A stretch of 64,000 nt of DNA from Desulfomonilia bacterium. GTDB taxonomy: Bacteria > Desulfobacterota > Desulfomonilia > UBA1062. The position numbers were made by a program, and so were the translations under genes. Numbering within the stretch: position 1 is the first letter of the stretch; each line of letters starts with the position of its first letter. The notes beneath the pieces were generated by a model. That model was not told the DNA's origin. It did no database searches and worked only from the letters and a program-made list of their open reading frames with translations. This document shows positions 1 to 64,000 of the stretch, in pieces. Where the stretch lies: the NCBI GenBank assembly GCA_963664325.2, contig CAXXDQ010000003.1, positions 544,001 to 608,000 on the forward strand. The letters run 5' to 3'.

Positions 1-1
1 A

Positions 2-3000
2 ATATTAGGGGGCATAATCCCTGTTCCCCTTCCTATTCCGGGTTCATTTCCGATCAGTGAGGGAATGGAAAGAATTACAAAAGTCTGCGAAGTTCTTGAC
101 AGGTTCTGCATAATAACCGACCAGCCTGCACAGAATTACAGATCTCTTGGAAATGTTGATCTGCTCGAAGTTAAGGAATTGCTTGAATTTGCCCCGGACG
201 GGAATCATCACAATCCCAAACCGGATGATATAGCCTATCTCCAGTTTTCTTCCGGCTCGACAGGAGACCCCAAGGGTGTAATGCTTTCCCATTTCAATCT
301 GGTTTATACGATTGATGCATCGGCTAAATGTGTTTTTGATGTCAGGGGGAATGATATAAGGCCGACACTTGGCTATGGTATTCATATCCTGAAGCACAAG
401 CTGTCAATGAATGACAGGCTCGGCAGCATAGCAAAGTTTATATCTTGGGTATCCAAAGGATCTCTTGGTAAAAATATACGCTCCTCAAAAATTGGGAACG
501 ACATTTTAGATACACTGCTAATTTTCAGCGGAAACAAAATATCCGCTTACACTGATATGCGTTTTAACGAGATAAAGATCGTAAACTGGATGCCATATTC
601 CCATGACATGGGGCTTATCGGTTTCCATCTGGCGCCGACAATGGGCGGAATGGATCAGGTGAAACTCGAACCAAAGACATTTGTGCACAGTCCGGCGCTT
701 TTCCTGAAGCTTATTGACAAATACAGGGCGACTCATGTTCCTTGTCCAAATTTTGCAGTTCAGTGGCTGACAACGCAGGTCAATGAAGATGATATAAAGG
801 GTATTGATCTGTCGTGCATAAAGTGTCTTGGAAATGGTTCGGAACCTATATCACCATCGGTTTCAAGGAATTTCATACAAAAGTATGAAAAATTCGGATT
901 TGATGAAAGGGCCATGTTCATGAGCTATGGAATGGCCGAGGCGTCACTTCAGGTTACTGCTCCTCCAGTATTTACAAAACCTGTGTTTCACAAGGTGCAC
1001 AAGGATGTTTTTATAAAAGACCAGATAATACTTCCTGTTTCATCAGATGAAGACAGCATTGAAATAACGGATCTTGGCGCTCCTGTTGCCGGTATGAAGA
1101 TAAGGATTGTTGATGACAATGATAATCTTGTCCATGAAAACACGGTAGGTCACATACAGTTGCAGGGATCCAATGTAGTCAGTGGTTATTATAAGAATGA
1201 TGCTGCAAATAAGGATCTGTTCTGTGGACCATGGCTACGTACCGGTGATATGGGATTTATGAAAAACGGCCGTATCACGTTAACGGGAAGACGCAAGGAT
1301 ATTATCTTTGTTAACGGCCAGAACCTTTATGCCCATGATATAGAAGAACAGGTAAGGCGTGTTCCCGGTATGGCATTCCGGGAATTTGCAATAACAGGAC
1401 TTAGGCATTTGGACAGCGACAGCGAGAAAGTTATTCTTTTCATAAACACTACCGAGTCAATAACATCACTTTCGTCTCTTTTATCAAGACTTAATGAAAA
1501 CCTTGTATCATCCATAGGAATCAAGATTGATTTTATCGTCCCGGTCCATGAGATACCCAGGACACCGAGTGCGAAGGTCAAGCGCTACAGTCTCAGGGAT
1601 AAGTTTGAAAAGGGCATGTATGAAACCGTTATTTCGTTAAATGATATAGTCGGGCATCTATCAGCTTCAAAGGATGAAAAGGGATTTGAACTTACTGGGG
1701 TCGAACATCGCATTATTGAAATCTGGAGGGACGTCCTCGGGGTAGATTCAATATCCAAGATTGACAACTTTTTCGACCTCGGCGGCAATTCACTTCGAGC
1801 AACAAAAGTTACATCGAGAATACGTGAGGAATTCGGCATTGAGTTGGGACTGAAGGCCGTCTTTGAAAGCCAGACGGTTGAAGCTCTGGCTAAAGTTGTT
1901 GAATCCTTGACACGAAAGGAACCGGAAGACTTTTCAAAAATCAAACCCCTTGAAAAGGCCCAGAATTATGAACTGTCCCATGCCCAAAAAAGGTTATGGC
2001 TACTTGATAAAGTGGTTCCAGACAGTCCGTTTTACAACATCCCAGGAGCAGTCCTTATTGACGGAATTGAACTCGATCTTGCTCTCCTTGAGAAATCTCT
2101 TCAGGCTGTTACTGACAGACACGAGACACTGAGAACGGTTTTCAGGACCATAAATGATGAGCCTGTGCAGGTCGTAAATGAGTCATACAAGATTGAAATG
2201 CCGATATATGACCTGACGCACGAAGTCGATAAGCATGAAAAGCTTCAGGCAATAATATCTGAAGAAAAGATCAGGCCGTTTGACTTGGAATCCGGCCCGC
2301 TGTTCAGGACTATGATCATAAAACTGTCAGCTACAAGTAATGTGTTCATGACAGTAATGCACCATATTATCTCTGACGGCTGGTCCATGGCCCTTCTTGT
2401 TCAGGAGGTTATAGGAAATTATTTGGGATTCAGTTCGAAGAATTCATCACCTTATCCTGAATTAGCTATACAATACAGAGATTTTGCATTCTGGCAGAAT
2501 CGCCTGCTTGAAGGAGATGGCATAAAAGAACAGGAAAAATACTGGCTTGAAAATCTATCTGGAGCTTTGCCCGTATTGAATTTGCCCACCGACAGACCCA
2601 GGCCAACCATTCAGACACAGAGAGCTGGCACTGCAAGAATCAAGATTGACCAGAAAACACTGAAGGGCATCAAGGAACTAGCAAGGAAAGAAGATGTAAC
2701 AATGTTCATGATGACACTGGCCCTTTTCGATGTGATGCTTTCAAAGCTTTCTGGGCAGGAAGATATCATAATAGGCTCCCCGATCGCCGGCCGGAACAAT
2801 ACTCAAATTGAACCGTTAATAGGATTCTTTGTAAATGTCCTGCCTATGAGGATTAACCTTTCCGGAAACCCGAATCTTTCAGAACTTCTGAGGCGTGTAA
2901 AGGAAATGTCAATAGGCGCCTACGCGAACCAGGAATATCCTTTTGACAGGCTTGTTGAGGTTATTAATCCGGTGAGGGATCTAAGCAGGACTCCTATTTT

Positions 3001-6000
3001 CGACATTACTTTTGAATATCGTGAGGCATCGGCGAATCCTTTTGCAGGAATATCCGGGATATCAATAAAGGATGTCACCGGAGACGATCCGAATTCCAGA
3101 TTTGACATGAGTGTTACGGGTTATGAGGAAGCTGACGGAATAACCATGCGCTTCGAATATAATGCCGACCTATATGAAAGATCGACTATTGAGCGTTTCA
3201 TGGATTATTATAAGAATATAATCAATGATGTTATTAAAAATCCCCAAAAGACAATTTCTGAAATAGCAATACTTGGAGAGATTGAAAAGAAAAGGGTTCT
3301 TCTGGATTTCAACAATACTTCAAAAGAGTATCCTGAAGCTAAGTGTATTCATAGTATAATTTCAGAGAGAGCAAATGAATTCAAAGACAAGGTTGCATTA
3401 ATTAGCAGAGATCGTGAAATCAGCTATTCCGAGATGGAGAGATTATCAGGGAACCTGGCTGTTTATCTAATGTCACATGGAATAGGCAAAGGCGATACGG
3501 TATGTATCCTTTCTGAAAGGTGTCCAGAACTTATCATGGCAGAGATAGGAATATGGAAAACCGGTGCTATGTTCGTTCCGGTTGATCCTGATTATCCTAC
3601 TGAGCGTATCCGATACATGATTGAAGATTCAGGAGCGAAGATGTTCCTGACAACATCTGAGATGCTGCAGTATGCACCGAAAGGTGAAATTGAACTTGCA
3701 TTAATTAATACAGATTCAAAGGTCTGGGAATCAGATAGTATAATGGACAAATATAATCAAGACCCTGATTCCATAGCTTATGTAATTTACACATCGGGAT
3801 CTACAGGAAGACCCAAGGGGGTCAAGATACGACACAGAAATTTGGCAAATTTTATACACCTTAATCTTGATTTATATGGTATCAATTATCAGGATAGATC
3901 GTCAAACTTGGCAGGTGTTGCTTTTGATGCATCTGCGTGGGAGATATGGCCATATCTGTGTGCAGGTGCGATAATTGTATGCCTTGACAAGAATCTTGGC
4001 AAGATGATGCCAGAGGATCTTGCTGAATGGTTCTCAAAATACAATATAACACGTTCATTTATACCAACAAAATTTGCTGAAATATTTGTCAGTGAACATT
4101 TCGAAGGGTTGACTTTAAAAACACTATTTACAGGTGGTGACAGGTTAAGCTTTGTTCACTCTGGTGGCAGCTACGAGTTGATTAACGCATACGGTCCTAC
4201 TGAAACAACAGTTATTGCATCGGCCTGTGATGTAACTCACTGGGACAACACCAGAGGCGTACCTCCAATTGGAAAACCTTTGCCGAATATAAAAATATAC
4301 ATTCTTGACAAATATTTGAATCCAGTTCCCGTAGGTGTTACTGGCCAAATTTACATTGGTGGTGCTGGGGTAGGTGCAGGATATGTTAATGACCCCGAGA
4401 AGACGAAGCAGGTATTCATACCAGACCCATTTACAGAAGGAGCAGAGCTAATCTATGCAACCGGTGACTTGGCGCGATGGCTCCCGGATGGCAATATAGA
4501 TTTTATAGGAAGAAACGATTTTCAGGTAGAAATAAGAGGGTATAGAGTTGAACTTGGAGAGATTGAAACTGTTTTATCTTCCTATACAGGAATAAAAGAA
4601 TGTGTTGTTATAGATAAAAAGGATGATGAAGGACAAATCAGACTTGTAGGTTTCTATGTTTCTGATTTTGTCCTCAATGAAAATGAAATCAAGGATTATC
4701 TTCGTGAACACCTGCCACCTTACTTGATACCTTCAAGAATTATCTATCTCGAAGCATTTCCTCTTACTTCTAACGGAAAGTTAGACAGGACGGCTCTGTC
4801 GTCAATGATTGACGTGACTGTCGATGCTCTTAGGGAGTTTATTGAACCGTCTACACAAACAGAGAAGGAACTTGAAGCATTCTGGAGGGTGTCCCTCGGA
4901 GTAGAAAAAATAAGTGTTAATGATAATTTCTTTGATATAGGAGGAAATTCATTAAGGGCGACGAGGATAGTTTCCTGGGCAAGAGAAAAATATCGTATCG
5001 AACTGCCGCTAAAAGCCATATTTGAAAACCAGACCCTTGGTCAGCTGGCTTCAGAAATTGATAACATTAAATCGTTTGGATTAAAGTCCGTACTGCCGGC
5101 AATTGAAAATATTATTCCGGCTGAATATTATGAAGTCTCACATGCTCAGAAAAGACTTTGGTATATAGACAAGATTGTTCCGAACAGCCCATTCTATAAT
5201 ATTCCAGGCGCCGTATTGATTGAAAATACACCTATTGACTTGGAATTATTAAAAGAGGCGTTTCAGGCTGTTGTAGATCGGCATGAAAGCTTAAGGACAA
5301 CAATTGTAACGATAAATGAAAAACCGTTCCAGAAGATATCAGATAAGATGGATCTCGATATCGAAATCTTCGATTATCGTAACAGCAATGAAAAAGATGT
5401 TAAGCTTCGTGAATTGATTGAAAAAGAAAAAACTAAGCCATTCAGCATCGAAAATGGTCCATTGCTAAGGATAAGCGTGGTGAGGCTTACGGAATTGTCC
5501 AATGCGCTGATACTCAATATGCACCATATAATTTCTGATGGATGGTCCATGGGTATTCTGGTCAGAGAGGCTTTTGCGAATTACATAGCATTAGCCCAGG
5601 GAAAATCATCTCCTTTTGAAGAACTTAAAATTCAGTATAAGGACTTTGCTGACTGGCAGAACAAACTTCTTGAAGGTGAAGAGATTAAAGAACAGGAGAA
5701 ATTCTGGGTCGATAAGTTGTCCGGTGAACTTCCTGTCCTTAACATGCCTACAGACAGGGTTAGGCCTGCCGTGCAGACGCAAAACGGTGCAGTAAAACGC
5801 TGCAATCTTTCCCTGGATGAATCTGTTATGCTCAGGAATTCTGCAAAAGATCTAAATATAACGCCATTTATGCTCACACTCTCAATGTTCTTGGTATTCT
5901 TGAACAGAATTACAGCGCAAGAGGATATTATTGTTGGAACACCTGTTGCAAACAGGAATAATGCACAAATAGAACCGCTCATAGGATTTTTTGTAAACAT

Positions 6001-9000
6001 GCTTCCCATTCGTGTTGATATTTCAGGTAACCCTTCATTTAGTGAGTTTGCAAAGATTGTAAAACAGACATGCATTATGGCCTATGCGCATCAGGACTAT
6101 CCTTTTGATAAGCTTGTTGAAGCGATAAATCCAGCAAGAGACCTCAGCAGGAATCCTATATTTGATGTTGCTTTCGATTTTCACGAAATATCGGCAAATC
6201 CTATTGCGAGTGTAAATCTTGGAGGTATGAAGTTAAAGGATATAACCGGAGATGATACAACTTCAAAGTTCGACTTTTTAGTGACTGGATATGAATCGGA
6301 TGAAGGTGTAACATTTACTTTTGGTTACAATACAGATCTTTTCAATGACAATACTGTTGAACGCTTGATAACATATTTTAAGAATCTTCTAGAAGACGTC
6401 ATTGTCAGTCCGAACAAGAAATTATCTGAGTTCTCTTTAATTGATGATCATGAAACAAATCGGATACTTTATGGGTTTAATGATACCGTCAGAGAATATG
6501 ACAAAGAAAAACCTGTTCACGTTCTATTTGAAGAAATTGCCAAACGATTCCCTGACAAAGAAGCTCTTGTGTTTGAAAACAAAAGCATGAGTTACAGGGA
6601 TCTCAATGAACGTTCCAATCGAATCGCAAAATATCTCAGAGATAACGGAGTGGAAAAGGGCACATGCGTGGCAGTAATGGTAAAGCGCTCTTTCGATATG
6701 CTAGTAGCTGTTCTGGGCATACTGAAAGCGGGTGGAGCCTATGTCCCGATCGAATCGGAATATCCTATGGAAAGAATCCAGTATATGTTGACTGACATTA
6801 AGACCCCTGTTGTTGTTGTCAATGAATCATTGATTGGAAGCCTTAAAGGATATGAAGGCCATGTGCTTTGTCTTGAAAGATTCTGGGATGATTTTACATC
6901 AGAAGGAAACTCGGATCTTCCCAATGTTAATACTTGCGATGACCTTGCGTACATAATCTATACCTCGGGTTCAGCGGGAACTCCTAAAGGTGTCATGGTA
7001 CCTCATGTCGGAATTACGCGCCTTGTCAAGAATACGAATTATGCCGAGATCACTGATGCTGACAGATTCCTGCAGGTCGCAACCATTGCATTTGATGCCG
7101 CTACAATGGAGTTCTGGGGTCCTCTTTTGAATGGAGGAACACTTTTCCTCGTCTCCAGTGAAGATTCGGTGAATCCAGACCGGATTGGCGAATTAATTAT
7201 AAAACATGATATTTCCATTCTTTTTATTACTACGGTCATGTTTAATCAACTTGTAGATATAAGGCCAGATGCGCTTGCCAATCTGAAGAGTCTTCTAACA
7301 GGTGGAGAGATGCAGTCTATTACACACATGAGGAAGGCATTCAGCCAGGTTCGTCCCGGAGTTCTTACACATGTTTACGGACCGACTGAAAACACTACTT
7401 ATTCAACTTATTACAAAGTTACGGCAATACCGGAAGACATAACCGGTGTACCTATTGGCTATCCTCTGGCTAATTCAACTGCATATATACTAGACAAGTA
7501 CCATAATCCGGTCCCGATCGGCATTCCGGGTGAGATATATGTAGGAGGTCTTGGACTGGCTAAGGGGTATCTCAATGACCCTGAAAAAACTTCGGGTGTT
7601 TTTATCCCCAACCCCCTTGCCGGAGTGTCTGAAAATATCCTTTATAAAACAGGCGATATCGGTAAATGGCTTCCGGACGGTGCTATTGAAATAATGGGAC
7701 GCATCGATCAACAGGTGAAAATCAGAGGTCACAGAATTGAACTTGGGGAAATTGAAACCACAATAAGGAAGCATGAACTGGTCAGGGACACAATAGTTGT
7801 AGTTAAAGACATGGGCTTGAACAGCAAGATGCTTCTCGCCTATTATGCAAGTGACAAGGAAATACCGACAGATGTTTTCAGGACCTTCTTGCGGGAGAGT
7901 CTTCCGGATTATATGGTGCCGAACATATTCATCAGACTGGATTCCCTTCCTCTTAAGAAAAGCGGCAAAGTGGATAAAGCTGCCTTGCCTGAGCCCAAGG
8001 GATTGCGTCCTGAAATGGCTACCGAATATGTCGAACCGAGAAATGAGATAGAGGAAATAATTGCCAGGGCTTGGCAAGAAGTCCTCGGAATTGACAAAAT
8101 AGGTATATTTGACAACTTCTTTGATATAGGGGGAGATTCAATAGTAAGTCTTCAAGTCGTAAGCCGTCTGAACCGTAAAGGATTCAATCTTCAACCTAGA
8201 GATATCCTGCAATATCAGACAATCGCGGAACTCGGATCCGTTATTGTATTTACAAAAGGGATTGAAGCCGAACAGGGTGCTGTAACAGGCAGTTCAACTC
8301 TGACGCCTATTCAGCGCTGGTTCTTCTCGCAAAAACTTCATAATGAAAATCATTTCAATCAGGCATTGCTTTTTTCTTCCCAGTCAAGACTTGACGAGGA
8401 TGCACTTAAAAAAGCTTTCCAAGCTCTAATTGATCATCATGATGTATTGCGTTCGCGTTTTGTGGACAGCAGTATTCAGGAATTTATTGCTTTGGGAGAA
8501 GAAGTAGCATTCAGAGTTGTAACGCTTGAAAACGATGCGCTTATGGGTGAAGAGATACTGAAATTGCAGGCATCGCTGAATATAAATGAAGGTCCAATAT
8601 TCGCTGCCGGACTTCTTCATGCAAGTGCTGAAGACTATTTAGTTGTTGCCTGCCATCACCTTGTAGTTGATGGAGTATCATGGAGAATTTTGATGGAAGA
8701 TCTGATGACTGGCTACTTCCAGGTAATCGGAGGAGGTAATGTTGAACTACCTGAAAAATCGACATCATTCAAAGAGTGGGCAAACAAGCTTTCTGAATAT
8801 GCGCTTGAGAGTCAAGTAGCTGCAGAAGAAATATGGTGGAAGGGTATACTCAGTGATGAATTACCGCAAATCTCAATAGAGCAGGATTTAGGTCCGAATA
8901 ATATAGCATCTGTCTCTGCAGCAACAGTCGAGTTAAATGAAAAAGAAACATCACAACTTCTGAAAGAGGCACACCATGCATACAATACTGATGTAATCGA

Positions 9001-9628
9001 TCTCCTTATCGTTGCTTTGAGTGAATCGATATCATTATGGACGGGTTCTGACAAGGTTGCTTTTGTTCTTGAAGGGCATGGCCGGGAAAATGTTATTGAA
9101 GATATTGATGTTTCAAGGACCGTGGGCTGGTTTACAACCATGTATCCGGTTGTACTGAATGTATTTCCAGACATGAAAGATAAGATAAAGAATATCAAAG
9201 AGACACTTCACAGGATACCTCATAAAGGGTTTAATTATGGGATATTGAGATACCTTAATTCGATTGAACTGCCGTTCACCAGTGACATCAGCTTTAATTA
9301 CCTCGGGCAGTTATCAAATCCTACCTTTGACGGATTCAAACTCGCAACAACCGACGTATCAGGAATTATGGATGTAAGTAACTTGAGGGCCAATCTGATT
9401 GATATCGTAGCGATGGTCGTAAATGGAAAGCTCAGAGTTAACTTTATTTACAGCCAGAACAAGTTTACGATGTTCACAATCAATTCTCTAGCCATTTCAT
9501 TCAAGAAGAGATTGTCCGAAATAATAGCACATTGTATGGATCCATCAAATTTTGATGTCACGCCAAGCGATTTCGAGCTTATTGATCTTGGTCAGGAGCA
9601 ATTAGATAAATTGATAAATTTCGAATAA
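2..9628 (+). CDS. NRPS subunit 1, 5'-partial: FAAL-ACP-C-A(Leu/Phe-like)-T-C-A(Ile/Val-like)-T-E
   Basis: The frame is open from position 2 (ILGGIIPVPLP, a FAAL N-terminal motif), so ATG 65 is internal. FAAL motifs LQFSSGSTGDPKG and WMPYSHDMGLIG. Carrier motifs GGNSL (~1781, ~4938) and GGDSI (~8128). C motifs HHIISDG (~2361, ~5522). E motif HHLVVDGVSW (~8653), EGHGRE and C-terminal TPSDF. Confidence 0.95.
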   Translation: MLGGIIPVPLPIPGSFPISEGMERITKVCEVLDRFCIITDQPAQNYRSLGNVDLLEVKELLEFAPDGNHHNPKPDDIAYLQFSSGSTGDPKGVMLSHFNLVYTIDASAKCVFDVRGNDIRPTLGYGIHILKHKLSMNDRLGSIAKFISWVSKGSLGKNIRSSKIGNDILDTLLIFSGNKISAYTDMRFNEIKIVNWMPYSHDMGLIGFHLAPTMGGMDQVKLEPKTFVHSPALFLKLIDKYRATHVPCPNFAVQWLTTQVNEDDIKGIDLSCIKCLGNGSEPISPSVSRNFIQKYEKFGFDERAMFMSYGMAEASLQVTAPPVFTKPVFHKVHKDVFIKDQIILPVSSDEDSIEITDLGAPVAGMKIRIVDDNDNLVHENTVGHIQLQGSNVVSGYYKNDAANKDLFCGPWLRTGDMGFMKNGRITLTGRRKDIIFVNGQNLYAHDIEEQVRRVPGMAFREFAITGLRHLDSDSEKVILFINTTESITSLSSLLSRLNENLVSSIGIKIDFIVPVHEIPRTPSAKVKRYSLRDKFEKGMYETVISLNDIVGHLSASKDEKGFELTGVEHRIIEIWRDVLGVDSISKIDNFFDLGGNSLRATKVTSRIREEFGIELGLKAVFESQTVEALAKVVESLTRKEPEDFSKIKPLEKAQNYELSHAQKRLWLLDKVVPDSPFYNIPGAVLIDGIELDLALLEKSLQAVTDRHETLRTVFRTINDEPVQVVNESYKIEMPIYDLTHEVDKHEKLQAIISEEKIRPFDLESGPLFRTMIIKLSATSNVFMTVMHHIISDGWSMALLVQEVIGNYLGFSSKNSSPYPELAIQYRDFAFWQNRLLEGDGIKEQEKYWLENLSGALPVLNLPTDRPRPTIQTQRAGTARIKIDQKTLKGIKELARKEDVTMFMMTLALFDVMLSKLSGQEDIIIGSPIAGRNNTQIEPLIGFFVNVLPMRINLSGNPNLSELLRRVKEMSIGAYANQEYPFDRLVEVINPVRDLSRTPIFDITFEYREASANPFAGISGISIKDVTGDDPNSRFDMSVTGYEEADGITMRFEYNADLYERSTIERFMDYYKNIINDVIKNPQKTISEIAILGEIEKKRVLLDFNNTSKEYPEAKCIHSIISERANEFKDKVALISRDREISYSEMERLSGNLAVYLMSHGIGKGDTVCILSERCPELIMAEIGIWKTGAMFVPVDPDYPTERIRYMIEDSGAKMFLTTSEMLQYAPKGEIELALINTDSKVWESDSIMDKYNQDPDSIAYVIYTSGSTGRPKGVKIRHRNLANFIHLNLDLYGINYQDRSSNLAGVAFDASAWEIWPYLCAGAIIVCLDKNLGKMMPEDLAEWFSKYNITRSFIPTKFAEIFVSEHFEGLTLKTLFTGGDRLSFVHSGGSYELINAYGPTETTVIASACDVTHWDNTRGVPPIGKPLPNIKIYILDKYLNPVPVGVTGQIYIGGAGVGAGYVNDPEKTKQVFIPDPFTEGAELIYATGDLARWLPDGNIDFIGRNDFQVEIRGYRVELGEIETVLSSYTGIKECVVIDKKDDEGQIRLVGFYVSDFVLNENEIKDYLREHLPPYLIPSRIIYLEAFPLTSNGKLDRTALSSMIDVTVDALREFIEPSTQTEKELEAFWRVSLGVEKISVNDNFFDIGGNSLRATRIVSWAREKYRIELPLKAIFENQTLGQLASEIDNIKSFGLKSVLPAIENIIPAEYYEVSHAQKRLWYIDKIVPNSPFYNIPGAVLIENTPIDLELLKEAFQAVVDRHESLRTTIVTINEKPFQKISDKMDLDIEIFDYRNSNEKDVKLRELIEKEKTKPFSIENGPLLRISVVRLTELSNALILNMHHIISDGWSMGILVREAFANYIALAQGKSSPFEELKIQYKDFADWQNKLLEGEEIKEQEKFWVDKLSGELPVLNMPTDRVRPAVQTQNGAVKRCNLSLDESVMLRNSAKDLNITPFMLTLSMFLVFLNRITAQEDIIVGTPVANRNNAQIEPLIGFFVNMLPIRVDISGNPSFSEFAKIVKQTCIMAYAHQDYPFDKLVEAINPARDLSRNPIFDVAFDFHEISANPIASVNLGGMKLKDITGDDTTSKFDFLVTGYESDEGVTFTFGYNTDLFNDNTVERLITYFKNLLEDVIVSPNKKLSEFSLIDDHETNRILYGFNDTVREYDKEKPVHVLFEEIAKRFPDKEALVFENKSMSYRDLNERSNRIAKYLRDNGVEKGTCVAVMVKRSFDMLVAVLGILKAGGAYVPIESEYPMERIQYMLTDIKTPVVVVNESLIGSLKGYEGHVLCLERFWDDFTSEGNSDLPNVNTCDDLAYIIYTSGSAGTPKGVMVPHVGITRLVKNTNYAEITDADRFLQVATIAFDAATMEFWGPLLNGGTLFLVSSEDSVNPDRIGELIIKHDISILFITTVMFNQLVDIRPDALANLKSLLTGGEMQSITHMRKAFSQVRPGVLTHVYGPTENTTYSTYYKVTAIPEDITGVPIGYPLANSTAYILDKYHNPVPIGIPGEIYVGGLGLAKGYLNDPEKTSGVFIPNPLAGVSENILYKTGDIGKWLPDGAIEIMGRIDQQVKIRGHRIELGEIETTIRKHELVRDTIVVVKDMGLNSKMLLAYYASDKEIPTDVFRTFLRESLPDYMVPNIFIRLDSLPLKKSGKVDKAALPEPKGLRPEMATEYVEPRNEIEEIIARAWQEVLGIDKIGIFDNFFDIGGDSIVSLQVVSRLNRKGFNLQPRDILQYQTIAELGSVIVFTKGIEAEQGAVTGSSTLTPIQRWFFSQKLHNENHFNQALLFSSQSRLDEDALKKAFQALIDHHDVLRSRFVDSSIQEFIALGEEVAFRVVTLENDALMGEEILKLQASLNINEGPIFAAGLLHASAEDYLVVACHHLVVDGVSWRILMEDLMTGYFQVIGGGNVELPEKSTSFKEWANKLSEYALESQVAAEEIWWKGILSDELPQISIEQDLGPNNIASVSAATVELNEKETSQLLKEAHHAYNTDVIDLLIVALSESISLWTGSDKVAFVLEGHGRENVIEDIDVSRTVGWFTTMYPVVLNVFPDMKDKIKNIKETLHRIPHKGFNYGILRYLNSIELPFTSDISFNYLGQLSNPTFDGFKLATTDVSGIMDVSNLRANLIDIVAMVVNGKLRVNFIYSQNKFTMFTINSLAISFKKRLSEIIAHCMDPSNFDVTPSDFELIDLGQEQLDKLINFE

Positions 9629-9635
9629 GGAGTTC

Positions 9636-12600
9636 ATGATGTCATATTTGACAAAGCAGAATATTGCCGACATTTATCCTCTGTCCCCGATGCAGCAGGG
9701 AATGCTTTTCCATACCCTTTATGACCAAGACTCACCTGCATATTTCGAACAGTTCTTCTGTATCATTGAAGGAGAGCTTGTATATAAACATATAGAAAGT
9801 GCCTGGAACCACCTTATCGATGAACATCCGGTTTTCAGGACTGTTTTTAATTATAAGGAATTGAGCCAGCCTGTTCAGATTGTTTTGAAGAAAAGACCAA
9901 TTAACATTAATGTGTACGATTTTAAAGATTACAGCGGTGAGGAACAGAAAAAGAAGATTGATGAATTTATGGAAGCTGACAGGTCGGAACGTTTTGACCT
10001 GTCAAAAGGTCCCCTCCTTCGAATAAATATATTCGAACTTGCCGCAGGCAAAATTTTCTTTCTCTGGAGCTATCACCATATTCTGCTTGACGGATGGTGC
10101 CTTGGCCTTATCCTTATCGATTTTTTTACAACATATCTGGCTTTAAAAGATAACAAGCCATTACCCCACTTCAGCAGGCCCCCGTTCAAGAACTATATTG
10201 CATGGCTGAATAAACAGGACAAAGAAAAACCGAAGGCATTTTGGACTGAACTTCTTAAAGGATTTAGTGCGACCACGCCGCTTCCCTGGGATTTTACCCC
10301 TAAAGATCGCAAATTGAAGGCGGACAAAAGAGAAATCACACTTAACAGTGAAGCTACAAAAAAAATAGAAGAATTTGCTCGTATGCAAAGGATTACATTG
10401 AGTACACTTTTGCAAGCCGCATGGGGTGTATTACTTGGAAGGTACAGCGGAAATGATGATGTCGTATTCGGTGCTACGGTTTCCGGAAGGCCTGCAACTT
10501 TGCCCGGGGCCGATCAGATGGTCGGAATATTCATTAATAGCCTGCCTCTTAGGGTTAAACTTGGCGGTATCGTTGAGGACATGCTTAGAAACCTTCAGGA
10601 TCAGTCTTCAAAAGTCCAGGAATACGGGTATTCATTTCTTCCCGATGTTAAGGCGGCAAGTCAGGTTTCAATAAAAGACTCTCTTTTCGACAGCCTTGTC
10701 GTGTTTGAGAATTACCCCATTGACCCCAAGCTGCTGACGGCTACGGAAGGAATAAAGGTATCGGAAATAAGCGGGTTTGAGCTTACAAACTTTGATTTAT
10801 GCCTGGTTGTTGCACCTGGCGAGGAAATGAAACTTTCCCTTACCTATATGATTGACCGTTTCCGCCCTGAAACAATAGATAAGATGCTGAAGCATCTCTC
10901 GAACATACTTACAAGCATGTCGGATAATCCGCGCATTCAGGTATCGAAAATAAAGATGTTGGATGATAAGGGAAAGAGACATGCTGTTGAAAAGCTTTAA
11001 TGATACAAGCGTACCTTTCCCTGACAGGAAATGCATACAGGAATTTATAGAAGATACGGTTGATAAATATCCGGAACGCATTGCTGTCAGTAGTTTTTAA
11101 CGGCAGTCTTACATACAAAGAACTTGATGAACGTTCAAATTCACTGGCACATTATCTGAAAGAAAAGGGAGTAGGACCGGGGGAAAACAGCCGGTATATT
11201 CATTGACCGTTCGATTGATATGATCGTTGCTGTACTAGGGATAATAAAAGCTGGTGGCGCATATGTACCACTTGAAACTGAATATCCCAAGGCAAGGCTT
11301 GAATACATGTTGTTTGACTGTGATGCGGGTATAATAATAACCCATTCTTCATTAAGTGGCAGGCTCCCTTCATACGGTGGAGAAATCCTTAATCTGGATG
11401 AGTCGAGAAAAGAGATATCCGACAGACCTAAAACAAGGCCATCTCTTGTTAACAAGAGCTCAGATCTTGTTTATTTGATTTATACATCGGGATCAACCGG
11501 AAACCCCAAAGGTATTCAGATTGAACATCGCGGACTTGTTAATTATATTATATGGGCTCTCGATTATTACAAGGCGTATGATCACGGGTCATTTCCATTG
11601 TATACGTCAATGTCTTTCGACCTTACAGTTACAAGCATGTTCGTACCTCTTATTGCCGGTGCATGTATTAATATTATGCAACCGGGCTTGGACCCGACAA
11701 CACTGGTTGAAAAGGTGATAACTAGTGAAATCGACATCGCCAAGCTTACCCCTGCCCATCTGGAAATTGCAGATAAGCTTACAGCCTCGGGTGTTAAAAT
11801 GAACCCAAGACTGAAACGTATGATCTTAGGCGGTGAAGCACTTTCAGCAAAGACATCCCGTTCGATGCAGGAAAGGTTTCCAGGTCTTATAATCGACAAC
11901 GAATATGGACCGGCAGAGACGGTAGTCGGTTGCATTGTGTATACATTTGAAAACCTGCCTGAAGAATTAGCATCTGTGCCCATAGGCAAACCGATTGCTA
12001 ATACGATAATTTATTTACTTGATAAAGATATGGAATTAGTTCCTGTCGGTGTTCCCGGTGAGATATACATTTCAAGCCCCGGGGTTGCAAGGGGTTATTT
12101 AAACAATGATGATGTGACGGCAAGGAGTTTTCTACCGAATCCATTCATTGAGGGTGACAAGATTTACCGTACAGGTGATCTTGGTCGCTGGAGGTATGAT
12201 GGGGTAATGGAATACCTCGGAAGGGTGGATTATCAGATAAAAATTCGGGGATACAGAATAGAGCTTGGTGAGATTGAATCAGCATTGCTAAAGCATCCGT
12301 CAATCCATGATTGTGTGGTGACTGATAAAACCAGGTCAGGGGACGACAGATATATTGCAGGATACTATGTTTCTGATACTGAATTGGATGAAACCGAATT
12401 AAAAGATTTTCTCAAGGGTTTTCTTCCCGAATACATGGTGCCTTCCTATATCGTAAGGCTTGAATCGTTGCCGCTTTCTCCAAACGGCAAGGTAGACCGC
12501 AATGCCCTTCCTGATATTGATGCATGGCAAATCAGGGTCTCAGCTGAATATGTTGCACCGAGAAATGATGTTGAGGAAAAAATAGCCGTTATTTTCCGGG

Positions 12601-15600
12601 ATATCCTGGGTATTCCAAAAATTGGAGTTTATGACAATTTCTTTGAACTTGGGGGGCATTCCTTAAAGGCTACTCAGGCAGTTTTCAGGATACGAAAAGA
12701 GCTCGGAATAGACATGCCGTTAAGGACCATATTCGATGAACCAACTATTGATAAGATTGCACATGCAGCTGGTGTATCTTCACATTTGCGGCCGATAGAA
12801 ATCCTTGAAGAAGCACCAAGTTATGTTTTATCCCAGGCACAACAGAGGTTGTGGTTCCTTGACAGGCTGATTCCGGATTCTGCATCATACAATATTCACG
12901 GTGATGTCCTTCTTGAGGGAAAACTGGATATCGATGCTGTAACAAGAGCTTTGCAGCTGATTGTTGACAGGCATGAAAGCCTTCGGACAACTTTCAGCTT
13001 ACAAGATGACATGCCTGTCCAGATAATTGCAAAGAACCTGGAAGTCATACTTCCCGTTGAGGATGTTAATGAGAATGATCTTGATGGAATATTAAAATCG
13101 GAGCCCTGCATTCCTTTCAAGCTTGATACAGGTCCTCTGTTCAGGCTCAGACTCTTAAGGCTTGCAGCACAGAAGCATATCCTGATGCTAACAATGCATC
13201 ATATCATATCAGACGGCTGGTCCATGGGGATATTGATGAGAGAAGCTGCTGCCGCCTACTCGGCATATGCCAGAGGTGGAAAGCCTGAATTGCCTAATTT
13301 AAGGGTTCAATACAAGGATTTTGCTATCTGGCAGAATTCTCTACTTGATGACGGATCACTTAGGTCACAAGAAACATACTGGCTTGACCGGTTAAAGTCT
13401 CCTCTGCCGATGCTTGATCTTCCAACAGACAGACCAAGGCCGCCAATACAGACGACATCTGGAGCTACATTCCGGTTTAAAGGAGACCCAGAGCTTAATA
13501 AAAAAATTCGTGAACTGCTCAATGAGCGCGATATAACCCTGAATATGCTTTTGCTTTCAGCATATGCAACTATGCTGAATAGGCTTTCAAATCAGGAAGA
13601 TATCATTGTCGGTTCCCCAATTGCCGGGAGGAATCATCCTGATTTGGAAAACATTATCGGATTCTTTGTAAATATGATAGCGCTGAGGCTGGATTTCTCC
13701 CGGGACATTTCAGCATCCGAACTCCTCAAACAGGTTAAACAGGTGTGCCTCGATGCATACTCAAATCAGGAATACCCGTTTAACAAAATAATAGATATGA
13801 TCAACCCTATAAGGGATACCAGCCGTTCACCAATCTTCAATACTATGTTTGTCCTTCAGAACGCCTCGGAAACAGTAACTGAAGCAAGAGTCGGGGATAT
13901 GCTGTTCAAAGATATCACAAAAGAAATGGGCATATCAAAGTTTGACCTGACCCTTTATGCCTTCGAGGCATCAGACTCCATCGACTACTTTTTTGAATAC
14001 AACACCGACCTTTTTAACAGCGATACTGTCGAAAGGTTTGCAGGTCACTTTTCAAATATCTTGAGGCAGATGGTCATGGAAACAGAAAAACCTCTTTCTT
14101 CATATCATGTAATGAGCAGGGAAGAGGAAAAACTCGTGATAGAGGTTTTTAACGACACGGATGTCAGTTATCCAAATGAGAAATGCGTCTTTCAGTTTTT
14201 TGAAGAACAGTCAGAAAAAACACCTGATAGAATTGCGGTAACATTTGCTGACCAAAGCCTCACTTATAAAGTGCTTAATGAAAAGACGAACCAGCTTGCT
14301 CGATACCTGAGGGAGGTTGGAGTCAAGGCCGAGACAATGGTAACCATCATGGTTGAACGCTCAATTGAGATGGAAATTGCCCTCATCGGGATTCTTAAGG
14401 CCGGCGGGGCGTATGTTCCTATCGGTACGGAATATCCCGATGCGAGAATAGATTATATATTGGAAGATACAAATTCTCCGGTTGTCTTAACCCAGAAAAA
14501 ATATGCTGAAAAATTTGCCGGTAAGGACATAAAAATCATTTGTCTAGATTCCAATTGGCCAGATATTGCAGAAAAGGACGTTGCGAACCTTGAGCCTCTA
14601 AGCGGTGCTGATAATTTGGCTTATGTACTTTATACATCAGGCTCAACTGGTGTTCCCAAAGGGGTTGCATGTATTCACAAGGGACTGACGAATCGTCTTG
14701 TCTGGATGCAATCTGCATACGAGTTGGGAGAAGACGATGTTGTTCTTCAGAAGACGCCATATACATTTGATGTCTCGGGATGGGAGTTTCACTGGCCGAT
14801 GATGTTTGGTGCAAGACTTCATTTCCTGAGGCCTGGTGGTGAAAAAGATCCGCTTCATATCCTGGAAGTCATTAATGAGCGCAAGATTACAACACTTCAT
14901 TTTGTCCCTTCAATGCTTGGAGTATTTCTTCAAGTGCTGGATGAGGAAAACAGCAAAACGTTAACATCATTGAGAAGGGTTATATGTTCGGGCGAAGCCC
15001 TGATGGGTTATCACCGTGACTTGTTCTTCAGATACTTGAACTGTGAACTTCACAACTTGTACGGGCCTACCGAGGCTTCAATAGACGTCACTTGGTATGA
15101 ATGCAAAAGAGAAGACACCTCAAGTACTGTACCAATAGGAAAGCCGATTGCCAACACAAGGATTTACATACTTGACAGGAATCTGAGCCCTGTTCCCGTA
15201 GGTGTTGCCGGAGAGGTTTACCTGGCTGGCATACAGCTTGCCCGCGGATATGTAAACAAACCAGAAAAAACAGCTGAAGCCTTCGTAACATTTTCGATAT
15301 TCAAAGACACAAGGCTATACAAGACGGGTGACCTTGGGCGATGGATGACTGATGGCAACATTGACTATCTTGGTAGGATAGACCATCAGGTCAAGATAAG
15401 GGGAAACCGTATCGAGCTAGGTGAGGTGGAATCAGCACTTTCAAAATTTGAGGGGATACATGACTGTGTCGTCATTGATTATGATGACCCTACCGGCAAG
15501 TATCTTGTAGGCTATTACGTATCAGATGCGGAAATTCCGGTAGGTGACTTAAGGACATTCCTTATTGATGCACTCCCTGAATATATGGTGCCCACACGAT

Positions 15601-18600
15601 TTATGTGGCTAGAGAGTCTGCCTTTAAGTCCCAACGGCAAGGTGGATAGGAATTCTCTTCCAAGGGTTGAAAATGTAAGATCTGAAACTGCCGGCGAATA
15701 TGTTGAACCGAGGAATGAAACCGAAAGAGCAATTGCTGAAATATTCAAGTCTGTTCTTGTGGTTGACAAGGTGGGAGTAAAGGATAATTTCTTTGACCTG
15801 GGTGGCCATTCACTCAGGGCAACTCAAGTGATATCAAGGATAAAAAAGGAACTGGGAATAGAGATACCATTAAGGATTATTTTCGAAACTCCAACAGTAG
15901 AAGGGCTCGCCGGGGCAACAGTTTCAGGTTCTGAAATGGGGGATATCCCCAAGCTCGCAGATGCTCCATCCTATCCGCTTTCCCATGCACAAAAGAGGCT
16001 CTGGTTTCTTGACCAGATGATACCAGGATCGCCTGCATACAACATGCCTCTGCCTTTTTTCATCGAAGGATATCTTGATGAAAGCCTAATGGAAAAAGCT
16101 CTGCAGTCTGTTGTTGACAGGCATGAAACACTCAGAACCACATTTATCAATACGGAAGCTGGTCCTTCCCAGGTTGTTGCGGAAAAACTGAATGTTGTTC
16201 TGAAAATCCAGGATGCCTCACAGCTTGATGAATCCGCCATGTTGAAGATCGCGGGAGATGAGGCAATGACTCCATTTGATCTTGCGAATGGGCCTCTTTT
16301 CAGAGCCAGGGTATTTAAGATGGCCGGTGACAAGTATCTGTTTATTCTAACCCTTCACCATATAATATCTGACGGATGGTCACTTGAAATACTTATTAAT
16401 GAACTCATCTCAACTTATACTGCATATTCGGCAGGTAAAGAACCGGATTTCGAGGAACTCAAAATCCAGTACAGGGACTATGCTTCATGGCAGAACTCTT
16501 TACTGAAAGAGGGTAAACTCAGTTTTCAGGAGGATTACTGGAAATCCAAACTCGGAGGAGTCCTTCCGGTAACAGACCTTCCGGCCGACCGGTCAAGGCC
16601 TGCCGTGGCAACTACGAATGGCGCACTGTATGCACTCGGAATTGACAGCAGCACAACTTCATTGCTCAAAGAAATGGCCAAAAAACATGATGTAACGCTT
16701 TACATGCTGATTCTTGCAATACTTGATGCCTATCTTGTCCGTGCAACCGGATCTGAAGATATCATTGTGGGTACGGCCATCGCAGGCAGGAACAACCATG
16801 ATGTTGAAGGGCTTATAGGCTTCTTTATAAATTCGCTGGCGCTCAGAACCGACCTCAGCGGGGATCCTGAATTTTCAAATGTGCTGACAAGTGTGAAGAA
16901 GACCTGCATCGAGGCTTATGCAAACCAGGACTATCCTTTTGACAGGTTGATAGACAAGATTGGGGCGGTTAGAGACACAAGCCGTACACCTGTTTTTACT
17001 ATCATGCTCGTTATGCAGGACGTTTCGAATCTTATGAATGTAGGTTCCAGAGACGCCGTAAGATTCAAACCCGTTGAAGGCCTTTTGAAGCAGAGCAAGT
17101 TTGACCTGACTCTTTTTGCAATAGATACTGGGAAAAATCTTGAACTCAGATTTGAATATAACACCGACCTCTTTGATGCTTCGACAATCGAGAGATACGC
17201 CGGCCATATAAGGAATATCCTTGAAGATGTAATCAGGAATCCTGAGAGGCGCATATCAGAACTTGAACTTTTATCTCATGAAGAAAAACAGCAAGTTCTT
17301 TATGGATTCAATGATACATCTTCTGAGTATCCAAGGGATGCAACAATTGTAGGCCTGTTTGAGGAAACTATATCCAGGCTCCCTAATCATCCTGCCGTAG
17401 CATTTGAAGACAGGGTATATACGTTCTCCGAGCTGAACTGCCGCGCAAACAAGCTTTCAAGAGCCTTAACCGATTGCGGGGTGAAAACAGGAACACTTGT
17501 GGGGCTTATGATAGGGACACCAATGGAAACAATTCTGGGGATTATGGCCATCTTGAAGGCCGGTGGCGCATATATGCCAATCGATTCCGAATTTCCGGAA
17601 AGCCGTATCAGTTTCATGCTTGAAGACAGCTGTACCCCGGTGGTCATTACCAGGAAAGAGCTTCGGGGAAAGCTTCCACGTAACCAGAAAACCATATGCA
17701 TTGACAGCGACTGGAAGAAGATAGACAAGCAGGATGGCGGAAATCCCTTAACCGCTGTAACTGCCGATGACACAGCATATGCGATCTACACCTCGGGCTC
17801 GACAGGAAAACCAAAAGGATCTCTTATACCCCACCGGGGAGTTGTGAACCTGGTGTTTGCCCTGAAAAAGATACTCTATTCATATTACGACGGACCGCTC
17901 AATGTGGCGCAGCTCGCTTCATTCAGCTTCGACGCCTCTGTCCAGCAGATATTCGCCAGCCTTCTTCTTGGTAACACCCTGTTCCCCATTCCGGCTTCTA
18001 TGAAACGAGATATGGGTCAGTTAATCCCTTATATCCTGGACAAGGAGATCGATGTAATCGACGGTACGCCTTCTCTATGGGAGGTTCTTGTCGCGAACGG
18101 CCTCATGGAGGAACACCGCCTTAAACTGAAGCATGTGATTATAGGCGGGGAACCATTGCCGTTATCGCTTGTTGAGGGGTATCATGCTGGAAGTTACGGC
18201 AAACAGACCCGCTGGACAAACGTTTATGGTGTCACGGAAAGCAGTGTCGATTCGACTTACTGCCTCGCCGACGTCAACAGGCTTGCAGGAAGAGTCAGTG
18301 TTCCGATCGGTGCGCCCATAATAAACACCTGGATATATATTCTGGATAAGAACATGAACCCGGTGCCTGTTGGCATTACCGGAGAGCTCTACATAGGGGG
18401 GGACGGGCTGGCAAAGGGTTACCTCAATAATCCCGAACGCACGGCACTCAATTTCATCCCCGACCCATTCAAGCCCGGTGAGCTTATCTACAAAACCGGT
18501 GATATCGGCAAGTGGCTGCCAGACGGGAATATAGATTTCCTTGGCAGGATCGACTTCCAGGTCAAGATCCGTGGTTTCAGGATCGAGCTGGGTGAAATCG

Positions 18601-20459
18601 AAACTGCTTTGTCAGGTTATCAGGAAATCAACGATTGCGTGGTTGTTGCACGAAACGACGGAGCCGGAGGAAAGTACCTTGCAGGGTATTATGTTGCGGA
18701 AAAGGAAATCCCCGTTGGTGACCTGAGGTCATACCTGTCTGCCTCTCTTCCGGATTACATGGTGCCTGCCCGCTTTATGAAACTTGACGCCATGCCGCTT
18801 AATACAAGTGGCAAGGTTGACAGGCTTGCGCTTCCGGAACCGGATGCATTCAGGCCTGACATGGCTGCCGAGTATGTCGAGCCGCGGAATGAAATAGAAA
18901 AAGTACTCTCAGAGGTCTGGCGTGATGTCCTCAGAGTGGACAAGGTCGGTGTTTTTGATAATTTCTTCGACCTTGGCGGAGACTCGATAATCAGCCTTCA
19001 GGTGGTATCCAGGCTGAAGAAATTCGGTTATGAGATAAAGCCGAGGCATATGTTCGAATACCAGACGATCGCAGCTATTGCCCCGGTCGTTGAGTTGATC
19101 AGAACCGTAACAGCGGTGCAGGGGGATGTGACTGGCACTGCCCCTTTGAATCCTGTACAGAGGTGGTTCTTCGACCAGAGTTTTGAAGACGAAAATTTCT
19201 ACAACCAGACATTTGTCCTAAGCTCAGGTGTGAGGATTGACGAGGCGGCCATAAAAAAAGCCGGCGAAGCGGTTGTTATGCATCATGATTCGCTCAGGGC
19301 CCGTTTTGACCGGGAAAAACAGGAGTTCATGCCGGCTGGCCAGGGTCCAATCTTCGTCTTCAAAAATATCAAGGACGTCGATGAACTCAAAGGCGAGGTC
19401 ATGTTGCTTCAGTCATCGCTCGACATCAGTAATGCAAGGGTCTTTGCCATGGGTTTATACAGGCAGGACAAGTCCGATTACCTGGCCGTGACCGCACACC
19501 ACCTGGTGGTCGACGGCGTTTCTTGGAGGATATTGTTTGAAGACCTGTTCAAGGCCTACAGCGATATTCTTTCAGGCGCCAGTGTAAAGCTGCCGGATAA
19601 GACGTCCTCATTTAAAGACTGGTCAATGAAGGTCAGCGCATATGCCCCGAAAGTGCTTGAGGAATTTGCATGGTGGGAAAATATTCTGACGGGAGGGGTA
19701 TTCAGTATACCTGTTGAACATGAAAACGGGCTTAACGATGCCGGATCTGCACTTTCAATAAGTGTTAAACTTGATGAAGAAAAGACAGACCAGCTAATTA
19801 AAACCGCTCACCGGGCATATGGCACGGAGATAAACGATCTGCTCCTTACTGCATTAATGAGATCGATATCAGGATGGACAGGTAATTCCAAGGTGACATT
19901 CGATCTTGAAGGCCATGGCAGGGAAGACATATTTGACGACATGGATATAACAAGGACCGTAGGATGGTTTACCACTATATATCCTGTTGTTCTTGATGCA
20001 GGGAAAAATAAACTTTCTGAACAGATCAAACATGTTAAGGAAGCATTAAGGGCGATTCCTGATAAGGGATTTAACTACGGAATATTGAAGTATATACTTG
20101 GTCAGGATCTGCCATTGTACAGCGGTCTGAGCTTCAATTACATGGGTCAGATTACAGCAGACATATCGGGATTGCCTGTAAAATTTGAGGATATTGGACT
20201 GAAAACAACTCATGGCAAGAATCACAGACCAAATCTAATTGACATCATCGGAATAGTATCGGACGGCAAATTCAGGGCGGATTTCATCTACAGCCCGAAC
20301 ATTCACGAAAGGGAAACCATTGAATGTCTGGCAAACAGCTTTATAAATGAAATCAGCAATGTGCTTGAGCACTGCATGGATCCTGCAAGCTTTGATATAA
20401 CTCCTTCGGACTTCGGTCTTGATGTGGCTCAGGAGGAACTGGATCAGATTTACGAATGA
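9636..20459 (+). CDS. NRPS subunit 2: C(DCL)-A(Asn)-T-C-A(Ser)-T-C-A(Gln/Glu)-T-E; split here into ORFs 9636-11000 and 11220-20459 by three +1 homopolymer indels
   Basis: The two ORFs are in the same frame. The intervening DNA encodes A-domain N-terminal sequence (FNDTSVPFPDRKCIQEF, LTYKELDERSNSLAHYL) across shifts at G3 ~10970, T5 ~11094 and G5 ~11179. Motifs HHILLDGWC, GGHSL x2, GGDSI, HHLVVDGVSW, TPSDF. SD aaggag before 9636. Confidence 0.9.
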
Positions 20460-20476
20460 TATTAAAGGAGTCATAG

Positions 20477-23400
20477 ATGTCGTTTGTTACGAAAGAGAAT
20501 ACGCAGGATATTTATCCATTGTCGCCCACACAAAAAGGGATGCTGTTCCATTCGGTACTTGAGCCGGATGCGCCAGTATATTTCGAGCAGTTCTCATTTA
20601 CTATCGCAGGTAACCTTGATGAAGATATTTTCAGAAAATCATGGGAGCATCTGGTAGCTTCAACTCCTGTTTTCAGGACCGTGTTCAGATGGTCAAAGCT
20701 TAAAGATCCTTTACAGATTGTCCTTAAGGAACTTCCGGTAGACATAGCCCTGATAGACTTGTCCGGGATGGATCAGCCGGATCAGTATCCTAGGATTGAT
20801 GAATTCATGGTTAAGGAAAGATCATCACCATTTAAGCTTGAAGAATGGCCTTTGATGAGGCTGACCCTTTTCAAGCTTGGAAATGAAAGGCATCATTTCC
20901 TCTGGAGTCACCACCATATCCTCATTGACGGCTGGTGCATGCCGCTTGTTCTGAAAGACCTTTTTGAGACTTATCTTTCGTTGATGACAGGCCAGACGCC
21001 TCCAAGACCAATGCGCCGCGCATACAAAGACTATATCAACTGGCTGGCAAATCAGGATCAGGACAAAGCCAGGAGTTTCTGGATCGGGATGCTTGATGGT
21101 TTTGAAACCCCTAATATTCTCCCATATGATTACAGGCGAGGGGAAATTGATGAAACAGGTTCTTCGATGGTACGACTGTCTCTTCCAGCGGATATGTCGG
21201 ACAAGCTTAAAGAAGTTGCCAGGAAAGAGCGTATTACTATCAGCACTCTGCTTCAGGCTGCCTGGGCAGTATTGCTTAGAACATACAGTGTCCAGGATGA
21301 CGTGGTATACGGGACAACGGTTTCAGGCAGACCTGCTGATTTGAAGGGATCGGAAGATATAATAGGGCTTTTTATAAATACGCTTCCTGTAAGAGTGAAG
21401 TTCGATGATCAGACGACACTCTCGGGTGTATGCAAGCAGATTCAGGATATCTCGGTGGGCATGAGAGAATTTGAGTATTCATTGCTGCCTGATGTAAAAG
21501 CCGCGTCTGGTATTCCAAGAGATCAGAATCTTTTTGACAGTATCTTTGTGTTCGAAAATGTACCAACGGATGCCGTCTCCGGAATGAGAAATAATGGCCT
21601 GGGCATTTCAAACGTTAAGGGTTTTGAAATGACAAATTTTCCCATTACGATCATTGCCGTACCCGGAGATATCCTGAATATAGACATTCACTATCATAAG
21701 GCCCTTTTCAGCAATCTTACAGTTTCTCGGATGACTGGTCATATGCGGCAGGTTCTTAATGCAATGGTCGATAATCCGGCAAAGAAAATTTCTGAAGTTG
21801 ATATACTTACACTTGATGAGAGAGAAGAAATACTTATAGGTTTCAACAAAACAGACTCGTATTGGCCTGAAGATAAGTGTCCCTACCAGTCATTCGAAGA
21901 GCAAGTGTTGAAAACTCCTGATAAGACTGCATTATGGTTTGATGGAAAATCCTTGAGCTATATGGAGCTGAATTCCAAAGCAAACTGTCTGGCAAATTTC
22001 TTGAAAAAGAAAGGACTTGAAACAGAAGGTAAAGTTTGTCTTCTCATGGAACGCTCCCTTGAAATGATCATATCCATACTTGCTATACACAAGGCCGGGG
22101 GATGTTATGTGCCGATGGACCCTGAATACCCGAAGGCAAGGCTGGAATACATGCTTGAAGATTCCGCAAGCAGGTTTCTTTTAACACAGGAAAACCTTGC
22201 GGCAAGACTAAACAGGTTGCCTGCCGATGTTGTTCTCATAGACAAAGAGTCTGTTGAAATTTCAAATGAAAATAATATGAATCCGGCTCCATCGGCAACT
22301 CCCTCAAACCTGTCTCATATAATCTATACCTCAGGTTCGACCGGTTTACCTAAAGGGGTAATGATAGAACACAGCAACGTGACTGCATTTCTTTCCTGGT
22401 GTCAGGAAGAATTTCAATTTGAAGAGTATGAAGAGATGATAGCCTCGACCTCGATGTGCTTTGACTTGTCCATCTTCGAGTTTTTTTTGCCGCTTGTTAC
22501 AGGGGCAAGGGTGATCATACTTAAATCATCGCTGGAAATTAATGACTACTTGAATGAACATTCTGCAACAATGATTAATACGGTGCCTTCAGCCATTCGT
22601 TATTTATGCACCGTTGCTGAAAAAAAGCACAGAGTTAAAGCGGTTAATCTTGCTGGTGAACCGCTCAAGCTCGACTTGGTGAAAGATATCTACAGCAACC
22701 TGGATGTCGGTATAATTAGGAATCTGTACGGACCGACAGAGGACACGACATACTCGACGAATTTCAGGGTACCAAAAGACTTTAACAGACAACCTCTTAT
22801 CGGCAGGCCCTTGTCCAACGGTCAGGCATACGTACTGGATAAAAACCTGAAGCCGGTACCCATAGGTATCAAAGGAGAGATCTACCTTTCTGGTGCCGGC
22901 CTTGCACGAGGCTATTTCAATGCACCTGAAAAGACGGCTCAGAGGTTTATTCCCCATCCATTTTCAAATAAATGGAAATATATATATAAGACAGGTGATC
23001 TTGGCAGCTGGCTTCCAGACGGCAACCTCGATTTTCATGGCAGGGTTGACTATCAGGTTAAAATCAGGGGCAACCGTATTGAAATGGGCGAGATCGAGGC
23101 AAGGCTTGCTCTTCATGAGATGATCAAGGATGTGGTAATCGCTGATAAGGATGACAGTGAAGGCAACAAGTATCTTGTCTGTTATTATGTATCTGAAAAT
23201 GAAATTCCTGTTGCCGAATTGAGAACCTTTATTCAGGAAAAGCTCCCTGAATATATGGTCCCATCCCGGTTTATCAAAATGGAGGAACTGCCACTGACTC
23301 CGAATGGCAAGGTCGACCGGAAGGCCCTTCCTGACCCGGGTGATGTCAGCATGCAAGTTTCATCGGAATACATACCACCGGCAGGACAGATTGAAGAGGC

Positions 23401-24778
23401 AATCGCACAAGTTTGGATGGAAGTGCTGGGAGTGGAACGAATCAGCAGGCATGATAATTTCTTTGATCTGGGAGGACATTCACTTCTTGTTATGAAGGCA
23501 CTCGCGAAGCTTAAGTTCAGTTATGAACTGACTATGCAGGATTTTTTCGATTGCCAGACAATTGCCGAAATATCAACAAGACTTGAAGACAGGAAAAACG
23601 CGGTTAAAACTTCCGAACATATATTGAAGGAAGAACAGCCTGAAAAGATAACAGTTGATATAAATGTCTCTGAAGAGAGAGAAGAGCCTGAGCTTATTGT
23701 GCTTACCGGCGTCACAGGTTATCTTGGCGCCCATCTGCTCTATGAAATGTTGATGCGTACGAATGCTCATATCTGCTGCCCTGTAAGGGCTGCCGGCAAG
23801 GATGAAGCCTATGAAAGGATATTGTCTGCATCCGGGTTTTATTTCGGTGATAATCAAATCGACGTTAAGCGATTGATCCCTGTTTGTGCAGATATCTCTC
23901 TCGACGGGCTTGGTCTTGATGAAGAGGGCAGAAGGATTATACGTTCGGCGGATTGCGTGATTCATTCTGCTTCAGATGTAAGTCACTATGGTGAATATTC
24001 TCATTTTAAAAATGTTAATGTGCTTGGTACAATGCGTTTGATGGATTCTTTAAATCAGGAAAAAATAAAAAGATTCCATTATATATCGACATTAAGCATT
24101 GCCGGAGACGCGATCCCTGATTATTCAAAGGCGTTTTTCAGAGAGACTGATTATGATAGAGGGCAGACACTGGGCAATGTTTATGCAAAAAGCAAGTTTG
24201 AAGCGGAGGGTCTTATAAGGGCTGCCCGGGCAAAAGGTTTAAATGCTACAGTTTACAGGATTGGTAATCTTGTTGGTTCAACGGATAACGGAAAGTTTCA
24301 GCGCAATATAGCTGATAATGCATTTTATGGCCTTATCAAGGCAATCTCGGAAATTCAAACGCTGCCCCAAGGGATGGATTCCAAATTCGATATGACTCCA
24401 ATTGATTCGTGTAGAATAGCCCTTGCAAATCTCATGCTGATGCCGCAGACATCAAATCTGTGTTTTCACGTGTTCAATCCCAACATGGTAAGCATCTATG
24501 ATATTGCTGCAGGTCTGAAACTGGAAGGTTTTGACATAAATACAATACCTGCAATAGATTTTATGGAAAGCATTAAAAACAGCGAAGAAGCAAGTAAACT
24601 GATGATGCCGCATCTTTCAGGAAGTCATTCCCCGAAAACATTCTTTGTATATGATAACAGCTATTGTGAGCACTTCCTGAAAAAGGCCGGTTTTGCCTGG
24701 CATAAAATTGAAGGTGATATTATGCAAAAAATTGTCCATTACTGCATTTTGACGGGATTTATAAAATCCCCGGTTTAG
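20477..24778 (+). CDS. NRPS subunit 3: C(DCL)-A(Ala)-T-terminal thioester reductase (R)
   Basis: HHHILIDGWC; A-domain code DLFNNALTYK; GGHSL; Rossmann motif LTGVTGYLG and YAKSK (YxxxK); no TE domain. Confidence 0.95.
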   Translation: MSFVTKENTQDIYPLSPTQKGMLFHSVLEPDAPVYFEQFSFTIAGNLDEDIFRKSWEHLVASTPVFRTVFRWSKLKDPLQIVLKELPVDIALIDLSGMDQPDQYPRIDEFMVKERSSPFKLEEWPLMRLTLFKLGNERHHFLWSHHHILIDGWCMPLVLKDLFETYLSLMTGQTPPRPMRRAYKDYINWLANQDQDKARSFWIGMLDGFETPNILPYDYRRGEIDETGSSMVRLSLPADMSDKLKEVARKERITISTLLQAAWAVLLRTYSVQDDVVYGTTVSGRPADLKGSEDIIGLFINTLPVRVKFDDQTTLSGVCKQIQDISVGMREFEYSLLPDVKAASGIPRDQNLFDSIFVFENVPTDAVSGMRNNGLGISNVKGFEMTNFPITIIAVPGDILNIDIHYHKALFSNLTVSRMTGHMRQVLNAMVDNPAKKISEVDILTLDEREEILIGFNKTDSYWPEDKCPYQSFEEQVLKTPDKTALWFDGKSLSYMELNSKANCLANFLKKKGLETEGKVCLLMERSLEMIISILAIHKAGGCYVPMDPEYPKARLEYMLEDSASRFLLTQENLAARLNRLPADVVLIDKESVEISNENNMNPAPSATPSNLSHIIYTSGSTGLPKGVMIEHSNVTAFLSWCQEEFQFEEYEEMIASTSMCFDLSIFEFFLPLVTGARVIILKSSLEINDYLNEHSATMINTVPSAIRYLCTVAEKKHRVKAVNLAGEPLKLDLVKDIYSNLDVGIIRNLYGPTEDTTYSTNFRVPKDFNRQPLIGRPLSNGQAYVLDKNLKPVPIGIKGEIYLSGAGLARGYFNAPEKTAQRFIPHPFSNKWKYIYKTGDLGSWLPDGNLDFHGRVDYQVKIRGNRIEMGEIEARLALHEMIKDVVIADKDDSEGNKYLVCYYVSENEIPVAELRTFIQEKLPEYMVPSRFIKMEELPLTPNGKVDRKALPDPGDVSMQVSSEYIPPAGQIEEAIAQVWMEVLGVERISRHDNFFDLGGHSLLVMKALAKLKFSYELTMQDFFDCQTIAEISTRLEDRKNAVKTSEHILKEEQPEKITVDINVSEEREEPELIVLTGVTGYLGAHLLYEMLMRTNAHICCPVRAAGKDEAYERILSASGFYFGDNQIDVKRLIPVCADISLDGLGLDEEGRRIIRSADCVIHSASDVSHYGEYSHFKNVNVLGTMRLMDSLNQEKIKRFHYISTLSIAGDAIPDYSKAFFRETDYDRGQTLGNVYAKSKFEAEGLIRAARAKGLNATVYRIGNLVGSTDNGKFQRNIADNAFYGLIKAISEIQTLPQGMDSKFDMTPIDSCRIALANLMLMPQTSNLCFHVFNPNMVSIYDIAAGLKLEGFDINTIPAIDFMESIKNSEEASKLMMPHLSGSHSPKTFFVYDNSYCEHFLKKAGFAWHKIEGDIMQKIVHYCILTGFIKSPV

Positions 24779-24787
24779 AATAATTAC

Positions 24788-26257
24788 ATGATAGGGAGTA
24801 GTGAAATGAGGATTGCAATTGTAACCGGGGCATCATCAGGCATGGGTGTTGAATTTGCCCTTCAGATAGACGATGTGATCGAACTGGACGAAATATGGCT
24901 TATTGCAAGGAGAAAGGACAGGCTTGATGAGGTTTCCAGAAAACTGAAAAGGGCCAAAGGTATTCCAATTGTCTTAAATCTGTCCCAAAAAGGTGAAGTA
25001 GAAAAGCTGAGAAACATGATTGCAGACGAGAAGCCTGATATCAAGTTTCTGGTAAATAATGCAGGATACGGCCTTGTCGGCGAATTTGCCCAACAGGAAA
25101 TCCGGCCGCAGCTTGATATGATTAACCTTAATGTTACTGCCCTTGTCGAGATTACTCATTGCTGTATTCCGTTTATGAAAACGGGCAGCCATATAATACA
25201 GGTTGGTTCTGTTTTCGGACATCTTCCAGGAGTGGCAGGATGGGCGGTATATGCCGCGACCAAGTCTTTTGTATCTTCCTTTTCATTTGCTCTTTCCAAA
25301 GAACTTAAAAGTTCAGGCATTAATGTTACTACTGTAACCCCGGCGGGAGTGAAAACCGAATTTGGCGATGTCGCGGGAGCAGGGAGATTCGATCTGGTCA
25401 GCATGGGCTCTGAACCTGCAGTTGTAGTGAAAAAAGCTATTGAAGATGCAATGAATAAGAGGATGCTATCAATTTTCGGATTTGAAGCTAAATTAAGCGC
25501 GTTTCTCCCCCGTATTCTAAGGAAAGAGACCATGCTGAAGATTGTTTCTTCAGGTACGGCATCTAACCAGTCAATAAGTAATTATTATATCAACAGGGAA
25601 GCCAGGATAAAAAAAGATTTTGAAAAAAGCATGTTACTGTTCGGAAGCGTACTGGCAGGAAAATACAACAAGGAAAGGGCTTTGAAGATTGTTTCAGAAG
25701 CGACACAAAAGTATGCCGACATTATTCCGATTCTGCCTTATGTTGGTGGAGACAACCAGCCGATGATGACACAAAGAATTCTATATGCCGCAACCTGTTT
25801 GGCTCTTTATAGGGCTATGAAGGATGACGGGACAGCCTTAACAGAAATCGGGCAGGTTATTTACGATTCGATAAATAAAGAATATTCGACATTCCCCAAA
25901 AATATTCTAACTAAAATAAACAAGAGGCTGCTTTTTTCTGACATGAATAAGAAAGCGCTTAGGAACGCAGCAATAATCTCACAAGAAAGAAGGTTTCCTG
26001 AAAGTGGAGTGATGTTGTATGTTGAAGGAGATGAGAATAACTTTGACTATGGACTTGATATTATTGAATGCCCGATAAAAAAATTCCTTGAAAAACAGAA
26101 TGCTGCCGAATTGACAACATATATATGCAAGACGGATTTCCCAGTCAGCAAAGCTAACTCGTCAGGCCTTTTCAGAACCTCAACCCTTGCTGAAGGGGGG
26201 CGGGTATGTGATATGCGCTGGAAGAAGAATGGACCAGTATCGGATATCGTCGGATAA
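24788..26257 (+). CDS. SDR oxidoreductase fused to an L-2-amino-thiazoline-4-carboxylic acid hydrolase-like domain (start may be ATG 24806)
   Basis: N-terminal TGASSGMG, NNAG, YAATK. C-terminal ECP...ICKTDF...RTSTLAEGGRVCDMRW pattern of the ATC-hydrolase family. Confidence 0.75.
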   Translation: MIGSSEMRIAIVTGASSGMGVEFALQIDDVIELDEIWLIARRKDRLDEVSRKLKRAKGIPIVLNLSQKGEVEKLRNMIADEKPDIKFLVNNAGYGLVGEFAQQEIRPQLDMINLNVTALVEITHCCIPFMKTGSHIIQVGSVFGHLPGVAGWAVYAATKSFVSSFSFALSKELKSSGINVTTVTPAGVKTEFGDVAGAGRFDLVSMGSEPAVVVKKAIEDAMNKRMLSIFGFEAKLSAFLPRILRKETMLKIVSSGTASNQSISNYYINREARIKKDFEKSMLLFGSVLAGKYNKERALKIVSEATQKYADIIPILPYVGGDNQPMMTQRILYAATCLALYRAMKDDGTALTEIGQVIYDSINKEYSTFPKNILTKINKRLLFSDMNKKALRNAAIISQERRFPESGVMLYVEGDENNFDYGLDIIECPIKKFLEKQNAAELTTYICKTDFPVSKANSSGLFRTSTLAEGGRVCDMRWKKNGPVSDIVG

Positions 26258-26290
26258 TATCTTAAGGCATGTTAAGGGAGAAATACACGT

Positions 26291-27034
26291 ATGATGCCCT
26301 GGATAAAACTTTCAAAAGGGGAAAATGATCATTTCAGGGTTTTCTGCTTTCCTTATTCAGGGGCGACGGCTCAGGTTTTCAGACCTCTGACGCAGTTGCT
26401 TCCGGAAGGGGTATCTGTTTATTCATACGAGCTTCCGGGTCGTGGACGCAGGTTTAATGAAGAAATTCCCGGGACACTTGCGGAAATTATCGAAGAAGCT
26501 TTTTTATCTATCAATAGAATTATCGACAGGCCATATATATTTTGGGGGCATTCACTTGGCGGAATAATAGGCTATGAAATGGCCAGACATATAAGAACAA
26601 ATAATCATCCGCTACCCAAACATTTATTTGTTACGGGTATCAGGGCTCCGCAGGTGCCAAAACGGGAAAAGGATGTATATGACCTTCCACGTGATGAATT
26701 TATTGAAAAAATCAAGGAGATGGGAGGGACACCCGAAGAAATCTTTAATCATGAAGAAATGCTGGATATTATGATACCGATCCTGAAAAAAGATTTTAAG
26801 ATATATGAGATGTATCGCTTTACACCGGATATGCCAATGCCGTTTCCAATTACCGCTATTGGAGGACTTGATGATAAATTCGTCTCAAAAGAAGATCTTG
26901 AACAATGGTCTGTGCATACATCATCATTATTCGACATGCATATGTTGGCAGGGGATCATTTCTTTATATTTGATAATATGAATAATATTGCGCAGTCGAT
27001 TGCCAGGGCAATTTTTCGGATGAATCAGAAGTAA
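26291..27034 (+). CDS. Type II thioesterase
   Basis: FCFPYSG, LPGRG.RF, GHSLG nucleophile, GDHFF; SD aagggag. Confidence 0.92.
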   Translation: MMPWIKLSKGENDHFRVFCFPYSGATAQVFRPLTQLLPEGVSVYSYELPGRGRRFNEEIPGTLAEIIEEAFLSINRIIDRPYIFWGHSLGGIIGYEMARHIRTNNHPLPKHLFVTGIRAPQVPKREKDVYDLPRDEFIEKIKEMGGTPEEIFNHEEMLDIMIPILKKDFKIYEMYRFTPDMPMPFPITAIGGLDDKFVSKEDLEQWSVHTSSLFDMHMLAGDHFFIFDNMNNIAQSIARAIFRMNQK

Positions 27035-27106
27035 GGGTTTTATTGGAATGCAACAGGATTATCTATGGTTTTATAATATTAGAAAATTAAACTGTAACGG
27101 GGGCTT

Positions 27107-28855
27107 ATGTTTACAGGGAAAAGACATATGATCGTTATTATAATCATTCTGATCTCGATTGCAGCGCTGTCAATTGCTTACCGTTTTTATTCAGCCGGCC
27201 AGATCATCCCCTGGAAAGTACCATCTGACAATTTTGATGAAGATATTGTGCAAACACTCAGACAATACAATGTGCCTTCTCTTGTCGCCTGTATTATAAA
27301 GAAAAATGAAAGCGGTATCTGGGAAATAGTATGGGAGAGTGCCTATGGTTACAGAAAGGCATTTTTTCCAAGAGCAAAGGCGTCTTTGGATACAATCTAT
27401 CCAATAGGTTCAATAACGAAAACATTTTTGGCTACAGCCATAATGCAACTCAAGGAGAAAGGGCTTATTGATATTGACGCAGATATTAGCAATTATCTTC
27501 CTTTTCAGCTCCGAAATCCCGGCCTGAATTACAATAATCATGACGTCTCTGTTCCACCAATAACAGCACGGATGCTTCTTTCTCACCGTTCGGGTCTGCC
27601 CTCGACCGATATGAATTTTTTTGCCGATCATAAAAGTTTTTCCAAAATGGATTTTGGAGTTTTCAAGGATATTAATGACCTCAAGACATATCTTTCAGAT
27701 AAAAATTCATGGGCGCATGTTGATCCCGATAACCCCAGTAAGCTATATTTTTACAAGCCCGGGGATATATACAGCTATTCAAATGTCGGATACCTTATTC
27801 TTGGTTATGCCCTTGAGAATATAATTAACAAAAATAAAGAGCACCTTGGATTTTCTCAGAAGTATGTGACATGGAAAGATTTTATAAGGGAAAAGATTCT
27901 TGCTCCACTTGGTATGGAAAACACAAGATTTTCGTGGAGTGATTATGGTTGGCTTCATTATAACCAGGCTCAAGGGTATCTTGAGAAAAAACATGTGTAC
28001 AGCTTCAATCCGGATTACCCTGCAACCTCTGAGAATAGCAAAAATCCCCCGAGTTATGCCCCCGGTATACCCATACCCAAGGAGATATTGATTCCAAGAA
28101 AGCCTCCTTTGCGTAATCCCACGCTGGGTTTTCTTTATAATTGCGGTGGGCCTGCTGGCGAAATGAAATCTAACATCAGTGAGATGGCTTATTTTTTGAT
28201 CGCATTTCTCAATGATGGTATTGGTTATAAAAGAAATAAGAATGGAGATATAATAATTGATAAAAATGGCAATCCTGTTGCTGTCAGGATTTTATCCCCT
28301 GAGTCAGTAAAAGAAATGAAATTTGTTGATGATCCGAGGCTTTGTTCCATTAATGTTAACCAGTTCAAGAAAGATAATACGGGACTTGGGAGTCTGACAG
28401 GGTACGGCCTGGGATGGATGAGTTCGGAAAGGGGAGGGCGTTATTGGAATTATCCCTGGTTTTCCAAGGCCAGTGAGACCCTGTTGGTCAACTGGGAGCC
28501 TCTTTTAAAAGCAGGACTTAAAAAGAAAGACAGAATATTGTCAAACAATGGAGTTTCCTGCGGCGGGCTTGAAGTATCCGGAAATGAAGGAGACCTGCCG
28601 GGTTATCGTTCGGCAATGCTGAAACTTTCAGATGACCTTGCGATCATCTATTTTATGAATGAATTCTATTCAGATGAAATCAGGGATGAATCCAGGATTC
28701 AGCCAAGAAGGTTCAGATATTATAACTCTGCCTGTGACGGTGCGCCTGAATTAAGAAAAACAGACGGTGCATTTCCGAATGACAGGGTAAAGGTAAGCGA
28801 ACTGGAATATATTTTAATAAGAAAAGCGGCCGATCTCTTGAATGGCAAAAGGTGA
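27107..28855 (+). CDS. Beta-lactamase-family serine hydrolase (S12 peptidase/esterase) with N-terminal membrane anchor
   Basis: SxxK (GSITK), LLSHRSG, YSYSN, YGLGW; hydrophobic N-terminus. Confidence 0.85.
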   Translation: MFTGKRHMIVIIIILISIAALSIAYRFYSAGQIIPWKVPSDNFDEDIVQTLRQYNVPSLVACIIKKNESGIWEIVWESAYGYRKAFFPRAKASLDTIYPIGSITKTFLATAIMQLKEKGLIDIDADISNYLPFQLRNPGLNYNNHDVSVPPITARMLLSHRSGLPSTDMNFFADHKSFSKMDFGVFKDINDLKTYLSDKNSWAHVDPDNPSKLYFYKPGDIYSYSNVGYLILGYALENIINKNKEHLGFSQKYVTWKDFIREKILAPLGMENTRFSWSDYGWLHYNQAQGYLEKKHVYSFNPDYPATSENSKNPPSYAPGIPIPKEILIPRKPPLRNPTLGFLYNCGGPAGEMKSNISEMAYFLIAFLNDGIGYKRNKNGDIIIDKNGNPVAVRILSPESVKEMKFVDDPRLCSINVNQFKKDNTGLGSLTGYGLGWMSSERGGRYWNYPWFSKASETLLVNWEPLLKAGLKKKDRILSNNGVSCGGLEVSGNEGDLPGYRSAMLKLSDDLAIIYFMNEFYSDEIRDESRIQPRRFRYYNSACDGAPELRKTDGAFPNDRVKVSELEYILIRKAADLLNGKR

Positions 28856-28912
28856 TTTTTGTATTTTTAAAGCATGAAATTGCTTTGCAGATTCGGGGAT
28901 TAAATATCAAAA

Positions 28913-30345
28913 TCAGCCCAGAAGTTTTTTCAGGGGCTCTTCTTCCCTCGATACCTCAACATTATCGTTGTCCGATTTTCTCCTGCTTATCAGAAAACGT
29001 TTAAGCCTGTAATGTGCTTCAGCACTCAGTGGAAAGTTCCTCATTGAGGCAATACTTGCAAGCAGAAAGATAACCGGGATAAAAATAAACATTACCCTGA
29101 GCGTAATAATAAAGGATTGGTCCTGCAGTTGCGGGATATTTCCAATTGGAGGTTTATAACCGGCGAACTCCAGGGCTAGTGAAAGAAGGAAAAGTATTGA
29201 GGCTGAACTCAGTTTCCGGATGAATATGAATATCCCGGCATAAAGGCCTTCCCGTCGTTCCTTTGAAAAAAGATCATCAATATCCGGCATGTCAGGGTAA
29301 ATTGCATATACCATTGCCATCACTCCGGCCATTCCTAAGCCTATAAAGGCAGTATAGAAATAAAAAAGCTATTACTGGGAAGCCAGGTTTCAGGATTATG
29401 CCTGCAACCATTATAAATGCCCAGAATGCAGCACCGGTAATGAAGGCGAATCCCTTGCCCTTTCTTTTGCTTATCATTACGTAAAATGGAATCATGAGTA
29501 TCTGAATAGCTACGAGTGTTCCGATCATGTAGTTTGTTATGCCGGGTTTATTTATATAATAGGACATATAATAAACAATCAAAGCCATTATCAAATCAAG
29601 TGCAAGGTAGATGAATGTGACACTTATAATGAACTTTCTGAAGGTCTTGATTTTAAACGGCTCAAAAAAATCTGTAAATCTGAACGATTTTTTTATGGGA
29701 GGCAATATTTGTACGCCTTTCTTTTGTTGAGAGAAAGACTGCAATGTATGGCAGCGCAAAGGCAATGCCGAATATTAAAGACATTACCCAGTATCCAGTG
29801 GCTTTGTCATAAAAATGTTTAATTATTTCCATCGGAATAACCGCACACAAGAGCACCGAACCCATACCGAAAACCATTCTGATAGACATGGCGGAAGTGC
29901 GCTCGTGGTAGTCCATTGTTATCTCGGTTGAAAAGGCATTGTATGAAGTTGTTACAATACCCATGACAGTTGTAAAGATTATATAGGTGCATAGTGAATA
30001 GGCAAAGCGTGATAATGAGTTCTCAAATCCCGGGGAATACCACAGGAGGAAAAAGCTTAGAGCAATCAGCGGAATGCTGATAAGGAAAAAAGGTCTGCGG
30101 CGTCCCATAGGAGTTTGCATCCGGTCGGTGTAATGGCCGAAGAAAGGGTCAAATACCGCCCCCCATATTTTGCTTGTGAGCAGGATTATTCCGGCCAGGA
30201 ATGGGCTGATCCTGACAACATCGGTAAGAAATATCAGGTAAAGGGTGCCGACAATGATCATTGACCCGCCCAGGATATCACCAGAACCGAAGCATATTTT
30301 TGTCATGAGGCTGAGTCTGTCTGCCGGGTTGGTGTCTTTATACAT
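28913..30345 (-). pseudogene. MFS/GPH (MelB-like) glycoside-cation symporter in three frames (real pseudogene or sequencing indels)
   Basis: DPFFGHYTDRMQTPMGRRRPF, ERTSAMSIR, RREGLYAG motifs. Continuity is restored by removing one base near 29690-29725 and one in the A6 run at 29362-29367. Confidence 0.8.
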
Positions 30346-31586
30346 TATGAGTTCCTGAAAGGGATTTTCGTAAAGTAATGGGTGATGCCTATGAATCCTG
30401 AAGGTTTGCCAAATTTATCAATATGGATCATCAGGAACAGTTCCCCTGTAAGTTTTCTTCCAACTCTGTCAAACTGTTCGACAGGAATCACCTCTTTCCA
30501 TTCAAAATCATTTTTCTTCAGGGCTGACATGCCGTTTGAAAAGGATTCAGCCAGTCTGTTGAGCGTCTTTTTTGAAAGGGTAAGTCCTGCAACCAGTTTC
30601 ATGGCCTCGTCCGGTGTATATCCGAGAATTGTTTTAATCGATGGGCTGACATAGGTAAAATTCAACTCCATGTCTGTTACCCAGACCAGTTCGGAGCAGT
30701 TATTCATGACAACGCTCATCGTATGCAGTTTTTCTTCGGCGATCTTGTAATTGTATATATCGAAAAGAAGGCAGATAAAGCCGGTGTGTACACCCTGTTT
30801 GCGTGATGGCGTCGTGGCAATCATTGTCCAGTAGTTGAAGCCGCTCTTGAGTTTAAGCCTGAAATCATCTGCAATGTTTTTTTCGTTTTCGAATTCCAGG
30901 GAACGCTTTAACTGACGCTCCATCCGGGGCCAGTCGTCGCTAAAGAAAAACTCACTGATATGATGGCCGATGATTTCGTCCTCAACATACCCGCCAAGCT
31001 TCAATATGCGTCCTCCGGCACTTGTCACCATCCAGTTTTCATTAATTGTGACAATTCCCTGCGTAATAAAATCCAGGAGATACTTTAAACTCTCGTCATT
31101 ATGTTTGATTTCAAGCAGAGTCTCGCTAAGGATAATCGAATAGGTTATGTCAATTGTTTCCTGCAATACCATTGACAGTTCTGAACTTTTCCATCCGCGT
31201 TTTGTCTTTTCGCTGACGCAACACATGAAGCCCCAAAGCTTGCCTTCATGCTGCAACGGGATGAACATGACAGACTTGGCGCCGAGTTTCTTCAATATGC
31301 CCGCCTGCTGTTCAGGCAGGCTTTCAACCGGGTCGAAAAACGGCATGAAAGACTTAAGGCAGAAATATATATTGGGAAGGTCACCAGATAAATTTATGTT
31401 TTTCCATTTTTCATCAGAATGATTACCGGGCGGGGTAGTTTGTGGCCATGTGTATTTAAGCATATTCCCGTCGTCGGCCAGCTGTATTACAGATATCCTG
31501 TCGATCCGTACAGTTGATGCTATCTTTCCGAGATGCGAAACAATCTTCGCATTGAGGTTAACGACAAAATCAAACAAATGCTCCAT
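30345..31586 (-). CDS. GAF + two PAS domain sensor protein without output domain
   Basis: GAKSVMFIPL...LWGFMCC...WKSSE (GAF); GYVEDEIIGHHISEFF and FTYVSPSIKTILGYTPDE (PAS); stop overlaps MFS start at 30345. Confidence 0.75.
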   Translation of the reverse strand: MEHLFDFVVNLNAKIVSHLGKIASTVRIDRISVIQLADDGNMLKYTWPQTTPPGNHSDEKWKNINLSGDLPNIYFCLKSFMPFFDPVESLPEQQAGILKKLGAKSVMFIPLQHEGKLWGFMCCVSEKTKRGWKSSELSMVLQETIDITYSIILSETLLEIKHNDESLKYLLDFITQGIVTINENWMVTSAGGRILKLGGYVEDEIIGHHISEFFFSDDWPRMERQLKRSLEFENEKNIADDFRLKLKSGFNYWTMIATTPSRKQGVHTGFICLLFDIYNYKIAEEKLHTMSVVMNNCSELVWVTDMELNFTYVSPSIKTILGYTPDEAMKLVAGLTLSKKTLNRLAESFSNGMSALKKNDFEWKEVIPVEQFDRVGRKLTGELFLMIHIDKFGKPSGFIGITHYFTKIPFRNS

Positions 31587-31636
31587 GGGTATGAGAAATT
31601 ATATTAACATCAATTTAAAGTAAAGGCCAATTTACT

Positions 31637-31699
31637 AATAGCGAATAAATAATATAAAATACGCTAAAAAAATTAAAATAGCGAATAAATATATTGACA
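31637..31699 (+). promoter_or_regulatory. 15-bp direct repeat AATAGCGAATAAATA x2 (31637, 31677) next to TTGACA (31694) in the divergent intergenic region
   Basis: Exact repeat with 40-bp period; second copy abuts a consensus -35 box. Confidence 0.55.
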
Positions 31700-31731
31700 G
31701 TCGCTTGGCAGGTAAGTCATATATTTATATT

Positions 31732-32028
31732 ATGAACCTGAAATCATGGATAGGCATTATGGGGCTTAAGCAAAAGGTTGTGGCTGAGAACCTCGGCATA
31801 TCAACAAGCTATCTTTCAGAGATACTGACAGGGAAGAAAAAACCCACAATCGAGCTTGCCCAGAGAATTGAGGAATATACCAACAATGAAGTGCGGCGTC
31901 TTGATGTGCTGTACCCTGTGAAAAAGCAGCAGACTGAAGACATTTTGGAGCAGCAATCTAACATGTTTATTTCAAGAGGAACGCCGCTTACGCCCGAATT
32001 GTGTAAAAAGGTTCTTTCGGGAAACTGA
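31732..32028 (+). CDS. XRE/Cro-like helix-turn-helix regulator
   Basis: QKVVAENLGISTSYLSEILTGKKKP HTH; LAQRIEEYTNNEVRRLDVLYP tail typical of Cro/YdaS-like proteins; ATG 31732 preferred to TTG 31705. Confidence 0.8.
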   Translation: MNLKSWIGIMGLKQKVVAENLGISTSYLSEILTGKKKPTIELAQRIEEYTNNEVRRLDVLYPVKKQQTEDILEQQSNMFISRGTPLTPELCKKVLSGN

Positions 32029-32094
32029 TTTTATTAATTAATTTTTACCGGTTTTCATATCCGGCTGATTGATAAATTGAAAAGGAGGTCTGTA

Positions 32095-33570
32095 GTGTTA
32101 AGATATAGTGTATTAATTTCAGTTTTCATTATTATGACAGCTTTATGCGGCTGCAACAGGATAACATCTGTTTCACCTGACACATCAAAGACAATAGTCA
32201 TGAGCCCGGGCGAGATGAAAACTTTCTCTTTCACTAGCATTGCAAGCGGTCCTCTTGTACGGCAAAGATGGCATACTCCAACAGATGTTGATACGTTGCG
32301 TTTTGGTTCCAGTGGAGCATATGTTTTTTGGCCGAATAAAAATAATATCGGGGAAAACTATATTTCATTCGATGTGCAGAGTTATCTTATTATAAGCATA
32401 GTTCCCCCCATGGATAAGGTCTTGTGGAGTGACAGCCGAACTTGGACAGTAATTGTAAAAGGGGTTGAAGTAAAGCCATTTGAAAACAATGTCCCGGCAG
32501 TCGGCAAATCCGTGGAATATACAGCCAAAGGATGGCCCGAAGGAAACTATGATTATACATGGGATCTTGATGGCAATGTTGTAGGCAGCGGTGACACTTA
32601 TACATTTACACCGAGATTTGAGCAAATTGGCAGGCATACACTAAATGTCAAAGCAATCGGAGAAGGAAATGAATTTGAACATAAAAGGGAAATATATGTC
32701 CCTTTATACGAATCTAATGGGCATTCTCTTTTCACTACTCTTGATGGTGGATATATTATCGGTGGGAGAAATGAGAACAATACTTGGTACACTGCTATTG
32801 TTAAACTTGATTCCTATGGCCAGGAAGAATGGAGTTTCAAGGGGGATTATAACCCAGGGTATGTAATTCCAACTGCTGATCAAGGATATATCGGTATTGA
32901 GAGAAATTATTATGACAATCCAGGATGTAATATAATAAAATATGATGGATCAGGTCATGTTCAATGGGTGAAAGAATATCCAGATTATCCAGCTCCATAT
33001 CTGATAAGGGAAGTATATAACAATGGTTATATAATAACGGGATATGGATATTCAGGGATTGAATATGAATCCTATATCTTGAAAATTGATGAATCGGGTG
33101 AGATTGAATGGTACAAATCAATTGATGGAATTGGAAAAGATATAGTACCCATGCAAGAAGACGGATATCTGGCAGTCGGTCCAAGAAGTCTGTTTTTTCT
33201 GGATTCAAATGGCAATGTCAAATCAAGTCGGGAGTTTTCAGAAGAAATACATTCTGCATGGCCTGATAAGGACTTTATAAAGATATTAGCTGGTAGTGAT
33301 TTGCTAATGAAATATTTTGATGACGGTACTGTTCAGAAAATAAAACTGCCGTGTATTATATCCGGAGGTGAACCCACCTCTGACGGCGGGCTTATCTGTA
33401 GGTCAAATTCCTTTATCACAAAATTAAATTCAATGAATAGGATAGAGTGGGAAAGAGAAATCCGTTCACCAGATTATGTTCATCAATGTGAAAACGGGAG
33501 TTATTTGATAAGCTGTGGGGATTGGGCTACCCCATATGTTATCCTGAAACTCGACGCAAACGGGAATTAG
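32095..33570 (+). CDS. Lipoprotein: Ig-like module + second Ig/PKD-like domain + beta-propeller repeats
   Basis: SD aggagg + GTG 32095; lipobox LCGC; YTWDLDGNVV; repeated T.DGGYI..G and KLD..G...W motifs. Confidence 0.75.
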   Translation: MLRYSVLISVFIIMTALCGCNRITSVSPDTSKTIVMSPGEMKTFSFTSIASGPLVRQRWHTPTDVDTLRFGSSGAYVFWPNKNNIGENYISFDVQSYLIISIVPPMDKVLWSDSRTWTVIVKGVEVKPFENNVPAVGKSVEYTAKGWPEGNYDYTWDLDGNVVGSGDTYTFTPRFEQIGRHTLNVKAIGEGNEFEHKREIYVPLYESNGHSLFTTLDGGYIIGGRNENNTWYTAIVKLDSYGQEEWSFKGDYNPGYVIPTADQGYIGIERNYYDNPGCNIIKYDGSGHVQWVKEYPDYPAPYLIREVYNNGYIITGYGYSGIEYESYILKIDESGEIEWYKSIDGIGKDIVPMQEDGYLAVGPRSLFFLDSNGNVKSSREFSEEIHSAWPDKDFIKILAGSDLLMKYFDDGTVQKIKLPCIISGGEPTSDGGLICRSNSFITKLNSMNRIEWEREIRSPDYVHQCENGSYLISCGDWATPYVILKLDANGN

Positions 33571-33577
33571 CTGATTG

Positions 33578-33607
33578 CAGGCCAGGAGCATTCGCCTGGC
33601 CTGTTTT
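33578..33607 (+). terminator. Rho-independent terminator
   Basis: CAGGCCAGG-8 nt loop-CCTGGCCTG followed by TTTT. Confidence 0.7.
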
Positions 33608-33632
33608 GTAAATGAATGTAATTGGGGTCTAT

Positions 33633-35477
33633 ATGAAAATAAAAATAGTTTTATCGATGTGTGCTGTTTGTCTTATTTTTGCAGGCTGTGAACCTTTTGC
33701 AGTCCAAGACCCGGAATTGAACAAGGCCTGCACGACCTTGGAGCGGTTTATTGTCCAGCCGCACTCCGACATTGTGGAACTGCTCGCAGCCCAGGGGCTG
33801 ACGCCGGTCGGCAGTGTCACCATCGCTGATCCTGCAAGCGGTAAAATCTACACCGGTTATCTGGCCACTTTCGACGGCGCCTATTCGGAAGGCGCCAACG
33901 CTGCTAGCCAGCATATCGGGCCCCTGCCCAAATACTGTCTGGTGCTGTCAGGCAGTTCCTACTGCATGGGCTATCAGATGGGCTATCTCCTGCCGGCCCA
34001 GACCCAGCTCATGACAGGGAACTTCCTGGACAAGGCGGCCGAGGCGCTCACCAACGTCAAACGTACCGACTTCCCTAAATTCTATGACTTCTTCAAGAAC
34101 GAAGTTCGCAAGCTCTGCGAGGACGCACGGCCCGTGATCCCGGATTACCTCGAAGAGGAAATGGCCGGCATGGCTGCCGGGGCCACTGCGCATGGCTATG
34201 CAGTCGACGCCCGCGACATCATGCTCATGAACGAGGGCTTCGACGCCATGTATGCCATCCTTTCAACTGGCGTCCTTCCGAGCTTTCAGGAATTTGTGAA
34301 TCTCCTTGCCGGCAAACGTGCCCAGCTTGCCGCCGCCAAACAGACTGATGTCCTTAAGCGCATTGACGCCAGCTTGAGCGTTTCAGGCGGCCGGGTGCTC
34401 TTTCCCCGCGCCGATCCCTACATCATGGGCTGCAATGAGTTCATCGTCTCTGGCAATGCCACAGTTGGCGGTGCAGTCTATCACGGACGGGACTTCATGT
34501 TCGTCACCGGCGACATATACCAGGACACCTCCTGTGTGGCCGTCTATCTGCCCGAGCAGGGGCACCCATTCATCACTGTCACCACACCGGGATTCGTTGG
34601 CCACCCCACGGCGCTCAATGACCAGGGGCTTTCCATGGGCATGGACGTGGTTCGCGGGGCATGTACACGTCCGACCCCCGGCATGAGCTCCCTGTTTGTG
34701 TTGCGTGATATCGTCCAGAACAGCGCCGGCCTGGACGAGGCCGTGGCGCGCATGAAGGCCATGGACCGAGGCGTATCCTGGTTGTACGTCATCGCCGACG
34801 ATGAGCGTAGCGCCACATACACCAACGGTGTGGTAGTTGAGCAGGGCCGCAGTGATCCATCCTATACCGGGCCGGACCTCATGCCCTTCTGGAATCAGAT
34901 CCTGCTCTGGCCACTCATCATAAGGCTCAAGGGCCAACCTATGCCGGAGCGGGGCATTCTGGTCAGAGACCAGTCCTGGGTCTATCCGGATGTGTTCAAG
35001 AACGTCAGCATCGGGACGTTTAACGGCGATGACATGGATTACAAACTCTATTTTCCGGACCAGCTCGAGACCTGGCCGGATGTAGTTGTTGCAGGCAACC
35101 ACTATGTTATCCCGCGCATGGTCTTCACCACCTACAATCCGTTAATCGGACTCATAGGCGGAAAGATTGAGAAGACCGTATTCCGGTACAACAAGATGGT
35201 CGAACTCATTGGCAATGACTATGGCAAGGTTGATTACGCAAAGGCCCGTGAGATCATCGATTTTCTCAATCCCAATCGCGGAATCGATAATCTCAAGCGT
35301 TACAAGATTGGCGGGCCGGTAGAGGGCCATCACGCGATCATAGATAACAGATCGCGCACGGTGGAAGCCCTCTTCGGGTATTACGGCGACTGGGAGGGCG
35401 GAGTGGACGACGTCTGGGTCAAGCTGGACCTGAAGCCATTCGCGGCCTGGCTGTACTCCACAGAGAAAAGCAACTGA
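33633..35477 (+). CDS. Lipoprotein Ntn-hydrolase, peptidase C45 / acyl-CoA:6-APA acyltransferase family
   Basis: Lipobox FAGC; GYQMG, EEMAGMAAG, MG|CNEF autoprocessing Cys, HGRDF, ALNDQGL; visibly more GC-rich than its neighbours. Confidence 0.8.
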   Translation: MKIKIVLSMCAVCLIFAGCEPFAVQDPELNKACTTLERFIVQPHSDIVELLAAQGLTPVGSVTIADPASGKIYTGYLATFDGAYSEGANAASQHIGPLPKYCLVLSGSSYCMGYQMGYLLPAQTQLMTGNFLDKAAEALTNVKRTDFPKFYDFFKNEVRKLCEDARPVIPDYLEEEMAGMAAGATAHGYAVDARDIMLMNEGFDAMYAILSTGVLPSFQEFVNLLAGKRAQLAAAKQTDVLKRIDASLSVSGGRVLFPRADPYIMGCNEFIVSGNATVGGAVYHGRDFMFVTGDIYQDTSCVAVYLPEQGHPFITVTTPGFVGHPTALNDQGLSMGMDVVRGACTRPTPGMSSLFVLRDIVQNSAGLDEAVARMKAMDRGVSWLYVIADDERSATYTNGVVVEQGRSDPSYTGPDLMPFWNQILLWPLIIRLKGQPMPERGILVRDQSWVYPDVFKNVSIGTFNGDDMDYKLYFPDQLETWPDVVVAGNHYVIPRMVFTTYNPLIGLIGGKIEKTVFRYNKMVELIGNDYGKVDYAKAREIIDFLNPNRGIDNLKRYKIGGPVEGHHAIIDNRSRTVEALFGYYGDWEGGVDDVWVKLDLKPFAAWLYSTEKSN

Positions 35478-35562
35478 GCCATATATGAATAATGAAAAGG
35501 TGAGGCAGGCAACTCCAGGCAGAAGTAATTAAAACATTAAATATTTAAGGAGGGTTGATATT

Positions 35563-37281
35563 ATGAAATCATTAACATTCGCAAAAAGGTTTATGGTTTT
35601 GGTGGCGGTGTCATGCCTGAGCATCTCTGTTGCCGGATGTGTTATTTCTTCGTCACCGGAGAACAAAACATTGACATTTGAACCAGGGGATAAAATGGAG
35701 TTCAGCGCAAAAGTGTCCAGTTCATGCTCAATGGTTACGTGGTATCTATCAGACAAGGATGAGCCGAACTATGGAAATATAACTTGGTATGATGAATTTC
35801 TACTCTTTGGAACTTCAAATATTTCGGTTATAGCTGAAGAGAGGTTTGCTGGTGAAAATATTGTTCACTTAGAAGTACGGGATTTTATTATTTTACCAAT
35901 ACCAACGGGAGGCCTCCCTTTTTACATTGAAATACCAGCAACTAACATATATTGGAAAGTTACAGTAAACGGTCTTGCAATAACCCCAAATCTTTACAAA
36001 TCAAATATTACTGTAGAACCCGGGAAGACTCAACATTTCGAGGCAGAGGCATATCCGAAGGGCGACTATCAATACTCATGGGTTTTTGATGGAGAGGTTA
36101 TCAGCAGCAATGATTCATTTGATTTCACCCCATCTTTCACTCAGACCGGCATTCATAAGCTGGAAATCAGTGCTGTATCGACTTCAAGAACTTTCAGCCG
36201 TCAGTTTGAAATTGCTGTTCCCCACAGGATAGTAGATCTCAATGGCTATAATAGTCAGTGTGTTTTATTAAAAGATGGAAGTTATGCAACCTGCAATAGT
36301 TCAGAATCAGGATGGGTATTATCAAAATTAAATTCAAACTTTATTATTGAATGGACGCAGGTGCTTGGAAATTATGATGACGCACCGTTCGTTGAACTCC
36401 TTAATGATGGGACCTTGATGGCAATATTTTCTGATCATATGGTTAAACTATCTGGTCAGGGGCAAATATTATGGGAAAAGGAATATCCAGCGTCTCTTGG
36501 GTCTATAATTTTTAAGGAAACTTCAGAAGGGAAATTTCTTCTGGCAAGCGACTCAAAAATTTACCTGCTGGACAACGACGGCCAGATCATCTGGGAGAAA
36601 GATACAAACGGACGAGTCAGCTCTATAGATATTATAGATGATGGAGGTTTTATAATAGGAGGACAATCAAATCGAACAGATATCCCAGGAACAGTAAATC
36701 ATGGAGGATATGACTGCTATATAGCGAAGATTGACAGTTCGGGAAATATTGAATGGGATAAGCTGTACGGCGGTTCAGGAGATGATGGTGTTTCTTCAGT
36801 AAAGAAAACCTCTGACGGTGGATATATCCTTGCCGGTTACTCTAATTCGACCGATCTAGGAACAATAGGTTATGGCGAACATGATATTTATATAATTAAA
36901 CTCGACCAGTACGGCGATATTGTCTGGCAAAGGCTCTATGGCGGGACAAATTGGGATGATGCGACTGATATAATACAAATCTCCGGCACAGGATATATGG
37001 TTTCAGGCAATTCATATTCAAAGGATATACCTGGGACAATATGGCTTGGGGCACATATGCAGGAAAAAACTGGAGAACGGACACATAGCAACGGGTTGAT
37101 AATGAAAATTGATGATAACGGTAATGTCATGCGCCAGACGCTTGTTGGGGGTATCGACAATGATTTACTGGAAAGCTTTATAATTGATCCCGATAACAAG
37201 ATTCTATTACCAGGAATTTTCTCAGGCGTCTCTTCAGGTTCAGAAAAAAAGGATGTTATTCTTGATCTGAGTAATTATTAA
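35563..37281 (+). CDS. Lipoprotein: Ig-like module + Ig/PKD-like domain + beta-propeller repeats
   Basis: SD aaggagg; lipobox VAGC-VISSSP; YGGSGDD...TSDGGYILAG...IIKLD.G..W repeats. Confidence 0.78.
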   Translation: MKSLTFAKRFMVLVAVSCLSISVAGCVISSSPENKTLTFEPGDKMEFSAKVSSSCSMVTWYLSDKDEPNYGNITWYDEFLLFGTSNISVIAEERFAGENIVHLEVRDFIILPIPTGGLPFYIEIPATNIYWKVTVNGLAITPNLYKSNITVEPGKTQHFEAEAYPKGDYQYSWVFDGEVISSNDSFDFTPSFTQTGIHKLEISAVSTSRTFSRQFEIAVPHRIVDLNGYNSQCVLLKDGSYATCNSSESGWVLSKLNSNFIIEWTQVLGNYDDAPFVELLNDGTLMAIFSDHMVKLSGQGQILWEKEYPASLGSIIFKETSEGKFLLASDSKIYLLDNDGQIIWEKDTNGRVSSIDIIDDGGFIIGGQSNRTDIPGTVNHGGYDCYIAKIDSSGNIEWDKLYGGSGDDGVSSVKKTSDGGYILAGYSNSTDLGTIGYGEHDIYIIKLDQYGDIVWQRLYGGTNWDDATDIIQISGTGYMVSGNSYSKDIPGTIWLGAHMQEKTGERTHSNGLIMKIDDNGNVMRQTLVGGIDNDLLESFIIDPDNKILLPGIFSGVSSGSEKKDVILDLSNY

Positions 37282-37330
37282 CCGTTAAAAAATTGAAGTG
37301 GGTTCTCACGAAAGTTATTGGAATGAAAGG

Positions 37331-37381
37331 GGGTCAGTCTCAACATTAAACAGCTTGTTGTCAATTGTTGAGACTCGACCC
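37331..37381. repeat. REP-like palindrome
   Basis: GGGTC-AGTCTCAACA ... TGTTGAGACT-C-GACCC arms around a ~20-nt spacer. Confidence 0.6.
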
Positions 37382-37389
37382 TGGAGGAA

Positions 37390-37560
37390 ATTGGCGGCAC
37401 GGTGGAGTGACATTGCGCGATCATAGATAACAGATCGCGCACGGTGGAAGCCCTCTTCGGGTATTACGGCGACTGGAATAATGGTGTTGAGGATGTCTGG
37501 GTGAAGATGGATATAAAACCCTTCGCAGATTGGTTTTACTCTACACAGCTCGGCGCTTAA
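37390..37560 (+). pseudogene. 3' remnant of a C45 peptidase paralogue
   Basis: Translates IGGTVE*HCAIIDNRSRTVEALFGYYGDWNNGVEDVWVKMDIKPFADWFYSTQLGA*; 37416-37476 is identical to 35333-35393. Confidence 0.85.
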
Positions 37561-37610
37561 GAAATTTTATGAATCATGAAATGGCAAAATTTATAAGGGG
37601 GATTTTAATT

Positions 37611-37733
37611 ATGAAAACATCAACTTTGGCAAAAAGATTCATTGTTTTGGTTTATGCTTCATTTTTGAGCCTTTCCATAACGGGCTGTCTTATTTCTTCA
37701 TCACCTGAGAATAGTACAGGGAGGGTATCATGA
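37611..37733 (+). pseudogene. 5' remnant (signal peptide + lipobox) of a paralogue of the 35563 lipoprotein
   Basis: MKTSTLAKRFIVLVYASFLSLSITGCLISSSPENS versus MKSLTFAKRFMVLVAVSCLSISVAGCVISSSPENK. Confidence 0.75.
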
Positions 37734-39322
37734 AAAAACAGTATTTATTGCTAGTTATCTTTGCCGTGTTGGCCGCATCAAGCGGCTGCGTAATCACTGC
37801 TACACCGGACCCTTCAAAACAAGTCACAATTAATACAGGCGAGGAAGTTGTTCTTAACATTGTATGTTCGAACTTTCTAGGTCTGGTCGGCTACAGATGG
37901 AATGTCTTTGAGGACGGCGAGGCGTTAAACCCGGTTTTGAATACAGATGGCCCGAATAAAAACAGGCAATATACATTTGCAACTGAAATCCCCGGCCGCT
38001 ACAAGATCATGGGTACTGCAATCCATTATGTCATTTCAAAGGATGTTCCCCCGATCGTTTTGTTCAAAGAGGTCTCGCGCGAGTCAAGGGAATGGGATGT
38101 TATTGTCAAAGGCGTCAGGATATCACCATTAAAAAGAAATCTTGTATTATATGGCAGTCCTAATGAGTTCAAGGCAACCGCCTATCCAGAAGGCAATTAC
38201 AGTTATGAATGGAAGCTTGACGGCAATATCGTTTCCTCTTCAGATACATGTAATATCTCTCCTGGCCTTTCTGATTCAGGCTGGCGCAGGCTCGAAGTAA
38301 GGGCCGTTTCAGAAAGCGCACAGTTTTCTGCCTTCAGAGAGATCCATCCTGCCAAGCTTCTTGCCGGTTCCTCCAAAATAGCTGGAATTGATACGACTGG
38401 TCATCTGGCGGTTAATGGCGGCAGGCTGATTAAATACGATTTGCAGGGGAGCATCGTGTGGGAATACACAAACGCAGAAATTGATTTGAGCAGATACGGT
38501 TCAATAATCAAGTCCACACCGGACGGAGGGTGTATTTTTTTAGGGAGTGACATTGATTTCAATTACAGGCTGGGAAAAATCGACGGCACCGGACAACTCA
38601 AATGGGAGACAGGGATGCTTGAAGTGTCAGATCCTTCCCTCAACGATATTATACCCGCATCAGACGGCGGAATCATTGCTGTTGGAAAGGCAGGAAACAC
38701 TATTAACAGCTATTATAAAGAAGGTATGGTTATCAAAATCGGTCCTGCAGGCAGCATTGAATGGACCAGCATGCTGGGAGATATTAATTCCCATGATGTT
38801 ATCCTTGCAGGCCAGGCTCCGAATGGTATTTGCTATCTTGTTTCAGATGAAGTCAACAAATCGTTGGTAATCGTTATCGATGGAAATGGTTTGGTTGTCA
38901 GAAGTACTGTTGTCAGCGAACCGCTTAACATTATCCGCATGGTCCCGACCTCAGACGGCGGATGCATAATTGCCGGTTATGACTGTGTGACCAAACTCGA
39001 TGCACTCCTTGAAGTACAGTGGAGCAGGAAGTTTTCAGAAGATTTACAAAACTGCTCCATTATCGACATCGTACAGGGATCAGCCGGCGGGTATGTCTTT
39101 CTCGGGAGCAAAAAACTGCTGTACCAGCCATACAGGTTTTCATACGGGGTGTTCGTCACAACAATTGATGAAGACGGTGACATTCTTGGTGAAAAAACTC
39201 CTTTCATTGTAGAGGAAACTTCCGGGGAACATGCTGATTATCTGAGACTGACGCCTGTAGATAACGGTTATTCCTTTGTTTATCACGATTACATGATAAG
39301 GCTGGATGGTTCAGGGGATTGA
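37730..39322 (+). CDS. Lipoprotein: Ig-like module + Ig/PKD-like domain + beta-propeller repeats
   Basis: SSGC-VITATP; ATAYPEGNYSYEWKLDG shared with 32095 and 35563; TPDGGCI, SDGGII repeats. Confidence 0.75.
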   Translation: MKKQYLLLVIFAVLAASSGCVITATPDPSKQVTINTGEEVVLNIVCSNFLGLVGYRWNVFEDGEALNPVLNTDGPNKNRQYTFATEIPGRYKIMGTAIHYVISKDVPPIVLFKEVSRESREWDVIVKGVRISPLKRNLVLYGSPNEFKATAYPEGNYSYEWKLDGNIVSSSDTCNISPGLSDSGWRRLEVRAVSESAQFSAFREIHPAKLLAGSSKIAGIDTTGHLAVNGGRLIKYDLQGSIVWEYTNAEIDLSRYGSIIKSTPDGGCIFLGSDIDFNYRLGKIDGTGQLKWETGMLEVSDPSLNDIIPASDGGIIAVGKAGNTINSYYKEGMVIKIGPAGSIEWTSMLGDINSHDVILAGQAPNGICYLVSDEVNKSLVIVIDGNGLVVRSTVVSEPLNIIRMVPTSDGGCIIAGYDCVTKLDALLEVQWSRKFSEDLQNCSIIDIVQGSAGGYVFLGSKKLLYQPYRFSYGVFVTTIDEDGDILGEKTPFIVEETSGEHADYLRLTPVDNGYSFVYHDYMIRLDGSGD

Positions 39323-39387
39323 CTTCTAGCCAGGCAAACCAAGCCGGTTTGTTTTAAATAAAAGTTAAAAAAATTGGAGGTTGTATC

Positions 39388-40722
39388 ATGAAAAAAGGAA
39401 GATGGCTGGTATTTGGACTACTGGGAATGGTTCTGGCGGTTGGATTGTCCGGGTGCATTATCTCGACCTCTCCGGACTCCAGCAAAGTTATAGTAATGAA
39501 CCCGGGCGAAACAAAGGTTTTCAAGGTAAGCGGTGTGAATCTCAATACATCCATAACAAAATGTGTGTGGTCTATCCCCAGGAAGGATGGAAATCCTGCT
39601 GAAGTTTTTGAGAACACAGATCATGTAGAATTCACGGTTAATCCTGAAGGCGAAAAGTCTAACAGGGTGATAATAACTTGTGAATATTGGAGGTGGTTAT
39701 ATATGCCCCCTAGTCCTTTGATTGGTTCGGGTGGGTGGGGATGGGTTCCAACAGGCATAAGGACCTGGAACATCTGCGTACCTAGAGATACCGCGCCAGT
39801 CTGGCAGGGGAATTATTATATAACGGACAGCACAGATGTGCAGATGCTGAACGGCTACACTGAAATCACAGGTGTTTTAGATATCAGTAATAGTAATTTA
39901 AAGAGTCTGGAAGGGTTAGAAACCCTGACTAATATTGGTAGAGACTTGCAAATTTCTGATAATACCGCCTTAACAAGCCTGTCCGGTCTTGAGAACTTAA
40001 CATCGGTCGGTGGATACTTGGAGATTGGGAGTTATGGGGAGGGCAATCACGCCTTAAAAAGCCTGTCCGGTCTTGAGAACCTGACATCGGTTGGTAGTAC
40101 GCTGGACATTTGTAATAATGCCGCCTTAACGAGCCTGTCCGGTCTTGAGAACCTGACATCGGTTGGTAGTACGCTGGACATTTGTAATAATTACGCCTTA
40201 AAAAGCCTGTCCGGTCTTGAGAACATCACATCGGTTGGTGGAGACTTGTGTATTCAGTATAATTACGCCTTAAAAAGCCTGTCCGGTCTTGAGAACCTGA
40301 CATCGGTTGGTGGAAGCTTGTATATTGATGATAATGTCATCTTAACAAGTCTATCCGGTCTTGAGGGCTTAACATCGGTTGGTCGGGAGTTCTGTATTAG
40401 GACTAATGCCTTAACAAGCCTGTCCGGACTTGAGAACTTAACATCGGTTGGTTGCTTGGTTATCGGGGACAATGCCATCTTAAGAAGCCTGTCCGGGCTT
40501 GAGAACATAACATCGGTCGCTAGCTTGTCTATTTGGGGGAATCCCGCCTTAACGGCATTGGGAATGTCAGGCCTGCAAAGAGTTGATCGGGATTTCGTAA
40601 TAGAGGATAACCCCCTGCTTTGTACATCATTGGCCGAAGAACTTATGAACCAGGTCCTTGCAGGCGGAGGCATCGGCGGCACCATCTATATCAGCAACAA
40701 CAAGGAATGCACCACGCCATGA
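39388..40722 (+). CDS. Lipoprotein: Ig-like module + leucine-rich (receptor L-domain-like) repeats
   Basis: LSGC-IISTSP; about 9 copies of LxSLSGLENLTSVGGxLxIxxN; cap NPLLC...NNKEC. Confidence 0.85.
   Translation: MKKGRWLVFGLLGMVLAVGLSGCIISTSPDSSKVIVMNPGETKVFKVSGVNLNTSITKCVWSIPRKDGNPAEVFENTDHVEFTVNPEGEKSNRVIITCEYWRWLYMPPSPLIGSGGWGWVPTGIRTWNICVPRDTAPVWQGNYYITDSTDVQMLNGYTEITGVLDISNSNLKSLEGLETLTNIGRDLQISDNTALTSLSGLENLTSVGGYLEIGSYGEGNHALKSLSGLENLTSVGSTLDICNNAALTSLSGLENLTSVGSTLDICNNYALKSLSGLENITSVGGDLCIQYNYALKSLSGLENLTSVGGSLYIDDNVILTSLSGLEGLTSVGREFCIRTNALTSLSGLENLTSVGCLVIGDNAILRSLSGLENITSVASLSIWGNPALTALGMSGLQRVDRDFVIEDNPLLCTSLAEELMNQVLAGGGIGGTIYISNNKECTTP
39960..40560 (+). repeat. Intragenic ~75-bp tandem repeats (LRR units)
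   Basis: Constant core GCCTTAA..AGCCTGTCCGGTCTTGAGAAC.TGACATCGGT.GGT plus a variable ~30-bp segment. Confidence 0.9.
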
Positions 40723-40740
40723 GGCGATAAAGAGACTGGG

Positions 40741-40778
40741 CACCGGCTCCCGGGCTTGACCCGGGGGCCGGGTGTTTT
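40741..40778 (+). terminator. GC hairpin/terminator, copy 1
   Basis: CCGGCTCCCGGG-CTTGA-CCCGGGGGCCGG followed by GTGTTTT. Confidence 0.7.
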
Positions 40779-40805
40779 GAATTAAAAATCAGTTTGGAGG
40801 AACCA

Positions 40806-41930
40806 ATGAAAAAAGGAAGATGGCTGGTATTTGGATTACTGGGAATGGTTCTGGCGGTTGGATTGTCCGGGTGCGTTGTCTCGACCTCTCCAGGCACGGA
40901 AGATGTCATACTAATGAACCCGGGCGAAACAAAGGTTTTCAAGGTTAGCGGCGTGAATCTCAATACACCCCTAATAACAATGTGCAGGTGGTCTATCGAC
41001 AGGAAGGATGGAAATCCTGCTAAAGTTTTTGTGTACACAGATCATATAGAATTTACTGCTAATCCTGAAGGAGAGAAGTCTAACAGGGTGATAATAACTT
41101 GTGAATATTATAGGTGGTTATATGTGCCTTTTACTATTCCTGGCTATTGGGTTTTTGGATCAACAGACAGCAGTACCTGGAACATCTGCATACCTAGAGA
41201 TACCGCGCCAGTCTGGCAGGGGGATTATTATATAGCTGGCAGGACTGATGTGCAGATGCTGAACGGCTACACTGAAATCACAGGTGATTTAGATATCATT
41301 AATAGTAATTTAAAGAGTCTGGAAGGGTTAGAAAACCTTACTAATATTGGTGGGGACTTGTATATTTTAGGTAATGACGCCTTAACAAATCTATCCGGTC
41401 TTGAGAACCTTGCATCGGTGGGTGGAGACTTGGCGATTGGGGAATTTTATTATATGGGAAATGCCGCCTTAACAAGCCTGTCCGGTCTTGAAAGCTTAAC
41501 ATCGGTTGGTGGGGAGTTGATGATTAATATTAATAATGAGTTAACAAGTCTGTCCGGGCTTGAGAACTTAACATCAGTCGGTGGAGGCTTGAATATTGGG
41601 AGAAATTCCGCCTTGACAAGCCTGTCCAGTCTTGAGAACCTGACATCGGTTGGGGGATACCTGGCGATTTGGGAGAATACCGCCTTAACGAGCCTGTCCG
41701 GTCTTGAGAACCTGACATCGGTAGGTGGAGACTTGTGGATTCACTCTAATTATGCCTTAACATCTTTAGAAATGACAGGCCTTCAAAGGGTTGATGGGTA
41801 TTTCGAAATATATTATAACCCGCTGCTTTGTACATCTTTAGCCGAGGATCTTATGAACCAGGTCCTTGCAGGCGGAGGCATCGGCGGGACAAGATCTATC
41901 CACGACAACAAGGAATGCACCACGCCATGA
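40806..41930 (+). CDS. Lipoprotein: Ig-like module + LRR repeats, tandem paralogue of 39388
   Basis: Identical signal peptide MKKGRWLVFGLLGMVLAVGLSGC; about 6 LRR units; near-identical 3' end; SD ggagg before ATG 40806. Confidence 0.85.
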   Translation: MKKGRWLVFGLLGMVLAVGLSGCVVSTSPGTEDVILMNPGETKVFKVSGVNLNTPLITMCRWSIDRKDGNPAKVFVYTDHIEFTANPEGEKSNRVIITCEYYRWLYVPFTIPGYWVFGSTDSSTWNICIPRDTAPVWQGDYYIAGRTDVQMLNGYTEITGDLDIINSNLKSLEGLENLTNIGGDLYILGNDALTNLSGLENLASVGGDLAIGEFYYMGNAALTSLSGLESLTSVGGELMININNELTSLSGLENLTSVGGGLNIGRNSALTSLSSLENLTSVGGYLAIWENTALTSLSGLENLTSVGGDLWIHSNYALTSLEMTGLQRVDGYFEIYYNPLLCTSLAEDLMNQVLAGGGIGGTRSIHDNKECTTP

Positions 41931-41948
41931 GGCGATAAAAAGACTGGG

Positions 41949-41986
41949 CACCGGCTCCCGGGCTTGACCCGGGGGCCGGGTGGTTT
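41949..41986 (+). terminator. GC hairpin/terminator, copy 2
   Basis: Same hairpin sequence as 40741. Confidence 0.65.
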
Positions 41987-41999
41987 GAATTAATATTCA

Positions 42000-42080
42000 G
42001 TAATCTCGACGTCTCCTGGCACCGGCAATGTGATATTAATGATCCTGGGTGAAACACAGTTTTTCAAGATGAATCTGTAA
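42000..42080 (+). pseudogene. Fragment of a third lipoprotein N-terminus
   Basis: VISTSPGTGNVILMILGETQFFK versus VVSTSPGTEDVILMNPGETKVFK in the 40806 gene. Confidence 0.7.
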
Positions 42081-42619
42081 ATGAAATACATGATGTTGAT
42101 GATGCCAGACTTTGTCCGATAGGTGTCAACCAGTTTAAAAAGGATAATACGGGCCTTTCGAGCCTTACAGTGTATGGTCTTGGTTGGATGAGTTCTGAAG
42201 GGGGCGGACGATATTGGAATTACCCGTGGTTTTCAGAAGCTTATTAAAATCTTATGGTTCACTGGGAACCGCTTTTAAGGGCAGGATTCAAAAGGAAACA
42301 GAAGATTTCCTCAAAAGATAAAATGTCCTGTGGAGGTCTTGAGGTATCCGGAAATGAAGGCTTCCTCCCCGGATACCGTGCCGCAATGCTTAAACTTTCT
42401 GACAATCTTTCAGTTATCTATTTTATTAATGAGTCCTATTCTGATGAGATCAGAGACGAATCGAGAATCCAGCCAAAAAGATTTAGACATTATGCTTCAG
42501 CATGCGATGGGGCGCCTGAGTTGTTGAAAACTGACGGCGCTTTTCCCCATGATAGAGTGAAAGTTATCAAGCTGGAATACGTTCTATTAAAGATTGCTGC
42601 CAGTTTTAATAGGCCTTAG
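42071..42619 (+). pseudogene. 3' remnant of a paralogue of the 27107 serine hydrolase
   Basis: ESVNEIHDVDDARLCPIGVNQFKKDNTGLSSLTVYGLGWMSSE... aligns to 28301-28855; in-frame TAA at 42245; no SxxK half. Confidence 0.85.
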
Positions 42620-42643
42620 AATATTTGTTATTGATTTCCACTA

Positions 42644-42671
42644 TTGAATATGTCCTATTATATAGTATAAT
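42644..42671 (+). promoter_or_regulatory. Putative sigma70 promoter for the two short lipoproteins
   Basis: TTGAAT-16 bp-TATAAT. Confidence 0.45.
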
Positions 42672-42750
42672 TTAAGATCAAGTTGTTGAATGAACTTTTA
42701 ATGCTTTAATATGTATATGAACATTGTTTTAAGAAAGAGAGGTAGAAAAC

Positions 42751-43101
42751 GTGAAAAGCACAATGAGAATGGTAATGATTTTATTAATCTCCCTGATGTT
42801 TTCAAGTTGTATAATTTCTTCATCTCCCGAAGGGAACTCATTGAGCCTTAGCGAATCACAATATCAACTGTTTTTGGTTGCAGCTGCAAAACCAGCATTT
42901 CCATCCAATTCTTCCTTGCACTATAACTGGTTTATTGACGGAGTCTGGAAAACAGAGAACCCGTCAATTTTCTATTCTCCGTCTGCTTCCGATATCGGCA
43001 ATACTGTAACCATCCTGTGCCGTGTAACTGTGACGAATGACAATAATGGTGTAATAACCTCGAGTGATGACCGTAAATGGCAAGTAACAGTGACTCCTTA
43101 A
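42751..43101 (+). CDS. Small lipoprotein consisting only of the shared Ig-like module
   Basis: FSSC-IISSSP; YNWFIDG; ends SDDRKWQVTVTP; SD gagagg. Confidence 0.75.
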   Translation: MKSTMRMVMILLISLMFSSCIISSSPEGNSLSLSESQYQLFLVAAAKPAFPSNSSLHYNWFIDGVWKTENPSIFYSPSASDIGNTVTILCRVTVTNDNNGVITSSDDRKWQVTVTP

Positions 43102-43135
43102 AATTTTAAAGCAGAAAGAGAAAGGAGAAATACTC

Positions 43136-43477
43136 ATGAAAGCATTAAAATATTTAGGATTACTTATCGTGATGTTATGCCTGTCAGGATGTATAATAGT
43201 ATCAGCTACGCCGGAACAGTCTGAGATATCGATGGACATCGGGGATAGTGTTAATTTTACTATTGTTGCATCAAGTATGGGTTATCAGGGCAGCATAGTA
43301 CAATCCTGGTATGTCAATGATATAAAAACAGGATGGTCCACGGTGAGTTTTCCATTCTTTGCACTCAGTTCAGGGACCTTTGAGATAGAAGGGAGAGTTG
43401 ACATAGTCAGGCATTTGAAAACAGGTGATAAAATAGTTGCTACCGAATCACGATTCTGGACAGTCACCGTTGAATGA
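43136..43477 (+). CDS. Small lipoprotein consisting only of the shared Ig-like module
   Basis: LSGC-IIVSATP; SWYVND; ends TESRFWTVTVE; SD aaggag. Confidence 0.75.
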   Translation: MKALKYLGLLIVMLCLSGCIIVSATPEQSEISMDIGDSVNFTIVASSMGYQGSIVQSWYVNDIKTGWSTVSFPFFALSSGTFEIEGRVDIVRHLKTGDKIVATESRFWTVTVE

Positions 43478-43655
43478 TGCGGTTCCTGTTTCAAGGGTAT
43501 CCTGACATGCATTTATAATGTCGGCATTGTTCAGGGATGCTGAACCGTTACCTTTGTTACGTGAAATAAAATATTTTCAGGTCTGACCTCGTTTATACTG
43601 GACTGGAATATTACAGGAACAATATATCATATGGAAACCATACACAGTATCAGCT

Positions 43656-44342
43656 TTATTTCATCTTATACCGTTTTTCATAAAGCCCGCTGTCGAATGG
43701 AGCCCTCCTGCCCGGGCAGTCCTGACGCGGACAGAGCTGGCAGTTGTGGAATATTTCTCCTGAAGCGTAGGTCAGGCCGCTAACCGATTTGAGAGGTTTC
43801 ATAAGGAAGCTCTCGTTTAGCATTATTCCTATATCGGCGGTTTCTTTTTTCATCAGGGTGAACAGTTTTGCCTGCTCCGTTATCGGCCAGTCCTCAAGGG
43901 AACCGGGGTTCATGGTTGAGACGGTTTCGGCATCCAGAATCCGTTTAATCCTTTCATTTACTTCCTGCATGGCGGTGCCCAGGGCGAGAAACATTATGGT
44001 GTCTGCCCAGAACTGTTCTAGGTAACTGTCAAACTGTGAAGACCAGTCATCAAGCTCGGTCCCACAGGTTGCGGCAAAAACAGTCAGATTCGGAGAGTCC
44101 TTCAGGTTGACTGAAAGGACACGGCTGTTAAGCGTTATGCCTTCTACGGTAATGAAGTCGTCTCCGCAATTCATAATATCCAGAACCCTCAAGGCGGCCT
44201 TTGGCTTTGCAACTTCCAATGCCGATCTGGAAATTTCAGAAAGCCTTAGGGCCAATGATGAACCCGGACGCACCTTTAACCCTTCACGGAGAAGCCCTTC
44301 ATCGATGTCAAAGGGTATATTGTCAATGATTATGGATTCCAT
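43656..44342 (-). CDS. Vitamin B12-dependent methionine synthase activation-domain-like protein
   Basis: ATCGTELD, MNPGSLEDWPITEQ, MKPLKSVSG, CQLCPRQDCPGRR; corrinoid operon context. Confidence 0.75.
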   Translation of the reverse strand: MESIIIDNIPFDIDEGLLREGLKVRPGSSLALRLSEISRSALEVAKPKAALRVLDIMNCGDDFITVEGITLNSRVLSVNLKDSPNLTVFAATCGTELDDWSSQFDSYLEQFWADTIMFLALGTAMQEVNERIKRILDAETVSTMNPGSLEDWPITEQAKLFTLMKKETADIGIMLNESFLMKPLKSVSGLTYASGEIFHNCQLCPRQDCPGRRAPFDSGLYEKRYKMK

Positions 44343-44354
44343 TCAGACCTCTCT

Positions 44355-45911
44355 TTACGGAAAATTTATAGAATCTATGAAAACCTTCTGGAAGGACGAA
44401 TCCTGAGTGAGTACAACCTCTTCGGTTAAGTCCCTGAGATTTTTTGCCATATCTTCAAACCCTTTCTCGAACGAGGCTTTTTCGGCTGCCATAAGGCTTG
44501 TATTGCCCAGGAAAACCCAGCCGGCATTATTAAATTGAGGAATAAAACCAAGCCTTCTGAAAGATTCAATATCCAGGTGTTCACCCAATGCTCCGGCCAG
44601 GACAACATTTTTTATCTCGGCTTCTTTTATGCCCGCCTTTTGCAGCAGAAGCTGGGAGGCCGCCAGGCTTGCCGCCTTTGCAAGCTGAAGGTTTCTTATG
44701 TCCATCTGGGTCAATTTTATATCTTCCCAGAGCAGTATCTCCTTGATGCCATCCCGTTCTGAATATCTTGCCGGTCGGGGAATGCCGCCATGGTTTATTA
44801 CGCCCGTTTTGCTGATCGTTCCTTCTCCCAGCAATAAAGAGACGAGGTCAATGATGGCAGTACCCGTTATGCCTGCCGGTCTGCCTTCGCCTGCCATTTC
44901 ATAAACAAGTCCATCCTGTGAAGTTTTAATATGTGTTATTGCACCGTCGTCGGCAGTCATGCCGCAGGACATGTTCATTCCTTCAAGGGCCGGGCCCATG
45001 GCGCAGGACGTTGCCATGGTCCTGCCTGAATCATCTGCCAGAAACAATTCGCCGTTTGTACCGAGATCGATGAAAAAGGTGTTCTTTTCCAGGCCCCTTT
45101 CACGGCACATGGCCAGGCCTGCAACAAGGTCGCTTCCGAGGTATGCGGCCCGTGAGGGCAGGGCGGAAACCTCTGCATTAATGAACGCATCGCCGCCGAT
45201 TTCTGCTGCATGATTACCGGTAAAGTCCAGCAGGGGAGCCTTGTAAGGTGCATAGCCTATCGGTGCCGGGTCGATTCCATAAAAGAGGCAGAGCATGGTT
45301 GTGTTTCCTGAAAGAATGAATCTGGTAACCTTTGATGGAGATATGCCTGAAAAATCGCATGCCTCTTTCGCGCTGATAAAAACCGCCTCCCTTATCAGCG
45401 ACGACATGCGTTTCATGGCCTTGGGGTCAGCCGCAGCAGCTATCCTTGAGATAACATCCTGCCCGTATCGTCTCTGGGGGTTAAGGAATGACGGAAGCCG
45501 GTAAACTTTTTTCGCTCCGGTGTCCACAAGAGACATTTTCACCGTAGTGGTGCCTATATCAGCGGCAAATGAGACTACTTCAGGTTTCTGAATTCGCTGC
45601 AGCCTGGGAAGCTCATCTCCAGTCTCAAGCGCTTCCTTATGATGGCCTTTCCTTTCAATATAAACGCTTATGTCGGTGTTGATTTCCTGCTTGCATGCAA
45701 GCACGTCATTAAACGGCTTGCCATCAATTGATATGCTCACCTTGCATTTGCCGCATGAGCCTTTGCCCCCGCAAGGGGTTTTCAAAAGGACACCCATGTC
45801 AAGCAGGGCTTCCCATAAAGGCATACCTGAAGGGAATTCTTCTTGAGGACCCTCAGGTAAGAGCTTGAGCTTAAACAGCCTGTCGGCCATCTCTGAACCC
45901 GGGTGCTTCAA
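44355..45911 (-). CDS. Reductive activator of corrinoid proteins (2Fe-2S + ASKHA ATPase, RACo/DUF4445); start may be ATG 45890
   Basis: CGGKGSCGKC...LAC; DIGTTT; NPQRRYGQDVISRI; DLGTNGE; GPALEG; LAGALG. Confidence 0.88.
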   Translation of the reverse strand: MKHPGSEMADRLFKLKLLPEGPQEEFPSGMPLWEALLDMGVLLKTPCGGKGSCGKCKVSISIDGKPFNDVLACKQEINTDISVYIERKGHHKEALETGDELPRLQRIQKPEVVSFAADIGTTTVKMSLVDTGAKKVYRLPSFLNPQRRYGQDVISRIAAAADPKAMKRMSSLIREAVFISAKEACDFSGISPSKVTRFILSGNTTMLCLFYGIDPAPIGYAPYKAPLLDFTGNHAAEIGGDAFINAEVSALPSRAAYLGSDLVAGLAMCRERGLEKNTFFIDLGTNGELFLADDSGRTMATSCAMGPALEGMNMSCGMTADDGAITHIKTSQDGLVYEMAGEGRPAGITGTAIIDLVSLLLGEGTISKTGVINHGGIPRPARYSERDGIKEILLWEDIKLTQMDIRNLQLAKAASLAASQLLLQKAGIKEAEIKNVVLAGALGEHLDIESFRRLGFIPQFNNAGWVFLGNTSLMAAEKASFEKGFEDMAKNLRDLTEEVVLTQDSSFQKVFIDSINFP

Positions 45912-45999
45912 CGACCAGGACTGTTCCGCATGAATTTTCCCGGAAGGAAGCTGGTAATACCCGTTGCAAAAGCCGCAATTAAAGTAACAGATAAGCCCA

Positions 46000-46635
46000 T
46001 CAGGAAGCGAGGCTCAGTTCGTCGAAGATGCGGACGGCCTGTACTGCGTTTTCACCGTAAGCGTCCGCGCCCATCTCGTCGCAAAGCCTCTGAGACGTGC
46101 AGGCCCCGCCGATTGCAACCTTGGCCTTGATGCCCGCATTCTTCAGGCCCTGAACGACCTGTGATATGTTGCTGACCATCGTGCTGAGAAGAACGGAAAG
46201 CCCGACCAGCCTGGCCCCGGTTTCTTTAGCCGTCCTGACGATCTTGTCCGCATCCACGTCAACGCCCAGGTCTATCACCTCGAACCCGTTTGCACCGAGC
46301 AGCATGCCCACGATGTTCTTGCCTATCTCATGGATGTCGCCCTTGACGGTTGCCAGGATGACCTTGCCTTTTTTCCCTGCTTCATTCGGGTCCATCTTCG
46401 CCTTGATAAGCGGCATGGCCTCGTTGACGACTTCGCCAGCCATGACGAGGTCGGCCAGGAAATATTCCCCGGACTCGAAGAGCTCGCCCACCCTGGCAAG
46501 TCCCGGGGCTATGCCGTCCTGTATGATGGCTATCGGGCTCACCCCCTCTGAAAGGCACTGCTCGACAAGCACCAGTATCCCGTCAATGTCCATTTCCTCG
46601 ACAGCCTTATTAACCTTAAGTAAACTCTCGCTCAT
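46000..46635 (-). CDS. Corrinoid (cobalamin-binding) methyl-acceptor protein
   Basis: VGELFESGEYF cap; GDIHEIGKN (DxHxxG); DLGVDV; IGGA. Confidence 0.93.
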   Translation of the reverse strand: MSESLLKVNKAVEEMDIDGILVLVEQCLSEGVSPIAIIQDGIAPGLARVGELFESGEYFLADLVMAGEVVNEAMPLIKAKMDPNEAGKKGKVILATVKGDIHEIGKNIVGMLLGANGFEVIDLGVDVDADKIVRTAKETGARLVGLSVLLSTMVSNISQVVQGLKNAGIKAKVAIGGACTSQRLCDEMGADAYGENAVQAVRIFDELSLAS

Positions 46636-46650
46636 ATCGGCTCCTTTTTT

Positions 46651-47814
46651 TCAGGCGGTTACGCCCGTATATTTACCATACTCACGCGCTGCATCAATCA
46701 TTACTTTAAGCTTGCGTGCGGGGACCGAGCTCAGTGAATGCGCAGGCGAAAGGATATACCTTCCGCCCGGAGCCAGTCCGGCAATAAGCCTTTTCACCTC
46801 TTCGACTACCTCTTCATCCTTTGAGCGGTCTGTCAGCAGGTAGTCGACTCCGACATTTCCGATGATCGTGATCCTGTCGCCGTGCAGCTTTTTTTCTTTG
46901 AATATGTCGACGTTGGATGTCGGCTCATAGGCATGGAATCCGTCAAAACCCCAGGAGATGAACGTGTCGAACAGCAGCGTGTTGTCGCCGCACGAATGCA
47001 GGATGATCTTGCCGCCCCGGTCATGCGCCGCCCTTGTGAGCCTTCTGTAATGGGGCCCGAAAAGCTCATCGCTGAGCCTGGGGTTGAATGTGGGCCCGGT
47101 CTTGTAGGCGAAGTCATCACCCTGCAGCACGACCTTAATCCCGGCGTCCATCATGGCCATGACACCAGCCATGCCTATCGAGGCTGTCCAGTCGACGAAC
47201 CGCTTAATCAGGTCTTTTTCTTTCCTGATCCAGAGAGGGGCACGGTCGAAACCTATTGCTCCGACTATGCTCTCGTGCATGCCGAATGCAGCCTGGCCGA
47301 TAATACATATGTCTTGGCCATATTGGCTCAGTGCTTTTTTAAAGAAGACATATATCCTTTCTGCGAAATCGGAAGGTTTTTCGAAGTGCGGCCATTCCTC
47401 AAAGGCCTGCCTTGATGTAAGCGCCGGGCCTTTGTACATATAGTCGGCGTTTCCGTATGCATCCTCGATTAAAGTATAGATCATGCCGTTTATGGTGGCG
47501 ATCGTCTTTGAATCGACAAGCAGCGTTTCACAGCCGCTTAATAGCCATATTGCATCAAATCCCAGTTTGACCGCAGCCCTGATATGGGAGAGGTATGAAT
47601 CCCAGATGACTTGTCTTAACAGCCGGTTGTTTATTTTCCAGCCCCTGTCCATAAGCCAGTTCATAATAGGGTTTTTCGCGAAAAAGGATGGCGGGATCAG
47701 GGGTTTTCCAAGCACTTCCTGCGATGTTCTGTCCTCCATTCCTACGCACATTACCGGCACCCTGTCTGTTTTTTCTCCCTCCAGCGTCCTGATAATCAGT
47801 TCCGTTTTATTCAT
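46651..47814 (-). CDS. Uroporphyrinogen decarboxylase/MT2-family methyltransferase, paralogue 3
   Basis: DRVPV, GDDFAYKTGP, LHSCGDN, GNVG, PGGRYILSPAHS; ATG 47814. Confidence 0.85.
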   Translation of the reverse strand: MNKTELIIRTLEGEKTDRVPVMCVGMEDRTSQEVLGKPLIPPSFFAKNPIMNWLMDRGWKINNRLLRQVIWDSYLSHIRAAVKLGFDAIWLLSGCETLLVDSKTIATINGMIYTLIEDAYGNADYMYKGPALTSRQAFEEWPHFEKPSDFAERIYVFFKKALSQYGQDICIIGQAAFGMHESIVGAIGFDRAPLWIRKEKDLIKRFVDWTASIGMAGVMAMMDAGIKVVLQGDDFAYKTGPTFNPRLSDELFGPHYRRLTRAAHDRGGKIILHSCGDNTLLFDTFISWGFDGFHAYEPTSNVDIFKEKKLHGDRITIIGNVGVDYLLTDRSKDEEVVEEVKRLIAGLAPGGRYILSPAHSLSSVPARKLKVMIDAAREYGKYTGVTA

Positions 47815-47818
47815 AAAG

Positions 47819-48982
47819 TCAGGCCTCGTTTTCAGGATAAGCGCCGTACATTCTGGCGGCTTCAACCATAAGCTTCATTTTCGAGGCCGGAATGCTGCTC
47901 AGGCTGTGACCCGGTGCAAGGATGAACCTTCCGCCGGGCGCCAGTTCCCTGATAAGCCTTTTAACCTCATCAACAACTTCTTCATCCTTTGACCGGTCTG
48001 TAAGAAGGTAGTCAACGCCCATGCCTCCCATGATTGTCGCAGCCTGGCCGTGGATTCTCTTTTCCTTGAATATGTCCACGGTCGATGTGGTCTCATAGGC
48101 ATGAAAACCGTCAAAACCCCATTTTATGAACATGTCGAAAAGTACGGTATTGTCTCCGCATGAATGCAGCATTATCTTTGCCCCGCGGTCGTGAACAGCT
48201 TTGATGATCCTGGTGTAGTATGGTCCGAACAGTTCATCCAGAACTTTTGGAGAGAAAACCGGTCCCGTTTTGTATGCGAAATCGTCCCCCTGCAGAATAA
48301 CCTTTACACCGGCGTCAAGGACGGCCATTGTCCCCTTGAAAACAAGCTCGGAGCACCAGTCGGTGTAGCGCCTGGTGAGCTCCCTTTCCTTCCTTATCCA
48401 AAGGGGCATGCGATCGAATCCGACCGCACAGAGCATGCTCTCCTGAATCCCGGCGCAGGCACAGCCCATTATGCAGATGTCATCGCCGTACTTTGCCGTA
48501 TTCTTTTTAAAAAACCTGTATGTCTTCTGTGCGTAGTCATCCGGCTTTACAAAATATGGCCATGCCTCATATGCCTCTGCCGATGTTATGGCAGGTCCGC
48601 GGTACATGTAGGTCATGTTGCCGTAGCCGTCATCGATGAGGTTGTAGACCATACCGTTGACGTTGGCCAGGGTGTCATAGTCCGAGATCATCATGTTCTC
48701 GCCGGAAAGAAGCCACATGGCGTCAAAACCGAGTTTTATCGCAGCCTGGGTGTGTTTGCCCATTCCCCCGTTGATGGCCGTATGCGCAATCAGGTTGCTC
48801 AGGCCGTGATAATTGTTCATCACATGCTTCATGACAGGGTTTCTGAAAAGCACTTTCCCGGGGATGAGCGGCTTGCCGAAGATTTCATTCACAGCCCTGT
48901 CTTCAAGACCTGCGCACATTACCGGCACACGGTCCACCGGTTTACCTTCAAGAGTCCTGATAATCCTTTCGACCGGGTTCAT
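47819..48982 (-). CDS. UroD/MT2-family methyltransferase, paralogue 2
   Basis: DRVPV, GDDFAYKTGP, LHSCGDN, PGGRFILAPGHS. Confidence 0.85.
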   Translation of the reverse strand: MNPVERIIRTLEGKPVDRVPVMCAGLEDRAVNEIFGKPLIPGKVLFRNPVMKHVMNNYHGLSNLIAHTAINGGMGKHTQAAIKLGFDAMWLLSGENMMISDYDTLANVNGMVYNLIDDGYGNMTYMYRGPAITSAEAYEAWPYFVKPDDYAQKTYRFFKKNTAKYGDDICIMGCACAGIQESMLCAVGFDRMPLWIRKERELTRRYTDWCSELVFKGTMAVLDAGVKVILQGDDFAYKTGPVFSPKVLDELFGPYYTRIIKAVHDRGAKIMLHSCGDNTVLFDMFIKWGFDGFHAYETTSTVDIFKEKRIHGQAATIMGGMGVDYLLTDRSKDEEVVDEVKRLIRELAPGGRFILAPGHSLSSIPASKMKLMVEAARMYGAYPENEA

Positions 48983-48985
48983 GTA

Positions 48986-50158
48986 TTATAATGTCTCCGA
49001 TATGGGATATGCCCCGTAGCGTTTGCATGCATCGACCATGACTTTCATCTTGTGGGCAGGCATTGAAGAGAGGCCGTGAACCGGAGACAGGATATAGCGC
49101 CCGCCTGGACCCAGCTCCCGGATAAGCTTTTTCACTTCTTCCACGATCTCCTCGTCCTTTGAACGGTCCGTCAAGAGGTAGTCGACGCCTATGTTTCCGA
49201 CAATTGTCATTTTATCGCCGTGCTCGCGCTTTTGCTTGAAGATGTCCACATTCGATGTGTTTTCATAACCGTGGCAGCCGTCCGCCCCCCACTTGATGAA
49301 ACAATCGAACAAGAGGGTATTATCTCCGCAGGAATGATGAATATATCGGCCGCCCCGGTCATGCACGGCCTTGATGATGCGTGTATAGGGCGGTCCGTAG
49401 AGCTCGTCAATCAGTTTGGGTCTCAACATGGGGCCGGTCTTGAATGCAAAATCGTCTGTCTGGATTACAACCTTTATGCCTGCATCCATGATCGCCATGA
49501 TGGTCTTCATGCAGACCTCCTCGGCCCATGCGATGTACCTGTCCACCAGGTCCTTTTCTCTTTTTATCCACACAGGCATTCTCTCGAAACCTATTGCCCA
49601 GAGCATGCTTTCCTGTATGCCGTATGCCGAGCCCTGCCCGATCAGGCATATCTCATCGCCATATTTTTTTACCATCCTTTTCATGAAGCGGTAATTGCTC
49701 TGCGCAAGTTCGTCGATATCAGGCCACCAGGGCCATGCTTCAAAGTCTTCTCTGCTCTTTATCCCTGGGCCGCGGTACATGTAGATGGCGTTTCCGAAGC
49801 CGTCCTCCATGAGATCATAGATGGAACCAGAGAAACGAACCATGGTCTTTGAATCAAGGAATATAAAGCTCCGTTCGTGTATAGCCCATGTGGCGTCAAA
49901 TCCGAGCACGAGTGCGGCTTTGATGCGCTTGTCAAGCGTGGAGTCAATGAAGGGCTGTAACAGGGGCCTGGTCAGTTTGGGGCCGAACCTGTCCAGGAAA
50001 AACCGCGATACGGGGTTCCAGAGCGTGTCTATCGGTTTTATAAGCGGCTGGCCCAGCACCTCGTTGAAGCCCCTGTCCTCCATGAGCGCGCAGAAAACAG
50101 GCACGCGGTCTACCACCTTGCCGTCAAGTACATCCATTATCCTTGCAGTCGGATCCAT
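48986..50158 (-). CDS. UroD/MT2-family methyltransferase, paralogue 1
   Basis: DRVPV, TDDFAFKTGP, HHSCGDN, PGGRYILSPVHG. Confidence 0.85.
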   Translation of the reverse strand: MDPTARIMDVLDGKVVDRVPVFCALMEDRGFNEVLGQPLIKPIDTLWNPVSRFFLDRFGPKLTRPLLQPFIDSTLDKRIKAALVLGFDATWAIHERSFIFLDSKTMVRFSGSIYDLMEDGFGNAIYMYRGPGIKSREDFEAWPWWPDIDELAQSNYRFMKRMVKKYGDEICLIGQGSAYGIQESMLWAIGFERMPVWIKREKDLVDRYIAWAEEVCMKTIMAIMDAGIKVVIQTDDFAFKTGPMLRPKLIDELYGPPYTRIIKAVHDRGGRYIHHSCGDNTLLFDCFIKWGADGCHGYENTSNVDIFKQKREHGDKMTIVGNIGVDYLLTDRSKDEEIVEEVKKLIRELGPGGRYILSPVHGLSSMPAHKMKVMVDACKRYGAYPISETL

Positions 50159-50456
50159 ATAACCTCGCTTTCAAAATCGCCTTTCTGATGCCCGGAAGGC
50201 GGATTAATAAAGATTTCTTCCCCTGAAAAAAATTAAAAGGGATTCTTTTCAACAGATGCCATTATAGAACAGTTTAATCCAAATATAATTGGATTATAAA
50301 TTCAATTTTTTGTAAATTTGTGCTCGAAGGAACAAGAGTGCCACTATAGTAACTGAATATTAAGAGTTTACAATATGAAATTTGAATTTTAGCTTGACCC
50401 ACACTCATTAATATTTTTGAATCAGAAGACAAAATTATTCGATGAAGGAGCAAGTG

Positions 50457-51242
50457 ATGCCTGATACATTATATGAAATTAAAGACAATATCGCCTTTAT
50501 TACACTGAACCGCCCTGACAAACTGAATTCCGTTACCATGGACCAGCTCGAAGACCTGATAATTCAGCTTAACCGCTTTGAGCAGAATGACGATGTCCGC
50601 TCGATAATTATAACCGCAACCGGCCGCGGATTTTGCACCGGCGCTGATCTGTCGGGCGGCGGCGGACGGCATGACGTGACAACGCCGGTGGGCATGAAGC
50701 TTTCGGCGCATCTTTACGGACGCATCTGCTTTACCATCGCCACGATTGAAAAGCCGGTCATTGCGGCGGTCAACGGCATAGCGGCAGGTTCGGGCTGCAA
50801 CCTGGCGCTCTGCTGCGATATAATCCTGGCTGCGAAATCGTCCAAGTTCATACAGATATTCGTCAAGCGCGGCATGGTGCCCGACTGCGGCGGAACTTAT
50901 TTCCTTCCGAGGCTGGTGGGCCTTGCCAAGGCGAAAGAGCTTATCATGACCGGAGATCCCATCCTGCCAGACGAAGCGCTAAGGCTTGGCATGGTCAACC
51001 GCGTTGTCGATGACGGCAAGCTCATGGAAGAGGCGACGACGCTTGCGGCGAAGCTGGCCAAGGGCCCGACCCGCTCGATAGGCATGATAAAGCACCTCGT
51101 CAACCGCTCTTATGATTCTGACCTCATGAGCCAGCTGGACATGGAGGCCGCGTTCCAGGGGCTTGCCACTGCCACCGAGGACATGCGCGAGGGGTGGGTT
51201 AGCTTTTTCGAGAAAAGGGAGCCGAAATTCCAGGGAAAGTAG
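50457..51242 (+). CDS. Enoyl-CoA hydratase/isomerase (crotonase, PaaG-like)
   Basis: ITLNRPDKLN, FCTGADL, KPVIAAVNGIAAGSG, PDCGG, EKREPKFQGK; SD aaggag before ATG 50457. Confidence 0.9.
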   Translation: MPDTLYEIKDNIAFITLNRPDKLNSVTMDQLEDLIIQLNRFEQNDDVRSIIITATGRGFCTGADLSGGGGRHDVTTPVGMKLSAHLYGRICFTIATIEKPVIAAVNGIAAGSGCNLALCCDIILAAKSSKFIQIFVKRGMVPDCGGTYFLPRLVGLAKAKELIMTGDPILPDEALRLGMVNRVVDDGKLMEEATTLAAKLAKGPTRSIGMIKHLVNRSYDSDLMSQLDMEAAFQGLATATEDMREGWVSFFEKREPKFQGK

Positions 51243-51247
51243 AGCGA

Positions 51248-51368
51248 GCGGGGCGTGATAACTTCGCATCTCGTCGTCGCTCCTTGCGGAAACGTTGCGG
51301 CGTACGCTTAAGTACGCCTCACATTTCCGCTTCGTCACTCCTTGACCTGCTTTGTTCTGACGCCCCGC
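51248..51368. repeat. ~120-bp nested imperfect palindrome (MITE/REP-like element)
   Basis: Outer GCGGGGCGT/ACGCCCCGC, inner GCGGAAA/TTTCCGC and GGCGTAC/GTACGCC around GCTTAA. Confidence 0.7.
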
Positions 51369-51596
51369 AATTCCTTGAAACCCTGCATCATATTAGATGT
51401 GAGCCTGAATATCCAGATTGTTGTTCATTAACATGTTCAGGTGTAGAAAGCTTCCAGGGAGGACGCATTGACTGAAGGTCTTTATTTGAAGTTATTTCAT
51501 TGGTGTCCCTATAAGGTCCGTGAAAAATTGCTGGTAATCGAAGGGGATTTAGAGAATGGTATGTTTATACTTCGTTGATATGAAGGAGGAGGTAAA

Positions 51597-52337
51597 ATGG
51601 AACTAAATAAAAATTTCATAGAGTGGGCTTGTTCTTTATCTGGATGTGAAGGTGGAAACCTAAAAGCAGACTATTGGGTGTGTGGAATTGAGTGGGGTTA
51701 TAATAATAAAGCTGGAAACCAAAATGAATACTATAAAGTTGAACTTCCCAAGGAAATCGCAAATGGAAGGTATAATCCTTTGAAAAAATATCCTTGGAAT
51801 GATTCCCTAACATATCCTTATGGGAGGAACGTAGCAAAATTATACTCTGCTATAATTGGCGATGAAGTTCGTAATTATAAAAAAATAGTAGAGAATTGTA
51901 ACGGTTCGGAAATATTCAGGATGAATTTATATCCAATTGCATTTAACAACACGAATGACCAGTTATGGAAAGAATACGATTTAGAAGGAATTACTGGATT
52001 TGAGGAAAAATGTTTATTCAAGACATGGTGTTTCTTAAACAGGTTTCCAGCTATTTCACGATTGGTTAGCCAGGATTATCATCCTAAGGTAATAATAGGT
52101 ACGGGCATTAGTTATCTTACAGATTTTTTTGCATGCTTTGCTAGCAACATCGGTATCAATGCCACCATCAAGAGTGGAAAAGTACGGGATGACAGTATTA
52201 CACGTTCATTCTATTGGGCAAAATTAACCGAAAGAACAATTCTTGCGGTTATCCCATTCTTTTCAGGGCAATACGGATTGAATAGCGATGCCCTTATTCA
52301 AGAAACAGGTTCAAGAATCAGAGAATTGATAGCTTAA
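51597..52337 (+). CDS. Low-GC hypothetical protein, possibly uracil-DNA-glycosylase-superfamily fold
   Basis: Strong SD aggaggagg; GCEGGNLKADYWVCGIEWG, MNLYPIAF, PKVIIGTG pattern; AT-rich relative to flanks. Confidence 0.55.
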   Translation: MELNKNFIEWACSLSGCEGGNLKADYWVCGIEWGYNNKAGNQNEYYKVELPKEIANGRYNPLKKYPWNDSLTYPYGRNVAKLYSAIIGDEVRNYKKIVENCNGSEIFRMNLYPIAFNNTNDQLWKEYDLEGITGFEEKCLFKTWCFLNRFPAISRLVSQDYHPKVIIGTGISYLTDFFACFASNIGINATIKSGKVRDDSITRSFYWAKLTERTILAVIPFFSGQYGLNSDALIQETGSRIRELIA

Positions 52338-52629
52338 ATACTTGTTAGGGACGTTCAGGGAACCTTAGGGGACACCCATAAATGGACGGCTCGGTGTCAG
52401 GCCTTTAACCTTGACAAATTGAGTAACTGTCCTCGGGAGCTATATGAGGATGCCCATAAATGATTAACTTATTAGTCAGGAAAACATTGAATTCCAGTTT
52501 TCGCCGGAATAATGCATAAGATCAAAGCATTGAATTCGGGAGCATACTTGGAGACGCAGACTTCCCCAACGTTTCCTCAGTTGATATTCATGAACAAATC
52601 TTCGTTGTGCTCTTATAAAATATCGATTC

Positions 52630-52665
52630 TTGACATACACATAAAATGAACTTATGGTGTGTATA
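52630..52665 (+). promoter_or_regulatory. vapBC promoter with overlapping operator palindrome
   Basis: TTGACA (52630)-17 bp-TATGGT (52653); ATACACA...TGTGTAT inverted repeat overlapping it. Confidence 0.6.
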
Positions 52666-52679
52666 AATGGAGGCATAAG

Positions 52680-52877
52680 ATGCGGACAAATATTGTTTTG
52701 AATGAAGAACTGGTGGATAAGGGTATGACTTATACCGGCATAAAAACAAAGAAAGAACTTGTTGAATATGCCCTTTCCGAGCTTGTCAGACGCAAGGAGC
52801 AGAAGAAAATACTTAAACTCTCAGGTAAACTGAAGTGGGAAGGCAATCTGGAAGAGACGAGAAGGAGCCGAATCTGA
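52680..52877 (+). CDS. vapB: VapB-family antitoxin
   Basis: MRTNIVLNEELV...TKKELVEYAL...WEGNLEETR pattern; upstream of a PIN toxin. Confidence 0.85.
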   Translation: MRTNIVLNEELVDKGMTYTGIKTKKELVEYALSELVRRKEQKKILKLSGKLKWEGNLEETRRSRI

Positions 52878-53275
52878 AATTTCTTGTTGATACCTCTGTA
52901 TGGATTGATTTTTTTAATGGGAACCAGACAAAATCAGTAACAGTTTTGAAAAATCTCCTTAATAATGAAGAAGATATTTGCATTGCCGATATTGTTTTGA
53001 CAGAAACTTTGCAGGGTTTCAGGTCTGACACTGATTATGCAAAAGCAAAGAAGCATCTTTTGGTATTTCCGGTATATTCGCTTAAAGGAAGAGACTCATA
53101 TATCGCAGCTTCTCAAATATACAGGCTTTGCAGGAAATCGGGATTGACAATAAGGAAAACCGTTGATTGTCTTATAGCGAGAATAGCATTGGAAAATGAC
53201 CTGATCCTGCTCCATAACGATAAGGATTTTGATATGATTGCGAAAGTGACATCTTTGAAGATATTACAGATATGA
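52874..53275 (+). CDS. vapC: VapC PIN-domain toxin (probable CTG start overlapping the vapB stop)
   Basis: FLVDTSVWIDF, ETLQG, IRKTVDCLIA, LLHNDKDF. Confidence 0.88.
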   Translation: MKFLVDTSVWIDFFNGNQTKSVTVLKNLLNNEEDICIADIVLTETLQGFRSDTDYAKAKKHLLVFPVYSLKGRDSYIAASQIYRLCRKSGLTIRKTVDCLIARIALENDLILLHNDKDFDMIAKVTSLKILQI

Positions 53276-53498
53276 AAGTTGTAATTCAGGGGACAGTGAA
53301 GCGACTCAATAAGAACCGCAATCCTGCAAGAACAGAGAAACCCGCACAGGCCTTTTAAATGGGAACTTCCCTGGTGTGCATTAACAATTTGTTACACTTA
53401 CTAATTTGACTATGCTGCCTGTCGCCTGTAACAATCTCCATTATAAAAAATTTAAGCAGACCGATGCCTGTTCCAGACAAAATAAAAAAGGAGACCAT

Positions 53499-54026
53499 AT
53501 GGGACTGATTGAAGACCTGATGAAAATGAGCCGGGGTCACGGTCACGGCCATCATGATGACCATCACTACAAAGGCCATGTCGACCATCATTATGACAAA
53601 CACCGGGAATATCGCGAATATGACAACCATGATGAACATGGCGATGAAATTCACCGGTACGGGCCTGTTGATGACCATCACGATAATCACCATGACAAGC
53701 ATCATCCTTACCTCAGGGGTTCGCACAAAACCGACATGGTTTTTTCAATGCTCGAAAAAGTGATGGGCAATAAAACTCTCTTAGTGGGACTTATCATAGG
53801 TGGCATTGTTCTGCTGCTGCTCGGGTTTGGCGCAGTTCTGCTGATACTGCCGATTATCGGATCGCTTTTGGGTTTGGCAGGAAAGGCTGACTTGAAGGGC
53901 ATGCTTGACCCGGTCATAAAACTTCTTCAGGACATTCTGGGCGGCGCACAGAAGGCTGCTTCATTCCTTGACGGAATGGATGTATATGCGAATAATCTCA
54001 GCTTGTGTATGAATTATTTATGTTAA
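53499..54026 (+). CDS. His/Asp-rich membrane protein
   Basis: SD aaggag + ATG 53499; ~70-aa His-rich tract followed by a long hydrophobic segment. Confidence 0.65.
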   Translation: MGLIEDLMKMSRGHGHGHHDDHHYKGHVDHHYDKHREYREYDNHDEHGDEIHRYGPVDDHHDNHHDKHHPYLRGSHKTDMVFSMLEKVMGNKTLLVGLIIGGIVLLLLGFGAVLLILPIIGSLLGLAGKADLKGMLDPVIKLLQDILGGAQKAASFLDGMDVYANNLSLCMNYLC

Positions 54027-54040
54027 CGATATCTTCTTAT

Positions 54041-54964
54041 TCAGGGTAGCGCGATTTTAATATTGTTCCTTTTGAGGAATTCCGGGAAGCCGTAGAGCTT
54101 TTTTCCGAACATCTTCATCTCGTGCGCGTCTGCCGGGCAGTTGTTCAGGCAGCCGAAGCACAGGATGCATTTGCCTTCATCTATTTTTGCTTCGGCAATG
54201 TCGATTGCGCCTGTCGGGCATTGACTCATGCATTTGCCGCAGGCAATGCACCTGCTCCTGACAAGCTTGTGACTGATGAACAGCTTTGTCGGGGCCATCA
54301 TCGCCTTGCCGCTCAGGATGCTGCCCGTTTCGGCAGCGAAGCTTATCCCGCCCCGGCCGTATTGCATCAGCGTTTTCGAGGCGAAGGCGCGCACGCCTTC
54401 ATATGTCTTCTCGTTCGGCCTGTCCCTGAATTTCAGTATGCGTTCGGAATTGCCGAGAGACCATGTCGGCGGATAGGTGCTCATGTTGCCGAACATGTCC
54501 ATGCCGAGCGGAACTCCGCCTTTGTCAGAGAGCATCTTTAAAATGTTTGCAGCAGCCCTCTTCTGGCCGTCTCCGTTGCCGCCGTAACTAGCAAATGCCA
54601 CTGTCCCCGCCCCCTTTATCGACGGGATTGACCCCAGCCATTTTTTGACATTTAACGGTGCATCGAGGTAGTGGACCGGCGATCCGACGCCAATCAGGTC
54701 ATAATCTGAAAGACTTGCGATATCAGCCTTCCTGATGAAAACCGTGTCAACCTTAAGCCCGGCTTTTTCCCAGGTTCGGGCGATCAGCTCGGAGTAGATC
54801 CGGGTGTGCCCGGTCTGCGAATAGTAGATGAGGACAGCCTTTTCAGGGCTCGCTTTTCTTAGCGTGTTGACCGGCGTTATCGTACCGGCGGATGCATGGG
54901 CCGGTATTATCGAACAGGCCGCTGCGGCTGAGCAGCATGAAATGAACTTCCTTCTGTTTATCAT
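54041..54964 (-). CDS. Flavodoxin-like + 2[4Fe-4S] ferredoxin (EFR1-like) with Tat-type signal
   Basis: NRRKFI...AHA; YYSQTGHT; GSPV; CIACGKCMSQCP and CILCFGCLNNCP. Confidence 0.8.
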   Translation of the reverse strand: MINRRKFISCCSAAAACSIIPAHASAGTITPVNTLRKASPEKAVLIYYSQTGHTRIYSELIARTWEKAGLKVDTVFIRKADIASLSDYDLIGVGSPVHYLDAPLNVKKWLGSIPSIKGAGTVAFASYGGNGDGQKRAAANILKMLSDKGGVPLGMDMFGNMSTYPPTWSLGNSERILKFRDRPNEKTYEGVRAFASKTLMQYGRGGISFAAETGSILSGKAMMAPTKLFISHKLVRSRCIACGKCMSQCPTGAIDIAEAKIDEGKCILCFGCLNNCPADAHEMKMFGKKLYGFPEFLKRNNIKIALP

Positions 54965-55017
54965 TTAGTGTCCTCGTGGTATCGGCAGAGCGAATTTCTA
55001 TTCTGCTGTCAGTCTGT

Positions 55018-55533
55018 TCAAATTCCCAATTTGCATGCCAGATTATGGGTAAGCCTGTTCATTTTGAGCGGCAGCGGGCCCAGTCTTGTCTGGATGAATT
55101 CCATGATGACTCCGCAGCTCTTCCGGGTATCCATGTAGGCATAGTCAATGGTGAAGCCCTTGCTTTTTATCTGCCCGCGCTGAAGGATCTCGATTCCGAT
55201 GTCTTTGCACTGGTGAACGAGTTCTTCCAGGTTGTTCACCATATAGCCCAGGTGGTGCAGGCCTTCACGGCTGTCGAGGGTGTCGTTATAATAGCTGCGT
55301 CCTGAAGTTACCTCGATAAGTTCGAGCTGAACCCCGCCGGAATAGGCCATCGCGATCTTCAGCGACGCATTCACGGGCCCGTCCTTTTCAAGTGTAAATT
55401 CAGGGGTGCCTTCCCACAGCATCCACGGGCCTATGCCAAGTTTTTTGAAAGATTCCATCGTTCTGTCGACACTGTAAACAACCATGCCTATCTGGCCGAC
55501 ACCCGGAAGCTTGATACCTGGTATATTATTCAT
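55018..55533 (-). CDS. VOC/glyoxalase superfamily (methylmalonyl-CoA epimerase-like)
   Basis: QIGMVV, GIGPW, QLELIE, EGLHHLGY, AYMDT...MEFIQ. Confidence 0.82.
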   Translation of the reverse strand: MNNIPGIKLPGVGQIGMVVYSVDRTMESFKKLGIGPWMLWEGTPEFTLEKDGPVNASLKIAMAYSGGVQLELIEVTSGRSYYNDTLDSREGLHHLGYMVNNLEELVHQCKDIGIEILQRGQIKSKGFTIDYAYMDTRKSCGVIMEFIQTRLGPLPLKMNRLTHNLACKLGI

Positions 55534-55731
55534 TTTTCACCTCGGATTGTGTCTCACATTATATAAGTTTGCCGTTTTACCGCGCAAGGGAATTTGTGAT
55601 TTCCGTTATCATTTTTTATCAGCGCAGTATTCGATGGCAGGGCAGATATCAAGACATCAGCCTGTTCCTGTGTTAAATATTGTAAAACATCTTGACGTGA
55701 AAGGTGCTATAAACGACTTAGGTATATTTAT

Positions 55732-57072
55732 ATGAATAGAAAGAAAACAGAGACTGCACGTCCGAAAAGGTATTTATTAATCCCTGCAACAGCAGTTTCG
55801 ATTTTAATGACCCTGCTTGTTTTTCTTTGCCCGGCAGCGTCTTTCGGAGAGGATCAGGTAAAGCCCGGCGAGGTGCTCGACCTCGGCATGTGCATTGCAA
55901 TCGCACTTAAAAACCATCCGGATATGGTCGCCGCCGCCTCAAGCCAGAAGGCAAGCATCAGCAGGATAGGCCAGGCCAGATCATCCTACTACCCCCAGGT
56001 GAGCATCAATGCGGATTACATGCGTGTCAAGCAGCCTTCATATTCATCGGGCATAACCACAGACAGCACCAACGATACTTATGACGGTTCGGTGTCGCTC
56101 AGCCAGCTCCTGTACGACTTCGGCCGTACCTCGTCACAGGTCGGGATAAAAAAGTCTCTCTCGGAATCATCGGGCGCGAATGTCGCTACCACCGCCAGAG
56201 ACGTGTCATATGCGGTCAAACAGTCATATTACGGGCTTCTGAACGCACGCGACACGCTTGAAGACAACAGGGAAACGGTGAAGAATTTCGAGCAGCACCT
56301 CGACATGGCAAAAAAACTGTTCGAGGCCGGGATCAAACCGATGATCGACGTGACAAAGGCTGAAATGGACCTGAGCCAGGCCAGGCTCAGCATGATAAAG
56401 GCGCAGAACGACATCAGGGTGGCCAGGCTGACGCTCACCAATTCGATGGGTATCGATGAAATGCCGGATATAAAAATCAAGGACGCCCCGCCGTACACGG
56501 ATTACAGTATCACACCCGATGAATCGCTCAACAGGGCCTACGCCAGCAGGCCGGACCTCAAGGCGCTGCAGTGGGAGTACGATGCTGCAAAAAGGTCAAT
56601 CGACTATGCAAAAACGGGCAATTACCCGAACCTCAGTGGGACGGCAGGGGTCGGGAAGACCGGACGGGATTTTCCGCTTAATGACGAATGGTCAATCGGA
56701 GCGGGATTGTCCATCCCTATTTTCACGGGCTTTAATGTCAGATACCAGGTGGATGAGGCGAGATCCAACCTGATGATCAAGAAAGCGGAGATCGACAGGC
56801 TCAAACAGAATATCAGGCTCGATGTGCAGAAGGCCCTCGTCAATCTCTCGGAAATAAAAGAAGCCATAAAGGTTGCCTCGGTGGGAATGTACCAGGCAAA
56901 GCAAAACCGCGAACTGGCTGAAGGCCGCTATGCCGAGGGCATCGGAAATGCGATAGAGGTCAGTGACGCGCTTACCTCCGAACTTACTGCAAAAACAAAC
57001 CATACAATCGTCCAGTATCAGTACTGGCTTGCCATAGCAGCCCTTCAAAAGGCCATGGGGGAAGTCGAATGA
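55732..57072 (+). CDS. TolC-family outer membrane efflux protein
   Basis: ALKNHPD, YYPQVS, QLLYDFG, IPIFTG, RYAEGIG. Confidence 0.9.
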   Translation: MNRKKTETARPKRYLLIPATAVSILMTLLVFLCPAASFGEDQVKPGEVLDLGMCIAIALKNHPDMVAAASSQKASISRIGQARSSYYPQVSINADYMRVKQPSYSSGITTDSTNDTYDGSVSLSQLLYDFGRTSSQVGIKKSLSESSGANVATTARDVSYAVKQSYYGLLNARDTLEDNRETVKNFEQHLDMAKKLFEAGIKPMIDVTKAEMDLSQARLSMIKAQNDIRVARLTLTNSMGIDEMPDIKIKDAPPYTDYSITPDESLNRAYASRPDLKALQWEYDAAKRSIDYAKTGNYPNLSGTAGVGKTGRDFPLNDEWSIGAGLSIPIFTGFNVRYQVDEARSNLMIKKAEIDRLKQNIRLDVQKALVNLSEIKEAIKVASVGMYQAKQNRELAEGRYAEGIGNAIEVSDALTSELTAKTNHTIVQYQYWLAIAALQKAMGEVE

Positions 57073-58187
57073 AAAAAAAGCTTAACTTTATATTGATTAT
57101 ATTAATTGTTGTTATGGCAGTGATTTCCGCCTGTTCATCAAAGAAACATAAAACCGCAAATCCGCCGGTTCCCGTTATGGTGGAGGCTGTGAGCCAGAAG
57201 ACCATTCCCGTTACGCTGAGCGGCATAGGCAATGTCGAAGCGTATCAATCCATATCCATCAAAGCCCGGATCACGGGTCTCATAACCAGGGTCCATTTCA
57301 CACAGGGCCAGGATGTTAAAAAAGGCGACCCTCTGCTCGACCTTGACTGCAGGAGCGTTGAAGCTGAGCTGAAGAAAGCCCAGGCAAACCTGCTTAAGGA
57401 TACGGCGGAGGCGGAGAATGCACGTGTGGAATACAAGCGCTATGCCCGGCTGATCGAGAAGAACTATGTGGCCAGGCAGGAGTATGACCGGGCAGTGACG
57501 AACCTGGAGACGCTTGAGGCCACTCTCAAGGCCGACAAGGCTATTGTGGACAGCAGCCGGGTACAGATACAGTATTGCTCGATCTACTCCCCGATTGACG
57601 GCAGGACAGGCGCGCTCAAGGTGGATCAGGGCAATATTGTCAATGCCAACGATACCGAGATAACCACGATCAATCAGATTCAGCCTGTTAAAGTTTCATT
57701 TGCCATACCCGAGAAGGATCTTCCCGATATCAAGAAATACATGACAGACAGCAGGCTTAAGATGCAGGTTTTTATCCCCGGGGATGCACAGCCGGAAGCC
57801 GGCGAGCTTAACTTTGTCGATAACTTCATCGATAAGGCAACCGGAACGATCATCCTCAAAGGTGTTTTCGCAAACACTGACAAAAGGCTCCTGCCGGGCC
57901 AGTTTGTTGAAGTCGTATTGAACCTTGCCTATGAGGACAATGCGATTCTCGTTCCGTCTCAAAGCATAGAGCAGGCCCAGGAAGGCCAGTTTGTCTTTGT
58001 CCTTAAACCGGATCTGACTGTTGAAATGCGGACTGTCGTTACCGGCAGGACTTTTAAGAATGAAACGGTTATTTTAAAAGGCCTGAAGCCCGGAGAGAAT
58101 GTCGTGACGGACGGCCAGATGCAGCTGAAACCCGGTACCAGAGTCCGCATCAAAGAAAAGATAAGGAACAACACTCGAGACAGATGA
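57069..58187 (+). CDS. RND efflux membrane fusion protein (MdtA-like)
   Basis: Lipobox ISAC; GQDVKKGD; IYSPIDGRTG; LLPGQFV; VVTDGQ. Confidence 0.92.
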   Translation: MKKKLNFILIILIVVMAVISACSSKKHKTANPPVPVMVEAVSQKTIPVTLSGIGNVEAYQSISIKARITGLITRVHFTQGQDVKKGDPLLDLDCRSVEAELKKAQANLLKDTAEAENARVEYKRYARLIEKNYVARQEYDRAVTNLETLEATLKADKAIVDSSRVQIQYCSIYSPIDGRTGALKVDQGNIVNANDTEITTINQIQPVKVSFAIPEKDLPDIKKYMTDSRLKMQVFIPGDAQPEAGELNFVDNFIDKATGTIILKGVFANTDKRLLPGQFVEVVLNLAYEDNAILVPSQSIEQAQEGQFVFVLKPDLTVEMRTVVTGRTFKNETVILKGLKPGENVVTDGQMQLKPGTRVRIKEKIRNNTRDR

Positions 58188-58218
58188 TTTATATTCGGTT
58201 GATTAAGGGATTTCGCAG

Positions 58219-61200
58219 ATGAACATTTCCAGCATCTTTATACGCCGCCCGATCATGACCACACTGGTCATGATGTCTTTTCTCGTATTCGGGATTGTTG
58301 CATACAAAGGCCTGCCTGTAAGCGAGCTCCCCAATATAGATTTCCCGACAATCCGTGTTACGGCCAAGCTGCCCGGCGCCAGCCCTGAAACCATGGCCTC
58401 CGCAGTCGCAAGACCCCTTGAACAGAAGTTTTCCTCGATAGCGGGCATTGATTCCATGACGTCATCGAGCTCTCTGGGGGAAACCCAGATCACGATACAG
58501 TTCAACCTTAACCGCAATATCGATGCGGCTGCACAGGATGTCCAGACAGCCATCGCCGGGGCCGTGCGCCAGCTTCCCAACACCATGTCAACTCCTCCCA
58601 CATTCAGGAAGGTCAACCCTGCGGACCAGCCGGTTCTTAATATTTCTCTGAATTCTCCCACCCTTCCTCTGTCAAAGGTTGACGAATACGCCGAGACGAT
58701 TCTGGCGCAGAGGATATCCATGATCGACGGGGTAGCCGAGGTGCAGGTCCGGGGATCGCAGAAATATGCGGTCCGCATCCGCCTTGATCCCAAGGCGCTG
58801 GCTGCGAGGTCCATCGGGATTGATGAAATAAGCGACGCCATACAGTCGGGAAATGTCAACCTGCCGACAGGAACCCTGTGGGGAGACTTCAAGGCGTTCA
58901 CCTTAAATACCCCCGGACAGCTTGAAAACGCATCCGCTTACAAACCGCTTATCGTCGCATACCGTAACGGGTCTCCGGTCAGGCTCGGCGACGTGGCGCA
59001 GATAATCGACAGTGTTGAAAATGATAAGCAGGCCTCGTGGTATAACAATGACCGGTCCATCATCCTGTCGATCCTCCGCCAGCCCGGTACCAACACTGTT
59101 CAGGTCGTCCAGGCCGTTAAAGACATACTTCCCGGTTTTGAAAAGATCCTTCCCGCTTCGGTTAACCTCGATATCGTTTATGACCGCTCGGTCTCAATAA
59201 AGAAATCAATTCGGGATGTCCAGATTACCCTGCTGTTTTCGCTCTTTCTGGTCGTAATCGTAATTTTCCTTTTCCTGAGAAATTTTTCCGCGACAATAAT
59301 ACCGAGCATGGCATTGCCCATGTCCATTGTCGGCACCTTTGCAGCAATGAAACTTGCAGGATTCAACCTTGACAACCTTTCGCTCATGGCGTTGACGCTG
59401 TGCGTGGGATTTGTTGTTGATGACGCCATTGTCATGCTGGAGAATATCGTGCGCCACATGGAACATGGCGAAAGCCCCGGTGATGCCGCCTTCAACGGAT
59501 CAAAGGAGATCAGCTTCACGATCATTTCAATGACGCTGTCCCTGGTGGCGGTGTTCATCCCCGTTCTTTTCATGGGCGGCATTGTAGGCAGGCTCCTGAA
59601 TGAATTTGCAGTAACGATAGCCGTGGCTGTCCTGATCTCCGGGTTCGTATCACTGAGTCTTACGCCGATGCTCTGCAGGACTTTCCTGCGGCCTCCCGGC
59701 GAGGTTAAGCACAACCGCATCTATCAGACGTCCGAGCGCTTTTTTGGCGGGCTGCTAAGCGGTTATGATAAAAGCCTAAGATGGGTATTGAAATACAAGA
59801 GGTTAACGCTTGCCGTGTCCCTGGTTTTCCTGATAGCCGTTATCTGGCTGTATTTCAAGATGCCTATGGGCTTCCTGCCGAACGAGGATACGGGAATGAT
59901 ATCAGGGACGACAGAAGCGGCGCAGGGTACGTCATTCAAAACAATGATCGAATATCAGCAGAAGATCGTGCAGATAATCAGAAGGGACCCCAATATCGAT
60001 ATATTGATGTCATCCGTGGAAGGCGGTGAGGATGGATTTCTGATGATGCGCCTGAAGCCTCGATCTGAACGCCCTTTGAACGCTGATGAGATAATTCAGG
60101 AACTGCGTCCGAAGCTCGCTGAAGTCCCGGGCATAAAAGTATATCTGAAGAATCCTCCACCCATTCGCATTGGAGGATATCAGACACAGAGCCAGTACCA
60201 GTATACGTTGCAGAGCCCGGATATCAAAGAGCTCTACCGCTACGCACCGGTGCTCGAGTCGAAAATAAAGGAACTGCAGGGCTTTCAGGATGTGACCAGC
60301 GACCTTCAGCTCAAAAACCCCCAGATTACCGTGAATATTGACAGAGACAAAGCGGCTTCCCTGGGCCTCAATGTCCTTCAGATCGAGCAGACGCTAGGAA
60401 GCGCCTATTCATCAAACCAGATATCAACGATTTACGCACCCGACAACGGCTACCAGGTCATCCTTGAAATCGACCCCGAATACCAGATGGACCCCTCGGC
60501 ATTATCCCTGCTTTATATCCGTTCGAACAAGGGGAGCCTTGTTCCGCTGAGCACGGTGGCAAGCTGGAAGTACAGTATCGGTCCGCTCTCCGTAAACCAT
60601 CTGGGGCAGCTTCCAGCAGTGACCATCTCTTACAATCTGGCGCCCGGCAAGCCGCTTGGCGATGCGGTTAAGGAAGTGGAAGAGCTTGCAAAAACAACCC
60701 TGCCTGATTCGATTACGGCAAGCCCACAGGGGACGGCCCAGGCATTTGAATCGTCCATGTCAGGAATGGGCATATTACTGATTGTGGCCATCCTGGTGAT
60801 CTATGTCGTGCTTGGAATACTCTATGAAAGTTTTATTCACCCGCTCACGATCCTTTCCGGCCTGCCGTCAGCAGGCCTCGGCGCCCTTGTGACATTATTG
60901 ATTTTCCATGTAGATCTCAACCTGTATGCTCTGGTGGGGATCATCATGCTGGTCGGCATCGTAAAGAAAAACGCGATCATGATGATAGATTTTGCGCTGG
61001 ATGCCGAGAGGAATGAAGGCAGGAATCCTGAAGACGCGATTTATGAGGGTGCGCTAATACGCTTCAGGCCGATTATGATGACGACCATGGCTGCCCTGAT
61101 GGCAACGCTTCCGATTGCAATAGGCCTGGGAGCGGGAGCTGAGTCGAGAAGGCCGCTGGGCCTCGCTGTGGTGGGCGGCTTACTGTTTTCCCAGATTGTG

Positions 61201-61284
61201 ACGCTGTATATAACACCGGTGACCTACATCTACCTGGATAAATTGCAGAGGGCCGTGGTGAGGCTTTTCAGCAGAAACCGTTGA
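58219..61284 (+). CDS. RND efflux permease (MdtB/MdtC-like)
   Basis: FIRRPIMTTL, LPGASPETMAS, GFVVDDAIVMLENI, GIVKKNAIMMIDFA, RFRPIMMTT. Confidence 0.95.
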   Translation: MNISSIFIRRPIMTTLVMMSFLVFGIVAYKGLPVSELPNIDFPTIRVTAKLPGASPETMASAVARPLEQKFSSIAGIDSMTSSSSLGETQITIQFNLNRNIDAAAQDVQTAIAGAVRQLPNTMSTPPTFRKVNPADQPVLNISLNSPTLPLSKVDEYAETILAQRISMIDGVAEVQVRGSQKYAVRIRLDPKALAARSIGIDEISDAIQSGNVNLPTGTLWGDFKAFTLNTPGQLENASAYKPLIVAYRNGSPVRLGDVAQIIDSVENDKQASWYNNDRSIILSILRQPGTNTVQVVQAVKDILPGFEKILPASVNLDIVYDRSVSIKKSIRDVQITLLFSLFLVVIVIFLFLRNFSATIIPSMALPMSIVGTFAAMKLAGFNLDNLSLMALTLCVGFVVDDAIVMLENIVRHMEHGESPGDAAFNGSKEISFTIISMTLSLVAVFIPVLFMGGIVGRLLNEFAVTIAVAVLISGFVSLSLTPMLCRTFLRPPGEVKHNRIYQTSERFFGGLLSGYDKSLRWVLKYKRLTLAVSLVFLIAVIWLYFKMPMGFLPNEDTGMISGTTEAAQGTSFKTMIEYQQKIVQIIRRDPNIDILMSSVEGGEDGFLMMRLKPRSERPLNADEIIQELRPKLAEVPGIKVYLKNPPPIRIGGYQTQSQYQYTLQSPDIKELYRYAPVLESKIKELQGFQDVTSDLQLKNPQITVNIDRDKAASLGLNVLQIEQTLGSAYSSNQISTIYAPDNGYQVILEIDPEYQMDPSALSLLYIRSNKGSLVPLSTVASWKYSIGPLSVNHLGQLPAVTISYNLAPGKPLGDAVKEVEELAKTTLPDSITASPQGTAQAFESSMSGMGILLIVAILVIYVVLGILYESFIHPLTILSGLPSAGLGALVTLLIFHVDLNLYALVGIIMLVGIVKKNAIMMIDFALDAERNEGRNPEDAIYEGALIRFRPIMMTTMAALMATLPIAIGLGAGAESRRPLGLAVVGGLLFSQIVTLYITPVTYIYLDKLQRAVVRLFSRNR

Positions 61285-61492
61285 GTGACAGGATCACGCG
61301 ACAGACCACCGCAGGATTGCCGATGACCCGTTTGATCAAGGACGAACACAGGCGTTTTGACCGGACCGGGAAATTAGGGAAAAGAACTTTTGCAAAAAAT
61401 AATGGGCTTCTTTCGGAAAAACCGTTTCTCGATTTATTGAGACGGGCTGTCTATTGTTATGTTCTATAGGGAAAATATTATTAAATAATCAA

Positions 61493-61568
61493 TGGTGGAG
61501 CCGAAGGGGATCGAACCCTCGACCTCATGAATGCCATTCATGCGCTCTCCCAACTGAGCTACGGCCCC
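61493..61568 (-). tRNA. tRNA-Ala (GGC)
   Basis: Reverse complement GGGGCCGTAGCTCAGTTGGGAGAGCGCATGAATGGCATTCATGAGGTCGAGGGTTCGATCCCCTTCGGCTCCACCA; 76 nt, G3:U70 pair, CCA end. Confidence 0.97.
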
Positions 61569-61813
61569 ACGTTATCCGGATAGTGCTTGTGGGTAGCATA
61601 TAAAATTGCGCGTTTGCAATATGAAATTTCCAGTGCTAAATACTTATGTAATTGATATTCATGCGCGCGGATGATTGTGTATTCATATAAAAATACTTGC
61701 TGCTCAGGCCGTTCCAGTTTATAGTTGGAATCTTCGCTAAATGTTGGTTTCATGCCGCTTGCCAGATTCAGGCGCGTGTGGTAAAGACCAGAAAAACAGG
61801 CACAGGGGGCAAT

Positions 61814-62563
61814 ATGTCCGGTCATAATAAGTGGAGTACTATCAAACACAAGAAAGGGGCTGCTGACGCTAAAAGAGGCCAGCTCTTCAGCAAGCTTATC
61901 AAGGAAATCACTGTGGCTGCAAGGATGGGTGGAGGCGACCAGACCTCGAATGCCCGTTTAAGGACTGCGGTATTAACTGCAAGGGCAGCCAACATGCCCA
62001 AGGACAACATAGACAGGGCCATAAAGAAAGGAACCGGCGAGCTCGAGGGATTCAACCTTGAGGAATTCTCATACGAAGGATACGGTCCCGGCGGAGTGGC
62101 GATAATGCTGTCTGTCATGACAGACAACAAGAACAGAGCGGTTGCGGACATAAGGCATCTCTTTACTAAGTATAACGGGAACCTGGGCGAAAACGGCTGT
62201 GTGGCCTGGATGTTTGACAAGAAAGGCGTCATTGTAGTCGAAAAAGATGCGGTTGATGAAGATACCCTTTATGACATAGCGCTCGGTGTAGGGGCTGATG
62301 ATATAAGCGACCAGGGTGACAGCTATGAGATACTTACCGAGCCTTCCATGCTCGAAGATGTCAGGGCTGCGCTTGAGGAAAAGAAGATTGCATACACTTC
62401 TGCGGAAGTTTCAATGATCCCCAAAGATACAGTCAAGGTTACAGGCAAGAGCGCTCAGCAGGTGCTCAAGCTCATGAGTCTGCTCGAAGACCATGATGAT
62501 ATTCAATCAGTATCTTCCAATTTCGATATCGACGACGAGGAAATGGCTCAATTCCAGGGATAA
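61814..62563 (+). CDS. yebC: YebC/PmpR family protein
   Basis: [31 protein letters not shown]; precedes ruvCAB. Confidence 0.95.
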
Positions 62564-63052
62564 ATGATTATCTGCGCCTTTGATCCGGGTACTCACTGCA
62601 CAGGATATGGGGTTCTGGACATCGGGCACAATTCGGTAAAACACATAGCGCACGGGACGATAAGACCAAGGGCTGAAGGGCTTTCAGAAAGACTCAAGGA
62701 AATCCATCTCTGCGTAAAGTCCGTTCTTGAAGAATACAAACCTGTCGAGGCGGCGATTGAAACATCCTTTTATGCCGTCAATGCACAGACGGCGCTTAAA
62801 CTCGGCCAGGCAAGAGGCGTGATCATACTGGCTGCGACATTGATGGATCTGCCGGTCTTTGAATACACACCCACCGAAATCAAAAAGGCCACATGCGGGT
62901 ACGGACATGCGGGCAAGGACCAGATCAATGACATGGTGGCAATGCTGCTGGGCCTCAAGAAAAAATCGATCACCTCAAAAGATGCGACGGACGCCCTTGC
63001 AGTGGGAATCTGCCACGGGGCGTCACGAAGGATAAGGAGGTTCGCGCCGTGA
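62564..63052 (+). CDS. ruvC: Holliday junction resolvase RuvC
   Basis: DPG...GYGV, AIE, LGQARG, EYTPTEIKK, DATDALA. Confidence 0.95.
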   Translation: MIICAFDPGTHCTGYGVLDIGHNSVKHIAHGTIRPRAEGLSERLKEIHLCVKSVLEEYKPVEAAIETSFYAVNAQTALKLGQARGVIILAATLMDLPVFEYTPTEIKKATCGYGHAGKDQINDMVAMLLGLKKKSITSKDATDALAVGICHGASRRIRRFAP

Positions 63053-63612
63053 TAAGCGTGCTCAGGGGCGAGGTTTACAGTGCTGTTCAGGGCAGCCTTA
63101 CCATTATGGTGGGGGGTGTAGGCTATCTGGTAAACATACCCGCCGGTGCTGAAACAAACCTTAAACCGGGGCAGGAAGTAACCATTCCGACCGTGTTGAT
63201 TTCGAGGGAAGACTCCCTTGAGCTTTACGGTTTCCCTGATCCCAGGCAGAAGGAAATATTCTCGCTTCTCATTGGCGTTTCAGGGGTAGGGCCGAAAACG
63301 GCGATGAACATCATCTCGGGCACCGAGCCCAACAGGTTTCTGGATGAGATCGTCAATGAAAATATAAACTATCTGTGTTCGCTTCCCGGTATCGGCCGGA
63401 AAAGCGCCCAGCGCATAGTGCTTGAGCTCAAGGAAAAGATCATGAAACATTATCCGCGCCGGTTGAGAGGCATGCCGACGCCTTCCGAAGACGCGGTCCA
63501 GGCACTGATTGCGCTCGGCTATTCCGAAAACGTGGCAAGAAAAATAATATCGGGAATAAAGGCGGATAATGTTGAAGATATTATCAAAAAGGCGCTGAAG
63601 GACTTGAAATAA
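63049..63612 (+). CDS. ruvA: Holliday junction branch migration protein RuvA
   Basis: [47 protein letters not shown]. Confidence 0.95.
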
Positions 63613-64000
63613 TGGATAAAGATGAACTTACAGGAGCCGTTAAAGACCGTGAAGAGGCCGATTTTGAGTCGAACATCAGACCCAGAATTTTGAAGGAATA
63701 TGTAGGACAGGATGCGCTCAAGGCCAATCTGGAAGTTTTTATAAAAGCGGCTAAAACAAGGAAACAGCCGCTTGACCACTGCCTGTTCTACGGGCCCCCG
63801 GGGCTTGGCAAGACCACCCTTGCCTATATTATTGCCAACGAACTCAAGGTTAACCTGAAGGTCACCAGCGGGCCGGCCATTGAGAAGTCCGGAGATCTGG
63901 CCGCCATACTCACAAACCTTGAAAAAGGCGACGTGCTGTTTATCGATGAAATCCACAGGCTGGGCTCCGCCGTCGAGGAGATCCTTTATCCGGCGATGGA
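63612..64000 (+). CDS. ruvB: Holliday junction helicase RuvB, 3'-partial
   Basis: ATG 63612; [28 protein letters not shown] (Walker A), [13 protein letters not shown]. Confidence 0.95.

Follow-up and report, generated by a model that had tools for sequence, protein, structure and literature searches.

The mycobacterial glycopeptidolipid synthetase Mps1/Mps2 makes a fatty-acylated, short and D-rich peptide whose alaninol end is formed by a terminal reductase (R) domain. In the linear gramicidin line LgrA-D, the R domain gives an aldehyde, which a separate reductase, LgrE (not known to be an SDR), converts to the amino alcohol. BogQ and TriF are D-stereospecific S12 peptidases of nonribosomal peptide clusters with D-residues, while ClbP, which shares the S12 fold, has three C-terminal membrane helices. 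The linkage of such peptidases to D-residue clusters is a concept present in PMC9541196. Fatty acyl-AMP ligases (FAALs) occur as stand-alone proteins, as FAAL-ACP didomains or as fusions according to the available sections of the survey PMC8460268, in which a tandem FAAL-like architecture (DIP2/CPS1) is described as not seen in prokaryotes; the available portion of its supplementary material mentions a tandem di-domain only for plants.

The window analyzed here, a stretch of 64,000 nucleotides, contains a single-strand operon whose six genes appear as seven ORFs in the deposited sequence, with inter-ORF gaps of 7 to 72 nt (Table 1). Judged from its sequence, the cluster is probably a real, intact-looking FAAL-primed six-module lipopeptide NRPS with reductive release. 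It is a lipopeptide cluster without a close characterized homolog, and most of its enzyme logic is ordinary. As in the canonical FAAL lines, a FAAL-type enzyme is fused to an ACP and an NRPS and would hand its acyl group to the first condensation (C) domain; here, however, three FAALs stand in tandem without an intervening carrier, and relatives have two or three. Like Mps1/Mps2, the line would produce an acylated short peptide with D-residues released by a terminal R domain, but Mps1/Mps2, compared by description only, has four modules instead of six, belongs to another taxon and is accompanied by glycosyl- and methyltransferases, none of which was seen by Pfam in the operon. The proposed scheme of an R domain plus a second, separately encoded reductase resembles that of LgrA-D/LgrE, which differs by its formyl start and 16 modules from the fatty-acyl start and six modules found here.

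Domain architecture and predicted peptide

Core motifs give the order FAAL-ACP-C-A-T-C-A-T-E for the part of gene 1 in the window, C followed after a break by A-T-C-A-T-C-A-T-E for gene 2, and C-A-T-R for gene 3. Together with Pfam, this amounts to six adenylation (A), six C and two epimerization (E) domains, six PCPs and one ACP. The repeated C-A-T units carry the HHxxxDG, SGSTGxPKG, YGPTE and GGxS motifs of a modular (type I) NRPS, and the models Condensation (1029 and 1039 bits), AMP-binding (654 and 729), PP-binding (149 and 151) and NAD_binding_4 were all located in the ORFs named by the initial annotation. The six C-A-T modules listed there were reproduced, module 3 being frame-broken as deposited, and so were the E domains after modules 2 and 5. 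Within the megasynthase an R domain indeed takes the place of a thioesterase, but a type II thioesterase is encoded by its own gene downstream. The architecture and codes were borne out, whereas the triple FAAL, the break in module 3 and the tailoring genes (ORF5, ORF6 and ORF7) that also lie in the proposed interval (2..28855) had been missed.

Between E2 and E5 the identity is 48%, against 15-21% to the C domains, and both contain HHLVVDGVSW. C3 and C6 form a second pair (43% identity, versus 22-27% to the LCL-like C domains) with the N-terminal motif DIYPLSPxQxGMLFH; by their subtype signatures we call this pair DCL-like and the other C domains LCL-like. Each E domain directly precedes a member of the DCL-like pair (E2 before C3, E5 before C6), which would accept D-configured donors, and E2/C3 and E5/C6 would also be protein-protein junctions between gene products. 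The carrier preceding E2 has the motif IGGDSI, the form found in front of E domains.

The six A domains were aligned with MAFFT, and we re-read their ten specificity positions with FDxS, xxxPS, xxGGE, xYGPTExxxx and GK as anchors and checked the reading against a printed alignment to LgrA; all six codes agree letter for letter with those first reported (Table 1). We take DLTKIGEVGK to denote Asn, DVWHISLIDK Ser and DLFNNALTYK Ala. For A6, the best single-A-domain PDB match is a McyA chain (546 bits versus ~410 for the others, among them the LgrA A domains at ~410 bits each), which indirectly supports Ala. In PMC12283262, the commonest Ile and Leu codes are DAMFLGCTYK and DAWFLGNVVK; A2 is one residue away from the former and A1 shares 7 of the 10 positions of the latter, in line with the Leu/Ile-like character proposed for both. 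The code DAQDLGVVDK, one residue away from that of A5, serves both Glu and Gln in the same source, so position 5 may be D-Glu as well as the D-Gln originally suggested.

Because the domain order was verified, the expected product is, as initially predicted, a reductively released N-acyl hexapeptide whose second and fifth residues are D-configured; the residue identities are reasonable predictions, with the Glu alternative at position 5. Modules 2-6 would add, in order, an Ile-like residue, Asn, Ser, Gln or Glu, and Ala, with E2 and E5 converting the first and fourth of these to D. Unnamed metagenome proteins with 80, 57, 55 and 53% identity are the closest homologs of the C-A-T-R protein, and named homologs reach at most 41%, consistent with the claim that no known compound has such a backbone, though not proof of it.

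Table 1 Features of the operon (positions counted from the first base of the window).
Feature	Position	Strand	Assignment and evidence
Gene 1, window part	2..9628	+	F1-F2-F3 (FAALs)-ACP-C1-A1-T1-C2-A2-T2-E2; upstream ORF list, Pfam, motifs
F3	2..1705	+	Third FAAL, C-terminal part; alignment with F1 and F2, NCBIfam
ACP	1706..1921	+	Single carrier for three FAALs; PP-binding, LGGNSL
C1	1922..3289	+	Lipo-initiation condensation domain, LCL-like; SHAQKRLW, HHIISDG
A1	3347..4885	+	DAWFFGAVIK, hydrophobic, Leu-like; code reading
T1	4886..5083	+	IGGNSL; Pfam, motifs
C2	5084..6451	+	LCL-like; motifs, identities
A2	6509..8065	+	DAMFLGVTYK, Ile-like; code reading
T2	8066..8260	+	IGGDSI motif
E2	8261..9625	+	Epimerization domain; HHLVVDGVSW, docking-like C-terminal tail
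Gene 2	9636..20459	+	C3-A3-T3-C4-A4-T4-C5-A5-T5-E5; deposited as ORFs 9636-11000 and 11220-20459
C3	9636..10965	+	DCL-like, after E2; motifs, identities
Slip stretch	10965..11195	+	Three +1 frame slips at homopolymers; C3-A3 linker and A3 N-terminus
A3 (part inside ORF3)	11220..12569	+	DLTKIGEVGK, Asn-type; code reading
T3	12570..12779	+	LGGHSL
C4	12780..14126	+	LCL-like; motifs, identities
A4	14190..15719	+	DVWHISLIDK, Ser-type; code reading
T4	15720..15929	+	LGGHSL
C5	15930..17285	+	LCL-like; motifs, identities
A5	17346..18899	+	DAQDIGVVDK, Gln/Glu-type; code reading
T5	18900..19094	+	LGGDSI
E5	19095..20456	+	Epimerization domain; motifs, identities
Gene 3	20477..24778	+	C6-A6-T6-R; Pfam C, A, PP, NAD_binding_4
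C6	20477..21841	+	DCL-like; motifs, identities
A6	21884..23401	+	DLFNNALTYK, Ala-type; code reading
T6	23402..23611	+	Pfam PP
R	23657..24775	+	Terminal reductase; NAD_binding_4, motifs
ORF5	24788..26257	+	SDR (residues ~1-255) fused to ATC_hydrolase-like domain (~330-478); Pfam
ORF6	26291..27034	+	Type II thioesterase; Pfam Thioesterase, 139.6 bits
ORF7	27107..28855	+	S12-family (β-lactamase-fold) serine hydrolase; Pfam

The predicted FAAL loader and the frame of gene 2

The line had been described as beginning with a FAAL-ACP start, but the frame is already open at window base 2: gene 1 starts at genome position C3:540036, 3,965 nt upstream of the window (window -3964), and encodes a protein of 4,530 aa with three FAAL-type domains before the ACP. 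The copies F1 and F2 lie entirely upstream of the window and are 91% identical; F3, which carries ~70 extra residues after its P-loop, is 47.5% identical to both. The best NCBIfam model is the fatty acyl-AMP ligase model NF006624, with 330 bits for F1 and 303 bits for F3 against a cut-off of 600, and FAALs are among the top PDB matches for F1, which include the E. coli and Legionella FAALs, FadD32, FadD23 and FadD28. A dedicated carrier (PP-binding at residues ~1892-1954 of the gene 1 protein) is followed directly by C1, and no PP-binding match was obtained with Pfam between the FAAL copies at E<=1e-4. A fatty acid would be adenylated by one or more of the three FAALs and loaded on the single ACP, from which C1 would join it to the hydrophobic, Leu-like residue 1. 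A distinct C-starter type was rejected for C1, which is 51% identical to C2 and 43-45% identical to C4 and C5 and shares their SHAQKRLW motif, the comparison covering the line's own C domains only.

In gene 2, the deposited frame passes from 0 to 1, to 2 and back to 0 between ~10965 and 11195. At 10967, 11094 and 11179, one base each is missing from the contigs of runs X1 and X2 (depth ~10, the slip stretch lying in a single 35.8-kb record in both), which show no other difference from the deposited sequence over 1,601 bases. The contigs of run X3 break precisely at two of these sites. None of the RNA runs contained the stretch. X1, X2 and X3 represent one sample, possibly the source of the host genome, so the three-base correction comes from an independent assembly and not from an independent population. 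Without the extra bases, gene 2 forms a frame of 3,606 aa with no stop. On this evidence, the three slips are very probably errors of the deposited assembly, not mutations.

A truly frameshifted gene 2 in a decaying cluster would agree with the three slips in the deposited window and with the neighborhood, where the frame of the upstream MFS gene switches at least 4 times relative to its counterpart in the sister species G002 and where MFS_2, downstream, is split and truncated. Such a cluster would yield a short product at most, e.g. acyl-X-D-X-alaninal if gene 1 docked on gene 3; this cross-docking is conceivable because the tails of genes 1 and 2 are alike (…TPSDFxL…ELD…), as are the heads of genes 2 and 3 (M(M)S(Y/F)(L/V)TKxN..DIYPLSP). 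We consider it improbable, however, given that both contigs lack all three bases, that the slips sum to +3 and occur at homopolymer runs, that the corrected junction aligns without gaps to the C-A linker of ORF4 (130 aa, 42% identity), and that the other ~32 kb of the operon is free of stops and shifts. Assembly error is thus the preferred reading; in view of the nearby MFS gene, some genuine decay in the region is conceivable. As for the loader, it may be that only the ACP-proximal F3 loads the fatty acid and that F1 and F2, whether redundant duplicates or structural passengers, play no separate part, as suggested by their near identity, by their P-loop SGSTGDAKG in place of ...PKG and by the relatives, in which the number of F1-type copies varies from 1 to at least 3 while one F3-type copy always adjoins the ACP. 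Nevertheless, F1 and F2 retain the A3, A5 (YGMAE), A7 (RTGD), A8 and A10 Lys motifs, F1-type copies are found with open frames and 55-82% identity across 6 genera, and the two copies of G002 have diverged to 76% identity without decay; we therefore regard loading by F3 alone as rather doubtful and keep to loading by one or more of the three FAALs.

Predicted reductive release and downstream genes

The R domain contains the motifs TGVTGYLG and YAKSK and scores 147.6 bits with NAD_binding_4 (cut-off 20.1), whereas TIGR01746 (185.8 bits on a 392-aa fragment) remains just under its cut-off of 213.35. Its PDB neighbors are MxaA (the nearest), AusA-R and an archaeal PCP-R. We assume MxaA, like Mtb Nrp, to be a four-electron, alcohol-forming enzyme; if R behaved in the same way, the SDR would be left without an aldehyde to reduce. 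According to PMC7586950, peptides leave terminal R domains as aldehydes after a two-electron reduction. With NAD(P)H, the R domain here would convert the thioester to a free N-acyl-hexapeptidyl alaninal.

The SDR half of ORF5, whose PDB neighbors include alcohol dehydrogenase, sulfoacetaldehyde reductase and clavaldehyde dehydrogenase, is kept directly behind the R gene in all 5 relatives queried (G001-G004 and G009) and also in L020; its fusion to an ATC_hydrolase-like domain is also found in one independent metagenome protein (P0306). The chances seem even that this half would reduce the aldehyde to alaninol. ORF6, kept in G002, G004, G009 and L020, would clear mis-primed carriers.

ORF7 (582 aa, of which ~165 residues fall outside the Pfam model) has one N-terminal hydrophobic helix according to its hydropathy. 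All 4 homologs compared keep the S12 motifs Ser-x-x-Lys (SITK, S102/K105) and Tyr-x-Asn (YSN, Y224/N226) unchanged; as the third motif, the host has N-x-G and 2 of the 4 have H-x-G. Homologs with 47-51% identity lie inside the G009, G004 and L020 clusters. Compared by description, ORF7 resembles BogQ and TriF in its fold, in these two motifs, in its N-terminal export/anchor segment and in its position beside a D-residue NRPS. ClbP, a weak PDB match (E 4e-06), shares the fold, but ORF7 has no C-terminal membrane helices by hydropathy, and the line has no N-acyl-D-Asn starter; a ClbP-type prodrug activation was rejected because the A1 code, DAWFFGAVIK, is not that of Asn and no E domain follows module 1. 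ORF7, which would be anchored outside the cytoplasm, might cleave a bond in the exported or a related peptide, for maturation or self-protection, which is the weakest step of the proposed mechanism.

Two other roles can be envisaged for these genes. It is possible, although we think it unlikely, that the active end product is the aldehyde or one of its adducts, or that R itself carries the reduction through to the alcohol; ORF5 would then act elsewhere, e.g. with the lipid tail or a cyclic hemiaminal/imine derived from the aldehyde as its substrate. The PDB neighbors of R include the aldehyde-forming AusA as well as the alcohol-forming MxaA and Mtb Nrp, and the extra domain of ORF5 belongs to a ring-opening-hydrolase family (PF14196, E 7.6e-14), its fusion recurring once. 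PMC8648761 also describes self-resistance by SDR-catalyzed reduction of a hemiaminal/aldehyde pharmacophore. Yet a plain SDR without the extra domain is kept behind R in 6 relatives, for all of which a second reduction would be the most economical role. Far less credible is ORF7 as the true off-loader, a PBP-type cyclase/thioesterase like SurE or Ulm16 that would make the product a macrocycle: Ulm16 is among its PDB sequence matches (E 6.7e-06) and ORF7 accompanies all four 'Ala-R' clusters seen, but the nearest matches are D-peptidase-like (Pab87 and alkaline D-peptidase), the line ends in its own release domain with intact motifs, and the N-terminal membrane/signal helix places ORF7 apart from the cytoplasmic synthetase.

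Relatives and host

Tandem FAAL loaders are present in 10 of 25 genomes of the family. The sister species G001-G003 have, at the same chromosomal locus, a FAAL-ACP-C1 block with 78-82% identity and likewise six modules and a terminal R, then SDR and type II thioesterase genes. Their elongation modules are reshuffled, however, into C-A-T-E, C-A-T-E and C-A-T-C-A-T-R proteins, with D-residues at positions 2, 3 and 4 and the codes DALFAGLVVK, Ala, Ala-like, Asn, Gln and Ser (the last before R); the S12 gene is missing and the SDR has no ATC-like domain. The six-module relative of G002 is intact, and this conservation, together with related cluster tails in G009, G004 and L020, argues for function.

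The presence of DsrA and an ACS-type domain, with no haem-copper oxidase found in the host genome, supports a sulfite-reducer-type anaerobe as the uncultured host, in agreement with the anaerobic lifestyle first proposed. The G009, G004 and L020 clusters contain a PPTase gene, which is absent from the host cluster. Carrier priming would depend on an Sfp-type PPTase encoded elsewhere in the host genome, where a PPTase gene at C4:313114-313743 encodes a protein 46% identical to the in-cluster PPTase of G009.

Organisation and predicted product of the cluster

The cluster spans about 33 kb as one operon (C3:540036-572855, the prefix denoting the contig, on which the window occupies C3:544001-608000). 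It is real and most likely intact and, judged from its sequence, would encode an uncharacterised lipohexapeptide NRPS that is primed by FAAL and releases its product by reduction, in an anaerobe of the sulfite-reducer type. Its most distinctive feature is the multi-FAAL loader. The first 28.9 kb of the window hold seven ORFs on one strand, 7 to 72 nt apart save for one gap of 219 nt. The end of the operon is defined by the change of strand alone, because a scan of 28600-29400 gave neither promoter-like nor terminator-like sites. At 42.8% G+C, compared with 47.9% for the genome, the cluster falls within the lowest 3.9% of 410 windows of 30 kb.

Features of the window (window coordinates; aa, amino acids)
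Feature	Position	Strand	Content
ORF (gene 1)	2-9628	+	Pfam Condensation, AMP-binding, PP-binding
ORF (start of gene 2)	9636-11000	+	Pfam single Condensation domain alone
ORF3	11220-20459	+	Pfam C, A and PP, three each
ORF4 (gene 3)	20477-24778	+	Pfam C, A, PP, NAD_binding_4
ORF5	24788-26257	+	Pfam SDR fused to ATC_hydrolase-like domain
ORF6	26291-27034	+	Pfam thioesterase
ORF7	27107-28855	+	Pfam β-lactamase-fold protein
Six-gene block, two proteins		+	497 and 530 aa, without family match
Six-gene block, one protein		+	C45-family autoproteolytic acyltransferase/hydrolase, 621 aa
Six-gene block, one protein		+	572 aa, weak β-propeller/Ig matches
Six-gene block, two proteins		+	Leucine-rich-repeat proteins, 444 and 378 aa
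Corrinoid methyl-transfer set	43656-50158	-	B12-binding protein, RACo-type reductive activator, three paralogous URO-D/MtaA-like methyltransferases, Met_synt_B12-like fragment

Core motifs give the domain order ...FAAL-ACP-C-A-T-C-A-T-E / C ... A-T-C-A-T-C-A-T-E / C-A-T-R. For the specificity codes, we read the ten positions on an alignment of the six A domains anchored at FDxS, x-x-x-PS, x-x-GGE, x-YGPTE-x-x-x-x and GK. The register was verified on an alignment of A6 with LgrA, position 278 depending on the x-x-x-P-S register, and the code columns were then used automatically on twelve A domains. The codes of A1 to A6 are DAWFFGAVIK, DAMFLGVTYK, DLTKIGEVGK, DVWHISLIDK, DAQDIGVVDK and DLFNNALTYK. 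The initial annotation had arrived at the same six codes and at the same six modules with two E domains and a terminal R domain; what it had overlooked were the tailoring genes, the true start and the break in one module. The sequence demonstrates the domain order, the motifs and the codes; the chemistry is predicted throughout, from an active FAAL and the acid that it would use to the amino acids, the end point of the R domain, the SDR step and a putative cleavage by ORF7.

According to PMC12283262, the commonest Ile code is DAMFLGCTYK, from which A2 differs by one residue, and the commonest Leu code is DAWFLGNVVK, which equals that of A1 at 7 of 10 positions. Residue 5 may be Gln or Glu, because that source gives DAQDLGVVDK for both. 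Among our six exact code strings, only DLTKIGEVGK was found in the main texts searched, in a single paper, the other five being absent from them.

The eight C-like domains sort into three groups by pairwise identity and motifs, the latter read as subtype signatures. C1, C2, C4 and C5 share 41-51% identity and the motif SHAQKRLW; C3 and C6 are 43% identical and begin with DIYPLSPxQxGMLFH; and E2 and E5 are 48% identical with the motif HHLVVDGVSW. The carrier motif is GGDSI before E domains and GG(H/N)SL in the remaining carriers. The domain next after each E domain is encoded by the following gene and belongs to the C3/C6 pair, the arrangement that would be expected for D-configured donors.

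At about 9500-9700 and 20340-20560 in the window, the E-domain tails of genes 1 and 2 are very similar, as are the C-domain heads of genes 2 and 3 that follow them. Because these ends are so much alike, it is conceivable that docking may not tell partners apart and that a short circuit from gene 1 to gene 3 would give a tripeptide.

Frame slips in module 3

Module 3, which had been taken as continuous, is broken in the window: the frame shifts from 0 to 1, to 2 and back to 0 within about 10965-11195, each time at a homopolymer. As a result, gene 2 is split in the deposited sequence into one ORF for the third condensation domain and another for the remainder, with ~55 residues at the N-terminus of the third adenylation domain displaced into other frames. 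Three sequencing runs of one sample, with no RNA run among them, contain this stretch. Contigs from two of the runs, X1 and X2, at a depth of about 10, each span the full 1,601 bases in a single record with no substitution, and lack exactly one base at each of 10967, 11094 and 11179; this sample may be the source of the genome, so that the assembly, but not the population, counts as independent. In the third run (X3, depth 3-4), contigs stop at two of the three slip sites, leaving the decisive 200 bases uncovered. Removal of the three bases gives a single frame of 3,606 aa with no stops, and its junction aligns without gaps to the C-A linker of ORF4. The three slips are very probably consensus errors of the assembly. 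Such local clusters of indel errors in a deposited genome would lead automated tools to call the cluster broken.

The MFS transporter gene upstream of the cluster (L007:11745-13077, equal to C3:537745-539077) shows at least 4 frame switches relative to its 442-aa counterpart in the same-genus genome G002, and could be a decayed gene or another place in this assembly where indel errors cluster.

The multi-FAAL loader and reshuffled modules

The window frame reaches core motif A3 of the supposed first FAAL after just 84 residues. A FAAL and an ACP are indeed present, as had been described, but they are not the start of gene 1, which lies at C3:540036 and opens an ORF of 4,530 aa with three FAALs. 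These FAAL-type domains (F1, F2 and F3) occupy residues 1-1,890, and Pfam gave no PP-binding match between the copies at E≤1e-4. F1 and F2 share 91% identity; F3 shares 47.5% with each and carries about 70 additional residues after the P-loop. All three retain the P-loop, YGMAE, RTGD, the A8 motif and the A10 lysine. The best curated model for them is 'fatty acyl-AMP ligase', with a score under its cut-off, and the top PDB matches for F1 include bona fide FAAL structures.

We searched F1 exhaustively against 1.84 billion representatives and scanned the 150 best matches with a FAAL profile. Two strong FAAL domains were found in 14 of these 150, directly adjacent in 5 of the 14, and near relatives (P0155-P0158) account for 4 of the 5. 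Among 40 relatives plus the genome under study, F1-type matches occur in 10 of the 25 genomes of family f1 (6 of 14 genera) versus none of the 16 of family f2. The loader pattern in family f1 is one to three or more F1-type copies, then one F3-type copy. We rejected a mis-assembled repeat as the origin of F1 and F2, since 9% of their residues differ and separately assembled relatives have two or three copies. According to the FAAL survey PMC8460268, bacterial FAALs are stand-alone, ACP-fused or megasynthase-fused, and the tandem architecture of DIP2/CPS1 is not seen in prokaryotes; the 12 of its 13 supplementary files that we searched mention a tandem di-domain for plants alone. A multi-FAAL loader is unrecorded for bacteria in this survey text and these files.

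A related cluster is present in all three same-genus genomes. That of G002 lies at the same locus behind the same upstream genes, and its first gene (4,541 aa) also carries three FAALs. Its elongation layout differs, being C-A-T-E / C-A-T-E / C-A-T-C-A-T-R, with the codes DALFAGLVVK, DLFNNALTYK, DLFNCALTYK, DLTKIGEVGK, DAQDIGVVDK and DVWHISLIDK; the two clusters share a residue alphabet in a different order, and the D-residues of G002 are at positions 2, 3 and 4. When the single domains of the two genomes are compared, identity is 78-82% for F1-F3, the ACP and C1 and 42-71% for the domains beyond C1. Because the high identity stops after C1, we place the breakpoint at the C1/A1 boundary. A domains with equal codes (64-71% identity) occupy different positions in the two clusters. 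The two clusters are a clear natural example of how modules are reshuffled at one locus while the initiation block ahead of them is conserved, which is useful for NRPS engineering rules.

The tandem FAALs might constitute a new kind of loading module, in which an invariant, insertion-bearing FAAL adjoins the ACP, preceded by one to three or more exchangeable FAALs, and each would load a different acyl chain onto the same carrier, giving lipid-tail diversity within a single polypeptide. Combined with a fixed FAAL-ACP-C1 block and freely reshuffled A, C and E modules, this would make a natural plug-and-play lipopeptide platform of this anaerobe family, a reading that we regard as speculative and rather unlikely.

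In G002, F1 and F2 are just 76% identical, compared with 91% in the genome under study (ORF1 residues 1-1245). Since both of the latter copies are closer to F1 of G002 (78-79%) than to its F2 (75-76%), the pattern points to gene conversion or independent re-duplication. A separate frame of ~775 aa with an F3-like FAAL, 46% identical to the C-terminal two-thirds of F1, lies away from the cluster in each of the three same-genus genomes (G001:C45, G002:C3 and G003:C62).

Among database proteins, the best homologs of ORF4 are metagenome proteins at 80, 57, 55 and 53% identity, named proteins reaching at most 41%. Used as a single-protein query against genome and metagenome contigs, ORF4 retrieved no relative; an alignment-based query of the same sets gave as close matches only the metagenome contig L020, at 55% over the full length, and a small number of C-A-T matches at 54-57%.

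Cluster tail, host and flanks

In two further relatives (G009 and G004) and in L020, the tail reads C-A(Ala-type)-T-R, SDR, type II thioesterase, Sfp-type PPTase and S12 hydrolase. The genome under study keeps this order but without the PPTase, which is encoded at C4:313114-313743. As a target the cluster is concrete and nearly complete, with a single operon of about 33 kb, a predicted peptide sequence and a PPTase encoded elsewhere in the genome. An SDR of about 250 aa directly follows the R gene in all five relatives' genomes queried and in L020, and in a protein atlas ORF5 falls only among generic SDR clusters of ~255 aa. The ATC_hydrolase-like extension is confined to ORF5 among these clusters; we rejected an assembly artefact as its origin, since P0306, an independent metagenome protein, shows this architecture as well.

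The Tyr-x-x-x-Lys motif separates reducing R domains from Dieckmann cyclases, and its presence led us to reject a non-reducing cyclase. The nearest solved R domain is that of MxaA, which we take to be a four-electron enzyme. PMC7586950 gives the aldehyde as the general R-domain end product. ORF7 has a single N-terminal hydrophobic helix and none further, among solved structures it is nearest to Pab87, alkaline D-peptidase and R61 DD-peptidase, and Ser-x-x-Lys and Tyr-x-Asn are retained in all four homologs. In the three same-genus genomes, by contrast, no S12 gene lies beside the NRPS, the best matches (33-35% identity) being on other contigs. A ClbP-type prodrug role for ORF7 was rejected given the A1 code DAWFFGAVIK and the lack of an E domain after module 1, as was a SurE-type cyclase role, given the R domain and the N-terminal helix of ORF7. 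A bolder, rather unlikely side reading would have the D-Gln-alaninal end mimic the peptidoglycan stem, with ORF7 as a resistant copy of an S12-type target.

Proteins that fall into the same ≥90% clusters as RuvC and enoyl-CoA hydratase of the window carry the label 'Desulfomonilia bacterium', whereas for named genomes in which related NRPS modules occur the label is 'uncultured Bacteriovoracaceae bacterium' or 'Desulfobacteraceae bacterium'. Because these depositor labels conflict, we judged the host by gene content. DsrA scored 567 bits against a cut-off of 393 and an ACS/CdhC-type domain 44 bits against 24, COX1 was not found in the host genome (95.6% complete), and the corrinoid methyltransferase set with its RACo activator adjoins the cluster; all agree with the earlier designation as an anaerobe. 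To our knowledge, few nonribosomal peptides from strict anaerobes outside Clostridia have been characterised. Our literature search found nothing joining Desulfomonilia with nonribosomal peptides, and papers on Desulfobacterota BGCs look like census studies.

A formate-tetrahydrofolate ligase gene lies within the G004 cluster tail (L018:5997-7619) and SelA just downstream of the L020 cluster (L020:12176-13549), neighbours that suit anaerobic hosts of the related clusters.

Directly behind ORF7, an MFS_2 transporter (window 29292-30345, minus strand) is split into two overlapping ORFs (227 and 157 aa), with the last ~100 profile positions missing; it is not a homolog of the 513-aa ORF at the corresponding place in G002. 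The six-gene block (window 32077-41930, plus strand) lies between a GAF-PAS gene and the RACo gene, which in G002 are separated by about 0.5 kb that contains no ORF of at least 120 aa. The block may be an inserted island, and a tie to the lipopeptide, e.g. as a deacylase, is conceivable. The G+C content of 28856-43655 is 43.7%.

Follow-up and report, generated by a model that had tools for sequence, protein, structure and literature searches.

The window analysed here is a stretch of DNA of 64,000 nucleotides, and between positions 32095 and 43477 its + strand carries an array of putative lipoprotein genes, comprising seven intact genes and two 5′ fragments. Each intact gene has a lipobox-like xxxC motif followed by (N-R-)I/V-x-S/T-x-S/T-P, and a module of ~95–112 residues starts directly behind the cysteine. 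Gene 1 (32095..33570) encodes 491 residues with the lipobox cysteine at position 20. Its start, placed at 32095 by the initial annotation, is right: the Shine–Dalgarno sequence AAGGAGG at 32083–32089 lies 5 nt ahead of the GTG. The N-module of gene 1 is followed by a second Ig domain and a beta-propeller, an architecture shared with gene 2 (35563..37281; 572 residues, Cys26) and gene 3 (37730..39322; 530 residues, Cys20). In gene 4 (39388..40722; 444 residues, Cys23) the N-module leads into leucine-rich repeats (LRR), with a unit of 24 residues or 72 nt, and a Cys-containing C-terminal cap ending CTTP; a terminator-like hairpin is found at 40743–40771. Gene 5 (40806..41930; 375 residues from ATG 40806, Cys23) duplicates gene 4 in tandem and has a smaller number of LRR units. 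The last two genes (42751..43101, 116 residues, Cys20; 43136..43477, 113 residues, Cys19) encode module-only proteins that end at the module's last strand, and a promoter-like site (42644–42671; 10/12 matches) lies upstream of the pair. In array order, the seven signal peptides end in LCGC, VAGC, SSGC, LSGC, LSGC, FSSC and LSGC.

The modules of the seven genes have diverged to 19–29% pairwise identity, except in the tandem pair 39388/40806 (71%). In their alignment (A1), C1, P8, W40 and W90 are invariant and the closing motif is SRxWxVxV. Comparison of sub-family profiles by hhalign, with signal peptides included in the profiles, gave probabilities of 96.8–98.7% and E values from 3e-10 to 3.5e-16. 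An HMM built exclusively from 39 outside sequences, with signal peptide and Cys removed, was searched against the 868 ORFs of the window and two outside loci (L001 and L002). It matched 7/7 array genes at E ≤ 6.8e-6, with values of 6e-19 for gene 1 and 1e-8 for 42751, and no other ORF of the window. When the HMM was restricted to the 22 LRR-type members from outside, it found 5/7 array genes at E < 0.01, missing 35563 and 42751. Judged by these sequence comparisons, the similarity among the seven modules exceeds chance. ORFs, alignment and HMM bear out the initial annotation's seven + strand genes with a lipobox Cys and a common N-module, and an HMM of the kind it had proposed finds exactly these genes among the window's ORFs. 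The module is named by neither Pfam nor NCBIfam, with no Pfam model reaching threshold on it, and 42751 is assigned to no Pfam or NCBIfam family.

The AF2 model of mature 43136 (pLDDT 90.1) contains eight strands, the first at residue 3 after the Cys and the last spanning residues 79–94 of 95. In the model of 35563 (pLDDT 85.8), a signal helix (residues 2–23) precedes Cys26, the first strand covers residues 27–31, and the module strands extend over residues 27–135 in the same eight-strand pattern as in 43136, followed by the Ig domain (137–219) and the propeller (232–553). Strands F and G are predicted to be long, at ~15 residues each, and to form a long F–G hairpin. The module begins 1–3 residues after the Cys, without a tether. 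As modelled, it is a complete Ig-like sandwich of eight strands with none missing, which, together with the profile matches below, upholds the initial call of an Ig-like module.

Among 1.84 billion representatives, the module profile matches 393 proteins at E ≤ 1e-3, many of them giant, with 4–24 matching stretches. All of the giant-protein matches scanned (16/16) carry Ig_3, PKD, Big_7 or related domains, and the E values for tandem repeats of giant proteins reach down to 1e-57. These repeats align from profile position 2–4, and for the majority of giant proteins the best-matching segment is confined to roughly the first half to two-thirds of the profile. The Ig_3/PKD/Big_7 repeats (PF13927, PF00801, PF18911 and PF17957) resemble the module in their beta-sandwich, x-S-x-P in strand A, core Trp in strand C and closing W-x-V-x-V strand, whereas the module occurs singly, is fused straight to the lipobox Cys and is marked by long F and G strands. 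Since its profile matches such tandem repeats, the module is a divergent, unnamed branch of the ubiquitous Ig_3/PKD-type fold. Its neighbours in the Atlas are likewise PKD/Ig_3-like, with scores ≤ 0.91. Clusters of Bacteroidota proteins automatically named 'PKD-like family lipoprotein' there are also short (~130 residues) with one PKD-like domain, and PKD Pfam models match fewer than half the members of one such cluster; its feature score against 42751 is 0.88, below 0.9 and a lead only. A literature search found no use of the name. Foldseek, a check proposed in the initial annotation and run on the AF2 model of the module, gave no match at E ≤ 1e-3. The weak matches fall on unspecific Ig/PKD domains and on Ig domains at the N-termini of Bacteroides surface lipoproteins, the best analogues being SGBP-B (6e57; E 1.2e-3, TMq 0.59), 7biz and 4r5o; no FimA/Mfa pilin is among the matches listed.

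Pfam, AF2 and collinearity agree with the C-terminal parts first assigned: Ig plus beta-propeller in three genes, LRR in two and nothing in two. Both LRR genes hit Recep_L_domain (E 1.3e-20 for 39388, 1.7e-18 for 40806) as well as LRR_EndoS (1.4e-11 for 39388). Genes 32095 and 37730 are collinear with 35563 and with each other (26–28% identity; E 1e-31 and 5e-37), gene 3 matching gene 1 at 28% identity and E 5e-37. The propeller part of 35563 retrieves beta-propellers in Foldseek, BtuG and BT1487 among them, and PQQ_2/BamB Pfam hits to the propeller genes fall below threshold.

These architectures recall known lipoproteins. Bacteroides SGBP-B, SusE/F and BtuG/BtuH-type proteins share with the array a (here putative) lipid anchor, a membrane-proximal Ig domain and a distal binding domain, but the matches are weak (E ≥ 1.2e-3, 10–14% identity), the phylum is another and the window has no SusC/SusD or TonB-dependent transporter genes. 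Bacteroides surface lipoproteins also carry an acidic export motif after the Cys, unlike the pattern-matched module sequences. A passage on SGBP-B mentions an eight-residue linker in the context of cell-surface mobility, compared with the 1–3 residues that precede the array module, and according to a proposal by its authors, the Ig domains of SGBP-B hold the binding site at a distance from the membrane (PMC4850273). Leptospira Lp49, LipL53 and the SBBP-repeat family NF047494 are, like the array proteins, lipoproteins that combine an N-terminal Ig-like domain with a C-terminal propeller. Lp49 (3bws), a two-domain protein of Ig-like domain and propeller, matches the propeller of 35563 (E 1.8e-8, TMt 0.54). 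NF047494, in contrast, scores 22.4 bits on the array against a cut-off of 400, and the N-modules have no detectable sequence relation to the Leptospira family.

Between genes 1 and 2 lies a non-module gene on the same strand (33612..35477, or possibly from ATG 33633, MKIKIV...FAGC) for a C45-family (Ntn-hydrolase/isopenicillin-N acyltransferase-like) lipoprotein, which the initial annotation did not mention. It matches NCBIfam C45_proenzyme (93.6 bits, cut-off 85) and Pfam AAT (27.9 bits, cut-off 23.2). Its GC content is 56% against 39–46% in its neighbours, and its GC3 70% against 32–49%. The gene is a conserved companion of the array: a protein with 74% identity (446/600) is encoded at L001:1885–3726, in the same second array position. 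Moreover, a 5731-nt contig is listed for both a C45 protein of 76% identity (P0274) and a 43136 homologue (P0003), which suggests a third co-occurrence of C45 and module. The lipobox pattern fits 43/77 listed C45 homologues and overlooks several whose signal peptide and Cys are evident; two distant ones (P0331 and P0334) carry PKD domains of their own.

Both fragments reported in the initial annotation are real. The first (37611..37733, +) consists of a signal peptide and CLISSSPENST followed by a stop, is a copy of a 35563-like 5′ end (HMM A2, E 6e-6) and overlaps the start of 37730. Directly upstream, 37387..37548 (+) is what remains of the 3′ end of another C45 gene (tblastn match to C45 residues 565–618 at 78% identity; direct repeat D8; alignment A8), and this adjacency shows that C45 and a lipoprotein gene were once duplicated together as a unit. 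The other fragment (~41994..42080, +; YSVISTSPGTGNVILMILGETQFFKMNL) is a module start without signal peptide. It comes after a second copy of the LRR gene 3′ end and downstream hairpin, seen as repeat D5 (41754–42001) and a hairpin at 41967–41981. A beta-lactamase-fold (S12-like) pseudogene fragment with a frame break (42059..42619, +) is a paralogue of 27107–28855 (tblastn, 73% to residues 395–575; repeat D4); it stands outside the module family and marks rearrangement. Genes 4 and 5 are 88–89% identical in DNA over blocks D3, D5, D6 and D7, with identical signal peptides and a module dN/dS of 0.69.

Among the profile matches, a whole module directly behind a lipobox is present in 43/150 hits listed (40 by pattern, and P0008, P0053 and P0117 by eye), three of them the window's own and 40 outside cluster representatives. 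The 39 outside representatives scanned divide into Recep_L/LRR (22), propeller-type (3), further PKD/BiPBP_C (2) and no family (12, eight with ≤ 170 residues). Module plus LRR, module plus Ig and beta-propeller, and module alone all recur outside, and tandem arrays are found in two MAGs: L001 has six module–LRR genes on one strand together with the C45 gene, and L002 (4 kb) two adjacent propeller-type module genes. The proposal of interchangeable C-terminal domains behind a homologous N-module is supported by these recurrences. For 43136 there are four outside homologues (75–88% identity, 113–134 residues) and for 42751 two of equal length (P0053 and P0107). The directly lipobox-linked proteins form a distinct sub-family of predicted lipoproteins.

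We consider it probable that the array is a tandemly expanded lipoprotein family whose members carry variable binding domains on an Ig pedestal without a tether. Signal peptidase II cleavage would leave an acylated Cys followed, without flexible tether, by Ig strand A, and the module with its long F–G hairpin would form a rigid, membrane-proximal pedestal in the Gram-negative cell envelope, presumably anchored in the outer membrane and directed outward. Its far end would bear an interchangeable ligand-binding or adhesin domain, either an LRR solenoid of the Receptor-L/BspA-like type or a second Ig domain with a delta-60-like beta-propeller, and two genes would have no payload. By analogy, the propeller's relatives favour this reading: ~66/120 among the 35563 matches listed (table count) carry the T9SS sorting tail PF18962, several being so named, and would be extracellular. 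A pure pedestal role cannot account for 42751 and 43136, because both lack a payload; their length is kept in other samples. The dN/dS of the tandem pair also counts against a pedestal, suggesting that the module is more than a constrained scaffold, and the conserved C45 companion is not accounted for. BamB-type propeller lipoproteins face the periplasm, and BamB chains among the Foldseek propeller matches (9p1u_B, E 6e-9; 7tt2_B) speak against an outward orientation. Together with the sub-threshold PQQ_2/BamB hits, they would fit inward-pointing outer-membrane lipoproteins of the same family and pedestal acting on the envelope, like BamB/Lpo types. Under the E. coli Lol rule, lipoproteins that lack Asp at +2 are sorted to the outer membrane and face the periplasm by default; in the 40 pattern-matched sequences this residue is I (16), K (12) or others (12), with D in one, and the window encodes neither machinery for exporting surface lipoproteins nor a TonB-dependent transporter or comparable partner. 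We regard the periplasmic orientation as somewhat unlikely, since most listed propeller relatives are T9SS cargo, the LRRs are of the Receptor-L/BspA/EndoS kind of secreted and surface proteins, and fast divergence with copy-number change is more in keeping with exposed proteins than with housekeeping factors of the envelope. The surface location named in the initial annotation is inferred.

The conserved C45 position, the duplication as a unit, the P0274/P0003 contig (not proof), the PKD domains of distant homologues and the frequent lipoboxes could instead mean a capture-and-process cassette with the C45 lipoprotein as functional core and the module proteins as variable partners that bind or present its substrate, much as enzymes and binding proteins are combined in polysaccharide utilisation loci. 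This is unlikely: two loci were inspected, the 4-kb L002 has no C45, no gene for a transporter or another pathway step is linked and no substrate can be named; the deviating GC3 speaks against common origin, not against common function. The initial annotation had proposed an undescribed display or assembly system, which is unsupported given the matches to ordinary Ig_3/PKD/Big_7 repeats, and in particular type V pilus-like polymerisation, with short proteins as shaft and long ones as tips. Assembly would then proceed by strand exchange once proteolysis has removed the N-terminal strand, as in type V pili. Type V pilus subunits are made as lipoprotein precursors (PMC9046445), as array proteins would be. 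The two module-only genes with the promoter-like site before them also fit this idea, the long F–G hairpin could be an interface and the C45 hydrolase could in principle process module proteins. Polymerisation is nevertheless highly improbable. The monomer is modelled as a complete sandwich at pLDDT 90 without open groove; 42751 and 43136 do not extend beyond the final strand and therefore lack a C-terminal donor strand; and strand A with its S-x-S-P motif belongs to the ordinary Ig_3/PKD repeat, as giant repeat proteins align with the module profile from position 2–4. The pilin fold and C-terminal donor strands of type V pilins (FimA/Mfa1) in Bacteroidota, and their protease-dependent maturation, have no counterpart in the array: there is no Pfam match to pilin families, no FimA/Mfa structure among the Foldseek matches listed and no usher, anchor or gingipain-like gene in the window. 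C45 enzymes are, by family name, amidohydrolases or acyltransferases, not endopeptidases.

For the pedestal lipoproteins, unequal recombination between paralogues would enlarge and alter the repertoire, and would have left the 5′ fragment, the module fragment and the remnant of a second C45 gene; the C45 lipoprotein gene is part of the duplicating unit and is conserved with the array. The array proteins are of a type well known in bacteria, though without a name of their own.

The array comprises seven plus-strand genes for predicted lipoproteins within 32095–43477, which we call by their start positions (32095, 35563, 37730, 39388, 40806, 42751 and 43136), and two gene fragments (37611–37733 and about 41994–42080). 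Genes and fragments lie where the initial annotation had placed them, including the GTG start at 32095, which is preceded by an AAGGAGG box. Each of the seven genes encodes a signal peptide ending in a lipobox-like cysteine (LCGC, VAGC, SSGC, LSGC, LSGC, FSSC and LSGC), called by motif from a basic n-region and hydrophobic stretch followed by Cys; SSGC and FSSC are atypical at −3. The signal peptides of 39388 and 40806 (39388–39453 and 40806–40871) are identical as protein, with one synonymous change in 22 codons, and the adjoining module has a dN of 0.18. Directly behind the lipobox Cys stands the motif (K/N-R-)I/V-x-S/T-x-S/T-P-D/E, at the start of an Ig-like module. Both array fragments end just after the S-x-S-P of this motif.

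Residues C1, P8, W40 and W90 are invariant in an alignment of the seven modules, and the closing strand reads SRxWxVxV. Pairwise identity among the modules is 19–29%, with 71% in the tandem pair 39388/40806. This low identity notwithstanding, the relation is significant. Profile–profile comparison of four module sub-families gave probabilities of 96.8–98.7%, scores inflated by the signal peptides included in these profiles. As a cleaner control, an HMM from 39 outside sequences stripped of signal peptide and Cys matched all seven array genes at E ≤ 6.8e-6 among 868 ORFs (the window plus L001 and L002, two outside loci with module genes), upholding the initial claim of a shared module; it matched no further window ORF in this set. 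An HMM from 22 outside LRR-type members matched five of the seven, missing 35563 and 42751. By these sequence comparisons, the module family is coherent but deep. A scan of Pfam and NCBIfam gave no match on the module in any of the seven genes, the module profile, searched against PDB sequences, returned nothing below E 0.13 (antibody light chains only, at chance-level scores), and our literature searches found no description of the lipoprotein family.

The AF2 model of mature 43136 (50-row alignment, pLDDT 90.1) is all-β with eight strands, and so falls within the seven- to nine-stranded β-sandwich of the Ig-like/PKD superfamily. Strand 1 starts at residue 3 behind the Cys; the final two strands are unusually long (62–76 and 79–94 of 95). 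The same strand pattern is present in a model of full-length 35563 (pLDDT 85.8), at residues 27–135, directly behind Cys26. Foldseek comparison of the module model with the PDB gave generic weak matches, none at E ≤ 1e-3. The best were the N-terminal Ig-like domains of the Bacteroides surface lipoproteins SGBP-B (6e57), BtuH (7biz) and BT1487 (4r5o), together with ColG collagenase PKD domains and I-set Ig domains; fn3-like domains were also among the neighbours.

A module profile search of 1.84 billion cluster representatives gave 393 matches at E ≤ 1e-3, which form two classes. The first consists of giant proteins of 0.5–4.2 thousand residues with 4–24 matching stretches each; Ig_3, PKD, Big_7 or related Ig-like repeats were found in all 16 of those scanned. 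The second consists of proteins of 113–577 residues in which the whole profile is matched once, directly after a lipobox; it accounts for 43 of 150 among the matches listed, three of the 43 being the window's own. It follows from these two classes that the module belongs to the Ig_3/PKD-like domains, has diverged from them, and now stands fixed in first place in a family of lipoproteins. The S-x-S-P stretch is strand A of an ordinary repeat, since matches in the giant proteins begin at profile position 2–4. That C-x-I-x-S-x-S-P is a special sorting signal seems unlikely, as repeats in the interior of giant Ig_3/PKD proteins match this stretch too. Neighbours from an Atlas search scored at most 0.91 and serve as leads only.

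Behind this common first domain the array proteins differ. In 35563 the module is followed by a second Ig domain and a β-propeller; 32095 and 37730 are collinear with it. PKD and I-set matches below cut-off (E 6e-4 to 0.03) fall on the second Ig domain. By structure the propeller is a generic one, similar to BtuG, BT1487, BamB and the leptospiral lipoprotein Lp49 among others. Its sequence relatives number 2574 at E ≤ 1e-5 among 8000 candidates scored, and about 66 of the 120 listed (counted by hand) carry the T9SS sorting tail PF18962, which identifies those relatives as secreted or surface proteins of Bacteroidota. In both 39388 and 40806 the module is joined to LRRs of the Receptor-L/EndoS/BspA kind, in units of 24 residues, and these to a cap that contains Cys, ends in CTTP and is probably disulphide-bonded. 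In a PDB search with the profile of the A7 alignment the LRR part alone was matched, to insulin/EGF receptor L domains. The sequence N-K-D/E-C-T-T/A-P occupies the extreme C terminus of all window LRR members (40690–40722 and 41898–41930) and of four among the five complete members in L001; in LRR-type members a conserved D-N-P-x-L-C-x-x-L-A-E-E-L cap precedes the C-T-T/A-P end. The remaining two proteins, 42751 and 43136, consist of the module only; since outside homologues of equal length exist, both count as true genes. A similar range is seen in the 39 outside family members that were scanned: 22 have LRRs, three belong to propeller-type families, two have a further PKD-like domain and 12 have nothing recognisable. 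Eight of these 12 are no longer than 170 residues, and P0007 and P0008 look like truncated LRR forms.

One genome scan, with the five-row alignment A3, led to the two outside loci, so that genomic context here means the window, L001 and L002. In L001, from a MAG record titled uncultured Bacteriovoracaceae, six module genes of the LRR type lie on the same strand; in L002, from a Desulfobacterales MAG, two module genes of the propeller type adjoin each other. Within the window, 39388 and 40806 form a tandem pair of recent date, with 88–89% DNA identity and unequal LRR numbers. A third copy of the LRR gene's 3′ end and hairpin also exists, and behind it lie a module fragment and part of a β-lactamase-fold gene. 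Between the members of the pair dN/dS is 0.69 for the module and 0.36 for the C-terminal cap. Recombination or conversion may favour the 5′ end of the array genes. A system of phase or antigenic variation, in which the fragments would be silent donors, was also weighed and set aside: the fragments are single and short and are accounted for by duplication and deletion, and we saw no switch element, invertible or repeated, in the array.

A further lipoprotein gene, 33612–35477, lies inside the array. Its product exceeds the cut-offs of two C45 families (NF040521, 93.6 bits versus 85; PF03417, 27.9 bits versus 23.2) and is predicted from its sequence to be a C45-family autoproteolytic acyltransferase/hydrolase; it has no PDB relative at E ≤ 0.01. 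We detected 77 relatives, several of them named as carcinine hydrolase/isopenicillin-N N-acyltransferase family proteins, the named ones coming from Desulfomonilia, Syntrophaceae, Deltaproteobacteria and Thermodesulfobacteriota MAGs. Many of the 77 are lipoproteins whose tether is rich in Ser, and 43 fit a lipobox pattern that missed some. Gene 2 of L001 (1885–3726) encodes a 613-residue lipoprotein 74% identical (446/600) to the window protein and is likewise second in its array. Between L001 and the window the C45 protein is conserved far above the module (74% versus 55%, the latter for the best-matching module against the query alignment). The window C45 gene has a GC content of 56% and a GC3 of 70%, compared with a GC3 of 32–49% in the array. 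In both genomes it forms a GC-rich island in an AT-rich array (GC3 of 70% and 62% versus 32–52% in its neighbours). On the 3′ side of 35563, the final 54 codons of another C45 copy remain (37387–37548; 78% identity). Next come the duplicated intergenic region and the start of a 35563-like gene, 37 codons long, which breaks off just past S-S-S-P-E-N. The unit of C45 gene and lipoprotein gene was thus once duplicated.

The initial annotation had read the array as a surface display or assembly system in which the module may be an export, anchoring or polymerisation unit, conceptually like type V pili. Its shared Ig-like module with variable C-terminal domains stands, and recurs outside the window; the pilus-like assembly finds no support in the fold or in the accessory genes. 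Type V pilins have the FimA/Mfa fold and donate their C-terminal strand or strands to the next subunit, and a dedicated protease (Rgp/Kgp) cuts off their N-terminal part. According to PMC9046445, they are lipoprotein precursors that mature via gingipains. The array proteins share the lipoprotein precursor, with a lipobox in all seven genes. Unlike type V pilins, their module of 95–112 residues is one single Ig domain, and the short proteins 42751 and 43136 end one to two residues past the last strand of the sandwich. No FimA/Mfa pilin appeared among the listed Foldseek matches of the module model, and no pilin family in a Pfam scan of the array proteins. There is no gingipain-like gene within the window, where the C45 hydrolase is present. 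Since the fold is complete, the short proteins lack a C-terminal donor strand and no pilin-like fold or accessory gene was seen in the window, strand exchange, and with it type V pilus-like polymerisation, is unsupported. A complex prediction for mature 42751 with mature 43136 scored 0.04 against a mark of 0.32, which we count neither for nor against binding.

A parallel in design is offered by the SGBP and SusE/F lipoproteins of Bacteroidota, which likewise have a lipid anchor, one or more proximal Ig-like domains and a distal binding domain; this is a resemblance of design and not homology. Unlike SGBP and SusE/F loci, the window has no TonB-dependent receptor or SusD family among the ORFs scanned. 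The propeller proteins also differ from the LipL53/SBBP-repeat propeller lipoproteins (NF047494), against which 35563 scored 22.4 bits and 32095 12.7 bits, the cut-off being 400. We propose that the array encodes envelope proteins with a lipid anchor, that a variable binding domain in them would sit on a rigid Ig pedestal with no tether to the anchor, and that unequal recombination would renew the repertoire. By the default sorting rule a lipoprotein is directed to the periplasmic face; this rule and the BamB-like precedent would favour that orientation. The payload relatives and the fast divergence would favour the cell surface. For SGBP-B and SusE/F, the authors of PMC4850273 propose that the Ig domains serve to hold the binding site out from the membrane.

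The source of the window is a Gram-negative bacterium; an efflux set at 55.7–61.3 kb has OEP/TolC-like, HlyD-like and AcrB-like members. Array and NRPS genes are AT-rich, the array having 39–46% GC versus about 51–52% in the core genes at the window's right. The NRPS cluster (65–27034), upstream of the array, encodes two multi-module proteins of about 3100 residues with C, A and PCP domains, then a free-standing C domain, a C-A-PCP protein ending in a reductase (NAD_binding_4) and, last, an SDR and ATC_hydrolase fusion and a type II thioesterase. Directly after it lies a β-lactamase-fold (S12-like) gene (27107–28855) for a 582-residue protein with an N-terminal hydrophobic stretch, which might conceivably act in maturation of the NRPS product, as prodrug-activating peptidases do. 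A fragment 73% identical to the C-terminal third of this protein, with a frame break, lies inside the array (42059–42619). On the minus strand, an MFS_2 sugar-type transporter gene (28913–30345) falls into three overlapping frames covering profile positions 1–199, 221–321 and 331–426; two frameshifts have probably made it a pseudogene. The first array gene is closely preceded, on its own strand, by a small XRE-type HTH gene (31705–32028; HTH_3, E 4e-10), and a PAS-domain protein gene runs divergently; the HTH and PAS proteins are possible regulators. Downstream of the array, on the minus strand, a corrinoid methyltransferase operon (43656–50158) encodes a RACo-like activase, a B12-binding protein, a Met_synt_B12-like protein and three URO-D/MtaA-like proteins, two assigned by scan and one judged from its translation. 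The array propeller is weakly like the B12-binding surface lipoprotein BtuG, as it is like many propellers, and we draw no link to this operon. The ORFs 51597–52337 (246 aa) and 53406–54026 (206 aa) have no Pfam or NCBIfam family.

The array is an unnamed branch of a familiar kind of protein, its design of lipid anchor, Ig pedestal and LRR or propeller binder being known from Bacteroides and Leptospira. As such it will not surprise a specialist and makes no long-standing question testable. What is noteworthy is the tether-less fusion of an Ig domain to a lipid anchor, the speed at which the array turns over and the conserved linkage to a C45 hydrolase lipoprotein, this linkage being its most promising thread. 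The array and the conserved C45 lipoprotein might form one dedicated envelope system of Thermodesulfobacteriota-like bacteria, with the module as a recognition handle and the amidohydrolase processing either the module proteins (by release, N-terminal remodelling or activation) or captured ligands; we regard this as improbable. If true, this would add a capture-and-cleave or lipoprotein-processing system of a new kind, one that lacks SusCD and T9SS. The module itself defines an unnamed lipoprotein sub-family with at least 40 cluster representatives (50% identity) outside the window, and a family model for it could improve the annotation of envelope proteins in poorly studied anaerobes.

Follow-up and report, generated by a model that had tools for sequence, protein, structure and literature searches.

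A paralogue-specific F-G hairpin, positioned as in CDR3, in the Ig-like module of a family of Desulfomonilia lipoproteins

Two tandem paralogues (here termed genes A and B) in the 64,000-nucleotide window that was analysed encode lipoproteins that diverge in a short stretch of an N-terminal Ig-like module, and that stretch is probably a germline, paralogue-specific variable F-G hairpin, most likely acting as a contact element, which resembles the antibody CDR3 in position only. The variation found there arose slowly, as inherited divergence of the gene copies, and is not the output of an antibody-style diversifying system. The module itself, approximately 108 residues in length, begins two residues past the cysteine of the lipobox and belongs to a family of lineage-restricted lipoproteins, the members of which bear LRR domains, propeller-like domains or no further domains.

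The features of the two genes and of the surrounding family members are collected in Table 1. When counted from a TTG codon at 40794, the open reading frame of gene B extends to 378 residues, and it is followed (at approximately 41951-41981) by a terminator-like hairpin that is near-identical to that of gene A. The Pfam assignments of the gene A product, to Recep_L_domain (PF01030, E 1.3e-20) and LRR_EndoS (PF23952, E 1.4e-11), describe its LRR region. That both products are bacterial lipoproteins is indicated by the motif LSGC, read by eye from the sequence against the lipobox consensus pattern, and by a cysteine that is invariant in seven aligned members from the window. Matches to the module are rare (350 at E values up to 0.001 among 1.84 billion representative proteins); it begins approximately 20 to 50 residues from the N-terminus in 59 homologues, and a scan of genome contigs with a single protein yielded just one locus. 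Among 15 listed of the 20 papers found by a full-text literature search, none deals with this lipoprotein family, as judged by titles and the opening parts of abstracts.

Table 1. Coordinates of the lipoprotein genes and their parts, numbered from the first letter of the window
Feature	Position	Strand	Description	Basis
Family member, 497 aa	32077..33570	+	module, second Ig-like domain and propeller-like region	
Family member, 572 aa	35563..37281	+	propeller type	
Family member, 530 aa	37730..39322	+	propeller type	
Gene A, 444-aa lipoprotein	39388..40722	+	signal peptide/lipobox, Ig-like module, linker, LRR (Receptor-L-like) domain, C-terminal cap	ORF
Gene A signal peptide	39388..39456	+	ends in lipobox LSGC, Cys being the last codon	read from sequence
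Gene A Ig-like module	39457..39780	+	mature residues 1-108	AF2 of module alone, VIA-align
Gene A F-G hairpin, protruding part	39685..39756	+	mature residues 77-100	DSSP strands on AF2
Gene A hairpin tip	39706-39732	+	residues 84-92	DSSP on AF2
Gene A diverged stretch	39703..39762	+	MPPSPLIGSGGWGWVPTGIR	codon comparison, permutation, shuffles
Gene A LRR units	39898..40545	+	nine units of 23-24 residues	
Terminator-like hairpin	40743..40771	+	3' of gene A	
Gene B, 374-aa paralogue from ATG	40806..41930	+	architecture as gene A, fewer LRR units	
Gene B Ig-like module	40875..41192	+		
Gene B diverged stretch	41124..41174	+	VPFTIPGYWVFGSTDSS	DNA alignment with gene A loop
Stand-alone short module, 116 aa	42751..43101	+	short polar F-G turn	
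Stand-alone short module, 113 aa	43136..43477	+	short polar F-G turn	

The initial annotation had described the DNA of genes A and B as near-identical on both sides of a loop, and as unrelated in sequence and length between those flanks. The first part of that description was borne out: the bordering strings AACAGGGTGATAATAACTTGTGAATATT (at 39661 and 41082) and ACCTGGAACATCTGC (at 39763 and 41175) lie where they had been placed, the two loop peptides that had been quoted span positions 39679-39768 (A) and 41100-41180 (B), and the 90-nucleotide flanks of the diverged stretch have identities of 90% and 92%. A repeat search found that the direct repeats shared by the two genes end at 39707 (A) and 41128 (B) and restart at 39749 and 41161, with 41 versus 32 nucleotides left unmatched between them. 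The diverged stretch comprises approximately 50 to 60 nucleotides and contains a three-codon indel; across its 17 aligned codons 13 residues are changed and 22 nucleotides differ (57% identity), which makes it the most diverged window of that size in the entire pair. When the 372 aligned codons were permuted 10,000 times, the observed maximum was reached by 0.13% of the permutations for amino-acid differences and by 3.2% for nucleotide differences, and windows in the LRR region come near to it in the latter measure (20 and 19 versus 22); when only the 167 N-terminal codons were permuted, it was never reached in 10,000 trials. The loops do differ in length, by virtue of the indel, but to call them unrelated was too strong: a global alignment of their DNA scored 0.5, versus -11.5 +/- 3.7 for shuffled sequences, and because only nine of 2000 shuffles attained that score the loops are taken to be homologous, and aligned in frame. 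The corresponding peptides are no more similar than expected by chance (341 of 2000 shuffles score as high).

The diverged stretch was placed by structure prediction. The AF2 model of the full-length mature gene A product (pLDDT 96.4, pTM 0.90) and that of its isolated module (pLDDT 94.5, eight strands, in the order A, A', B, C, C', E, F, G) agree, when read with DSSP, in assigning residues 70-83 to strand F, residues 93-107 to strand G and residues 84-92 to the tip between them. The segment that the initial annotation had located between the last two strands accordingly corresponds to the F-G hairpin of an Ig-like beta-sandwich, which is the topological place of CDR3. Its arms are 14 and 15 residues long and its tip nine, whereas the core strands B and C span only seven residues each, and the hairpin, rich in Trp, Tyr and Gly, is predicted to reach well beyond those core strands at the pole that bears the lipidated N-terminus. 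Just two residues separate the lipidated cysteine from strand A. In Ig and FN3 topology the F-G turn lies at the pole of the N-terminus, and because that pole is here anchored to lipid, the tip would occupy an awkward position for a distal, antigen-type binding site. The hairpin would be exposed to solvent and oriented towards the membrane, and its role in binding is putative.

The fold can be named only as generically Ig-like, because Foldseek, run with the module alone, retrieved nothing from the PDB at an E value of 0.001 or better, and VIA-align nothing at a Z score of 8 or above. The best VIA-align score, 7.6, was shared by MAdCAM-1 D1 and the N-terminal domain of BT1487, while the weak top Foldseek rows (E 0.013 or weaker) included VH domains of Fabs and monobodies, and a look-up in the ESM Atlas returned PKD, Big_2 and I-set clusters at scores of at most 0.89, which serve as leads only. 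By sequence the module belongs neither to the Ig V-set nor to another Ig family: no Pfam Ig family scored above threshold on it, no Pfam family of any kind was found on residues 1-150 of A or B or on the two stand-alone short members, and NCBIfam gave nothing above its cut-offs.

Across 90 distinct modules, no contiguous piece diverges faster than the tip, which the C-C' region follows closely. When 52 pairs of modules whose frameworks are 70-80% identical were compared, identity was 12% in the tip versus 36% for C-C'/C', 68% for BC and 82% for EF, and the length of the hairpin (residues 77-100) ranges from 13 to 32 residues across the set. The proposal that this hairpin is singled out as a variable loop therefore held with respect to its lowest pairwise identity, but not with respect to uniqueness: the C-C' loop and the F-G tip are equivalent in column entropy (3.33 versus 3.30 bits) and in the standard deviation of their lengths (3.6 versus 3.2), and this equal variability of a region at the opposite pole weakens the idea of one special loop. 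When the alignment of A and B was read against the AF2 strands, their differences within the module were found to cluster at the N-terminus, BC, C'-E and F-G, and thus at the one pole that carries BC, C'C''/DE and FG, whereas across the family C-C', at the other pole, is as variable. The loops that had been quoted for the other long members (IISIVPPMDK, IILPIPTGGLPFY and VISKDVPPIVLF) are present as described, as are the polar turns of the two short members; the tips of the long members are hydrophobic and Pro-rich, and the turns of the stand-alone members are short and polar.

The module is not the only part of these proteins in which A and B have diverged. Their LRR domains, which have the variable exposed positions seen in internalin-like proteins, differ at positions 12, 14, 16, 17 and 19 of the repeat unit, where 27 of 30 codons are changed (dN 1.39, dS 0.68), versus dN 0.09 and dS 0.39 at the scaffold positions. 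These exposed positions are more diversified between A and B than is the hairpin (dN 1.39 versus 0.59-0.66).

The manner in which the hairpin changes was examined through indels and pairwise dN/dS, in line with a check put forward in the initial annotation. Indels and frameshifts do occur in the hairpin, and dN/dS was significantly above 1 in no comparison. Between P0157 and P0162 the framework is 91% identical and the hairpin 4%, and the DNA reveals deletions of 7 and approximately 23 nucleotides, with the intervening stretch in another reading frame. A Gly run of six or three codons differs among orthologues. Eleven pairs, chosen by the analyst from 18 DNA sequences, were used for the dN/dS comparison, three of which gave saturated dS or mixed values. 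In four orthologue pairs that keep the hairpin its dN/dS is 0.24-0.43, versus 0.11-0.27 for the framework; in four pairs in which it has been remodelled dN/dS is 0.95-1.59, with a dS of 0.62-1.02, and because dS is also high in those pairs a ratio near 1 is explained equally well by relaxed constraint or misalignment as by positive selection. Positive selection was not retained as an explanation, given a ratio of approximately 1 at the hairpin, and one of approximately 2 at the exposed LRR positions that lacks significance (Fisher p 0.26). Two fragments were also compared. P0007 shares 95% of its hairpin residues and 86% of its framework residues with B. The hairpin of the A-like P0005 is shorter than that of A and differs from it (42% identity, the frameworks being 91% identical), and P0005 may represent an allele of A or another paralogue.

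The same observations bear on the question of whether the diversity is generated by a dedicated process within a single lineage, as it is for CDR3, and in the genome copies, contigs and orthologues that were compared no such process was found. Programmed diversification might have taken the form of a diversity-generating retroelement (DGR), of cassette gene conversion between the tandem paralogues, or of instability triggered by a G-quadruplex, and two observations would fit it: the synonymous sites of A and B have diverged unevenly (0.06 in the signal peptide, 0.09 in the linker and 0.40 in the LRR region), which is compatible with patches of gene conversion, and the only G-quadruplex motif of the window (39729-39745) lies inside the A loop. 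The motif is real and rare (one of four in the genome with loops of 1-2 nucleotides, one of 53 with loops of 1-7), yet its G runs are accounted for by the codons of Trp-Gly-Trp, and the hairpins show no preference for GGG among their Gly codons (3 of 46, versus 14 of 90 elsewhere), so that it was rejected as a driver. A DGR was rejected: the source genome, 95.58% complete, contains no match to the reverse transcriptase family PF00078 (a control search was positive in 3 of 14 genomes), and a blastn-short search of the whole genome with the loops and their flanks recovered only self matches and mutual flank matches, with no third, template or silent copy of either loop. Cassette and inversion systems were rejected on the same lack of a third loop copy and on the lack of inverted repeats within positions 26000-44000.

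Variation within populations, which had also been proposed as a check, was examined in Logan metagenome contigs of depth 2-3, from which rare variants are dropped. Contigs from two other sediment metagenomes carry the B loop with 1 of 151 nucleotides changed (run X1) and 0 of 181 (run X2), while the pieces neighboring it differ at 6 of 151 and 22 of 184 nucleotides; of the two loops, it is that of B which these independent runs covered. For run X3, neither variant letters in either loop nor joints centred on them were listed, and the joints that were listed for X3 and X2 were not taken as rearrangements but assigned to contigs from paralogous or related sequences that match the repeats in part. 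Orthologues, moreover, keep their hairpin, and programmed diversification is highly improbable and close to refuted.

A more modest alternative is that the fold simply tolerates indels at a hairpin that has no function, and that the pattern corresponds to neutral decay after duplication. The ratios near 1, with raised dS, in the remodelled pairs are what such decay would produce, and the tolerated compensated frameshift, the wide range of lengths and the similar behavior of C-C' are in keeping with it. Neutral decay does not account for the low dN/dS of the hairpin in the four orthologue pairs that retain it, for a B loop that two other metagenomes carry with one change or none while its flanks differ, or for the recurrence of an aromatic-x-aromatic pattern in the G arm (44 of 90 modules) and of a Cys pair that brackets the tip (26 of 90), and we regard it as unlikely. 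We are likewise doubtful of a reading in which the hairpin is a membrane-side pedestal, seated at or within the membrane interface, next to the lipid anchor, and positioning the module without recognizing a ligand; such a hairpin need only be hydrophobic, aromatic and rich in Gly and Pro, and its sequence would drift freely. The location of the F-G turn at the N-terminal pole and the short connection from the cysteine to strand A are as that reading would have them, as is the difference between the tips of the long members and the turns of the stand-alone ones. Its composition points the same way: in LRR-type members the hairpin contains 9.1% Trp and 8.6% Tyr, versus 4.1% of each in the whole module, Lys, Arg and Glu are depleted from it while C-C' is acidic, and its mean interfacial transfer energy is slightly favorable (-0.09 versus +0.18 kcal/mol per residue for the whole module). 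That hydrophobic signal is weak, however, and Trp, Tyr and Gly are typically enriched in binding loops as well; the Cys-bracketed tips, and the many tips that carry Asp, Glu, Asn or Gln, are more like a displayed loop, and the retention of each hairpin version among orthologues exceeds what a purely compositional constraint predicts.

The reading that we prefer, that of an inherited, paralogue-specific contact hairpin, is as follows. After gene duplication the hairpin is remodelled by in-frame indels, by slippage in runs of Gly codons and by compensated frameshifts; each new version is then held by purifying selection; and neither hypermutation nor a cassette system plays a part. Alongside the exposed face of the LRR domain, which is more strongly diversified, the hairpin would set the tandem paralogues apart in what they touch, the putative partner being a ligand or an envelope partner near the membrane. 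The suggestion of a diversified specificity loop akin to CDR3 therefore survives as to position, but not as to mechanism, given the lack of diversifying machinery or a template and the persistence of the hairpin among orthologues.

Comparison with known systems delimits that likeness. As in CDR-H3, and especially in its long beta-hairpin form, the F-G hairpin of an Ig-type sandwich is long, protrudes at the N-terminal pole, is rich in Tyr, Trp and Gly and, in part of the family, has a Cys pair around its tip; unlike CDR-H3, it varies between germline paralogues and lineages without somatic or programmed diversification, its pole is tethered to the membrane by lipid, and it bears no sequence relation to Ig V domains. 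In DGR variable proteins, too, the hypervariable patch is short and the rest of the surface-protein or lipoprotein gene is conserved, but they are accompanied by a reverse transcriptase and a template repeat, and carry the patch at the C-terminus rather than mid-protein; most DGR targets have the C-type lectin fold, and the module is instead Ig-like. Internalins and other bacterial LRR surface proteins (InlA, 2omv; InlF, 4fmz; Leptospira LIC10831, 4u06) are likewise cell-envelope proteins that combine an LRR domain, variable on the exposed face of its repeats, with an Ig-like domain, and Foldseek matched the full-length A model to such proteins at an E value of approximately 1e-4, with low query-normalized TM-scores of 0.17-0.36. 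They differ from the present family in that the order of domains is reversed, the Ig-like module here coming first (residues 1-108), followed by a conserved linker and then the LRR domain; in that the internalin arrangement, an Ig-like inter-repeat domain C-terminal to LRRs with N-terminal cap helices, is lacking; and in that the repeats are of the Receptor-L type (PF01030, E 1e-20) and anchoring is through a lipobox. BT1487 of Bacteroides thetaiotaomicron (PDB 4r5o), in which an N-terminal Ig-like domain precedes a beta-propeller as in the propeller-type members, shares the top structural score for the module (Z 7.6, rmsd 2.5 over 79 residues), but at 11% sequence identity and a Z below 8, which by the tool's own rating possibly reflects a mere common arrangement; what was returned for that entry contained nothing on a variable hairpin. 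Monobodies and other FN3 scaffolds, with binding loops BC, DE and FG at the N-terminal pole, and the variable lymphocyte receptors (VLRs) of lampreys, which vary exposed LRR positions, are analogous in function, but theirs are engineered or somatically assembled repertoires, whereas here there are at most six LRR-type genes per genome.

A protein with two such surfaces would be a bacterial counterpart of an Ig-type loop and a VLR-type face united in one molecule. It is tentatively conceivable, and no more than speculative at present, that the tandem arrays of a sediment Desulfomonilia-like genus encode a small, germline repertoire of recognition lipoproteins with two surfaces each, in which a remodelled, often disulfide-bracketed aromatic hairpin and the varied exposed positions of the LRR domain give each paralogue a target of its own (partner cells, polymers, phage or envelope partners). 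The result mainly corrects a reading, in that the loop varies between gene copies and is stable within a lineage, and does not represent a hypermutation system. If the hairpin and the LRR face do set target specificity, the family would constitute a compact natural scaffold and illustrate how recognition proteins can be diversified in bacteria through nothing more than gene duplication and the remodelling of loops, with no retroelement involved; an unclassified Ig-like lipoprotein module would also be added to the domain catalogues.

Either side of a short stretch of their Ig-like modules, the tandem lipoprotein genes A and B are near-identical in DNA, as the initial annotation had described: the flanking 90 nt are 90% and 92% identical, the flank strings that it quoted are found unchanged at 39661/41082 and 39763/41175, and its loop peptides lie at 39679-39768 (A) and 41100-41180 (B). 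Direct repeats shared by the two genes end at 39707/41128 and restart at 39749/41161. Within the diverged stretch 17 codons can be aligned, the residue has changed in 13 of these, and there are 22 nucleotide differences and three codons exclusive to A. No other 17-codon window anywhere in the pair is as diverged (LRR windows follow in nucleotide differences, with 20 and 19), and the observed maximum was reached by a fraction of only 0.0013 (amino-acid differences) or 0.032 (nucleotide differences) of permutations over 372 codons, and in none of 10,000 permutations over the N-terminal 167 codons. The description of the two loops as unrelated held for the peptides, whose likeness is not above chance, and failed for the DNA, where an in-frame alignment beats 1991 of 2000 shuffles. 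The nonsynonymous distance dN is 0.59-0.66 in the hairpin versus 0.13-0.16 elsewhere; an accompanying synonymous excess is unconvincing (5 of 12 sites).

AlphaFold2 models of mature A (39-row alignment, pLDDT 96.4, pTM 0.90) and of the isolated module (40-row alignment, pLDDT 94.5) gave the same strands: A 3-5, A' 11-13, B 19-25, C 34-40, C' 49-52, E 56-60, F 70-83 and G 93-107. In these models the diverged stretch comprises the last F residue, tip residues 84-92 and the opening ten residues of G, so that the proposed positional analogy with antibody CDR3 was borne out: the loop is the F-G hairpin of an Ig-like sandwich. Because the F and G arms span 14 and 15 residues and the core strands B and C seven each, the tip and about seven residues of each arm are predicted to project past the sandwich. 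In Ig and FN3 sandwiches the F-G turn and the N-terminus share one pole; in this module the lipidated cysteine forms the N-terminus and precedes strand A by two residues, and by analogy the tip would lie at that same pole. The modelled fold is a generic Ig-like one. VIA-align comparison with 48,161 chains returned no match at Z 8 or above, the joint best (Z 7.6) being MAdCAM-1 D1 and the N-terminal domain, succeeded by a propeller, of the Bacteroides lipoprotein BT1487, and Foldseek returned no match to the module at E 0.001 or better, with monobodies and VH domains of Fabs as weak top rows. The full-length A model matched internalins and similar LRR proteins (E about 1e-4, low TM-scores).

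All seven genes of the array begin with a signal peptide ending in a lipobox cysteine, followed by a common stretch of about 100-110 residues that no model covered in Pfam or NCBIfam searches. In two members this module is the whole mature protein; in three the module precedes another Ig-like stretch and a propeller-like region (Pfam matches sub-threshold only); and in A and B it is followed by a conserved linker, leucine-rich repeats of 23-24 residues, matching Pfam Receptor L domain (E 1.3e-20 and 1.7e-18) and LRR_EndoS, and a C-terminal cap. A 67-aa ORF at 37530-37733 (+), just upstream of 37730, resembles the start of 35563-37281 in its signal peptide and lipobox and then breaks off, and looks like a remnant of a further family member; this ORF follows 37390-37548 (+), which repeats 35307-35465 in direct orientation with 81% identity. 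Upstream of the array are very long ORFs and a gene of the beta-lactamase family. The former are three in number (2-24778 (+); 3208 aa with an open 5' end, 3079 aa and 1433 aa), are followed by shorter ORFs resembling tailoring or hydrolase genes, and include a 1433-aa product whose translation, by eye, resembles a non-ribosomal peptide synthetase module ending in a reductase. The ORF after B (42254-42619 (+)) is a copy of the C-terminus encoded by the beta-lactamase-family gene at 27107-28855 (74% identity, 116 aligned aa), and the DNA of 42070-42369 is 74% identical over 300 nt to 28300-28599, 13.8 kb away; a decayed copy of that gene's 3' end follows the array, and the regulator, transporter and lipoprotein genes between the two copies may have arrived as one segment.

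Coordinates of the lipoprotein array, its diverged and repeat regions, and related hairpin loci
Feature	Coordinates	Strand	Remark
Array gene	32077-33570	+	ORF
Array gene	35563-37281	+	ORF
Array gene	37730-39322	+	ORF
Array gene A	39388-40722	+	ORF
Array gene B	40806-41930	+	ORF
Array gene	42751-43101	+	ORF
Array gene	43136-43477	+	ORF
Diverged stretch, A	39703-39762
Diverged stretch, B	41124-41174
LRR region, A	39898-40545	+	24-residue units
LRR region, B	41310-41753	+	24-residue units
Gly-run/frameshift hairpin	L003:1750-1903
Gly-run/frameshift hairpin	L023:647-800
Gly-run/frameshift hairpin	L032:1681-1804

Among 1.84 billion representative proteins, 350 matched a profile built from 12 mature modules at an E-value of 0.001 or lower, 69 of them at 1e-10 or lower; close relatives of A in a word-based search numbered just 20. 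Among the 150 matches listed, 59 homologues matching the whole profile in one or two stretches were retrieved, and giant multi-repeat proteins, matched only at profile positions up to about 98, were left out; each of the 59 has a module that begins between 8 and 50 residues from its N-terminus. One protein, P0164 (a Desulfomonilia bacterium MAG by its NCBI label), is identical to one module of a same-genus genome, and the host accordingly probably belongs to the Desulfomonilia. The genome of the window carries the full module in 13 ORFs, six of them of LRR type, three of which form a second tandem array. Among 41 genomes (this one and 40 relatives), eight had a match at E up to 1e-8, including all three other same-genus genomes (9, 4 and 4 matches, mostly tandem) and 7 of 24 of the same family, and none of the 16 from a second family of the same class. 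Two matches in same-genus genomes carry one in-frame stop each, TGA in G003:C11:28876-29187 (L040) and TAA in G002:C5:190495-190809 (L041), and are possible pseudogenes. The entries of a literature search, as listed, held nothing on this lipoprotein family.

Variability was then compared across 90 distinct modules, of which 13 came from relatives' loci and the other 77, after removal of identical ones, from protein searches and the window's genome. Column entropy is 3.30 bits in the F-G tip (length SD 3.2), 3.33 in the C-C' loop (length SD 3.6), 3.46 in the C' strand, 2.40 in BC and 2.32 in EF. At 80-90% framework identity (20 pairs) the F-G tip, C-C'/C', BC and EF retain 40%, 56%, 80% and 92% identity, and at 70-80% (52 pairs) 12%, 36%, 68% and 82%. 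By these pairwise identities the tip is the fastest-diverging piece, and the hairpin is a true hot spot; the claim that it is more variable than other loops needs qualification, since C-C', which topology places at the opposite pole, comes just behind it with equal entropy, and the tip is therefore not the sole variable piece. In LRR-type members the hairpin contains 9.1% Trp, 8.6% Tyr and 10.2% Gly and is poor in Lys, Arg and Glu; the C-C' region is rich in Asp and Glu. An aromatic-x-aromatic motif occurs in the G arm of 44 of 90 modules. Two or more Cys, usually as C-x(2-8)-C bracketing the tip, are found in 26 of 90, a pattern suggestive of tips stapled by disulfides and of an oxidising compartment; neither A nor B has such a pair.

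Among pairs with about 90% framework identity, hairpin identity is bimodal: it is kept at 95% in P0153/P0154, P0160/P0161 and B/P0007, and falls to 4% in P0157/P0162 and 42% in A/P0005. Same-genus DNA shows that two deletions, of 7 and about 23 nt, converted the P0157-type hairpin into the P0162 type, the intervening bases being read in another frame as a compensated frameshift; it was seen in one same-genus genome (G002), in the orthologue group of G000 C3:849732, where a Gly-codon run in the tip has 6 or 3 copies. Nei-Gojobori estimates were made for 11 pairs of our choosing from 18 modules with DNA, dS being saturated in two. Four hairpin-keeping orthologue pairs gave hairpin dN/dS of 0.24-0.43 versus 0.11-0.27 in the framework, four remodelled pairs 0.95-1.59 (dS 0.62-1.02), and one further pair 0.67 (dS 1.00). 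Sustained positive selection on aligned hairpin codons did not emerge from this dN/dS and indel analysis; the sequences show instead occasional remodelling followed by purifying selection: variation enters as insertions, deletions and shifts of frame, and every version is then kept.

Nor did metagenomes reveal population variation focused on the loop. Six sequencing runs contain all or some of this region, and a seventh bears the same species label; four of the seven were compared with it, three of them yielding contigs there. Contigs of X3, probably the source sample and the only run covering A's loop, span both loops with no other letters there, although contigs hide rare variants. At depths of 2-3, with the same caveat on rare variants, contigs of an independent sediment metagenome (X1) and a freshwater sediment metagenome (X2) showed B's loop to be at least as conserved as its flanks: X1 had 1 difference in 151 nt over the loop (41067-41217) and 6 in 151 upstream (40919-41069), and X2 had none in 181 nt (41073-41253) and 22 plus a gap in 40691-40874.

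Programmed diversification of the hairpin is highly improbable. In its favour, A's variable loop contains, at 39729-39745 (+), GGGTGGGTGGGGATGGG, the single canonical G-quadruplex motif in the 64-kb window and one of 4 (loops 1-2 nt) or 53 (loops 1-7 nt) genome-wide, with similar motifs in related hairpins of loci L024 and L021. Hairpin-coding DNA has denser G runs because Trp codons precede codons starting with G; A's motif results from Trp-Gly-Trp codons, GGG is not preferred among hairpin Gly codons, and the motif is taken as a by-product. No third copy of either loop was found in the 4.3-Mb genome, no inverted repeats in 26000-44000, and no reverse transcriptase match in the 95.6%-complete assembly, where a control search worked. 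That the hairpin is a pedestal of aromatic residues at the membrane interface, under loose demands on its sequence, is unlikely; that it is a tolerant loop without function is a shade less likely still. The aromatic composition and the predicted pole favour the former and the remodelled pairs the latter; the conserved versions speak against both.

The LRR domains, of which A's exceeds B's by about three units, differ almost exclusively at unit positions 12, 14, 16, 17 and 19, which are changed in 5, 6, 5, 6 and 5 of six aligned units (27 of 30 codons), versus 0-3 of 6 at scaffold positions. At these five positions dN is 1.39 and dS 0.68 (an excess that is not significant, from units possibly not all orthologous), versus 0.09 and 0.39 in the scaffold. 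Such a pattern is typical of LRR domains with a diversified binding face, and it makes the hairpin the second, not the first, of two diversified surfaces in A and B. The CDR3 analogy survives as one of position; the variation itself is inherited, lying between paralogues and lineages, with each version then conserved. The hairpin is probably a paralogue-specific contact element that works together with the LRR face and sits at the module's membrane-side pole.
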